A stretch of 55,445 nucleotides of DNA, the filler included, from Streblomastix strix (Eukaryota): assembly GCA_008636045.1 (NCBI GenBank). It is 2 parts of 2 records of this genome, joined end to end, with 100 filler letters (N's around TTAATTAATTAA, not from the genome) between each part and the next. Parts side by side here need not be neighbours in the genome. Positions count along the whole stretch, not along the records: positions 1 to 27,675 come from SNRW01000139.1; 1 more part is not named here. One strand, given 5' to 3'. This document shows, piece by piece, positions 1 to 55,445 of this stretch. The notes beneath the pieces are model-generated. The model was not told where the DNA came from. It worked only from the letters and a program-made list of their open reading frames with translations, and made no database searches. Position numbers and translations under genes: made by a program. Numbering within the stretch: the first letter of the stretch is position 1; each line of letters opens with the position of its first letter.

Positions 1-314
1 AATAATTGGATGAGAATAATAAAAAGATTTAATAATCGTAGGAAATTATAAACGTTTTATATTAATCGTATCCAGAACTTCGAAAAGATTTTGATGAAAT
101 GAATGAATGGCTTGAATGATGATTTCATGTGTTGATAGAATCAGCCGCAGGCGGAGTCTAACGACATAGCAATTTCATATTTTTTAATCAATTCATTTAT
201 TGTTATCAAATCATTAATATCCACAATTATTTTTTTTAGTTTTTTAATTATTAATAATTTTATAATAATTATTTTATTTAACATTATTTATTTTATTTTT
301 CTATGTGGGGCACT
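1..314. mobile_element. Probable terminal fragment (right end) of a Polinton-family element
   Basis: Ends in ATGTGGGGCACT (303-314), the reverse complement of AGTGCCCCACAT at 45238 that begins the contig B viral fragment, with similar AT-rich sequence inside both ends. It also carries AATCAGCCGCAGGC (~139-152), which is inverted relative to GCCTGCGGCTGATT at ~22103 inside the virus. Confidence 0.35.
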
Positions 315-2082
315 CTCCATATTCTCATAACTACTAACGCTTGCGCTTTTCAACGCTTGCACGTTTCACCATTTCATCCAATCCATTCACTTATTAACCC
401 AGCATAAATTTAAAAATCAGTTTCAATACATGAAACACTAAACTTCTCCCTTCTATACTACTACATATCATCATCGTACTTCATTGAATGCCTCAGCATC
501 GAGTAATGAAAATGTAGTAATATTTGTACAGTAATGGTCGCCTATATATATAAATTAAAAAATAAAAAATGAAAATAAAAAAGTTTATTTTCAGGAATAG
601 TTTTTTTTTTCATAAATGTAATATCGCTTTTCCTAAATTATTAATAGCCTCCATTATCGATTCGCCCCATCGCCTAAATCTATCACCTCCATTCATCTAG
701 CATCAGATGCATAATTAGTATTCATGCATTTATGGCTCAGGTGGCTATTGTTAAATTTCGGATTCTTCTTCTATAATTTCTTCCTTCTAAATTATTTGTT
801 TTGGTAATTTATAGCTTTTAACTTTTTGTTTATATTTCTCTATTTATTTTACAGCGTATTAATTTTATTGTTTAATAAAAGTGTTTTCAGTCCTAAACCT
901 CATTAATTCTTCCAAGTCGAGTTATGGACTTGTGTAATTAATTTATGCCCATTTTGAACTTTTTGTTTATCCTTTCTTTGTTGGGTTATTTTTTAATTGT
1001 TTTCGGATATCTAACTTCACATTGACTATATGAATCTTCCAATTCTTCTTCTTCTTTATTTCGTTGTTCAGTAAAATTTAAAATTCTTCTTCTTCCACTT
1101 AAACCTATTTTTATTCCTGTTTTTTCTTACCAATGCCCCTGTCTCATGCCTATAAAAGCATCTTATTTTATTATGCCTGAGTCAGTGCCCGCGCAGATTT
1201 TTTTCCATCCTCATAAACTTTAGTTTTATCTTTAACTTGCATAATATATCCATTGTCAAAGTATTCGATTTATGTTCCATTCTCAATCAAATTTTTTTAA
1301 TGCACGAGCGTAATTCATTTTAGTATTTTAAAAATGGTAATATGATTAAAGGAATCGAAAGAAATTAATTATATTTGTCGAAATCAAAAAAATAAATGTC
1401 CAATCTTATGCAAAAAGAACTATAAGACTAAGATAAAATAAAACTGTAAATAATCGATGAAGCTTTCAGTCACCAAAAAATAATACCAGTTGAAGAATCA
1501 ACAACAGAAAGGTCTTTAAATTTCACCATAGCCCCTAGATGAATAATATTCAGCAAGAAATCATAAGAAATATAACATAAATAAATGTAAAGATGTAGAA
1601 CGTACCACGGCATAAGTTGAGCCAGAATAGGCTATATAAAAGCTTGCAGAAGAACAGCCGAGAAATATATATCTTTCACATCCAAATCTTGAAGTCTAAA
1701 ATTTGACATCAACGTCATATGGCTCACCATTACCAAATGATATCGTGGTGATGACTTTATTTTCTCCTTTTGATAACTTTATTAAAATTTTGGCACTGAT
1801 TACTTAGAACGAAGAAGATGATGTTGAAATAGTATTATAGGAAGCAATAACCAAGCCGCATACTTGCATACCAAAAAAAAGCTAAAGAAAAAGGATTAAA
1901 TTAGAGTTCAAAAATTTTAATCAAAAATGTATTCGTAAAAGTAATTGATTATGCGCTATTAAATTCAATACAGAAATTATATCGAGTTAATAATGACTTC
2001 ATTCGTCTAAGTGATACTCAAGAGACTGAAATAAATTAAAATGACTTTTGAATCATTAATAGAAACATTTATTTTTAAATAA

Positions 2083-2700
2083 ATGGACTCAGAAATTTTA
2101 AGTTATTTATAAAATCTCGATGAGGATGATTTAGCTAGCGAACAATAATAGTTCTAAATATTGAAATAACGATAGGTTGAGTAAATGAAGTAAATAAATT
2201 AAAAAATCAATTAATGACAATCATTGATAATAAATCATTAAACTGGTTCGCATAATTGTCATATTTTTTTAAAAAAAGCTATCGGCTTGGTTAATCTAAA
2301 AATTAATCAAACAATTGATGGAATTTAAACCTTATTATGGACAATTTACGTAGAAAAAATTATTAAATCAGGTGGAACAGATAATCAATTGCTTTTAGCT
2401 AATGGAGGAACATCAGACATAGAAGATTTTTTGCTAAAGTAACGTTCAATTGCATATGGTGATTTTACTCTATAAACAACTACAGAAGTTGATGCTAAAT
2501 TAGGTTATATAAAATAATTAGTGGAATTAATAAAGATTCAGATATTAATTTATATTTAGGAACTAATGTATATGGCAACATCATTATAATTGACGGCCAC
2601 ACACTGCTTGTTCCTACATTAGAATATAGTTGGTTATGAAATTCAAAATTAACTAATATAACAACAAGGTTCAGAAATGAATAGCCTTTTCAGAAATAAA
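2083..2700 (+). pseudogene. Degraded fibre-like protein fragment
   Basis: Encodes IIKSGGTDNQLLLANGG, the same motif type as FIKSSKDDTSVLLADGG and NDASILLAGGD in the 5537-8621 fibre gene. Frameshifted. Confidence 0.45.
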
Positions 2701-2702
2701 AA

Positions 2703-4227
2703 ATGAAGGATGTAAATATTGTAGATGGAGATATATTTATAGATAAAGATTATAGTTAATTAAAATTTAATGAATAAGAAATTATCGATGAATTTGCAAT
2801 GAGGTATATACAAAGAGATAAATAATTTGACATTTCTCAAAGTGATATTAAGATTGAAATGTCTTAATAAACATGTACATTTCTCTGTAATTGATTGAAA
2901 AGATTGGAAATTCATATTTATGCATAAAAATTTAAGAAAGAAATTATAATCATTGCATTATTTGAGTTTATTAATAGCTTGATTAAGATAGATTGTTTTG
3001 ATGAGGAGATCATTAATGATGTCAATTAATGAATCAGAACTTTGAATACTCTCACAGAATCTGCTAATTAACACTTCGATTCATAACGAGAAAGATATAA
3101 GAATGAAATGACAAATCCTTATATATTGTAAGAAATCATAAGAGATAATTATCCTGAAAAAAATAAAGAAGTAGTTATGAAATAATTTGATAAAACTAAG
3201 AGTGATGACAATATATCTGATAGAACTTCGTCGATAAGTATGGAATCATAGAGTTCATATAGAAGTCTAAATAAAACTTACATTCATATCTCTAAAATGG
3301 ACTTATGTGATCGATTCACATTTGTTGATATTGAAATGAAGATATACAATTAAGAATATGAATGCGATGATGATATTGTAACTGATATGCTTAAGATAAT
3401 GAGAATACTTAATTAGAAGAATTTCATATTCGTAATGAAACGATATGATTCTACTGTAAAAATATGTACATTTGATATATTATCTGATGATGCAGTTTTG
3501 AAGAAGTTATGTAAAACTAAATGAAATGGATTTAGGAAGAAGAACCTAAAAATTATTGAGTTCATTTCAAGAATTTGCTGGAATATTAAGATTACGAGAC
3601 ATATCATTCATAAGTGATGATAAAGATGTATTTTCCATATTCTAAGGCTTGAAACATAAGTTAGTTAATGAAATCAATATGAATACATTATAATTGAACT
3701 TAGATTTTATTAAAGAAGTAATTGCAGCTTACGACAATTATATTTATGAATATATTCTGAACTGGATTAATTTCATTATATAATATCCTGGTGTTCAATC
3801 ATAAGTTGCTATTGAAATTCGTGGAGTATAAGGAATTTGTAAGAATACATTTACTGATGTATTATGTGATCCAATGGCTAGTTACTCTGCTAAGAATATA
3901 ACTGATATTGATGAAATAACTGGCAATTTCAACTCAGTTATTGAAAATAAATCATTGATTGTACTCAATGAATTGAAGAATTTCACGGAATAATGAGCTT
4001 TAAACAGTAATGCATTGAAATTTGTAATCACAAATTATATATATCAAATCAATAAAAAGTTCGTTGCAAGAAGAGATTCATAGAATGTAACGAATCTTAT
4101 ATTCATATCAAATAACTACTGTTCAGTAAAAATAGATGCTACTGAAAGAAGATATTTAGTTTGTTAAACTCGGGATGCTCAAAGATATAATATTGAACAC
4201 TTCGATAAGATACACCAAGTCATTATA
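2703..4227 (+). pseudogene. SF3 (D5/NrS-1-like, DUF5906-type) helicase, 3'-truncated
   Basis: Motifs YILNWINFIIQYPG, degenerate Walker A GVQGICKN, TGNFNSVIENKSLIVLNE, NLIFISNN and ATERRYLV. Internal TGA stops and frameshifts. Cut off by the MITE at 4228. Confidence 0.85.
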
Positions 4228-5044
4228 TGAGAGTGTCCATTTAGTAGAATCACTTCTTATTTTTTCATTTAAAAATTTTTAAAATAATTTTTTGAACAAT
4301 AACTGAAGTTGCAAATTTTTCGATTTGCCTCCGCTATAAAAACGAGCAAAAAATATAATTTTACTTTTTTGTCTTCATAGAAATAATATTATTATTTGAT
4401 TTTTATTAAAAATATATTTTAAAATTTTTTCAGATACATTTATGGACAATTACGATGTTTTTAGCGGCGTGCGTTCGTGAAAACAGAAAATTTTTATTTT
4501 TTCGATATTTTATTCATCACATTATTTCAAATTCATCAATTATTGTAATTTAATATATTATATATTAAAATACTTATTTTATAATTATTCAATTTAATTT
4601 ATCTCAAAAATCGAACACGTATTTTACAAAAAAATATTTAAATTGAAATTTCGCAAATAAGCATAGCTATAATTATAATTTTTATTGGTCCAATTTTTAA
4701 AAAATAAATATAAATAAAGTATTTTACAAAAAAAATAGTAATTAAGCATGAAATGGGCGGAAAAAAAGAAAAATTAAAAAAAAATCGGTTTTCACGAATG
4801 TAAGCCGCTGAAAATGTAGTTTTTGTCCTTCAATATACCTGAAAAAATTTAAAATAATATTTAAAATAAAAATAAAACAATAAGATTAGCTTTCTGCTGT
4901 TGAAAAAACATGAACATATTTTTTGCTTAATTTTTCAGAGGATGCAAATCTAAATGTTTGCAACTCCAATTTTTGTTTATAAATTTATTTTAAATTTTTT
5001 AAATTTAAAAAAAGTAGTGGGTTGTTTGTGAACGGAAACACCCA
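4228..5044. mobile_element. Non-autonomous MITE, Tc1/mariner-like
   Basis: About 260-bp imperfect inverted arms (4231-4490 vs 4785-5043), for example GTTGCAAA...GCAAAAAATAT...TTCGTGAAAAC on both. Termini GAGTGTCC / GGGTGTTTCC, flanked by TA on both sides. Non-coding AT-rich interior. Confidence 0.7.
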
Positions 5045-5046
5045 TA

Positions 5047-5504
5047 TGCGAAACGCCTACATTATCCGTAAGGTGTAGTAGTTCAATTTTTGAAGAAACT
5101 TTACCACTTGACCCATCAGTATGTCGTTGGCTCTTAGATATCATTAGTGAAGACGAACATATGATAAAGGAATCGGTGCATTTCGTATTACCTGAAAATT
5201 AATTGGTTCGGGTTGTTGCTTATACTTTTGACGTCCCTGGAGTTAAATTTAGTTTGAAGTTCAGGATGAAGGATGTTGTGGTAAGTTCTGCAATGACTTC
5301 ACATAAACATTAAATGAGATATCGATAGGGAACGTTAATATTCTGAAACTCGACGTCTAGAAAATAAATTTATTAAGGGATAGCTATAAAATATGTTTAC
5401 AAAAAATAAGAAAAATAACAAGTATTTTAGATTTGGGAGAAATAGCAAGTAAAATTATTAGTGCAGTATCAAAAGGATTAATGACTGTGTTAAATAAAAT
5501 TTGA
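5047..5504 (+). pseudogene. Viral hypothetical protein, 3' part (paralogue of 48779-49393)
   Basis: CETPTLSVRCSSSIFEETLPLDPSVCRWLLDIISEDEH...EGCCG...VLNKI* aligns with the contig B copy. The 5' part is lost at the MITE and there is one frameshift. Confidence 0.7.
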
Positions 5505-5719
5505 TGTCATTTATAAATTATTTTTATTTTTATAAAATGGACGGAGATTTGCATATGCTTGATGTTGTTTTAAATCATGATTAAGTGCTTTATGTTTCAA
5601 GTAAGTATAACACTATTGGCTTAATTAACGAAGTAAAAAATATTGAAAATTTAATAAATATAATTAATGAAGCGCCTGAACCTTATAATCGTTAAGTAAT
5701 TGATGAAATGTTAGATAAA

Positions 5720-6330
5720 AAATTAAATATTTCTGATTAAATCGATGCTTATTCGAAAACGGAAGATGATGCTCTGTTGTTATTGAAAGTTGATAAATCT
5801 GAGCTCATTTATGCATATTCGAAGACAGAAGATGATGAGATGTAAGCACTAAAATTAAATATTTCTGACTAAATCGATGCATACGCTAAATGGGAGGATG
5901 ATGCTCTGCTGTTGTTGATGGTTGATAAATAAGAGCTCATTGATGCATATTCGAAGATTGAAGCTGATGATTTGCTTGCATTAAAATTAAATATTTCTGA
6001 TTAAATCGATGCATATTCGAAGACTGAAGCCGATGACCTACTCGACGACTAATTAAATAAATCTGATTAAATTGATACTAATTCGAAAACAGAAGATGAT
6101 GTTCTGAAGTTTTTGAAGGCTGATAAATCAGAGCTCTTTGATGCATATTCAAAGACCGAAGATGATGAGACGATAGCATTAAAATTAAATATATCTGATT
6201 AAATTGATGCATACAATGAAACTGAAGTCGATTCCCTGCGCGACGATAAATTAATTATTTCTGATTAAATTGATGCATACTCTTAATAAGAAGATGATGT
6301 TCTGTTGTTATTGAAGGCTGATAAAACAGA
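5720..6330 (+). repeat. Coding tandem repeat array 1 of the fibre gene (~57-63 bp units)
   Basis: Recurrent AAATTAAATATTTCTGATTAAATCGATGCATATTCGAAGAC and GATGATGCTCTGTTGTTATTGAAG units. Confidence 0.9.
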
Positions 6331-6618
6331 ACTGGATAACTATGTCTATTTAACATCAACTCAAACGATAACAGGTTAAAAATAATTCAGAATTGTAAGT
6401 GTTTAATGCATATCGAAATTGAAAAAAAATGATGCGTCTATTCTTCTTGCAGGCGGTGATGATATGTTAGTAAGTTCATTGGTATCATAACCATAACTAT
6501 AAGAAGTACAAGATATTGCTTCAGGCAGATCAAAAGGATATATCTTTGCGACGACGGATGAGATGAATACTTGGATGGAAGATTAGGAAAACGTTACTAA
6601 ATTAGCAATAGGCGATAA

Positions 6619-6620
<2 letters not shown>

Positions 6621-6666
<46 letters not shown>
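6621..6666. repeat. (TA)23 microsatellite inside the fibre gene
   Basis: 46-nt TA tract between GDNL and MDKQVMDYW. It shifts the reading frame (codon starts change from 2 to 1 mod 3). Confidence 0.95.
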
Positions 6667-6668
<2 letters not shown>

Positions 6669-7059
6669 GGATAAATAAGTCATGGATTATTGGTAGGATG
6701 GCACAGGTATTCGAGCACTAGAAACGGAACTGCCAGAAATGAGCAACATCATGACTATTCTTGGAGCTGCTACAGGAGGAGGCAATGCAATAAATGATTT
6801 ATCAATTGACGGAAACACAATAATACTTGCGAAAAATAGTTCATTAATAAAGACTAACTATGACGAAACTATTACAGGTTAAAAGACGTTTAATACTACT
6901 ATACACTCAGTCGGAATATCAGTATAGAATTTCGATAATAATTCTGTAGTTTGTGCTGGTGGTGGTGTTAAGGTAATATATGACATTAATGCAAGCATTG
7001 ACTTTTCAAATTATTTCAATAAATCATAAATTTATTCATAAACTGAATCAGATTAAACA

Positions 7060-7800
7060 TTAAATCAAAAATTAAATATTTCCTATTAAATTGATTCATA
7101 CACTAAGACATATGATGATGCGCTGCTGTTGTTGAAGTCTGATAAAACAAAGCTAATCGATGCATATTCGAAGACTGAAGCCGATGTTCTACTCGATGAT
7201 AAATTAAATATATCCGATTAAATTGATGCATATACTAAAAGAGAAGATTATGCGTTGTTGTTGTTGAAAGCTGATAAATCAGAGCTCATTGATGCATATT
7301 CGAAGACAGAAAATGATGCTCTGTTATTATTGAAGGCTAATAAAACTTTATTGATTGATGCACATACAAATGGAGAAGCCGATAATCTGCTCAATAATAA
7401 AGCTGATTCAGGAGTTTCATATACTAAAGGAGAGGATGATGCTCTGTTGTTGTTAAAGTTTGATAAAACATAATTGATTGATTCATATACGAAAGGAGAA
7501 ACCGATAATCTGCTCAATAATAAAGCTGATTCAGGAGTTTCATATACTAAAGGAGAGGATGATGCTCTGTTGTTGTTAAAGTCTGATAAAACATAATTGA
7601 TTGATTCATATACGAAAGGAGAAGATGATGCTCTGTTGTTATTGAAGACAGATAAAACATAATTGATTGATTCATACACTAAAGGAGAAACCGATAATCT
7701 GCTCAATAATAAAGCTGATTCAGAAGTTTCATATACTAAAGGAGAAGATGATGCGTTGATATTGTTGAAGGCAAATCAATAAACAACTTATACCAAAACA
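7060..7800 (+). repeat. Coding tandem repeat array 2 of the fibre gene, with near-identical ~123-bp duplications
   Basis: GATAATCTGCTCAATAATAAAGCTGATTCAG(G/A)AGTTTCATATACTAAAGGAGA occurs three times (~7381, ~7504, ~7693). Confidence 0.9.
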
Positions 7801-8668
7801 GAAATTGATTTTTTGATATCATAAGTTGAAGTTGGTGATGTTGATTTAAGTGGATATACGACCTTAGGTACTGCATTGATAATAACAGCAAACAAGATTT
7901 TCAATAATGCTAGTAGATTCATAAGTTCTATCGATGGAATTGCAACAATTACAGGCGCATCGTTTATTAAATCAAATGCAGATGACAGTGTTGTATTATT
8001 TGGAGCTTGTGGAACAAAAACCAATCTCTGAATTTTCCAGTTCAGTTGATGATTCAAACTATGTAAAAAAAAGATGGTAATGTATGAGATATTTAAGGAA
8101 TTTTACGAAAAATGACGTTTGATTATCGATATCCTGAACCAATAGATGATGATTATATGACATTGGGCGCAGTAAAAAGCGAATTCGTTTCATCTATCTA
8201 TAGCGATTCAATTAATGGCATTCTAACAGCAACATAATTTATAAAATCAAGCAAGGATGATACATCGGTTTTATTGGCAGATGGTGGCGACCGATTATTA
8301 CCATCATTTTGAGGGATTGAAGATTTAATATCATCTGCATTTTCTGGTATGAATAGTGCAGTAATAAAATATAAATTTATTAGAATCGGAAATCTGTATA
8401 TATTTTCATTACTTGCTAATGGAAGAAATTATAACGCAAGAACTTTTAATCCTTACTACTTAGTTTAGGATAATGTTGATGATATAACATATATATAATT
8501 TCCGAATAATACTGTCGATAAAAGTTGTTATGTATCGATTATTCATTCAATTGGATTAATTTCCTTAAAATCAATAACAAACACATATATTTAATGTGCA
8601 TCTGCTACATGGTTTAAATGAAACCCTTGAAATTGTTTGGATTAATTATTTATTTTTATTGAATATAA

Positions 8669-10343
8669 ATGTCGAACGTTTATATCGATGAAGGATTGTT
8701 AGATGCTGCTGGTTTATCTGACTTCCCAGAATTATACGCGTATATCAAAGAACGTTATCCTAAACCTATTGGAGAGCTACCGCAACCTGTACCTATTGGA
8801 GACCAAACTCTGCAATAGCAGGTGAAAAATAATAACAATATTATCTATACTTCTGGAGATTCAAATGAAGAGTTCGTACAACCAGTGCCGAATACTATAA
8901 CGAAATTGGATTTGAGTTCATAATTAGAGCGATAAAGTTTCTTAGCATCCAGTGGTTCAGATCCAAAATTAATCGTTAATGGCGATAAAATTATTCTCAT
9001 AGCACCATATGCAACAACAGGTCTATTTCTGAAAGGATATTTATTCAAAAGTTATCCAGCTGAAGTAAGACCAAAATTGGGTGATTAAGAGATTGCATTA
9101 GTTGGAACCGACATATCTAATATATATAATATATTTTGCTGTATCGATTAAAATGGGCCATGTATTATAAGCTCTAGGTAGCTGCCATTAAATACTGTTC
9201 TTATGCATAATATTACATACTATAAGTAATATAAATCATCAAAGAAAATAAATTATGATGAGAATAATGACGGAAAAATAGATATTACGGATATATGGAA
9301 TGTTAATGGAAAAGGATCATTTGAAGCATAATCGTATGTCTATGAAACAGTTAAAAAATAAACAGATTTAATCGAGGCGGGAGTGTAAGGACTAAATAGA
9401 ATTAATTATTTGAACAGTGAAATTAAATTAATGGATGAACTCCCGATATATAAAGCAGATAGAGCAGCATATCTTATTAAAGATGGACCATTAATTTCAT
9501 ATAGTTTTGGAGCAAAATTGGCACAATTAGGTGCTAACTCTGATACGTAATAAACCATATATAAATTATTCTTGATAATCAGAAAAAAAAGTTCTACCAC
9601 CTAATACGAAATATATGCCTATTCATGTCGAATAACAGGAATTTTCTGCTATGTGTTTGTTCAAAGATATTTATGATAAATCGTCTGCTATTTTGATGGT
9701 CGTTAATGGATAATTAAATATGCTAGATTGTGAACTCCAAGGAACGTATATCCTTGATAACTATGCGAACAGCACAAACGCGAACGAATCAGCATGAAAT
9801 TAAGCATTATCAGAAGAACCTGACTCTTTCATCGACGAAGTAATAATAAAGCATGAAAAATAATTGGGTTAATTACCACAACCACAATATACGATAACAA
9901 ATATCTTTAATCAATTTGTAATAAATTATTTTTTACCATCATCAGCATTTAATGCGTTCTATACCGTTGATGAAAGCACTTGCAGAGTATGCGTATTCAA
10001 CCTATATTTTGAATCAAAAGGTTTGCAAGGGAGAATATAAGAAGTTGGTCGTATTCCTGATTCAGTAGTGCCTGCTAATGGTAAAAGTTTGGGCTTCCCT
10101 GCAGCAATATATAGATCTTAGAGCTGAAAATAGAATAATTTTTCTGTGAATTATTATATTGAAAATACATAATTTAAAACGCTATACTTTTAATTATCTG
10201 AATAATAATAACCAATCCCATAAAATTCAGATGATGTTTATAAATATTGTGCAAGTGGAATGAAATATTTGTGAAAAACAGCGCCAGCAACATCAACGAA
10301 AAGCGTTATTTTGGAACGAGAAAATGGTGTAGTTAATGAATGA
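8669..10343 (+). pseudogene. Second putative fibre / receptor-binding-like protein
   Basis: MSNVYIDEGLLDAAGLSDFPELY... with repeated beta-rich modules carrying YPAEVRP and IPDSVVP motifs, reminiscent of the LPxxxRP motif of phage receptor-binding domains. Several TGA stops and frameshifts. Confidence 0.5.
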
Positions 10344-10426
10344 CTTTTAACTGCACCGTGTGCATCGAGTCAAAAACTGTTATGAAAAGCTGTGGCCAAC
10401 TGGACAACTGGCCAATAATTGAGAAA
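10291..10426 (+). repeat. Intergenic iteron repeat, copy 1 (+)
   Basis: ATGAATGACTTTTAACTGCACCGTGTGCATCGAGTCAAAAACTGTTATGAAAAGCTGTGGCCAACTGGACAACTGGCCAATAATTGAGAAA. Confidence 0.9.
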
Positions 10427-10500
10427 CATTAAAAAAATAAAATCATTTATTCAAATCCAAAATAATACATATAAATTTTTATTTTTTTATAAATAAATTT

Positions 10501-10761
10501 ATGGCTACAGACATCTTTTCAAAAATCAAATAATTAGTTTAAAAAGTTTGGAAAGGTCTATAATGGGCTAATGATAACGTTTATAAACCATTCATAAAAC
10601 CATTTGCTAAACCAATACTTGGAACACTAGGTCCTGTTGGCTAAACAATAGATAAAAGTTTAGATGTTGCTAGTTCATTTCTTGATCATAGTTATGGTGC
10701 AGATAAAAATGGATAATTTAGATAAGATTTTGATACTTTAAGAAACGACGAATATTTATGA
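10501..10761 (+). CDS. Small protein with an N-terminal amphipathic helix
   Basis: Open 86-codon frame MATDIFSKIKQLVQKVWKGLQWANDNVYKPFIKPFAKPILGTLGPVG... lying between repeat copies 1 and 2. Confidence 0.65.
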
Positions 10762-10851
10762 TAAAAATTACCCATTGATATACAGAGTCGAAGAATATAA
10801 TTATAGAATCAATGAAAAACATAAGCATTAACGTTTGAAATTATAATTATT

Positions 10852-10950
10852 TTTCATAATTATTGGCCAGTTGGCCAGTTGGCCACAGCTTTTTATAAAA
10901 GTTTCTGACTCAATCCACCCAATCCACTCGGTCCATAAATATTCAATAAA
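10852..10950 (-). repeat. Intergenic iteron repeat, copy 2 (-)
   Basis: TTATTGGCCAGTTGGCCAGTTGGCCACAGCTTTTTATAAAAGTTTCTGACTC followed by variant 9-bp iterons. Confidence 0.9.
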
Positions 10951-11000
10951 TGATTTTTATTACATTGAGTATTTATTTAACTATTTCATTTTTTTATTGA

Positions 11001-12718
11001 ATGTAAAAGATGAATAGATTCTTAATGAAAGCCACATATTTACAATAAGCAGGGACGATTGAAGAAACATTATTAGGTAATGCCGTTGTTCCATTTACTA
11101 ATGACGGAGAACATCATTATTCAATCAAGGAAATCAAACCAGAATCATAAATGTCAGCATTATTTGATAAGGAGATAATCATAAGTTTATCAGATACTGA
11201 CCACGACATCACATAGATATAAAATTCGTTCTTGTCGGTAGTGCTAACAGCTAATATCTAACTTGATTATAAATTTGAAAAAATTGACGAATCATATAAA
11301 GACGGATTGGTTCTATTCGTAGGTCTCAAATCAGGTTCAAATCTTGTTCGCGAATATACCATATATCATAGAGGTGAAACAATTGATGGAAATCTATAGA
11401 GTAACGCAACAGCAGAGTCATTTATTTATAATACAATCAAGCCAAAAAGTGAGAAAAATAATAGAAAACATATTCATTCCCTTTATGAGAATAATCAAAA
11501 ATTTGATACTTCAGCGTGTGAAACATATATAGGTATGCGAGAGATTGAAGAGCTAATATGAAATCAAACAGTTATTCTATATACAATTCCAATACGTTTC
11601 GGAGTAAGCATTGCAGTTGATGACCTCTTGGTATTCTCTGCATTTACTGATTATCTTAATGGCTTATTTGGTGATTTAAAAATAAAATTCAAAATAAATC
11701 CTCAAACTTTCGTTTCCTGTTAAGTAAATCCAATAATTTCAATGGTTAAATATTATACAATGAATAAAGATGAGTTATTTAGTAGTTAGTAGAAGCTAAT
11801 GGATATCGATATGATGTTCAGAAATTGGAGTTTGACATTCTAATACACAAAATAATTTACATAATTAGGATGCTCTGCTGACTTGATAACAGGATTACAT
11901 GCGGAACCACTAACTGAGTCAGGATTGAAGAACTTGATATGCGACATCAAGCCCGTAACCATAAGCATAAAAAATTATGTCATTACAGAGGTCACGGCTA
12001 ATATGGCAGGTTATAAAGCTACTGATGCATGCCTTAATCGAGTCCGTTAATTCTACAGCTAACGTCCATTTGTTGTTCCTGCTCAGCGTGTGGAAGTATG
12101 GCCATTTCCAACGAGTGCCACGTTAACGGGAATACGAACATCTTAAAATATTCCTCTGTCTCACGTAACCGACTTCTGTCCTCTATTTCCAAAAGATGCA
12201 AGAGCTACGACTTGCTTTGAAAATCCTTGCTATTAGTACATGCAAGTAACAACCTGCGGAAGTAATTTCCCAGATATGCCTATGAATACTATTGACCAAT
12301 AATTCATCTAATTATAACTCAATGCGTCAATTCTTGATTTACTGTTCGAAACCACTGATGAGTTTGATGATGTTTTAACGACACCAAGAAATACAGCAAC
12401 TCGAAAACTTAATCCGCACACTGATTTAACAAGTTTTTCGATAACTCTTTAATGTGAAAGGAACAGCAACGGAGCACTAATTTTCGATGGACTAGACACT
12501 CAGAATTAAATACATCTGTCGAACTTAGAGGAGCATCAATATATCAAGGAGCAACAGATTCATACTACAATGTTGATACTGGTAGAAAAAGACTACCACT
12601 TCCGATTTTATGTACAGTTCATGATACATTTTGGTTGTTTTCACCTGCTGCGGGCGGAAGCTGAATATATGATTCAAATCATTCATTTGATGAAGTTATT
12701 GGACCACTTAGTTCATGA
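11001..12718 (+). pseudogene. Putative double jelly-roll major capsid protein
   Basis: About 570 beta-rich codons (LFVGLKSGSNLVREY...FVVPAQRVEV...CFENP...CERNSNGALIFDGLDT...VHDTFWLF). Its size and position next to the penton-like and ATPase genes fit a Polinton MCP. Two in-frame TGA and one frameshift (~12510). The fold assignment is inferred. Confidence 0.65.
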
Positions 12719-12888
12719 AAGAATGAAGTGCCTGAGTACTTTAATCCGTTTATGTTTATACATTTTTTATTTTTTTAATTTACATATATAACTAACACCT
12801 AAACATTAATATAGTTAATTAAATAGGTCATTAGTTATATTCCCATTAATGATTTTTTTCACTTATTTTATAATAGATAGCTTCAAAT

Positions 12889-13272
12889 ATGACATCAATA
12901 TATAATTTACCATATATCACTTTAACATAAAATGACGAAGTTGTAATCGGAGAAAACGCTTAAGTGAGTAGAGTTGGATTTACATTACCATACGCGTTTG
13001 TAAATTCAGATAATTAAAGAAAAATAATATTCAGCTAATGTGATTTTTCAAACTAAGGCTCCAATGAGGGCATTTCTGTTCATAGTTCAATGGTTCAAGA
13101 AGAATAATATTTCGATTAATTTGTTGGCTATTGCAATGAATAACGTGTTTATAAGCCCTACATCTAATACAACCACAACAGATATTTATATGTATGGTTC
13201 CGTTAAAATTAAGAATTATTGGATATAAATTAATAGCTAAAATTTGTTCTTGTGTTGATGCTGGAATATTGA
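12889..13272 (+). CDS. Putative minor capsid (penton, single jelly-roll) protein
   Basis: Intact 127-aa ORF directly after the MCP: LPYAFVNS...VHSSMVQE...FDQFVGYCNE...YVWFR...FVLVLMLEY*. The pattern resembles small Maverick penton proteins. Confidence 0.6.
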
Positions 13273-13683
13273 AATAACTAATATATTTTTATTTAATTTC
13301 ATTTTTTATCACTATAGAAATAGCAAATATTGAGAAATAAAATTTACGATTAGAAAAATATGCGTTAATTTCTATGATAGATACTATGAAATTCTTATTA
13401 AAGTAAGCCGAAAGAGATGGAGAAGACTTAGAGTTTAAAATAATTGATTATGAATACGAATAAGAAAGAATAATTTATGCAAAATAAAAAATGATTGAAT
13501 CGATGAAATTAATTTAACAAGAGGCCGATTTAAGAAACAATGAATCTGAAATAGTTCGTAAGGAATAAATAAAGAGATTAGAATTTAAAATGTAAGAAAA
13601 AGAAGAAAAAATAAATTAAATTAAACGATTTTAAAATATATCGTTTTATTTTTTTTAAATCTAACTTTTTATCAGTACATTAA

Positions 13684-14294
13684 ATGGAATAAGTTAAAGC
13701 TACCGCCAAGATTTCAAACTACAATTTTCGTTCCGTTGAAGGTTCATATTGTGGCTTAAAATTGCTTATTAAATTAGATGATAATTACATTAATGCAACT
13801 AAACTTTATGAATAATATGATATATGTTTCAAATAATTATAGAGGCAGACTAAATTGAAGGAATATTTAAAAGCAGAAATGAAAGAAGTTGAGCCCATGG
13901 GAATTCGCACGGGCTAGTGGATGAATGCTATTGATAAAGGGGTTGATAACGAATATAAAATAATTGAAACAAAGAGCGGTTCCTCAAGGTAAAGAAACAG
14001 CTTATGTATTAGCCGTTTAATATATAGAGGTTGATGATAAAAATTATTCAATTTTGAAAGTTCGAAGAAGAAATAAGAAATGGGTTAGCAATAAATTTAT
14101 GTAAGAATTAAATGATGCGTTGTCATATTATGATTAAGAATGTATTGCTATGACCAAAAATGAAGCAATTAAAGAATATTTAAATAAAAATATGATAGCT
14201 ATTAAATTTAAAGGAATCAAATGTATATTTAATGAAGATTTAACTGATGATGTTATAAATAAAATTAAGAAATACACAACTTGAAGACGAATGA
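13684..14294 (+). pseudogene. KilA-N domain protein (internally deleted or frameshifted)
   Basis: GSYCGLKLLIKLDDNYINATKL is the KilA-N signature. The C-terminal part (RAVPQGKETAYVL...) is in another frame. Confidence 0.75.
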
Positions 14295-14684
14295 AAGACA
14301 TTATTTATTTTATTTATGTTGAAATAAATTGGAAAGAATATTATTTGACAATAAAAAAACAATAAATTTTCATCAAAATTATAAATAGAAATGGATGAGT
14401 AGGTAGAAATTTCACTCGAGGAGGAGGTCGAAGGATAGTCTAACGGACATAAATGTTTTGAGAGCTTAAACGATTTCAAATAATTTATTTCCTAAAATTA
14501 ATAATAATTATCTAAACTATCAACATAAAAATTAAATAAATTATATAAGTTGGAAAGTTATAAATTATCAAAAAATAGAAGGTCAAGTATGTATAAGAAC
14601 TTGTGCCAAAGATCAACTGAATAGGATTGAATATAAATTAGACTAGTTTTTGGATGTTCTGAACTATTTGGTCTATGCTCTGAA

Positions 14685-14776
14685 TTGAATGACTTTATAG
14701 TGTTCCGAGTGTTCCGAGTTAGAAATTTTTTTAAAATACTGTGGCCAACTGGACAACTGGCCAATAATTGAGAAAA
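14685..14776 (+). repeat. Intergenic iteron repeat, copy 3 (+)
   Basis: TGAATGACTTTATAGTGTTCCGAGTGTTCCGAGTTAGAAA...CTGTGGCCAACTGGACAACTGGCCAATAATTGAGAAA. Confidence 0.9.
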
Positions 14777-14789
14777 ATAAAGTCGATTA

Positions 14790-15613
14790 ATTATTCAAAT
14801 GTTGATGTTGAACTTATCCGTTTCAGATTAATTTTACAGCTATTCCACTCATTTCGTATTATACCACTAATGCTTATTGTTCAGTTAGTCGTACGTACTC
14901 ATACCATATTGTTTCTTTATCTGATGGTATAGAAAATTAATAGAAAAATTAATTAAATTTTAATCTGTTAAATGAGCCGAAGAACCATAATGAATCAAGA
15001 TTTGATTTAATTGCAGCATCTAAACCAATGATGTCCTATAAGCAAAGGAAGTATATTATTCAGGGCTATCGGTTCTTAAATAGCTTCTTCAAAAGTGTAT
15101 TATTTTTATTTTTTTAATATACTCATTGTATCATCAAATAAAACAATCGTATTAGGAAATTTTAAGTTAAAATTACCTTCTCCACTAGCACCAAAAATAT
15201 TAATTAATATATCATCTTTTGATTGTTCAGTTAGCTCTTTTTATAATTATTTTTCTTGTATCTCATCATACTCTTATTTGCAATCTATCAAATCATTCAG
15301 CATTTAATCCGCTTCGGCATATGGAATAATTTTAGTTAGAATTATAATTAAATCTTTCATCTTTTTTATAAGTTATGTCATTAATTGAGTCGCTCACGTA
15401 TATGAATAGCTTATAGCAATATTTTTTTAATTAGGTCAATTTAATTAGTACTTTGAAGATGTTGTACGTCTTACCACTTCCACGCTAACCTATCAATAAA
15501 TTTACAGAATAATATGTTAAATTTAATTCTTTATTAATATTTGTTTAAATTTCATGTTTATTAACTTTTATTTCTTTTAATATGTTATCTACTTTTTATG
15601 TTAAACTGGCCAT
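14790..15613 (-). pseudogene. A32-like (FtsK-HerA) genome-packaging ATPase
   Basis: MASLTQKVD... with Walker A NLLIGQRGSGKT, Walker B TIVLFDD, then LFKNRQ and FLCLQD. Frameshifted. Confidence 0.85.
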
Positions 15614-15654
15614 TTCTATATAATAATACATATTTTTTATCGGTGAGAAATAGA

Positions 15655-16766
15655 ATGTGAGAATTAACAGAATAAGAAATATAAAGAATAGTCAATGGGG
15701 AAGAAGCAAATGCAAGAAAGGAATTTGAAGCAGAAAGATGCAAAGGTGCAGGTGGGTAATCAGGCGCAGGTGGTGGTGGGTTGATGGAAATTGATGGAAA
15801 GGACGATGATTTCGATTATTATGAATCGCAAGCAGCAAGATAGGACAGAATGAAATCACGAGCAAAAGCGTTTAGTAAGCTACATTTTCATCCTTCAATG
15901 ATTCAAAGAACAAGAATGCATGGAGGTCCATAGTTTAGAGAGGAGGCTTGGGATGTCCTTGCTACACTTGTCGGTTATTTAAACAGAGATATTAAGAAAA
16001 TTAATAGTTTATCGCCTGCCGTTAGTGCTCAAAAATATATAAATGATAAACATTTGTGCAAACGATTTAGTGTATCAGAATAAGATTTAGATGATAATAT
16101 TGCAACACCTGATAATGCGGTTGTTGATGATAAGAAAAAGAATGCAATTTATTTAGTCGATGGTTATACAACAGCTGTAGGATTTGGAGACCCGGAACAT
16201 TAACATAAAAGAAATTGGAAGAAAAAATATTATTCAGATTTTAATAATTTAGAACGAGCAGCATTTGATGCATAATTAAAACAATAAGGAATAAAAGGCG
16301 GTCCTTTCATGAAATGGCTATCAATAACTAAGTTGTATAAAGTAAGAGAAATAAAACTACATAGTTTCAGAGCATTCACCGTCGATGCCAAAAAATTCAT
16401 GGACCAAAATGGAGTCGCATAATTGCAAATGGCTACCAAACAACAAATAATGGAACCTGCTTAGAATACTGTATTTTTTGCTCCTGCTGTAGATATATTT
16501 GAAAGATAAGACGGAAAAATAGACATATATATAATAGAAGCAATAAAACAAATGTAAAATTTGGGGATTATGAATATTTGCCACTTGATAAAAGAGTCAA
16601 TAAAAAAGAACTGCCTACAGTTATTGCTCAACTATATGCTGATAATCAGGTTGATAGTAAGATTTCATAAGCTCTTGGATAAGTTATGTAATATTATGGT
16701 GATATTTTAACACTGAGATAATAAAACATTAATGGTTATAAATTAGAAAAATATAAATTCGTTTGA
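15655..16766 (+). pseudogene. Conserved-looking viral hypothetical protein, divergent from the ATPase
   Basis: Long open frame with a Gly-rich linker and QDLDDNIATPDNAVVDDKKKNAIYLVDGY. A TGA follows the ATG directly. Confidence 0.55.
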
Positions 16767-16800
16767 ACATTATTTATTATTTATATTAATGTTTTTCATT

Positions 16801-16944
16801 TCTGGCCAGTTGTCCAGTTGGCCACAGCTTTTTATAAAAGTTTCTGACTCGGAACACTCGGAACACTCAAAAGTCATTCATAAACGATTCCATTTTCTCG
16901 TGCAAATTTCGACGATTTCGTTGTTGTTTTATGACTCAGAACAC
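16801..16944 (-). repeat. Intergenic iteron repeat, copy 4 (-)
   Basis: TGGCCAGTTGTCCAGTTGGCCACAGCTTTTTATAAAAGTTTCTGACTCGGAACACTCGGAACACTCAAAAGTCATTCAT...TTTTCTCGTGCAAATT...TTTTATGACTC. Confidence 0.9.
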
Positions 16945-17568
16945 CTATCAATCCAGTTTACTTATGTAATAATTAATTATTTTTATCTTGAATAAATGAC
17001 AGATAAATAGGGGGGTAAAACTCATAAAGACGAAGTACGCCTCCGATTGTGCCTCCGAATACGCCACAGATTCAAGCACTACCAGAGCTATTATCATTTA
17101 ATTAATCGCTTAGATAAACATAATAATAAATGACTTAAATGTAAGAATATATTGGAAGGGCACAAGCACGTGATTCTTAGCCAGTACCATAATTTTATAC
17201 TGAATAATTGCAATAGATATTAATGTAGGACTATATTATGTAAATGCAAACATGGAATTTTTAGCTATCACCTGAATTTTAAATGGAGCAACGACAATAA
17301 TAATTAATATAAATGTAGAATTTTATCACTTAGATGCAAGCACGAAATTATTAGCCATCACCAGAATTATCACCTGAACAATAACCCAAACAAGGCGAAG
17401 CTCGCGAAGTGCAGGAGGATTATCAACTGAATTTATGGCCTGAAAAATTAATTCTAAATGTTATTAGAGAATTAATGACGTTATATGACTCTGAAATATA
17501 ATGGAAAATAAATGTAAATGAATTAAGGTTTTAATTTTCATTAATTTTAGATAAAACTGGTTTAAAAA

Positions 17569-20500
17569 ATGGTAGAAACAATAGAGATATAGTTCGAAAT
17601 GTAATATTATAATCAGAACCATTTGCAAAACGAATCAGAAAGGACATTCAATAAGGCCTTCAAAACGAATAAATTATCGGTAATGCTTACGCTAAATAAT
17701 TTATGCAAGAATAGAATAACAAATAGCAAATGAACGCTTAAGACGAATAGAGCTAACAGCACAATTAATAATGGGAGCAAGTATTGGAAGATTAATGAGT
17801 CAAACATGCAAATTTGTTAAAAGAAATTAAAGAATAAAAAATAAACTTTAAGCAAAAATAAAATGGAAATGTGTTCAAAAATGTTATAGATGAAATTAAA
17901 GAATTCAATGAATCATTTAATGACAAAATTTTTAGGCCAATTGATGCTCTTAACGTCCTATAGAGTACGATTATGTTATGTGAGCCACAACTCAAATTAG
18001 AATATGAAAGAAGAATTAATTTTGAGCGAAAACGTATATAAAATTAACATATCAAATATGACCCATTTTATGTTTATACTATCAGCCTAACATAAGAATA
18101 TCATAAAAATGATTTGAAAACAATTGAAGATGTCGATGCTTATTTAGATGAAATAATTAAACGAGAATAGAAATTCGCATTCAAAATTGCATTTGATTTT
18201 GGAGTAGCTATTGAACAAGTCGATGGTTAAGAAAATGATTAATAAATAACATATAAAATTATTCATCCTCTTGAAGCCAGAACGGAGATGAGAGCACTGA
18301 CAACCATACGCACGCACTTAGATTTAGAAAATTATAAAAGATTCGTTAGAAACCACATAATTTAGATGCAAGAGAAAACCATTATGTACACCAAAGAGAA
18401 AATAGTTTGTATACATATGTTCAAACTACCACACACGTGTAGGTCGAACAAAACCATCATTATAGAAACTTATTATAAGGCAAGAGATTCGATATATTGA
18501 CCTTTAGAATAATAATTAAAATTTATGTTTCTTTCTAGCATATTCATTTATTACAATGTCAGATGTTAAAGAGGAACAATCACGTATAGCAGAAGCAAAA
18601 TGATTATTTTAAAGAATCTATGGAAAGATTATAGATGATAATTATTAAGGATTTAATTTTTCAACAGATGCAGATTAATTTATTTAGAACGAAAATTTAA
18701 ATATTAATGTACTCGCTTACGAAGAAACAACGGCAGCACTAACCGAACCATCAGTCAATTCATCAGCCAATTAAGGTAGTTATTATCTATGGAAATAATA
18801 CAGAAGAATCGAATAGAACGAATAAACTAAAAAGTTTAATGTTCTTTTAATAACTGACAAAATTAACGAATAATAAATGGCTCATGTTTTTTTTCATATA
18901 AACGATGTTGAGGCATTAACCGGTTTAAAAGATTGTTCTATTTGTGGTGCGCAGGCATATAAGACCAGAGATTCAAATTTATAACCTAAGCTAAAGAAGT
19001 ACATATAAAAATGTTAAAAAAATGTAGGAAAGATAGTAAAAAAAGTTTATTTAGAAAGATTTCCAAGACCATACGTTCCTCATATTTTGAATAATGTTAG
19101 CTATAAGTATCTTCTGGTTCAAGGTCGAATGGATAAATTCGAACCTACTCAATATTATATTTCATATGAAATTGAAACCGTTAAAATAATCTTTAATGAA
19201 TAATTAGGTGATAATTCAAACCAAATATCAATTCTAGAACGTCTTTCGATTGCAAGTATAATAAAAATAAAAAATAAAACATTAATTAAATTTATTCCAT
19301 TTATTTCGATACGCGAACAAAAGATTTTATTATCATATAGATAAAATAATTGTTAAAAGAATCCATAAAAGTTACTGATTCAAGCAAATATGAATATGAG
19401 ATGATACCACTGCATTACGAGGTGCCAGTAATTGGCTTCAATTCTTCAAAGTTTGATGTCGCATTAATTCTTAAAAATTTATACAGCGATGAATGGTAAA
19501 TAATTAAATATCTTGATAGCGGTTCAAACGCTAAATAAATCAATGTTAAACATAACATAATAGGAATCAAATTGCGATTCATAGATGCGATGATTTATTG
19601 AACAAAAATGAAATTAAAATAATTCATAAAAGATTTCACACCTAAAATAGCGTCAGCAATTCCAACCAAATTATAATTTCCATATGAATTCATCGATTAC
19701 GATAATTATAATAAAATATTGAATATTCCTTAGCCATTTCCGATTGAAGCGTTTAGAAAAACAATTAAAAATAAAAACTTAAGTCAAGAGAAATATTAAA
19801 ATTATTTATCTAATTCTTAGCATTATATAAATGGTTGGATTACCTTCGACACTATAACATTGAAGATACTCGATTAAAGATTCAGCCGTTGAATTACCTA
19901 ATTTATATGTTCTTCAATTATAAGATTGACATGTTGTAGTTCATGTCGATGTCAGCATGTGCTAATGCTATCAAATATGTCCTTGTTTATGGCGACTTCA
20001 AATTGGGTTAAGATTACTCGCCAAAAGATGATTATGCATTGTTCGTTCTAACATAAAATTTTTGAAACATTAAAGTTTAAAATTATCTGGAAAATGATAA
20101 AAAATAGAAATAGTGATACAAGCAACTACATCAAGGAATCAGATTGTGCGTTCTATAGAAAATTATTCCTATCAACAGGGTGCCAATTTTGTAAGGCACG
20201 ATTCACAAGCAAAATTCCTCCAACATTAGATAGAATCAACAACGACAGGGGCCATTCTGCAGATATCATAAAACCGTGCTGCTTATTCTGCAATAAATTT
20301 AAGTCAAATAAGGATGAAAATTTAACAAGATTAGTAATGCAATTAAAAAATTTCTGTCTGACAAAGTCCCTACCTATGACAATAACCGATGAAGAAATTC
20401 ATAAGATTTTACGTTCTGGAATCACTGGTGGATTATCATAACTCATGCATCGCTATAACGTGGCAGGTGAAACTAAATTAAATTAATTAAAATTTATTAA

Positions 20501-21935
20501 TGGAATGGTCATTAGTTAAGACACAGACCACACAATGACCCATCTTTTAACACTAGATTTCAACTGTTAATATCCCAACGTTATGAGCTCAGAGCCGCAT
20601 AAGTTCATCAAATATACAGGAAATAAATTATATATGGCGGGATAAATATTGAATAAAATTACTGATAAATTAGCAGCTATAAATTTAATTTATAATCCTC
20701 TACAATTTAGTGACGTTGAAAGAATGCCGTTATTTATCGCAATTGTTAAAGGACACATCGACGAATAACATATAAACGATTTCATTAATTTTCTTCCGAT
20801 TTTAAGAAACATAAATATTAAGACTGATTTAAAAACGTTAGGTTCATATATATATAATCTACTAATGAAAAATAATATGTATCATGACAAAATTGAACGA
20901 AAATTAACAAATTTATCATCAACTCATGGATAATTTATGTCCCTCAATAATTATTATTTGTGGCTTCTCATTGATGATTTTCATTTCATTATTGACGATA
21001 TTTAATATGTTATAACATTCACGAAGCATGACAGATTCAATCCATTTGTTAAGGAATTTATGAATCAAAGAATATAAGCAATAAAAAGAAAATATAAAGG
21101 AAAATAATAGTTCTATAAATTAGCTATGAACTCAAGCTATGGAAGTGATGGGATGAATTAATAAAAATATTCGCAAACGAAATTGTTGAGCTCTGATAGG
21201 ACATGGTTGTCTCATCTCTAAGGTTCATTCGTTAATGATTAATAATTAAAAGAGGATTTATTTTCAGTTTAATTTAATGCTGAGAGTTGAAACTGCAACA
21301 CTTGCCTACATTCTGCGTATTTCGTGTCAGATAATAGCAAATATTGGTATATAAATTTTATCTATAATTCTATTGTTAAAACTTTCGATATGTACAAGAG
21401 GCACTATATTTGTGGTGATACTGATTCTATGACATGGGCCATCAGTGGCAACTCCAGCGTTGAAGAGGGACATAGACAGAAATTTAATTATTTAATCAAG
21501 GACTAGAAATTTTTCGATGAAAATTATCCTTTTTTCTTCGGATAATTTAAACAATTATTGGGAGTGAGTTATGAGGCAGAAGGAACGGCTTGCATTGCTC
21601 TAGCTCCAAAAATTCATTACATTTATAATCCTCTTCCAAATGAGAATGAAAAGGATTACAATTATTGTTTGAAAGGAATAATATAAAAATAAAATGTTCA
21701 ATTAAATGATGAAGCATTTAAATAATCATTAAATGGTTAATAAATTTGTGCTCAAAATATTATTCTCGGTTAAAGAAATAAATAAATGTCAAAAATATAA
21801 ATAAATAAAGTTGGTTTAACATCAATTCATAATAAAATGGTTGTTCTTGAAAATTAAAGCTGTGCTCCATTCCTGTATTTTAACAGATAACAATTGAGTT
21901 CAGAAAATTATATAATTGCCAATGATGAGCACTGA
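17569..21935 (+). pseudogene. Protein-primed family B DNA polymerase (pPolB)
   Basis: Exonuclease motifs YEIET, VIGFNSSKFD and YNIED; FPYEF; ITGGLS; polymerase motifs LDFNCQYP (A), KLAMNSSYG (B) and GDTDS (C). Frameshifts are present and the start is approximate. Confidence 0.92.
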
Positions 21936-21946
21936 TGATAGGCACT

Positions 21947-22077
21947 AACGAAAAGCATTGAATAAGAGCGATAAATTGGAATAGGTTATGAATGACTTTT
22001 AAGTGTTCCGAGTGTTCCGAGTGTTCCGAGTCAAAAACTTTTATAAAAAGCTATGGCCAACTGGACAACTGGCCAGA
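21947..22077 (+). repeat. Intergenic iteron repeat, copy 5 (+), three iterons
   Basis: ATGAATGACTTTTA(AGTGTTCCG)3AGTCAAAAACTTTTATAAAAAGCTATGGCCAACTGGACAACTGGCCA. Confidence 0.9.
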
Positions 22078-22159
22078 TTGTTAGGTCGGTCTTCCGATCT
22101 CTGCCTGCGGCTGATTTTATTGGTGAATTGAATATAAATTGTTTTTTTTTAAGAAATAA

Positions 22160-23571
22160 ATGTAAAACGAAAATAGTTTATATGAGGAGATACTTAGGAC
22201 TTTTGCTGATGATAAATATCAAAGAGAGGAAAATGATTTTGAAGTATAATAAGATATCGATGATAAAGCGTATAAAGTTCATTATAAAATGACTCTGAGT
22301 TCATAAAAAATATCTTTAAAATTGTAAAGAAGAAAAAATTGATGTTATTGTAGAAAAAGCTGATGAAATAATTATTGGAAAACGAACAATAGCGGGTTGG
22401 TACTGTTATTATATTTCAATTTAATAGCAATTTGTACCAACAAAATAAAATAAATAAAAAAATAAATAAATAGACAAAGATGTTCAAGATTCTGTGATTC
22501 GGTCTAAAGACACATCCTCACCCGTTTAAGGTGGTGATATGGAAAATATGTCCTATTATCCCTTCAAAACAAAATTAAAATTATTTGGAAAAATCAATAA
22601 ATAAAAAATATATTTATAATTAAAAAGATGTATAAGTACAGATGAAAGATTATAAATTAAAACCATTATAAAGACTACAACGACCATATTTCTCTCCAAA
22701 GTTAGGGAGCTGGGATATAGATATAGTCTTTTCATTCGATTAATATTTATAGGAAACCAATGATGAAAATGATGATGCAATCTTTGAATAGAACGAAATA
22801 AGATAGCATACAGAATAGCATTGAAGAAAAACAAATTTATATCTATTTTGCATAAACATTAATACAAAATATTTAGTAGTATATCCATTGATTTATAAAT
22901 CAGCTGCATAAGTAGTTGGGTAATTGTAAAAAATAATAAAAAAATTATTACGTAAATAATATTCGTGGTGATGGAGAGAAAGGATTTAATGGTTCTTATT
23001 TTGCTTTATTTTGTTCTGAGAATTAGATTATTGGATATTTCACTGAATCAAAATTTACTAATTATAATCGAGTTGTCGATTCAGTGATTCGTACAATAAG
23101 GAATGCATTTGGTTATAAAATTAATTAATTTTCAACGAATAAATAAATATAAATAGTCGTTGATATATACAATGATACTCGATATCTAGCGTTTCAAAAT
23201 AAATATAGCTAATATTAAGTTCAATTGTCAAGAGATTTCGAAGGATTGTATATATTTGTTCATAAATGAAGAAATTTGAGCGACAATTAGTAAGATAAAG
23301 ATTACAAGGAATATTATCATTTAAGGTTGGAAATATAATAATTGTACATCTTGATTTCTAAAAAACATAATAAAATTTTATGAAATAAAGAAAAAATTTC
23401 AATTAATTAGCGGAATTCATTAAATATGTGATTGATAATTTCATATACCGATTATTGAATCATTCTTATGAAACTAACATAATAAAAATACCTTAATATT
23501 ATTGTAAAAATGTAAGTGAAAATTAGGAATCACTACCAGAATATTATGCTACAGAATTTAAATTTAGATGA
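22160..23571 (+). pseudogene. Retroviral-like (rve) Maverick integrase
   Basis: RPYFSPKLGSWDID...YLFCININTKYLVVYP...IRGDGEKGF...NRVVDSVIRTIRN...IYNDT. TGA stops and frameshifts. Confidence 0.85.
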
Positions 23572-23621
23572 AACAAAATTTTTAATTATTATTATTTTTT
23601 CAATTTTTTATTTAAATTAAA

Positions 23622-23956
23622 ATGACAGATAATCAAGCCATCAATGATACAACATAATCGGAGTCTGCATAAATGGATCCATAAAATTTAGCGAAATAAG
23701 GAAGATCAAAGAAATATACCGATAAAGAATAGGCAACGATTGCTGCTAGAGAACAGCGCAAAAATGCAAGAAATAGATACAATTAAATTAAACAGATTAT
23801 GTTTCTAAAGTTAATGATATGCAATTATTAATCATTAAAGAACTTAAAAAAAATTATCGAGAATATTAATGATTTGTTAACAATTAACGAATTTATTAAA
23901 AAAATGAACCTGTAAAAAACATTAACGAAGATGCAAATGATGATATAGACGTTTGA
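23622..23956 (+). pseudogene. Small basic putative DNA-binding protein
   Basis: MTDNQAIN...KQGRSKKYTDKEQATIAAREQRKNARNRY, a GRPKKY-like motif followed by a basic helix. Frameshifted in A-runs. Confidence 0.45.
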
Positions 23957-23993
23957 AATAAACAATTTATTTTTATTATTTATTTTTCTCACT

Positions 23994-24164
23994 TCTGGCC
24001 ATTTGTCCAGTTGGCCACAGCTTTTTAAAAAAGTTTCTGACTCGGAACACTTGGAACATTTAAACGTCATTCATTACCTATTACATTTTCTCGTGCAAAT
24101 TCCATAAATTTCATCGATGTTTTATGACTCGGAACACTCGGAACACTATAAACGTTCAATAAAT
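23994..24164 (-). repeat. Intergenic iteron repeat, copy 6 (-), with a second iteron block
   Basis: TGGCCATTTGTCCAGTTGGCCACAGCTTTTTAAAAAAGTTTCTGACTCGGAACACTTGGAACA...TTTTCTCGTGCAAATT...GACTCGGAACACTCGGAACAC. Confidence 0.9.
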
Positions 24165-25149
24165 CATGTTCAATTATTCATGATTTCACTAACAATTTCA
24201 GTGTAGCAACTTCAATAAATTTTAGATTTCCAAATATCAGAAGATTTTTTTATTTAGGCATAATAATATTGAATAATTCGCAAGATGGATAGCTTTTTTA
24301 GATATTTCTGATATGTATAGAGATGCACTTCCTCATATTGACACTATTATTCATAGTGAGTGTCCGAATTCATATAACGATTAGTTAGTTTATTCAATCA
24401 ATATATTTTAGCAAAAAAATTAAATTTTGACAATGGAAAATCTCAATGAAACTTAAAAATTATATTCAAAGGATATTATTGATGCTGTTAAAGTTGAACA
24501 CATATTGCAGAGATGATTTTCTTGGATTAATCAGCAAGAACTGAAAAAAAAAACATACATATAAATTACTTAATTATATTCCGGATAATGATGGATATTT
24601 TGTCTTAAATTGTGTTATTTTTAATATTAAGTAAATTTAATTAAAAAATTATTTTAATGAAAAAAAATCAAAAAATTCGTAAATGAGTGATTCCATCCAG
24701 AACTAATGAGCTTTATTTTTTTATGAAAATAATTTATAAATCATTTTAGAAACAATTTTTAAAAAATTAAAAAATCTTAATTTTGCTTAATTGGAAAAAG
24801 ATGAAAAAAATAAAAATTTCTTTTTTTTTGCCTCAAAGATGCATTATTAGATTAATGTTTATATTTATATTAATATAAATAAATATTTTAGTTATAATTA
24901 TTACAAATTTCTTCAGTTTTTACGGCAAGAGCAAACACAGTCGGCAATTTTTAATTATATTTTTTACTGAATTTTTTTATAAGTGTAAAATTAAGATTTT
25001 TGCATTAATGAAAATTATTAATATAAGTAATTTAAATGTTTTTAATAGAGATAAATTGAAGCAAATTAAATAAATGAAACATTTCCAAATATAATCGAAG
25101 AAAAATAAAATAAAATATATAAAGATAATATAATTTTAAGTACGATAAA

Positions 25150-27357
25150 TTAGATAACTGTAAATATAAATGAATTTGTGCTTGATTTATTGCTAAGATA
25201 ATTAATCGAACTATTAAGGGCAGATTATGCTACAACAGAGACAGGAGAAAAAATAGACAATATACCATTAGAAGTTCTGAATAACTTCAACATTTCAACA
25301 TTTTTTTGTATAACTTAAATTTAAAAGTTTGATGCTATGTTATTCTATTGAGAAAATCGTCAATTAAACGTGGGTTGTGTTATGGTATTAGATTAGTCAT
25401 ATAAACGTTGTCACTTATTATTCGTTGTACCATAGGATCTGGAGTTCACGAAGGTGAATCTGTTATAATTCTAAGAATGATTTTAAACATTACTGATGAC
25501 GATCTTCCTTTCGTTTTACATAGAAGATAATTCCTCGTTAAAGTATGTTATGCAATGACAATAAATAAAAGCTAAAGTCAAATACTCAATAAAGTAGGAC
25601 TTTACTAACTTCTTTAAGTATTAACACATGATTAGTTATACGTCGTATTGTCGAGATGTAAGAAATATAATGTTCTGAAAATAATTTCCTACGACTTCAA
25701 CTCGAATAAAAATAAACATATTTTAACAAATATTGTAGTGTTCTGCAATTTTGCCAAAATTACCAAAATGTAGTTTTTTTGAATGGCGTAGTTTCCAAAT
25801 ATGAAATGATTGAAAACAAAAATTAATAAAAAAAATATACAAAAATTAACTATAAAACATTTATTAGTTTAAATTGTTATTTCATATAAATTTGATAATA
25901 ATGCATATATTTAAAATTAAATTTAATTTGATCTGGCGATTAAATAATAAGTTTTTTTTAAAAATTAAATTTTTAGCGATTTATTTCCATAGATAAATTA
26001 TTAATAGGAGTTAATATATATGATTATAATATATATTATAAATATAATTATAATAAATTATAAGGGCGATCATAATTATGTGTATCTATGAAGATATTGG
26101 CAGATGGCGGTGCATTTTCCACTTTGGTGAAAATTTTTAGCTTTGGCGTAATTTTGCCAAAGGGAAATTTTTTTCGCCAATAGGGAAAAATGCATTGCCA
26201 AAGGCAAAATCATCATCACTAACAATACATCTTAATTGCCTGGTTACTCAAATCAATAGGTAACAATAAATTCTATAAAAAGATTATAATTTCAAAATAT
26301 TCAATGTCATGTTGGCCTAACGAACACACTGGAAAACAAATTTTTTTTTATAAACTACAAATTTATGTGTTAATTCTAATAGTCTATATATGAAATGAAA
26401 ATACATTCGTAAAATCTTTAAAAAATAGTTATTTCAATAAGTTATAACCAGCTTATAACGAACAAAATGTTTAATTTACATTTTCCAATATATTCATAGT
26501 ATGAATTAGTTAGCATTTTTTATATTTGGTTTATTTTCTTCCGATTTAATAAATTTATACAACTTTTCAAACAAATTACCAGTTGTACATTTCAGTGTAA
26601 TAATTTTTGTTTTTATCATTTATGTCATACTTTTACTTTAAATTTTATGCTATATTAATTTAATTTGCACATTTAAAGTTCAATTATGTATAATTTAATA
26701 AATGATTTCTACTGTACATCCGGGATTTTAGTTAAGAAACTCATTTTGATAAAATGACATATTTCTCTTAACACTTCCACTTTATATATTTATCTTTATT
26801 CTGAACCTATTATGTTCTTATGAAATACCTATAAATATTACATACAAATATAAATTTTACACACTCAACACTTTCTGATTTTTTTATATAATTTTTTATT
26901 ATTTTATTTTCTTGCTTTCTCAACTAAATGATTCTTTCAGTTTGTGCTGATACATATATCAGTATGTATATCATAAATACTTTAATTTTATATTATTGAG
27001 ATCTTTATATTTGGCTTATTTTACAATTACTTTTCCATTTTTATTAATTTTTTATCTTTAAAGTTCAAATAAAAACATACTCAATAAATATAATATATAT
27101 GATTTGTCTTTTATTTTATTAGTATAAACGAGTTATATATGAAAATATTAAAAATTACCTTAATTATATTATTAATCTTCGGATAATTGAAATGAATAAT
27201 TTTACTATATTTTTCACCACCCTGTAAAATAATAAATTTGCTTAAAATTTATTTTTTACTGGCAATTACGCCCGCCATAAAATAAAATTTGGCAAAATTG
27301 CATGTCAGTAAAATATTGTTTGATTTTATTGCCACATTTGTGGCAGGTCTTAACTAG
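25150..27357 (+). mobile_element. Helitron 3' remnant (Pif1 helicase C-terminus, hairpin, CTAG end), split by a hAT insertion
   Basis: LPFVLHRRQFLVKVCYAMTINKSQSQILNKVGLY...HDQLYVVLSR...TNIV (25150-25735). After the insertion come the hairpin TGCCACA-TT-TGTGGCA (27330-27345) and CTAG|T (27354-27357). Confidence 0.85.
25736..27310. mobile_element. Non-autonomous hAT-type element
   Basis: Imperfect TIRs TAGTGTTCTGCAATTTTGCCAAA / TTTGGCAAAATTGCATGTCAGTA, and a perfect 8-bp TSD AAATATTG at 25728-25735 and 27311-27318. Confidence 0.88.
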
Positions 27358-27675
27358 TGTTTTTAATTGATAGAATAAATTTAACAATAACTTTTTACTT
27401 ACATATTAAATCTGAAAATTAATTATTATTTGTATATTATATTCCTATTTTAATATAAAATTGATTAAAACATTTCAATATTTATATCTTATATACCAAA
27501 TTATTTCACATCAAATTTATATCTAAAATATAATATAATTCATACTTTATAATTAAATTTTAACAATATAATTGTCTTTAATAAATTTTTCTAGAAGACA
27601 ATGGCTGTAGATAATTTTAGTACCAACGTTCTTGCGCGGTATTTCGTCTTTTTTCAATTTTTTTTTTCAAATTCA

Positions 27676-27775
27676 NNNNNNNNNNNNNNNNNNNNNNNNN
27701 NNNNNNNNNNNNNNNNNNNTTAATTAATTAANNNNNNNNNNNNNNNNNNNNNNNNNNNNNNNNNNNNNNNNNNNN
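27676..27775. other. Artificial contig-joining spacer
   Basis: Exactly N44 + TTAATTAATTAA + N44 = 100 nt, a six-frame stop linker. The flanking pieces are nearly equal in length (27675 and 27670 nt). Confidence 0.92.
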
Positions 27776-44610
<16,835 letters not shown>

Positions 44611-45627
44611 TTCGACGAATTGTGGTATGGAGCCTAATTGAGCCAGTTTGCTTAAATGATTTTTTATTTATTTTATATACTTTTAGTTTAATATTTGGTA
44701 AATGGCAATTTGCTAAGAAGTAGTTTAATAGATATTGAGTACATCATATATTTCAAAATTCGAGATAATTATATTTTCAAAAATGATAATTAGTAATAAT
44801 TATTAATTTTTTATAAAATAGGATAATTGGTAAAGTAAAAAACAGTGATAATATCAAAATTTCATTAATTAATGTTCATCATTTCTTAGAAAAATTTTTT
44901 TTAATCATTTTTATATGAAATTAACCAATAATTATTAAAAATATTATAATGTACTATGTTATTTTTATTAAAATTTAAAAATTCATTATATTTTGTAGTT
45001 ACATTGAATTTATAATATTATATATAGTCATTCCCTGCTTTTGTAAATTTATAAATTTTTGCAAATGAATATATACTACAAAATCATTCTTTAGATAACT
45101 AATATTGAAAATTTTTCATTTTTTTTAAAAGTTTAACTTTAAATGCTTAAAAATTAAAAATTCAATATTTTCTTTAAAATAATTATTATTTAATGTTATA
45201 TTTAGCAAATATGGGTTGTAGTCAATTGAAGAGGATTAGTGCCCCACATCAAAGAAATTAAATAAATATATGCAAATAAATTATGTTAAGTAAATAAATT
45301 ATATAATTAAATTAATTTAATAAATAATACAAAGTATTGTAAGACAGAATATTCATATGAATTAAGTTAATGAATAACATGACTGATAGAGGTTAATGAA
45401 TGAATTAAAGAAGTACGTAATTGATGCTCATTATTGCGTTGCATTTTTTGTACGTATAACACTCATCGTCTTCATATAACTACATAAGTAGGTAGATGGT
45501 GTAGAGTCATGGTTTATCGTTAATGGAAACTTAATATGTGTTGATGAAATCATTGAATATTTGAACATACACAATATAAAATTTATGAAACGTGAGTGGA
45601 AAACTTCAATAGAAGAACGTAATTGGC

Positions 45628-45740
45628 ACATGAAATTGATATGGATAGTGAATTTCTTTTAACTGCACCGAGTGCATCGGGTGCACCGAGTCAAATGAGT
45701 TTTATGAAAAATGCCAAACAATGCAACAGAAGGTCGAAAC
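45628..45740 (+). repeat. Diverged iteron repeat, copy 7 (+)
   Basis: AAATTGATATGGATAGTGAATTTCTTTTAACTGCACCGAGTGCATCGGGTGCACCGAGTCAAATGAGT. Shares TTTTAACTGCACCG.GTGCATCG with copy 1. Confidence 0.85.
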
Positions 45741-45759
45741 ATGAAAAAATAAATTTGAT

Positions 45760-48202
45760 TCAAATGTTTATATCATCATTTATATCTTCATTAACATAAT
45801 GATCTTTTTCTCTTATCCTATCATATAATTTTATTAAATCTTCATTCAATTTATATATGCATGTCAGATTTCTTGAAATCATTTTGTATATGCTTTGACA
45901 TTTATTTTTTAAATATAATTAGAATGATTTTTCTTTACCATCGTACGGTTTGAATTATAATGCAATAGTGCAACGCACGTCTTCTTTAAACGCTTGATAA
46001 TTTTATAAGATTACACCATCTAGTTATGAACATGATACTCTAATTATATCTTTTTTCGCTTCTGTGAATGGAATGATTCTTTGATTCCATCTTTCAAAAT
46101 TTCTGTTTATAAAATAAGTAAATATTTTTATTGTAAAATTTAGTTGTGAAACCATTTGATAGAGAAGTGAAATATTCAACTTCATCTCTATGAACTGCTT
46201 TACATCTCAATGCAACATAACGTCTAATATTAGCTTCAATCATGATTGAGAAATCGTTGATGGTCAACAGTATCAAATTCATGACATTCTCCTACGTTCT
46301 GCGAGGTTAATTTTTCTCGTTTATTCTTATTGAACTTTCTGTTTTAATTGACTTCAAAGCATCCATGTTCGAATATCTTGCTTCTCCAAAGTTTTTGAAG
46401 TCATCAGCTATTCCAAAAATTATATTTTCAACGACAGAATTAAATTGGCCTATAAATTCACTAAAATTCATAATATTTTTAATTGAATAAGCAGCTAATA
46501 ATTCACATAAAATTTCTGTGAATCTGTTCTTGCTTATACCTTAACTTGCATTACAATACCAATGTCACCTCTGATTTAACACCAACATTTTATATATCTA
46601 ATGCAAACCAATTAAGTATATTATTGGATAAATTTTCTTCTTTTGCAGCAATTTTTTCACATATTATATTTAAATAATCGTTAATTAGGCCTTCATTAAC
46701 AGTAGGCAATTATTAATATTTATAGCCTTAAAATATACTGAAAATTTTCGATTCATCAATTACAAATCTAATACATCTCAAAGCAAATAGAGAATGGTAT
46801 TGTTCAAATGTATTTTTTAATGATACTTTCATTTATTCATCATCACATATTTTTACTATTTATAACTAGTCAAAAACCCCTGTTTTAGTCATATATTCAA
46901 ATTTATTTTTTTTATTTATTGCATCGTATTATTTGATAATAAATACTGAGCCACCATGACTTGACGAATATCTTTAAATTCGAATTAAATCTTATGCAAT
47001 TAAATTTTATTTTATCATTCTATATTCTCCATTAAATATTTATTCTTATACACCTATTAGTGTAAATTATCTCTTAAGTCAATTTCAAACAAATTAATTT
47101 ATTTTTTCTTCTTTAAATTTTGATTATAAATATGGTTTTATCGCATCGATTTAATATTATTGATTATGATATTTATCAATCTTTTATAGAAATCAAAGGT
47201 TTGCTTTCGAATAAAATCTTGACTTTTTGAACTCCCAATTTTGAATAGCATTTTCATTTAAATTATTTTATGTCTAAAAATTGATATAAGCACCATCAAC
47301 GTAATATTTAATTTCATCTTATGAAAACCTATCAACAAATTCATGCCCATTTAGTTTTGTAAATAAGCATAATAACATTATCTCTCGTTCGACTTTCTAA
47401 GAATCATTATGTATCTATAAATGTTAAATTCCTTCAACTAATAATTCAGCTAATTCTTTATTCATTTTTCTTAATGAAGCATCATTAATAATTATTCTCT
47501 TTTCTTCATCAAATTATGCTCGTAAATCTCTATCATTAATATTAAATATTTTATCTAATTTTGCCAGATAATTTTTTCTATCAAATTATTTAAATCATAA
47601 TATTTTAAATTTATTTTTTTCTAATTTTTTCTTCTCTAATTGTTGATCTTGGAAGAATTACAAGTATTTAGCTATCATTTATATGAGAAAATATATCAAC
47701 ATCGAAATTTTCAGTATGAATGATTTTAAGTTATGAATTATTTTTAATTAGATTTTCATCTTTATCAATGTATATATGTAATCGTCCGTGTACTATCTTA
47801 GTGAGTCCATCATTAGAAGATAAATTTTCAATAATTTAATTTCTTATTTCTGTTATTTTTTCATCCGCCAAATCTTTCTTGATATTAAAATTCATTATAC
47901 ATAATTATTCATCGCATTTGCCTAAATCAACTGTTTAACCTGTATTTGAACCTTTTTTCTATTGGTATGCTTCATAAAATTGTATAATGGAGTAATAGCT
48001 TCTTTAAATCGTTGGCAAATAGTTAAATTTTTATATTTCAAATTATTTTAGATATATTTGTTTGAAAAGCTAAAATTATTTTGTTAATTTATCTCTTTTT
48101 CTTTTGTTCATCGGTCAAATCATCAGTTATTTCAGATGAATATAACAAATTATTTATAGCATTTGTTTGATTTTTGACTGACTCAGCTTTTGAAGATGCT
48201 AT
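45760..48202 (-). pseudogene. AEP-type primase-polymerase fused to an SF3 helicase
   Basis: N-terminal GQTVDLGKC..CIMNFNI, VHGRLHIY and FDVDIFS..LVILPRS (degenerate Prim-Pol motifs). C-terminal FSIFQGY, ILNWF, QGISKNRF, GQFNSVVEN, INEK and IRRYV. Many frameshifts. Confidence 0.75.
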
Positions 48203-48292
48203 TTTATATACTGCTAAAAAGTTGAATTAACTAAAAACTTTTTGAGTTTTTTTTAAATAACGTTAGTTACTTATTTTTTTAATTTATTATCT

Positions 48293-48405
48293 TCCGACTA
48301 TCTGTCACATCGACTGACATTTTTAGTAGTACTCATTTGACTCAGTGCACTCGATGCTCTCGGGGCAGTTAAAAGTAATTCACTATCCGTATCAATTTTT
48401 CATGT
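48293..48405 (-). repeat. Diverged iteron repeat, copy 8 (-), inverted partner of copy 7
   Basis: ACTCATTTGACTCAGTGCACTCGATGCTCTCGGGGCAGTTAAAAGTAATTCACTATCCGTATCAATTT. Confidence 0.85.
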
Positions 48406-48778
48406 CATAATCATGAACTTTTATATTGCAAAATTAGTGTGCATAAACAGTTCAAGATATCAATTTAAAATTTGTTTCTGAATTCTACATTTCAACATTG
48501 TATATAAATTTCAATCTCAAGGCTAAAATGAAACATTAATTTTTTGGCTTATTTTTGGCTCTATTTAAAAGTCTTTATAAATTGAAATTAAAAAATTAAA
48601 AATAAAAAAATAACTTTACTTCCATGAAATTTTAAAATCATTTGATAATCAACTATATTTACCTTTCATATATGCTGATTCCGAATATGATTGCTTTTGC
48701 TTAATCTGAAACAATTGATTAGGCTCAATTATTGGTTTTATTTTACGCGAATAATTAAACATTTTTATTATTATTGAA

Positions 48779-49393
48779 ATGAAAAGTCCTTCAATTTCAG
48801 AAATATAACCATAATTCGAAATGGAAATTGAAGTAAATGCTGTTATAGTTGCAGTTACATCACAAATTGACCCATTTCAGCAACCATTTCAGCAACAAGT
48901 CGCTGAAAGCAGCATTTCTACGAAAGTTATTAGATGTGAAACGCCAACCTTATCAGCAAGGCATAGAAGTTCAATATTTGAAGAAACTTTAACTCCAGAC
49001 CCATCAATGTGTCGTTGGCTGTTGGATATCATTAGTGACGAAGAACACATAGTTTAAGAATCTGTATATTTCTTACTATCTGAAAATTAGTTGATTCTGA
49101 TTAATGCTTACACTTTTGATGTGCATGAAAATTAAGTTTGATTTAGTATAGAGGACGAAGGATGTTGTGGTAGATTCCGCAGTAATTCAACTTAAACATT
49201 AAATGAAACATTAATTAGAAACGTTAGTGTTCTGAAGCAAGACATCGGAAAAGAAAATTTATTAAAGTATAGTTACAAAATTTGGATAAAAAAATTTGAA
49301 AAAAGAACATGTATTTTAGATTTATTTAAGATTACAAGTAAAATTCTCTACACAATATCAAAAGTATTAATGACAGTATTAAATAAAATTTGA
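48779..49393 (+). pseudogene. Viral hypothetical protein (~204 aa)
   Basis: MKSPSISEIQ...CRWLLDIISDEEH...EGCCG...VLNKI* in a single frame with one internal TGA (49139). Paralogue at 5047-5504. Confidence 0.7.
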
Positions 49394-49499
49394 AACCGTT
49401 AATAAAATATTTTTATTTTTATAAAATGGATGGAGATTTACATATGTTTGACGTTGTTCTAAATAAAATAACGAGACAAATTAAATGACAAAAGACAAA

Positions 49500-51312
49500 T
49501 CCAACACAAATTTAGATAAGAAAAAAGATTTTGAGTAAATAATGCAAGAAGAAACAGAAAAAAAGGAATTAAATAAAAAAGATTAAGAGAAATAATAAAT
49601 GATTAAATAAGATAATTAAGAGAAAACGTAAACGTTAAGCTTTAAATAAAATAGTGAGAAAGAAAAAGAAAAAATTAAAAGGATAAAGAAGAATATTAAA
49701 AAAAATATAAAAAGTGATGAAGATCAGGACGATGATTAAGATTACGGTGAATATGAATAATTCTATGAAGAAGAAACTGAGAAATATGAAAAAAAACGTT
49801 AAATAATAAGAAAAATTTTCAGAAAACATAAATTAAAAAGAAATGAAAATAGAATGAGAAGTAAATACTAAACTAAAAATAGCCAAAATATTACAGATAA
49901 AGAAATTGAATAAAATGATTAATAAGAAATTGATGAAATTTAATCCGATTCCTAAGACAAAAATTCTGAATTCAAAAAAATTGATTAATATTCAAAAGAT
50001 TCCCTTGTCTATCTTCAATATAACTTAACCGAAACATTACCGTTCTTTTTTCCTCGTCTCGTATACAAAGGAAACGAAATAATTAAATATGTTGTGAATG
50101 CTTCACCTGAACTCAAAGAACAACTTTAATAAACTATTGTACTTTCTGTTGAGTTAAGAGAATCATAAATAGCAAAAGAATTTGTAGCAGTTTATATGAA
50201 ATATATGATGCATAGATGGTTGAGCACTTCTGAAATAATACATTTCATTAAATTACAAATATTAGCAGTTGCAAGATCTACTCTTGTCGAAATTAATTGA
50301 CTATTTTAATCATACAACTTCATTTCATCTATCCTCTATTTTATCACATAAGTTGAAGGAGAAACGGTATAAGATAAAGGTGTTTTCTCAATTGCATTTT
50401 AATAAATTCATACTTATAACAATAATTATTGACTAACCCTCAATGAATGTTGATAAATAAATATTAATATTAATCATTAATGAAATTATTAATGAAATAA
50501 TAATTAATGATGTTGTAATCTCTTCGTTTGCTTTATCATGATTAGTAATATTTTTGATACAATAAGCAAAATTTTTCTAAACAAAAATAAACAAAAAAGG
50601 ACAAAAATTTCAAAAAGAATACATTTTTACACTAAATTGATATAAACATAAGAATTAGGGAAGTAATTGATGTTTAAAAGGAAGATTCTTGTGAAGATTC
50701 AGCTTCAGAAAATTTTATCAATTCATTAAATGATTTAACAAGCACAGAATTTGAGGATTCTGAAGACTTGGATGTATAGGATTTGGAGATGAAAAATAAA
50801 AAACCGGAATAAAGAGAACAGCCCGAAGGATTATAACAAAAAGAATAAATATAAAATCAACATATACATGAATAAAATGAATAAATTCCGACTCATAAGA
50901 ATATTTTGAATGAATTGAAAGAGAAATATATTTTGTTGAGAGTGAAAAACTAAATTAGAATTCTAATAAAAAAACATATATTCACAAATGAAAAATAAAA
51001 ATATTTGAAGTGATAAATTAAATTCATAAATTATATATCTTAGATAGAGAAATTCCCTGTTTGGATGGTTAAAATAAATGAAAAAGGTTGAAATGGTATG
51101 GATGGCTAAGAGGTACAAAAATATTGAGAGAATGTGCCGATTTCGCCTTTCGCTTACACGAAACAGTAGCTTCAGAGGCTTGATGTGAACGTTTAATTGG
51201 TGAATCAACATTTGTAAATGGTGACAGAAGAGGAAAACTTAGAATAGAGATTCTATTAGGAATTCTCTAAATAATTCATTAGTTAAAATAGAAACTATAT
51301 TATTAATTATGA
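49500..51312 (+). pseudogene. hAT-family transposase remnant
   Basis: HRWLSTSEII (an RWxS motif) and a C-terminal dimerisation-like segment CADFAFRLHETVASEA*CERLIG...DRRGKL. Decayed. Confidence 0.6.
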
Positions 51313-52699
51313 GGAATTAATTTAACATTTAATTGATTGTTAAAAATTGTCATTTCATTTAAAATTTTTCATTTAAACAACTTATTATTCTTAATTTAAA
51401 ATTAATTTATTATTTTACTCATTAAATTCAGATATTAATATTAATTCTAATATTTATATTTTTAATGGCATAAATAGTTTTAATAGTACGTTTTATATAT
51501 TAATATTAACTTATTTTTACTGCAAAATGCACTTCAGACTCAACAACAGCTGATGTAAATGGTATAAATGGGGCTGCAAGTTGAAAACATCATTCTGGTA
51601 TTTCAAACAACTGAAGTTGAAATCATACTGATCTCCTAGGTGCTGCAAGTACAGCTTTTGCACACATAATTGGAGAAGTAGATATTGATATTAGTGCTTG
51701 GATATTTTCAGCAAGTCCTTGTAATATAGTAAGTGTCATGCTCGAATTCAACTAATCTCAGCACAGCACAACAGTTTCAGCAGACTCCAAACCTATATTC
51801 ATCACAATATAACAATTAATCTAGACAAATTTGGTCATATTCACTTAGCAATAGATTAGCACCTCAAATAAATAATTTAGCATTATCTGAATCTTATCTT
51901 TTAATTATCTAGCATCATGTTTTATCATTTTCTTTATCATTTCAGCTGTAATTAGCACAAATTTTTATATATATTAGAGCAATTTTTGAATAAAACACGA
52001 TTTTATGGCTTTATCGCATGAAATATAACAATATTAATAAAATTAATAATTTAACATGTAATATTCAACATTCATGTGACACATATATCAATTTATTTTA
52101 ATATTTATGCACTATACACTTCAGAAATTGAAACGATAAATTTTAATCAAAAACTTAATAAAAACCCAAGAAGCAATAATATCTATAAAACTTAATACCT
52201 ATCTTTTTACAAATAATACTATTTAATAATGTAATGAACAATAAATAACAATTAAATTGCTATACTTATTCAACATCCTATATATATAAAAATTTATACA
52301 AATTTTTTCAACATCATATAACACATTTTTATTTTATTCTAAGATCATGACAAACGAATAGATGCTCCATACTAATTGGACTGCCCTATCCTACAAAACT
52401 CCCTGGAGCACTTCAGCAACCCTAATAAAATTTATAAAAATATCTTAAATATAGAATGTTTTGCAAAAAATGGAACAAAATTGTGCAATTTCTTAATAAA
52501 GTATAAAGTTCAAACAGCATTTTAGCTAATAGATAAAGTTAAATCATAAATAAATGCAACTGTTAATATAAAAACTAGTAAAAAAAATGAAGGCTAAGAA
52601 AAGCAAAAGATAATAAATGTAAAGAGATGGTTAGTTGGAAAATAAAGACGGATATGTGATAAATAATAATGAGTAGGAAGATAACTCAAATAATTCGTG

Positions 52700-53460
52700 T
52701 GAAAATGATACCGTCGCTCATTTCATTTATCAATTAACAAATATTCTTTTATTCTAATCATATTGCTTTGTTCACAAATCAAATATAATTATAAAACATT
52801 CAAGTAATTTTTATGAAAGATTCACAAGGTAAATTAAGTTTATTACATTGTTAGGAAAAATTTAAAATAAAAAATATATGAAAAGATTAATCAGTGTTGA
52901 TTATTCTGATTACATGAAGCAGAGATGGATAAATCCATCAATATTGATTTATTTCTTAACTAAACATAAATAGCAAATAGAAAATCAAACCACAGTAGAC
53001 ATCTATTCATTGTTTGCATCATTTTGATTAATTCAAACAATATTGGATTTAATCGCTTCGGTTGAAGAGGATATTAATGTTGCAAATATAGTAAATCATC
53101 TTATTATGTAAATAATATTCATAAAATTATTGAATTATTATGTGCTAAGATAATTAATGTATAGAAACTTAATTATAATAGTTATATATTGCAAAAATGT
53201 AGTTAAATTAATTTCTGAATGTTTCAATTCGGATGGTATACCGATGTTCTCCAGGGATTGAATATTATTTTTAATCACGTATATTGACAAAAAATAATAA
53301 TAATACCACAAACTTTCAAAAATTGTCCATGATTCGCAAAATTTGATCATAATACTTGCCCTTAACGTAAATAATAATAAAATCGTTATAAGTTGAATTG
53401 TTGAAATTATAAAGAAAATGTTCAAATGGCTAGAAAAGAAATTAAAATATTTTTTCTAAC
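52700..53460 (+). pseudogene. Possible second, more decayed hAT transposase fragment
   Basis: YMKQRWINPSILIYFL...IASVEED resembles YMMHRWLSTSEIIHFI...ITQVEGE in the upstream remnant. Confidence 0.35.
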
Positions 53461-55445
53461 TATTTAGTAAAAATAATATCGAAATAAAATTTTTTTTAAC
53501 ATTCGATTGAACATAATGATATTATTAGTATTAATTATTTTAAGTAAAAATGTTCTAAATATTAATATAAAATTTATAAATTTATTTGATATTCCTAATA
53601 CAATTTTTCGTGATATTTAATATGAATTAACTTAAATATATTATTAAATTATAATATTGTAGTTAATTTGGGTTTATTAAAGGAAAAATACCATGCATCA
53701 ATCAATGTCCTACGAACTGATGAAAGGACTTTTGCGATATACCAATAAATAAATTATCAAGATTAAATATTCAAACAATGTTTCAAATAAACATACTGTC
53801 AATCCAAGCCCGTTGTACCCAATTATCGAAATGTAATACAGAAAGAACATTATAAATACCATAACATTTTAAGTAAGCATTTTGAGCGCATCAGGAATGT
53901 TCTCGTAGCGCGAGTTACAATCACTGCCTTTTATAATTATTAACGATTGGAAACACAATTAGTACTATCATTAAGAATCTAAATACTCCCTAATTAGTAT
54001 AATAGAAAATGTATGAAATAAAATTAAAATGTTTAAATTTAAAAATTATAAAATTAAAAAATTGAACATGAATGAAATATTTATAACCTCAGATCCTATT
54101 ACCATCAATGGAGGAAGATCATGCTTCTTCAAATATTTCTCTTCAAATATCATCTATTTAATTAATTAAATGAAATATTAATAACATAAATTAATAAAAA
54201 TAATTTTAAATATGAATAATAATTTTACTTTTTTATAAAGCTATAGTATGAGTCACGATGGATGAAATATTGATTTTATATTTAACTTTTTTTCCGATCA
54301 ATTTACTTGTTTAAGAAATCTGCCTTGCAAGAACTGTCTCGACCATGTGAGAATGATCTGTGAGCTCTCGAGAAAATCTGAGAGTTTATATCAGTTATAA
54401 TTATTCTACTTTTAATAAAATCAATCAATTAAAGTTGCCATTCAGTATTTTCAACTTTTCTAAAAATCACAATTTGTAGTTTTTTGCGAACATCAAAATT
54501 TTTTACACGATCAATAAAAATTTAAAAAAAATCTGAAATTTTTTCTATCAATAAACAATTATTTTATTTTTTGAGTTAATAATGATTATCATATAGACAA
54601 ATTATATATTTTATTCTTAAACTGCGTCGTTATTATTGATTTTTAGTCTGAATTATTAGTGTTTTAAAAAAAGTTGGTTTTTAATTAGATTTAGATGAAA
54701 TATGAAAAAATATTTTAAAAATAAGAAATGAATTAAGTAAATATTTGAAAATTAAAGAAAATAATAAAAACATAATAGAATTTTAAAAATATTATTAAAG
54801 TTATCTAATTTTAAATTTTAAATTTTAAGAAAAATTATTTATATTGTGCGAAAATTTTCAATATTTTATTAATAAGATAAATATATTAAAAATTTACTTG
54901 CTATTAAGGAATAATTTATAAAAAATTAATTACATTAAAGAAATTGAGAAAGACAGATTTGCGATTGTCAATCGCTACTATTGAATTTATCCTACATAAA
55001 AAAAGTTGTTTGACGTTAAAAATAGTGCAACTAAATAATCAATAAACTTTTTTAAAATTTTGAAATAATTGAATATAAAGTGTTTTATTTGTTTATATTA
55101 AAATTGGAGATATTTTACTGAGAACTTGTATTTTTTTTTAATTAATTTGGGGTTTGAATCTTTTTTATTTTTTTCATCCTATTCAGTAAATAAGGCTCGC
55201 TTAGTCTTTCCTTCAATGTTGTTTAAACTAAGATATTGCATTTGATTGGAAATTGAATAAGAACGGGTGTTTCTGATTCCTTCTGTTCGGATATATCGAA
55301 TAAAGGTTAGTTCATTCTTTTATCCCATTTAATTCCAGTTTTTTAAAATATCTTCTAAATCATTTATTTCATTGATATCATTTTTTAAACTCTCTTTTCT
55401 TATTTTTCTTTTCAATACTCCAAAAAATTAGTCACATGTTGACTT

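What the first reader, a model, noticed from the sequence alone, without database searches (positions are those of the whole stretch)
1396..24170. Near-complete Polinton-like virus written in the host's non-standard genetic code
Seen: all viral genes are readable only with TAA/TAG=Gln, and Gln positions within motifs use them (Walker A G-TAG-RGSGKT; CL-Q-D). The set combines pPolB and rve integrase with an SF3 (primase-)helicase, MCP, penton, ATPase and two fibres. I found no separate adenain-type protease gene. Inference: this is a lineage long adapted to, and restricted to, TAR=Gln hosts, and it would be invisible to standard-code annotation.
Basis: partly seen in the sequence, partly recalled or inferred. 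Interest (0 to 1): 0.7.

Follow-up and report, generated by a model that had tools for sequence, protein, structure and literature searches.

The report
Decayed Polinton-like virus using host's code
This is a broken-down integrated copy of an already reported family of virus-like mobile elements, likely in the termite-gut protist Streblomastix strix or a close relative; its genes use TAA/TAG for glutamine as often as the host gene beside them, which likely confines the family to hosts with that code.

Summary
The code observation holds but is published. The capsid gene is 79% identical to an S. strix protein in the confirmed-capsid database of Bellas et al. 2023, who state that S. strix viral elements use table 6. 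New here: TAA/TAG make 146 of 187 viral Gln codons against 538 of 701 in the host gene (P=0.77). They are shared with a second copy that diverged under purifying selection (dN/dS 0.125), so they predate decay. A related capsid gene uses none (0 of 26). The copy is a pseudogene patchwork, not near-complete: stops and frameshifts break capsid, ATPase, polymerase, integrase and helicase, and no paired ends were found. The capsid fold is supported; penton, integrase, fibres and absence of a protease stay unconfirmed. It is most likely a duplicated control site; module shuffling is possible. The scan noted recoded viral genes and repeat-bracketed modules before on other DNA. Mostly known; modest interest.

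The parts
1396..1948 (+). ORF of unknown function; belonging to the element not shown
   Evidence: open for 183 codons under table 6 only; no profile hit above cut-off
2218..2703 (+). fragment that resembles the end part of the repeat (fibre-like) proteins, by eye
   Evidence: translation; no profile hit
2700..4230 (+). SF3 (D5-like) helicase, middle fragment, broken; Walker A degenerate (GVQGICKNT)
   Evidence: PF19263 E 1e-4 under cut-off; PHROG DNA primase E 1e-4; 34-40% identical to the second helicase; codons
4251..5019 (.). insert bounded by 250-bp inverted arms (75% alike), unrelated to the internal repeat unit; lies where the helicase breaks off
5047..5500 (+). conserved gene of unknown function directly before the first repeat protein; second copy at 48934-49464
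   Evidence: 77% DNA identity between the two copies; same order in S. strix model P0045
5540..6620 (+). repeat protein 1 (22-residue repeats), fibre-like by inference
   Evidence: 66/132-bp tandem arrays; P0045 repeats hit phrog_5004, unknown function, E 5e-14
6667..8620 (+). repeat protein 2, broken near its end, fibre-like by inference
8669..10150 (+). two conserved genes (8669 and 9615) upstream of the capsid gene; possibly virion proteins
   Evidence: fused to the capsid in 17 and 13 of 247 capsid-bearing database proteins; Atlas lead only, 0.89
10303..10448 (+). internal repeat unit a
10501..10761 (+). 86-residue protein with an amphipathic-looking N-terminus, between units a and b
   Evidence: linked to the capsid in 19 of 247 database proteins; function untested
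10838..10973 (-). internal repeat unit b, 37 bp before the capsid start
   Evidence: its distal half is kept in L001
11010..12718 (+). major capsid protein gene (double jelly roll), pseudogene: two TGA and one frame change
   Evidence: 79% identity over 501 residues to KAA6397366, which is in the published confirmed-MCP set; fold search; Atlas; breaks
12889..13272 (+). 127-residue open frame right after the capsid gene; penton candidate by position only
   Evidence: model pLDDT 32, best Z 2.8; its first 31 residues follow the capsid end in S. strix model P0130
13374..14688 (+). three small genes, the middle one KilA-N-like and broken
   Evidence: PF04383 E 0.037, under cut-off; translations
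14685..14796 (+). internal repeat unit c
14808..15630 (-). packaging-type ATPase, in three frames
   Evidence: Walker A with TAG; PHROG terminase E 1e-4; A32 type is recalled, not tested
15784..16766 (+). gene of unknown function, frame change near 16525
   Evidence: no profile hit; other copies differ by an indel at 16525
16777..16913 (-). internal repeat unit d
16992..21935 (+). pPolB module: Gln-rich ORF, then a broken protein-primed B polymerase with an endonuclease VII-like insert
   Evidence: PF03175 E 4e-6; phrog_1907 E 2e-9, phrog_1035 E 2e-4; motifs DFNCQYP, KLAMNSSYG, CGDTDS
21954..22080 (+). internal repeat unit e, 19 bp after the polymerase end
22450..23300 (+). probable rve-type integrase, broken; acidic motifs WDID, RGDGE, RVVDSVIRT
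   Evidence: motifs by eye, family assignment recalled; no profile hit
23622..23959 (+). small gene ending at unit f; an inverted 79% copy of part of it lies at 174-298
23962..24154 (-). internal repeat unit f plus a partial second copy of its 9-bp repeats
27654..43913 (-). host gene, 5419 codons, ubiquitin-specific protease domain; gives the host code and Gln codon use
   Evidence: PF00443 E 3e-21; TAR 538 of 701 Gln codons
45615..49464 (.). second decayed fragment: unit g (+), primase-helicase (-, 45760-48114), unit h (-, 48275-48416), then the 5047-type gene
   Evidence: PF19263 E 5e-10

Best explanation
This is a decayed, integrated copy of the Metamonada-group Maverick/Polinton-like virus family, likely of Streblomastix strix or a close relative, and its genes already used TAA/TAG for glutamine while they were under purifying selection. 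Shown: capsid identity, TAR=Gln use at host level, sharing of TAR sites between two copies, breaks in this copy. Inferred: the active element copied itself with a protein-primed B polymerase, integrated with an rve-type integrase and packaged its DNA with the ATPase into jelly-roll capsids. Inferred: in a host where CAR-to-TAR changes are silent, AT-biased mutation turned about three quarters of its Gln codons into TAA/TAG; that would act as a one-way lock, since a standard-code host would read 14 or more stops in the capsid gene alone. The repeated non-coding unit between the modules is most likely a duplicated control site (transcription boundary or protein-binding array) of the active virus that can also serve as a recombination point (about 55% for this reading of the unit).
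For: 45 of 46 hits to the capsid fragment are S. strix proteins, up to 89% identical. KAA6397366 is in the published confirmed-MCP set, cluster MMPC_40, with 820 hits listed for S. strix. The paper states that S. strix elements use the host table. The five best fold matches are double-jelly-roll capsids, Z 5.2-6.2; Atlas neighbours 0.96-0.98 include Parabasalia and Preplasmiviricota clusters. Window against L001, 389 codons: 14 of 19 shared Gln sites are TAR in both, pS 0.25, pN 0.037, dN/dS 0.125. TAR share 146 of 187 viral against 538 of 701 host, Fisher P 0.77. The 9 S. strix capsids form one branch (SH-aLRT 100, quick tree of 41 rows) among unnamed metagenomic relatives. Upstream gene order recurs in other S. 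strix gene models. Relatives cover 30 of 30 bins of 5000-23500 in 4 of 4 runs, 2 studies. The 22-mer core of the unit has 6 matches, 0 in 100 shuffles.
Against: The capsid model is poor (pLDDT 40) and its Z values are under 8, with carbohydrate-binding modules close behind (5.1). No sequence profile hits the capsid (0 of 60 members in Pfam; nothing meaningful in PDB). Penton, integrase and fibres have no profile or fold support. No second copy was seen that links capsid to polymerase, ATPase, integrase or helicase: 0 of 247 capsid-bearing proteins reach those genes and no laid contig spans the stretch. No paired ends were found. The selection test rests on one pair of copies and one gene. Only one standard-code relative was checked at DNA level (L002). 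Table 3 lists many places where nearly all laid depth differs from the window, which fits private decay but also assembly error.
Confidence: 0.85

Rival explanations
1. TAA/TAG arose only after insertion, by C-to-T decay of a standard-code virus in an AT-biased genome.
For: The locus is clearly decayed and the TAR share equals the mutational background.
Against: 14 of 19 shared Gln sites are TAR in both copies although the copies differ at only 3.7% of non-synonymous sites and dN/dS is 0.125. L001 holds 390 open codons with 15 TAR and departs at 1 of 184 conserved columns. Decay able to convert 78% of Gln codons would have erased the proteins.
Confidence: 0.04
2. The stretch is a composite: several mobile modules or nested elements, each bounded by a pair of the repeated units (small gene; ATPase plus unknown; integrase; primase-helicase), piled up or shuffled by recombination at the unit.
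For: Strict alternation of six units (chance 1 in 32). The second primase-helicase is bracketed by an inward-facing pair that are each other's best match, 71%. The helicase lies in opposite orientation to the 5047-type gene at the two loci. L001 joins the capsid module to unrelated DNA inside unit b. Contig joints fall at the units: 10326/10934 and 16881/21948 on opposite strands, 14669 to 10335. Repeat-bracketed replicase modules are described in bioRxiv 10.64898/2026.10.13.758929 (section 13 read).
Against: Partners a-b, c-d and e-f are not each other's best match (62, 69, 75%; d-f is 82%). Unit b keeps its own variant before the capsid in L001, which suggests fixed positions. The two helicases are only 34-40% identical, so their orientation is not a clean inversion test. 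Joints at repeats also arise from laying short contigs on the wrong copy. No target duplications were looked for at each unit.
Confidence: 0.25
3. The breaks are assembly artefacts of a collapsed high-copy repeat, and the real locus is intact.
For: Bellas et al. report such false stops in repeated viral elements. 42,551 contigs of run X1 lie on this stretch, most 90-99% alike.
Against: Contigs at depth 12-30 match the window with 0-3 differences and no gap over 13449-14044 and 19088-19441, where I read frame changes by eye (table 8). X1 may be the source sample, and most breaks were not covered by listed contigs.
Confidence: 0.1
4. The repeated unit is a replication origin or a leftover of terminal repeats rather than a transcription signal.
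For: Layout of 9-bp direct repeats, an AT-rich palindrome and a TGGCCA-N10-TGGCCA pair recalls iteron origins (recalled; lead also in note e1-9810094).
Against: Six internal copies are more than a linear protein-primed genome needs (from general knowledge). A TTCAAA whose complement holds TGA lies 25-39 bp beyond the core in 5 of 6 units and ends a reading frame at c, d, f and g, tying the unit to gene ends. Folding is not clearly better than shuffles (z -0.1 to -2.2).
Confidence: 0.15

Closest known systems
S. strix endogenous viral elements, Metamonada group, MCP cluster MMPC_40 (Bellas et al. 2023, PMC10120064; passages, section 6 and supplement rows seen)
   Same: Same capsid family (79% identity to a listed member), same use of table 6, high copy number.
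   Different: In the passages seen the paper gives only the capsid and the code for S. strix. Gene map, codon-level test and the internal repeats are not there. Supplement PDFs gave no hit for the species name and figures cannot be seen; figshare data were not seen.
Trichomonas vaginalis, Tritrichomonas foetus and Entamoeba histolytica Maverick-Polintons (same MCP cluster)
   Same: About 30-33% capsid identity to S. strix proteins in the paper's table; still unplaced as a group (bioRxiv 10.64898/2026.06.19.733378, passages).
   Different: Standard-code hosts (own knowledge); their gene maps were not compared here.
Tlr elements of Tetrahymena thermophila (PMC4028283, passages)
   Same: Capsid, ATPase and rve integrase without a protease; the host is a TAR=Gln ciliate (own knowledge).
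   Different: Tlr has a superfamily 1 helicase in place of pPolB and a 227-codon penton frame; this element has pPolB and an SF3 helicase.
Animal group 1 Maverick-Polintons (Polintoviricetes)
   Same: pPolB, rve-type integrase, packaging ATPase, double-jelly-roll capsid.
   Different: They carry an adenovirus-type protease and terminal inverted repeats; neither was found here, and Metamonada capsids do not group with them.
Repeat-bracketed replicase modules and mobile AEP-SF3 genes of Polisuviricotina (bioRxiv 10.64898/2026.10.13.758929, passages and section 13)
   Same: Internal repeats bracketing a replication module; two replicase classes in one element.
   Different: There one module is bracketed. 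Here one unit recurs six times between capsid, ATPase, polymerase and integrase modules alike.

Membership tests
Metamonada-group Maverick/PLV (MMPC_40) | capsid protein in the published cluster | tested here: met
   79% identity over 501 residues to KAA6397366, listed under MMPC_40
Metamonada-group Maverick/PLV (MMPC_40), S. strix branch | genes in translation table 6 | tested here: met
Maverick/Polinton | double-jelly-roll major capsid protein | tested here: met
   own model weak (pLDDT 40; top five matches are such capsids, Z 5.2-6.2, rmsd 5.1-7.0, 145-192 aligned); Atlas 0.96-0.98; published confirmation of the 79% identical paralogue
Maverick/Polinton | [quoted passage not shown] | tested here: met
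   PF03175 above cut-off, motifs A, B, C; gene broken
Maverick/Polinton | rve (retroviral-type) integrase | tested here: inconclusive
   acidic motifs by eye only; no hit in Pfam, PHROGs, NCBIfam, PDB or plasmids
Maverick/Polinton | A32/FtsK-like packaging ATPase | tested here: inconclusive
   Walker A and B and weak P-loop hits; subfamily recalled, not tested
Maverick/Polinton | single-jelly-roll penton | tested here: inconclusive
   12889 frame: model pLDDT 32, best Z 2.8, no homologue in two searches; position after the capsid recurs in P0130
Maverick/Polinton (animal group 1) | adenovirus-type cysteine protease | tested here: inconclusive
   no profile hit and no convincing motif in six frames of 1-27600 (motifs recalled); several genes unassigned and broken
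Maverick/Polinton | terminal inverted repeats and target duplication | tested here: inconclusive
   no collinear pair between 1-6000 and 21900-27650; best match 126 bp at 79% is part of a gene; the copy is decayed and its left end may lie outside the window
Maverick/Polinton | virions or excision | not testable with these tools
   needs wet-lab work

The most novel reading that the evidence does not exclude
The S. strix virus family is built of gene modules (capsid, ATPase, polymerase, integrase, primase-helicase) separated by one 110-150 bp unit in alternating orientation, and recombination at this unit inverts, swaps or releases modules. It would be a cassette-shuffling Polinton-like virus locked into its host by a recoded genome, and a concrete mechanism for the replicase and capsid mosaicism of these viruses.
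Probability: 0.2. Interest if true: 0.65.

Novelty: already known. Interest (0 to 1): 0.3.

Why it matters
The recoding itself is published. The added value is a codon-level test that the virus was under selection while written in the host's code, and that neutral AT-biased drift is enough to explain it; such drift would close the route back to standard-code hosts. The locus also gives a readable gene map for a group that a 2026 preprint still cannot place. If the alternating repeat unit proves to be a recombination site, it would offer a testable mechanism for module exchange in Polinton-like viruses.

Tried and rejected
No whole genome is held for this window, so other copies could not be mapped. 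IMG/VR: no relative with the capsid alignment, three single relatives or the 22-mer; a deeper alignment was too divergent for that tool. GTDB: one match to the 22-mer in an Acidobacteriota contig, a short tandem array, taken as chance. No RNA holder listed. Rfam: 0 matches. Capsid: no Pfam family for 60 of 60 aligned members, DUF4106 included; no meaningful PDB sequence hit. 12889 protein: no homologue at near or longer lengths, unusable model. Atlas structure rows for the 8669 homologue had TM under 0.3. The careful tree did not finish; the quick tree is quoted, 41 rows chosen by me as full-length from 217. The second half (self tblastx) gave inflated sum statistics and was not used. 174-298 / 23785-23908 was considered as a terminal repeat and rejected: neighbouring matches are not collinear. 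Literature: six searches; only PMC10120064 holds both 'Streblomastix' and 'Polinton'; none of the listings pointed to a description of the internal repeat unit in this family; subscription papers are not covered.
Full report
Host and code. The window is about 26% G+C. Table 11 gives 10 frames of 80 codons or more, none over 152. Table 6 opens a 5419-codon gene at 27654-43913 with a ubiquitin-protease domain. 45 of 46 database hits to the capsid fragment are named S. strix, an oxymonad. The host is therefore inferred to be S. strix or a close relative. No genome was held for the window.

The observation. The quoted codons are right. Under table 11 the longest stop-free frame in 19 gene spans is 20-129 codons, under table 6 89-465. 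But the copy is not near-complete in a working sense. The capsid gene (11010-12718) has two TGA and one frame change, and polymerase, ATPase, integrase and helicase each lie in several frames. No collinear terminal repeats were found. The helicase at 2.7-4.2 kb is a middle piece that stops at an unrelated 770-bp insert with inverted arms. Some contigs at depth 12-30 match the window almost exactly over places where I read frame changes, so at least some breaks look real; the run may be the source sample.

Capsid. The product is 79% identical over 501 residues to KAA6397366. That accession is in the confirmed capsid set of Bellas et al. 2023, cluster MMPC_40, which also holds Trichomonas, Tritrichomonas and Entamoeba hits; 820 hits are listed for S. 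strix. My model of this paralogue is weak (pLDDT 40), yet its five best matches among 48,161 chains are double-jelly-roll capsids (Z 5.2-6.2; under the level the tool calls reliable). Atlas neighbours agree. A profile search found 576 relatives. In a quick tree of 41 rows the 9 S. strix proteins form one branch among unnamed metagenomic capsids.

Other genes. pPolB is confirmed by Pfam and motifs and carries an endonuclease VII-like insert. The helicase is SF3/D5-like. The ATPase has Walker A and B. The integrase rests on motifs read by eye; its third acidic position appears to be Asp where rve integrases usually have Glu (recalled). The 127-residue frame at 12889 follows the capsid in one other S. 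strix model, but neither homologues nor a usable fold were obtained. The repeat proteins are fibre-like by inference only. No protease was seen, which is inconclusive in a broken copy and would not be unusual: most PLV groups and Tlr lack it. Genes upstream of the capsid recur in the same order in fused S. strix models (19, 17, 13, 7, 4 and 1 of 247 proteins for six upstream genes). Linkage of capsid to polymerase, ATPase, integrase or helicase in other copies could not be tested. Relatives of all parts of 5000-23500 exist in four runs of two studies.

Was the code used by the active virus? Yes, as far as one gene pair shows. L001 holds the first 390 codons of a capsid gene, open, 91.6% identical in DNA. 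Of 19 sites with Gln in both copies, 14 are TAR in both, 3 CAR in both, 2 mixed; 3 more sites have Gln in one copy only. dN/dS is 0.125 at pS 0.25. 10 of the 21 TAR codons face CAA/CAG Gln in L002, whose capsid gene has 0 TAR among 26 Gln codons and ends in TAA. Pooled over 13 viral frames that I chose as readable, TAR is 146 of 187, against 538 of 701 in the host gene without its poly-Gln tail (P 0.77). Third-position T share (0.76) and non-coding DNA (0.74-0.75) are the same. So the virus reached the host's mutational equilibrium; selection for TAR is not needed. The lock-in to TAR=Gln hosts is an inference. The paper already states that S. strix elements use this table and reads it as long association.

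The repeat unit. A non-coding unit of 110-150 bp occurs at 10303 (+), 10973 (-), 14685 (+), 16913 (-), 21954 (+) and 24107 (-), and in a variant form at 45615 (+) and 48416 (-). It holds two or three 9-bp direct repeats, an AT-rich palindrome and TGGCCA-N10-TGGCCA. The 22-mer core has 6 matches and none in 100 shuffles. Every copy lies at a boundary between genes. Copies are 46-82% alike, and only g and h are each other's best match. Unit b keeps its own variant in L001, where similarity to the window starts inside it. A few contig joints fall at the units but cannot be told from mislaid repeats. I favour a duplicated control site at fixed positions; shuffling of modules is the bolder reading. 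The nearest published case is repeat-bracketed replicase modules. Earlier notes of this scan describe similar units in other genomes; they are unchecked leads.

Second fragment. At 45.6-49.5 kb a primase-helicase, 34-40% identical to the first helicase, lies between units g and h, next to a 77% identical copy of the 5047 gene and the first codons of the first repeat protein. A helicase beside that gene at both loci suggests it belongs to the element's left part, though the two helicases are different subtypes.

Papers seen. PMC10120064: passages, section 6, rows of supplement 2 (cut when stored; figures and figshare data not seen, and they may hold S. strix gene maps). bioRxiv 10.64898/2026.06.19.733378: passages. 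bioRxiv 10.64898/2026.10.13.758929: passages and section 13; preprint supplements are closed. PMC4028283: passages. Others: search listings only.

Verdict. Real, correctly recognised, but a decayed copy of a family whose recoding is already published. Interest 0.3; the alternating repeat unit is the part worth following.

Noticed in passing
window 10303-24154 and 45615-48416: One non-coding unit of 110-150 bp, six times in alternating orientation between viral gene modules and twice around a second helicase.
   Followed up: partly
window 45615-49464: Second decayed fragment of the same family: primase-helicase between inward-facing repeat units, then the 5047-type gene.
   Followed up: partly
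window 10501-10761: 86-residue protein with an amphipathic-looking N-terminus, conserved just before the capsid gene in many copies; recalls membrane-penetration proteins such as adenovirus protein VI (recalled, untested).
   Followed up: partly
window 20085-20340: Endonuclease VII-like zinc-binding insert inside the pPolB region (phrog_1035, E 2e-4).
   Followed up: partly
window 4251-5019: Insert with 250-bp inverted arms, 75% alike, at the point where the first helicase breaks off; possibly a small non-autonomous transposon.
   Followed up: partly
window 23057-23110: The probable integrase has Asp at the position where rve integrases usually have the catalytic Glu (by eye, recalled).
   Followed up: no
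window 27654-43913: Host gene of 5419 codons without apparent introns, with a ubiquitin-specific protease domain and a poly-Gln tail running into an assembly gap.
   Followed up: partly
window 25333-25779: Fragment reading like the C-terminal part of a PIF1/Helitron helicase (by eye, recalled; no Pfam hit at 0.01).
   Followed up: no
window 174-298 and 700-1300: Inverted partial copy of the 23622 gene and further broken minus-strand frames left of 1396: perhaps another viral remnant.
   Followed up: partly
L001 700-1500 (minus strand): Frame that reads like a bacterial-type glycoside hydrolase but contains TAA/TAG as Gln, next to the capsid gene; possibly a gene taken up by the host from bacteria (by eye).
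   Followed up: no
P0131: A capsid relative is filed under an Alphaproteobacteria genome bin on a 2.9-kb contig, probably a misbinned protist-virus fragment.
   Followed up: no
window 6621-6666: A (TA)23 run sits at the junction of the two repeat-protein genes.
   Followed up: no

Follow-up and report, generated by a model that had tools for sequence, protein, structure and literature searches.

A decayed virus and its genes

The window, meaning the whole 55,445-nucleotide stretch of DNA analysed here, holds a Polinton-like virus, now decayed, of Streblomastix strix, an oxymonad protist of the termite gut in whose genome the virus is integrated many times (Table 1). The virus reads TAA and TAG as glutamine, its assignment to S. 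strix rests also on 85 of 85 capsid matches, and most viral genes in the window are broken by stops or frameshifts. In a second viral fragment, gene X and the beginning of the fibre gene share 77% DNA identity with the first fragment over 535 nt. The two primase-helicases are only 34–40% identical, and the direction of the helicase relative to gene X is opposite at 3108..4300 versus 45.8–48.1 kb.

Table 1. Viral genes and repeat copies, with positions counted along the window
Feature	Position	Strand	Remark
Second primase-helicase	3108..4300	+	No detectable repeat there
Gene X, fibre-like repeat gene, 8669 gene, 9615 gene	5046..10280	+	Upstream of copy 1
Repeat copy 1	10294..10456	+	Profile; mosaic, head like copies 7/8, tail like copies 2–6
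Small amphipathic-protein gene	10501..10815	+	Interrupted by one stop in this copy
Repeat copy 2	10840..10964	-	Profile; between amphipathic gene and capsid gene
Major capsid protein gene, Metamonada group	11010..12718	+	Broken by stop and frameshift
Penton candidate, coiled-coil ORF, KilA-N gene (broken), 14395 ORF	12889..14688	+	
Repeat copy 3	14683..14806	+	Profile; between convergent genes; first TGA is stop of 14395 ORF
Packaging-ATPase-like gene	14780..15631	-	Walker A; broken
Hypothetical gene, frameshifted (15784 gene)	15784..16766	+	Last frame stops at TGA of copy 4's RTTTGAA box
Repeat copy 4	16766..16944 (profile 16766–16922)	-	Long head common to copy 6
Q-rich ORF, then protein-primed-type PolB (broken)	16995..21935	+	
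Repeat copy 5	21946..22077	+	Profile; three 9-bp units; tail flank shortened
Integrase-like relic and basic-protein gene	22086..23960	+	Integrase motif by eye
Repeat copy 6	23951..24153 (profile 23951–24115)	-	With additional 9-bp array
Repeat copy 7	45609..45776	+	Profile; diverged subtype, second viral fragment
Primase-helicase (DUF5906)	45760..48114	-	Between copies 7 and 8; stop is TGA of copy 7's RTTTGAA box
Repeat copy 8	48259..48422	-	Profile; diverged subtype, between two gene starts
Gene X and start of fibre gene	48779..49464	+	Anchors second fragment to first

The gene labels of the original prediction fared unevenly. The capsid label was borne out by homology: P0116 and P0136, 66–80% identical to the window's capsid, belong to a published database of confirmed capsids, and a member of the capsid family matched the Sputnik capsid 3j26 at E 2.6e-12 (PMC10120064, Table S3). 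Language-model neighbours of the window's capsid are Preplasmiviricota capsids; its predicted structure is of low confidence (pLDDT 37.7) and the fold search was uninformative. The PolB label stood, at 26.8 bits against a PF03175 cut-off of 25.8. KilA-N is weak in the window (E 0.034) and strong in a sister model (5e-9), and the ATPase label is plausible, with a Walker A motif and 55% over 64 aa to P0086, although the ATPase matches of P0086 are themselves sub-threshold. The integrase and penton labels found no family match, and the integrase-like relic matched nothing in Pfam, PHROGs, PDB sequences or plasmids.

A sequence search with the ATPase returned one non-Streblomastix protein, and the Q-rich ORF, in a representative search, gave five proteins, all short and unfused. 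No relative came out of protein-based locus searches of viral contigs with the capsid, ATPase and PolB; the capsid patterns, being Q-rich, would overlook TAA/TAG codons. The S. strix genome is reported to have 820 capsid hits (PMC10120064).

Eight repeat copies alternate in orientation

Recurring within the virus is an intergenic element of ~130 bases. Six repeats in the order + - + - + - had been predicted, and pattern and profile scans agree on these and on their places. A pattern scan of the window located the core TGGCCAACTGG(A/C)CAA in all six copies (10393+, 10871-, 14742+, 16810-, 22054+, 24003-), and at up to two mismatches the core gave 11 matches versus 0.00 expected, with 0 of 100 shuffles. 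The six copies score 94–141 bits with the repeat profile, by construction since the profile was built from them; the best match in the reversed window scores 5.9 bits. Copies 7 and 8 flank the primase-helicase of the second fragment, where the alternation continues. The viral stretches contain all eight copies in a profile scan and the non-viral part of the window none. The scan also shows an extra head piece of copy 6 at 24121–24153, and copy 6 is the final recognisable viral feature on that side.

Pairwise identity among the six copies is 63–84%, while copies 7 and 8 are 49–59% identical to the six and 75% to each other; overall, the eight copies are 49–84% identical, differing by 16–51%, and have unique flanks. 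Strict alternation of six would arise by chance 1 time in 32 (2 of 20 arrangements given three of each orientation) and is thus modestly above chance; over eight copies the figure is 1 in 128. The further claim that repeats always sit at a gene 3' end held for the six and failed at copy 8, and for the six it says little because the genome is compact and mostly on the + strand. A gene ends beside seven of the eight copies. Inward-facing copies form four pairs, enclosing units of 0.4–2.5 kb that include the integrase-like and helicase genes.

Architecture of the repeat

Every copy has the same order of parts: a TGAAT box, then two or three 9-bp units, GAGTCA(A/G)A at the centre, a T/A tract and three 8-bp units. 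Unit number varies in 9-bp steps, with a head-to-centre distance of 30 or 39 nt, and the long head common to copies 4 and 6 is 85% identical over 173 nt. An RTTTGAA box closes the element in six of eight copies, 78–93 nt from the centre, against a background of 0.6 per kb per strand. The helicase and the 15784 gene have their in-frame stop in this box, which probably also holds the stops of the ATPase and basic-protein genes; the box lies ~20 nt beyond the stop of the amphipathic gene, and at copy 1 no gene ends in it.

The element consists mostly of direct units, of 9 bp and 8 bp, plus one inverted pair of 22 bp, and a 6-bp stem pair is present in six copies and in neither copy 7 nor copy 8. 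No conserved stable RNA fold was found over the eight copies (z -2.5 to +0.2, six of eight weaker than -1.2) and no Rfam match in 9500–23500, ruling out a hairpin terminator or structured RNA. Individual copies have no terminal inverted repeats of their own, head and tail being asymmetric; no target-site duplication was seen in the flanks inspected, and none can be set because the repeat ends are ragged. Repeats occur between tandem, convergent and divergent genes, indicating that their orientation is independent of transcription.

Flanks of 40–50 nt on both sides are common to copies 6 and 7, although the genes that these copies enclose are different ones, with C-termini that are alike. For the longer outer flanks the score is 243, within the control range (mean 198, sd 37, max 295.5, 70 stretches); no ends of the viral element were located, and a location of both copies inside long terminal repeats has no support beyond the 40–50 nt.

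Recurrence and recombination across viral copies

Six NCBI gene models read through a repeat (P0027, P0039, P0041, P0080, P0168 and P0170), all just after the amphipathic gene or before the capsid gene and in the orientation of copy 2. At this site the copy 5 type occurs in P0168 (96% translated identity), a copy 2 type in P0039 and P0041 and, as judged by eye, a copy 1-like type in P0080. The evidence supports a family-wide internal lattice, neither a chance pattern nor a single-copy feature.

Copy 1 is a mosaic (Fisher p 2e-4 and 3e-5): its 22-nt head matches copy 7 at 20/22, copy 8 at 19/22 and copy 4 at 14/22 positions, and its 41-nt tail matches copy 4 at 37/41 versus 21/41 and 18/41 for copies 7 and 8. 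Two studies contribute contigs (run X1, 8; run X2, 4) in which the reciprocal type, a copy 5 head with a copy 7/8-like tail (22/30 letters, by eye), forms a loose end at 22035. Recombination of the repeat halves, with head and tail subtypes switching at the centre, is supported, and the copies have likely swapped sequence among themselves.

Contig joints provide evidence for 9500–23500 (copies 1–5), with 15 of 442 joints and 12 of 69 insert rows listed. Among the joints listed, 10326>10934 and 16881>21948 (on opposite strands) and 14669/14672>10335 (three times) lie inside repeats, and 12701>10478, 10769>23367, 21693>13592 and 17838>21079 fall away from repeats. Longer head and tail patterns of the repeat had no match in viral contigs, metagenome contigs or prokaryote genomes. 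A 15-nt pattern gave at least 120 matches in viral contigs, nearly all single, which were taken as chance and left unused.

Neighbouring genes keep their order at copies 1 and 2

The window order is kept in 36 of 37 capsid models and, among amphipathic-gene models with a visible neighbour, in 17 of 17 and 24 of 25, as read across copies 1 and 2 only, from fused gene models in which inverted genes cannot show. For neither of the two exceptions is a break at a repeat evident, and the amphipathic gene is skipped in 12 of the 36 capsid models with window order. Exchange with copies 3, 4 or 6 would place the ATPase, the 15784 gene or the basic-protein gene in front of the capsid gene, an arrangement that none of the informative models has. 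No ATPase-containing S. strix model of at least 197 aa, fused or not, was found (weak evidence), and no tyrosine or serine recombinase matched in 40 ORFs and 25 of 152 long frames, many genes being broken.

The repeats had been proposed as recombination sites that could invert or exchange functional modules. Of this proposal, recombination of the repeat halves is supported; module exchange is not, given the neighbours kept across copies 1 and 2. With gene order conserved and a recombinase not found, module shuffling is unsupported there.

Possible functions of the repeat

We favour, at a probability of about one half, a protein-binding origin or enhancer like the baculovirus hr, homogenised by recombination while the genes mostly stay put; the near-fixed gene order where checked argues for such a control site over a gene-shuffling switch. 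This had been listed as an alternative in the original prediction and fits best, with dispersed copies of variable unit number, although a repeated palindrome core is missing. Spacing that is kept while unit sequence changes would reflect protein binding, and copies may exchange through gene conversion or crossover during replication. Alternation could persist because exchange between inverted neighbours would lose no genes, while direct neighbours would delete a cassette; against this stands the 1-in-32 chance that six copies alternate at random. The element may stem from the inner part of a terminal repeat, a derivation resting on the flanks common to copies 6 and 7. Protein-primed replication begins at DNA ends, so an internal origin would have to use the primase-helicase or some other route. 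Also against an hr-like role, no repeat accompanies the helicase in the left arm of the first element.

A shufflon-like virus, in which the repeats invert or exchange cassettes by crossover at GAGTCA(A/G)A and generate genome isomers, would explain the strict alternation, the mosaics that switch at the centre and the joints listed inside repeats. It would also fit the helicase reversed relative to gene X between fragments (one flanked by copies 7 and 8), the amphipathic gene skipped as expected of an inverted cassette, and the common flanks of copies 6 and 7 around different genes. We nevertheless consider it doubtful: neighbours are conserved in nearly all models, neither a recombinase match nor (weakly) a long ATPase-containing model was found, the copies are only 49–84% identical, the two helicases are only 34–40% identical and one lacks repeats, other joints fall away from repeats, and the apparent skips may reflect predicted introns or deletions (joint 10497>10862). 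Three opposite-strand inter-repeat joints have sides of just 33–53 nt, for which repeat variation alone suffices as an explanation. A fuller form, possible but on similarly low odds, has a ~25-kb virus cut by eight alternating terminal-repeat-derived sites into seven flippable segments, giving isomers with no dedicated recombinase; that its replication modules (helicase versus integrase cassettes) are swapped by crossover at the central motif is also a tentative proposition.

Transcription punctuation, with a 3'-end or poly(A) signal on both sides and a two-way TATA-like core insulating neighbours, draws on the genes ending alongside seven of eight copies, the position of the RTTTGAA box and the two stops it holds, and the convergent genes around copies 3 and 7. 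It appears unlikely, as a conserved hairpin and an Rfam match (9500–23500) are absent, copy 8 separates two gene starts, the box overshoots the amphipathic stop and ends no gene at copy 1, and several gene junctions have no repeat. Inward-facing pairs could also be relic ends of small mobile modules (or a MITE) inserted in a viral backbone and fixed, as their enclosed units with integrase-like and helicase genes might suggest; non-TIR repeats bracket replicase modules in other polisuviruses (10.64898/2026.10.13.758929; PMC11296320). This we judge improbable, since the copies are asymmetric and ragged-ended without terminal inverted repeats, a core structural gene, the packaging-ATPase-like one, sits inside one pair, no copy occurs in the window's non-viral part, and subtypes differ within a pair (copies 1 and 2). 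Chimeras are common in single-cell metagenomics. The S. strix assembly derives from that approach, according to a title cited in PMC10120064, but an assembly or amplification artefact is very improbable given the divergence of the copies with their unique flanks, the six gene models on other contigs with a repeat at the copy 2 site, and the variant tail in contigs of a second study. For the lattice itself an artefact is already largely ruled out, and caution stays for single joints.

Comparison with known systems

A literature search found no internal lattice of this kind described in Polintons; the known cases are repeats round single replicase modules. Mosaicism is high among Polinton-like viruses, and their route of module exchange is an open question (10.64898/2026.10.13.758929). 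A conserved, visibly recombining internal repeat family together with ~820 capsid hits offers a direct test of module exchange, and the repeat is a first candidate for a cis-regulatory element in the Metamonada group, which is poorly understood. If the cassettes flip, they would represent a new kind of viral genome variation; if they do not, the repeat would be an hr-like element in a virus class without a described one in the literature searched.

The Metamonada-group Maverick-Polinton/PLVs of S. strix belong to the same virus family and use the same genetic code; the text of Bellas et al. 2023 on these viruses mentions terminal inverted repeats only, and no internal repeats (PMC10120064). 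Baculovirus hrs are origins and enhancers that flank variable regions and, like the window's repeat, form a dispersed intergenic family of variable unit number linked to recombination; their genomes are large and circular, and each hr is an array of imperfect palindromes of ~30 bp (PMC4758234). The window's repeat, unlike hrs, has asymmetric 9-bp and 8-bp direct units, alternates strictly and lies in a ~25-kb integrating virus. It is no member of the hrs, and our claim is that it may work like them.

Internal non-TIR repeats flank the primase-helicase or replication module of polisuviruses, as copies 7 and 8 do here, in single pairs round one module, and in Gezel-14T the TIR repeat recurs internally (10.64898/2026.10.13.758929; PMC11296320). 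Unlike these pairs, the window's eight-copy family partitions structural, packaging and replication genes alike. Bacterial shufflons have short, near-identical sites of alternating orientation inside a variable gene, with a recombinase adjacent. The window's repeats resemble them as short alternating sites that separate segments, but are intergenic and 49–84% identical, with a recombinase not found and order conserved where tested. In C. elegans eri-6/7, Polinton TIRs that are remnants of separate insertions rearrange a host gene (10.1101/2024.01.15.575659). Both cases have Polinton repeats as substrates for ectopic recombination, and, unlike the eri-6/7 TIRs, the window's repeats are internal to the virus.

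Viral locus and repeat architecture

The locus is a decayed Polinton-like virus spanning roughly 1–24.2 kb, and another of its fragments covers roughly 45.4–49.5 kb, an assignment based on its capsid relatives, a shared genetic code and a PolB gene scoring above the PF03175 cut-off. All 85 matches to the capsid fragment are labelled Streblomastix strix by NCBI (49–91% identity). Bellas et al. 2023 (PMC10120064) report 820 capsid hits in the S. strix genome, in a Metamonada group with the identical code, and their confirmed capsid database contains two of the proteins compared here (P0116 and P0136) with 66–80% identity to the window capsid gene. Under the standard code the window holds six ORFs of at least 80 aa, and table 6 (TAA/TAG = Gln) reveals the genes. 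The integrase is a candidate from a motif spotted by eye, for which family searches gave no match. Searching with the ATPase returned no S. strix model of at least 197 aa among the matches, and a putative ATPase from a JGI metagenome (P0086; 55% identity over 64 aa) suggests a related virus in a different sample. Metamonada elements are still ungrouped and sparsely described, according to one account (10.64898/2026.06.19.733378).

We confirmed both the positions of the six predicted repeats and their exact alternation, which has a chance probability of 1 in 32. Every copy comprises, in order, a TGAAT box, an array of two or three 9-bp units, a central GAGTCA(A/G)A motif, a T/A tract and three 8-bp units. 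The 9-bp unit is of the GTGTTCCGA type in copies 3–6, the GTGCA(T/C)CGA type in copies 1, 7 and 8, and the GTGGATTG(G/A) type in copy 2; the 8-bp unit is ACTGG(C/A)CA in copies 1–6 and a diverged set in copies 7 and 8. On the opposite strand, 78–93 nt from the centre, six of the eight copies carry an RTTTGAA box; the helicase and the 15784 gene, a hypothetical gene between copies 3 and 4, each have their in-frame stop in such a box. A folding test detected no conserved fold among the copies, and an Rfam search of 9500–23500 gave no match. The ragged ends and asymmetry of every copy disfavor a MITE. At 22049, a loose end in termite-gut run X3 carries a third kind of tail, with an 8-bp period and CTGCC-based units, suggesting further repeat subtypes.

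Between copies 7 and 8 lies a primase-helicase on the minus strand; gene X and the beginning of the fibre gene come next. Joining the fragments at gene X would give the order 7+, helicase, 8−, X, fibre, 1+, 2−, 3+, 4−, 5+, 6−, and eight alternating copies in this inferred composite have a chance probability of 1 in 128. Against it, the helicase of the first element runs in the opposite direction and is only 34–40% identical to the other, and a profile search of the window detected no repeat near it. Repeats lie between tandem, convergent and divergent gene pairs, and their orientation is thus independent of transcription.

Repeat copies and other features of the window
Feature	Position	Strand	Remarks
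Copy 1	10291	+	
Copy 2	10852	-	
Copy 3	14685	+	
Copy 4	16801	-	
Copy 5	21947	+	
Copy 6	23994	-	
Copy 7	45609-45776	+	diverged, profile search
Copy 8	48259-48422	-	diverged, profile search
Basic-gene paralogue	174-298	-	79% over 126 nt; short motif after it recurs at 22100-22121
First helicase	3108-4300		
Foldback	4251-5019		AT-rich, ~800 bp, 69% self-complementary, between first helicase and gene X; no second copy within window; possibly a MITE or two element ends facing
Fibre-like gene	5393-8030		66-, 132- and 123-bp repeats, broken by (TA)23 tract
Basic gene region	23922-23974		NEDANDDIDV, beside copy 6
Helicase end	45745-45794		NEDINDDINI, beside copy 7
Pif1-like helicase relic	25333-25780		weak, below cut-off, just beyond virus; possibly Helitron-derived
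Host ORF	27654-43913	-	5419 aa, no apparent introns; by eye resembles ubiquitin-specific protease; extends into poly-Q tract and N gap 27676-27775
Tandem repeat	43799-43910		22 bp, 5 copies, 96% matches, at host gene start

Probable exchange between repeat copies

Judged from their sequences, the repeats appear to recombine or convert one another, with a switch point close to the central motif; the genes on either side stay mostly fixed where examinable. The following observations lead to this reading. The head of copy 1 (one side of the central motif) follows copies 7 and 8 and its tail follows copy 4 (Fisher p 2e-4 and 3e-5); contigs of runs X1 and X2, from two studies, show the reciprocal combination at a loose end at 22035, which by eye shares 22 of 30 letters with copy 7 and also with copy 8; three subtypes occupy one site in different viral copies; and copies 6 and 7 have 52 nt in common on the tail side, plus roughly 40 nt at the head. 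This 52-nt stretch includes like-coded C-termini of two unrelated genes, whose likeness suggests a conversion tract extending into coding sequence; longer outer flanks of the two copies were no more alike than controls.

Gene order in other viral copies

Scans of viral contigs, metagenome contigs and prokaryote genomes for further copies were empty; two indirect sources bear on gene order. NCBI gene models that fuse adjacent genes (173 proteins, 159 with capsid sequence) place a window gene upstream of the capsid gene in 37 cases, and window order is kept in 36 of these, by a method blind to inverted genes; 12 models omit the amphipathic gene. The upstream neighbour in the 36 is the amphipathic gene (24), the 8669 gene (6), the 9615 gene (5) or the fibre gene (1). 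The lone exception, with a helicase upstream, sits on a 1622-bp contig too small for a whole helicase, a repeat and a whole capsid gene, and in one additional model a WD40 host domain precedes the capsid. Among 32 amphipathic-gene models, the 9615 gene is the upstream neighbour in 17/17 informative cases and the capsid gene the downstream one in 24/25 (P0172, with the 8669 gene, is the exception), a count inflated because the models came mostly from the capsid search; the amphipathic search alone (20 matches) gave the capsid gene in 12/13. Six models continue across a repeat that occupies the site of copy 2, always in copy 2's orientation. In a diverged subfamily (P0034, P0065, P0068, P0074, P0079 and P0084), about 200 aa of unrelated sequence lies between the 8669 and capsid genes, apparently standing in for the 9615 gene.

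The second source comprises contigs of four termite-gut runs from at most two samples, the best-matching of which may be the window's own source, aligned to 9500–23500 at 80% likeness (27,025 contigs from run X1 and 3,273 from X2). Among the joints listed, opposite-strand ones fall inside repeats (10326>10934, 10360>16829, 16881>21948), as do 14669 or 14672>10335, seen three times, and 10497>10862, which loses the amphipathic gene; further joints are located outside repeats. Because the short sides of within-repeat joints span 24–53 nt where given, an alternative repeat subtype at one site explains them as well as rearrangement does; some joints may be amplification chimeras.

Proposed function of the repeats

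A protein-binding cis element working like a baculovirus homologous region (hr) best fits these comparisons. Proteins would bind the repeat, which may serve as an origin or enhancer and may descend from a terminal repeat; alternation could be kept as exchange between inverted neighbours costs nothing. The original prediction of recombination sites exchanging modules is supported as regards sequence exchange between repeats, and module shuffling is unsupported where testable, in the order across copies 1 and 2. Shuffling of gene cassettes at the repeats, as in a shufflon, is improbable: it would account best for the alternation and the central switch, but no recombinase was detected among 40 ORFs and 25 further-scanned frames, and the gene order seen across copies 1 and 2 speaks against it. 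Slightly less probable still is a transcription-boundary role, which would explain the stop-codon box and leaves copy 8 unexplained.

In line with the earlier statement that no internal lattice of this kind was known, a literature search of paper text, covering subscription journals thinly, gave no account of a Polinton with internal repeats in alternating orientation; figures and bioRxiv supplements could hide one. In other polisuviruses, single replicase modules are bracketed by non-TIR repeats, according to two sources (10.64898/2026.10.13.758929; PMC11296320). Baculovirus hrs are described in PMC4758234 as dispersed, variable in unit number and linked to recombination, and the repeats here are likewise dispersed, variable in their units and, as their sequences suggest, homogenised by recombination.

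Follow-up and report, generated by a model that had tools for sequence, protein, structure and literature searches.

A dead primase-helicase gene between inverted iteron repeats in a Maverick/Polinton-like relic of Streblomastix strix: a reversal that probably stems from old recombination and not from an active switch

In a block of viral DNA of Streblomastix strix, a primase-helicase gene lies on the minus strand between two inverted repeats, whereas a related copy in the same window (the whole 55,445-nucleotide stretch analysed here, joined from contigs A and B) lies on the plus strand. The sequence-only reading had taken this difference as an in-window example of cassette inversion, which raises the question of whether the repeats flipped the gene and whether they could still do so. 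The explanation that we favour, with confidence somewhat above even, is that a full-length, dead AEP-SF3 gene between inverted iteron repeats of about 140 nt, within a 4.1-kb Maverick/Polinton-like relic, was reversed by old recombination between repeats and does not form part of an active switch.

The window is nearly devoid of open reading frames under translation tables 11 and 4, and opens with TGA as the sole stop codon. TAA and TAG are sense codons for glutamine in this DNA, as seen directly in a 16-kb frame with 497 TAA, 92 TAG, zero internal TGA, and a UCH domain (E 3e-20). The same code is used by endogenous viruses of S. strix, according to the accessible part of Bellas et al. 2023 (PMC10120064). 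The closest proteins carry the S. strix label at NCBI, with 70% identity to the helicase fragment of contig A (A1, Table 1). The scaffold of the window contains runs of N; no Rfam match reached the gathering score, and ARAGORN predicted 0 tRNAs.

Contig depths and joints were taken from the single run that contains the stretch (run X1, labelled termite gut metagenome). Summed depth in this run is 1.4e4–1.1e5 across 45340–49681 versus 11–157 beyond 45005 and 49682; on the left it steps from 11–98 (42000–45005) through 753 (45006–45339) to 25,830 (45340–45673). The block at 45.33–49.5 kb is high-copy and its flanks are single-copy. Host-like ORFs lie on either side, and the block is a short relic, of about 4.1 kb, of a high-copy endogenous Maverick/Polinton-like virus between host genes. 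The protein-primed family B polymerase (pPolB) of contig A (19965–21290; PF03175, E 3.2e-6) is absent from this relic. A frame at 11.0–12.9 kb has no Pfam match; compared by eye, it resembles the capsid protein given for S. strix in Table S3 (supplement file 2 of PMC10120064). Six-frame scans covered contig A at 1–5400, 14780–16786, 22078–23980, and 24120–27674, and plus-frame scans covered 8100–14700 and 16900–20000, in addition to 39 ORFs and the contig B box in its minus frames; in these parts no integrase (rve or tyrosine recombinase) or other recombinase family gave a Pfam match, and no terminal inverted repeats of the virus were identified in the window. Like the endogenous Maverick/Polinton-like viruses of Metamonada, as portrayed in the accessible part of PMC10120064, this virus combines the TAA/TAG=Gln code, pPolB, and a primase-helicase with very high copy number, frequent decay, and a putative capsid gene matched by eye. 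In contrast to those viruses, no integrase (in the parts scanned) or terminal repeats were identified in this window, and alternating iteron units of about 140 nt that box single genes are not described in that part of the account.

Table 1. Coordinates of features in the window
Feature	Coordinates	Strand	Remarks
Contig A helicase fragment A1	2712..4287	+	without AEP domain and C-terminal part
Foldback (MITE-like) element	4260..5012		arms 4260-4511 / 4761-5012, 252 nt, 73% complementary
Units c1(-) + c2(+)	10291..10929		box conserved small gene, 86 codons
Units c3(-) + c4(+)	14685..16926		box decayed packaging-ATPase-like frame (-) and ORF 15784-16716 (+)
Units c5(-) + c6(+)	21943..24174		right after pPolB; box 1.9 kb
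Left end of high-copy viral-relic block	45330..45605		outside left arm; no recognised gene
Left arm, unit c7	45606..45753	-	three 9-nt iterons of G[GA]TGCA type, plus AAAAG.AATTCA box
AEP-SF3 (D5/NrS-1-like) primase-helicase pseudogene	45760..48111	-	full-length, inactivated
Right arm, unit c8	48278..48427	+	inverted-repeat partner of c7
Spacer c8-hyp	48428..48778	+	AT-rich promoter-like motif catttttattattattgaaATG at its end, directly before hyp ATG
hyp	48779..49141	+	conserved N-terminal part of fibre gene models; 5' end intact
Fibre gene start (MDGDLHM...)	49427..49489	+	cut after 20 codons; contig A similarity stops at 49464

The inverted repeats proposed at about 110 bp are a real pair with slightly longer arms of about 125 nt, and they share their iteron family with six copies in contig A. 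By blastn, 45628–45753 aligns with 48405–48278 over 128 nt (80.5% identity, E 2.3e-26), and a repeat search delimits arms of 121 nt (45633–45753 and 48278–48398, 81% complementary). In the third round of nhmmer, c7 was recovered at 45613–45711 (minus, E 3.6e-18) and c8 at 48334–48414 (plus, E 3e-12); only the distal half is common to c7 and c8. Each is the nearest relative of the other, with an identity of 75% overall and of 85% within the core; to c1–c6 both are 45–66% identical. The claim that the arms enclose the AEP-SF3 gene and nothing else was borne out: positions 13–760 of a 766-position helicase profile, built from 39 relatives, map to 48095–45802 on the minus strand. The ATG at 48111 lies 166 nt inward of the right arm and the stop codon (45762–45760) 6 nt off the left arm.

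By its reading frame and motifs, this gene is a pseudogene. Pfam DUF5906 matches one of the three minus frames of the box (E 1.7e-8), and the family profile matches across 46546–46085 (E 7.5e-53), with the SF3 helicase P-loop domain present. The frame is open only if TAA and TAG are read as glutamine, and is broken even then into four segments (frames -3/-1/-2/-3) by at least three frameshifts and three in-frame TGA codons. Motif I (DxD) of the AEP catalytic site, IDIDI in relatives with D10 and D12 nearly invariant, reads MNFNI (NFN) in the boxed copy, and the Walker A motif QGxGKN, invariant in 25 aligned relatives, reads QGISKN (GIGKN to GISKN). Searched against PDB sequences, the family profile recovered the NrS-1 'Primase' chain (E 2e-29); Foldseek with a model of the relative P0019 (pLDDT 68.5) recovered full-length AsfvPrimPol (E 3e-6 over 762 columns, with a TM of only 0.26), the C-terminal region of NrS-1 (E 1e-5), and SaPI5 (E 3e-3). 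In domain order and predicted folds, intact relatives appear to resemble the primase-polymerase of phage NrS-1, the PrimPol of ASFV, the primase-helicase of SaPI5, and poxvirus D5, whereas the boxed copy departs from these enzymes by the loss of DxD and of the Walker A glycine and by its interrupted frame. Since the boxed gene is a pseudogene in a 4.1-kb relic between host genes, this locus holds no working switch; it is a fossil with no function of its own.

The helicase on contig A is so badly damaged that its arrangement offers no usable reference. A1 is cut at both ends (profile positions 1–170 and 665–766 are missing), carries a frameshift at 3524/3526, a TGA at 3997, and QGICKN as Walker A, and is inactivated, as is the boxed copy; no repeat unit was found next to it (best E 0.24). 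A foldback of about 750 nt, unrelated to the iteron units, links A1 to a hyp gene whose homology starts only at 5046, with no ATG after the preceding TGA. The contig A junction, described earlier as occupied by a MITE with a deletion, is filled by this foldback, between a truncated helicase and a 5'-truncated hyp. The opposite orientations could be confirmed as well: 46169–47183 of contig B matches 4203–3198 of contig A in the reverse sense (helicase, 59% over 1040 nt, E 9e-45), while 48934–49464 matches 5046–5575 in the same sense (hyp/fibre, 76.6%). The same two identities, measured on DNA, confirm that the helicases are diverged in comparison with the adjacent genes. The claim that the same hyp and fibre genes follow on the plus strand in both contigs stood in part: their start is co-linear, but the shared block spans 530 nt and the fibre gene of contig B is soon cut. 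Compared with contig A, hyp of contig B also carries an indel of 1 nt, which shifts the frame near 49135. Among 46 relatives of hyp, 39 align from their own residue 1 to 48779 and 45 continue into fibre repeats. None of these 46 proteins has more than 33 residues ahead of the hyp homology, so the fused gene models, which can reveal co-directional neighbours only, are uninformative on the gene upstream.

The arms belong to a family of iteron-bearing units of about 140 nt with eight copies, six of them in contig A; nhmmer in its third round gave nine matches, namely the eight units and a partial tandem copy beside c6. The core GGCCAGTTGTCCAGTTGGCCA occurs at six sites, all within c1–c6 and none in c7 or c8, with 0 expected from 100 shuffles. 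From c1 to c8 the orientations alternate strictly (-,+,-,+,-,+,-,+), for which the chance is 2/256 if orientations are independent. The inverted copies are paired at spacings of 0.4–2.6 kb, and each (-,+) pair boxes one gene or gene pair. Since other genes are boxed by the same units too, boxing is the normal architecture of this virus family. The small gene between c1 and c2 (ATG 10501, stop 10759–10761, plus strand) matches residues 1011–1075 of P0075 at 77% over 10537–10731 and holds the same place in the P0075 gene model. Between c3 and c4, the ATPase-like frame retains a Walker A motif (GQRGSGKT, 15490–15467) and IVLFDD (15147–15130) in different frames. The last 170 nt of the c5/c6 box resemble the 3' end of the helicase on the plus strand: the inner flanks of c6 and c7 are 62.7% identical over 169 nt (44 bits versus 29.6 ± 4.4 for shuffles, 1 in 100 of which reached this score), and an acidic tail of nine residues with a TGA lies at 23930–23956. 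The helicase profile has no match in this box, whose end is a possible third helicase remnant (A2). Directly after c6 we noted, by eye and with no Pfam match, a Pif1/Helitron-like fragment.

As for the role of the units, several start shortly after a stop codon (c1 after 17 nt, c5 after 7 nt behind the pPolB stop at 21933–21935, c6 after 7–25 nt, and c7 after 6 nt). Each contains 8-nt and 9-nt iterons on either side of a TATA-like palindrome; inside a unit all iterons are of one type, and this type differs between units, the three types being GGAACAC, GGTGCA, and AATCCAC. Five units folded as single strands gave no hairpin signal (z 0.00 to -1.71), and unit orientation is not consistent with respect to the upstream gene. 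A separate AT-rich motif stands 4–12 nt 5' of the start codon in four genes (hyp, fibre, the small gene, and the gene at 8669), which therefore do not require units as promoters. Promoter use is less likely also because c1 and c5, both minus-oriented, are directed back toward plus-strand genes whose ends lie just ahead of them. The units are candidate protein-binding elements at gene boundaries, with transcription termination or insulation, or else replication or recombination, as their likeliest roles. Searches of IMG/VR with the helicase protein returned 0 relatives; with the helicase alignment they returned six distant loci (27–33% identity), 0 of 6 boxed by repeats, the sole pair being 50 nt long and AT-rich (locus L004). 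Matches to the core 21-mer, at one locus in IMG/VR (43% GC) and two in JGI metagenomes (65% GC), proved to be unrelated octamer arrays, and all 24 loci that matched an iteron 20-mer in GTDB genomes were chance matches of at most 33 nt.

How could the helicase have come to face away from hyp and fibre? As neighbouring units are mutually inverted, the module enclosed by a pair would change direction upon homologous recombination between the two units, and such an event between the arms, in the ancestry of the contig B copy or its subfamily, would have turned the gene around. A past inversion would account for the reversed helicase, while other evidence puts the helicase co-directional with pPolB: the gene model P0002 fuses the C-terminus of pPolB to an AEP-helicase; A2 is co-directional with pPolB, although as evidence it is weak (DNA match p ~0.01, a nine-residue tail, a silent profile); and the genes recognised in contig A from fibre to pPolB are all on the plus strand, with the decayed ATPase as the one exception. 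By these three observations the contig B helicase is the odd one out. If the pPolB-helicase arrangement had simply been flipped, the left neighbour of the box should be the pPolB 3' end, contrary to what was found, as 45330..45605 shows no similarity to the contig A pPolB 3' end. Among 15 joints listed of 30 in the run X1 contigs none changes strand, and no contig of this run shows both orientations. Since depth at 85% likeness is high over the whole block, the B subtype of the helicase may always lie this way round in its subfamily. Three joints that skip parts of the region (45328 to 49588, 45328 to 49905, and 42339 to 48763) are probably spurious, with AT-rich sides of about 21 nt. From the proposed cassette inversion we can retain the reversal, the flanking repeats, and a plausible recombination; a single cassette in two states is not demonstrated by the comparison, given the unequal identities and a truncated A1 with no unit beside it.

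Contig A also comes close to the arrangement that the sequence-only reading had named as speaking against a flip, a MITE-mediated fusion, as its foldback joins A1 to a 5'-truncated hyp. It is conceivable, if rather unlikely, that there was no inversion and that decayed fragments came to lie together by accident in both arrangements, through foldback-associated deletion or fusion in contig A and through separate insertions or nest deletions in contig B. The missing ends of A1 and of the contig A hyp, with the foldback in the gap, fit this account, as do a contig B block of just 4.1 kb that is cut on both sides, the unequal divergence of helicases and hyp/fibre, and the fragment after c6, where another repeat interrupts these elements. 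Against it, high depth runs unbroken from c8 through the spacer (13,840–26,493 in run X1 contigs) into hyp, and the loose ends listed do not accumulate at the c8 edge, which weakly suggests a junction common to many copies, and the breakpoints coincide with unit edges, as recombination at units predicts. There is little chance that the arrangement is a chimera from the metagenome assembly of a high-copy repeat family. Such an error could be favoured by the 3,505 related run X1 contigs on the stretch, by the shortness of the exact-match contigs in the block (282–473 nt), and by N runs in the scaffold, but one exact contig (48088–48560) spans the helicase 5' end, c8, and spacer and another (45372–45685) joins the left flank to c7, on reads that are possibly the same as those of the window, and arms only 80% alike would by themselves be unable to mislead the assembler.

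Equally slim is the prospect that a non-autonomous MITE-like transposon settled in the virus and has the units as its terminal inverted repeats, each (-,+) pair marking an insertion with cargo. Inverted pairs 0.4–2.6 kb apart and the presence of a different foldback element at 4260–5012 are compatible with this, and the accessible part of PMC4495683 records MITEs within a giant-virus genome. The boxed contents, however, are core viral genes (the helicase, the ATPase-like frame, and the small gene conserved in P0075), the outer ends of c1/c2 and of c3/c4 have unequal lengths and show no mutual match, no unit lies outside viral context within the window, and the fuzzy outer edges of c7 and c8 (45606/48427) show no evident target-site duplication. 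A programmed cassette, shufflon-like or Hin/FLP-like and still inverted by a recombinase, is the most improbable of all. Inverted sites do flank the segment and the alternation of all eight units recalls a multi-site inversion system, yet the enclosed gene is dead, the arms have diverged by 20%, the parts scanned hold no recombinase or integrase family, and the joints listed include no change of strand. Nothing suggests an active switch.

Old recombination between units, the origin that we favour, can be compared with known systems. The L and S isomers of herpes simplex virus, the flip-flop of the plastid inverted repeat, and the FLP system of the yeast 2-micron plasmid maintain both isomers in a population and have near-identical arms. 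As in these genomes, a unique segment lies between inverted repeats and could take either orientation relative to its neighbours; in contrast to them, we see a single orientation at one locus and arms that are 80% alike. Bacterial shufflons and the Hin and Gin segments require a dedicated recombinase and switch the expression of live genes. They have in common with the present units several short sites of alternating orientation between gene segments, whereas neither a dedicated recombinase (in the parts scanned) nor live-gene switching is found here. In phage P4, the gene of the alpha primase-helicase is flanked by the iteron-bearing ori and crr, which resembles the iteron clusters on either side of this D5-type primase-helicase gene, with the difference that six further copies of the units, as putative binding sites, lie beside unrelated genes in contig A.

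In some protists, much of the genome consists of integrated Maverick/Polinton-like viruses, and to our knowledge the organisation and rearrangement of the viral genomes are poorly known, especially under altered genetic codes. For boundary units with typed iterons, strict alternation, and gene-boxing pairs, the parts of the literature searched offered no precedent. If such units drive the inversion or exchange of modules, the mosaicism among copies would be explained, and the units would be candidates for the sites at which the replication or transcription machinery of the virus binds. A broader proposal, which we regard as doubtful, is that, by virtue of the units as boundaries, every gene module in this family of protist viruses can be inverted or exchanged separately, and that the typed iterons are binding sites co-varying with a protein of the element, for instance the primase-helicase; if true, a eukaryotic virus would have a genome built of modules in the manner of a shufflon.

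The window joins two contigs, A and B, across a run of N (27676–27775), and long open reading frames are almost absent from it under tables 11 and 4. With TGA as the sole stop codon, an ORF scan of the window opens a frame of 5,445 codons (27654–43991, minus strand) that contains 497 TAA and 92 TAG codons (589 such codons) and a single, terminal TGA; the other two frames over this stretch contain 119 and 289 TGA. The open frame also encodes a ubiquitin C-terminal hydrolase domain (Pfam PF00443, E 3e-20). The DNA is therefore nuclear and comes from a eukaryote in which TAA and TAG encode glutamine. The hydrolase ORF has 5,419 codons (27654–43913, minus strand), is intron-free and host-type, with long poly-Q runs, and extends to the N run at the contig edge. 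The nearest helicase and hypothetical proteins carry the NCBI label Streblomastix strix, and PMC10120064 reports S. strix endogenous viruses with the same code.

In public sequencing run X1 (labelled termite gut metagenome and containing 62% of the sampled words from 44000–50000), the summed depth of contigs with at least 85% likeness is 1.4e4–1.1e5 over 45340–49681, compared to 11–98 left of 45005 and 44–157 right of 49682. Therefore, this block belongs to a repeat family with very many members, and the DNA around it is single-copy. It lies between the giant hydrolase gene and an ORF whose codon usage is host-like (49452–50300). The rest of contig A is a viral element in co-linear order. Its capsid-like frame matches, by eye, an entry for an S. 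strix capsid protein in PMC10120064 (supplement Table S3). The small gene of this element shares 77% identity over 65 residues with part of gene model P0075 and has no known family assignment. The fibre gene (5393–8031, plus strand) consists of many diverged tandem copies of an acidic repeat of about 22 residues (D.IDAYSKTEDDALLLLKADK-like), evident as dense internal DNA matches. Just past the last unit of contig A, a frame at about 25400–25750 (plus strand) resembles by eye the C-terminal motifs of Pif1/Helitron-type helicases (...AMTINKSQ...LYVVLSR...) and has no Pfam match.

The sequence-only reading held that an inverted repeat in contig B encloses only an AEP-SF3 gene, and this was borne out. 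The arms (45628–45753 and 48278–48405) match over 128 nt at 80.5% (E 2.3e-26; 121 nt and 81% in an alternative repeat search), and the primase-helicase is the sole content between them, as positions 13–760 of a 766-position profile built from 39 relatives align to 48095–45802 (minus strand). The family label fits, with a match to Pfam DUF5906; family sequence matches the NrS-1 "Primase" chain (E 2e-29), and the predicted structure of relative P0019 gives hits to full-length AsfvPrimPol (at a TM of only 0.26), to the C-terminal region of NrS-1 and to the SaPI5 primase-helicase. In P0003, a related gene model from outside the window, an HNH_3 endonuclease domain follows the helicase in the same model; the downstream neighbor therefore varies among copies. 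The boxed gene is a pseudogene: homology to intact relatives passes through frames −3, −1, −2 and −3 with three internal TGA, the AEP motif IDIDI has become MNFNI, and Walker A (QGIGKN, invariant in 25 aligned relatives) reads QGISKN. The contig A fragment, A1, is more damaged, spanning profile positions 171–664 only, with a frameshift at 3524/3526, TGA at 3997 and QGICKN as Walker A.

Iterated nhmmer over the window found eight repeat units (c1–c8) and one partial tandem copy adjoining c6. A profile built on just c7 and c8 retrieves that set again and nothing near A1; the contig B units belong to the iteron family of contig A. Orientations alternate without exception (chance 2/256 if independent, by our arithmetic).

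Features of the two contigs, in window coordinates
Feature	Position	Strand	Context
c1	10291–10430	−	17 nt from stop codon
c2	10848–10929	+	
c3	14685–14779	−	
c4	16787–16926	+	
c5	21943–22077	−	7 nt from stop codon
c6	23981–24119	+	7–25 nt from stop codon
c7	45613–45711	−	6 nt from stop codon
c8	48334–48414	+	
c1/c2 box			conserved 86-codon gene
c3/c4 box			decayed ATPase-like frame and ORF 15784–16716
c5/c6 box			1.9 kb; last 170 nt resemble helicase 3′ end
c7/c8 box			primase-helicase
Boxed helicase ATG	48111	−	
Boxed helicase stop	45762–45760	−	6 nt from left arm
Hypothetical/fibre		+	first in contig A gene order
Contig A gene	8.7–10.27 kb	+	between fibre and small gene
Small gene, 86 codons	10501–10761	+	alone between c1 and c2
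Capsid-like gene	11.0–12.9 kb	+	after small gene
ATPase-like frame		opposite to + genes	decayed; after capsid-like gene
pPolB		+	after ATPase-like frame; PF03175, E 3.2e-6
AT-rich motif sites	48755–48778, 49400–49426, 5507–5533, 10470–10500, 8640–8668		

Each unit contains, in order, an 8-mer (GGCCAGTT) repeated about 2.6 times, a TATA-like palindrome (CTTTTTATAAAAG), TGACTC, two or three 9-nt iterons and AAAAGTCATTCA. The iteron type is uniform inside each unit: GGAACAC in c3–c6, G[GA]TGCA in c1, c7 and c8, and AATCCAC in c2. Units c7 and c8, which are missing the 8-mer core, are mutually nearest (75% overall versus 45–66% to other units). Unit c1 pairs the 8-mer core of the contig A type with the iteron type of c7 and c8, a combination that suggests exchange between units or putative typed binding sites. 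Directly ahead of c6 lie an acidic tail and TGA, and the match there to the helicase 3′ end (A2, a possible third remnant) is 62.7% with 44 bits, versus 29.6 ± 4.4 for shuffles, 1 of 100 of which reached 44 bits. Since each (−,+) pair boxes something and units c1, c5, c6 and c7 begin just past a stop codon, boxing is the normal layout of this virus family and not peculiar to the helicase gene.

The units gave no fold signal and no Rfam match. A separate AT-rich motif (TTTTTATT[TA]TTAT), a candidate viral promoter, lies 4–12 nt before the ATG of the hypothetical gene, of the fibre gene in either contig, of the small boxed gene and of the gene at 8669, so a promoter role of the units is unneeded for these genes. 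The position of units right after stops in either orientation, together with their typed iterons, suggests putative protein-bound boundary elements, which may serve in termination or insulation, or as replication or recombination sites.

The helicase core is indeed reversed between the contigs (B 46169–47183 versus A 4203–3198, 59%, E 9e-45), in agreement with the opposite strands noted earlier, and the start of the hypothetical/fibre pair keeps the same sense (B 48934–49464 co-linear with A 5046–5575, 76.6%). The claim of the same two downstream genes stands for this start only: likeness extends no further than 49464, and in B the fibre frame ends after 20 codons. The "hypothetical" gene is itself the conserved N-terminal part of fibre gene models: for 39 of 46 longer relatives the alignment starts with residue 1 at 48779, and 45 of 46 continue into fibre repeats. 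Both caveats of the sequence-only reading hold, namely the divergence of the helicases and a MITE-like element with a deletion at the contig A junction. There, a foldback with 252-nt arms (4260–4511 and 4761–5012) fills the gap between the truncated helicase and the hypothetical gene, which has no 5′ end (homology starts at 5046, with no ATG after the preceding TGA).

Fused gene model P0002 has a pPolB C-terminus followed immediately, in the same direction, by the AEP-helicase. The plus strand of contig A carries the possible A2 remnant that comes after pPolB and every gene recognised from fibre to pPolB save the decayed ATPase-like frame. The contig B helicase, pointing away from the hypothetical/fibre pair, is the exception. 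Recombination between inverted units would flip the enclosed helicase with breakpoints at unit edges, and this is the likeliest history. Some findings temper this reading: no pPolB end adjoins the box on its left, the helicases are much more diverged than the hypothetical/fibre pair (59% versus 77%), A1 is too damaged to serve as the reference arrangement, and the contig B layout may be fixed throughout its subfamily. Contigs of run X1 show no two isomers and, among the listed 15 of 30 joints, no strand-changing joint. IMG/VR, JGI metagenomes and GTDB genomes returned chance or distant matches only. The proposed cassette inversion is partly supported, as history only. What remains at the locus is the fossil of an endogenous virus of a kind already known, and the part worth following is the alternating iteron units that box its genes.
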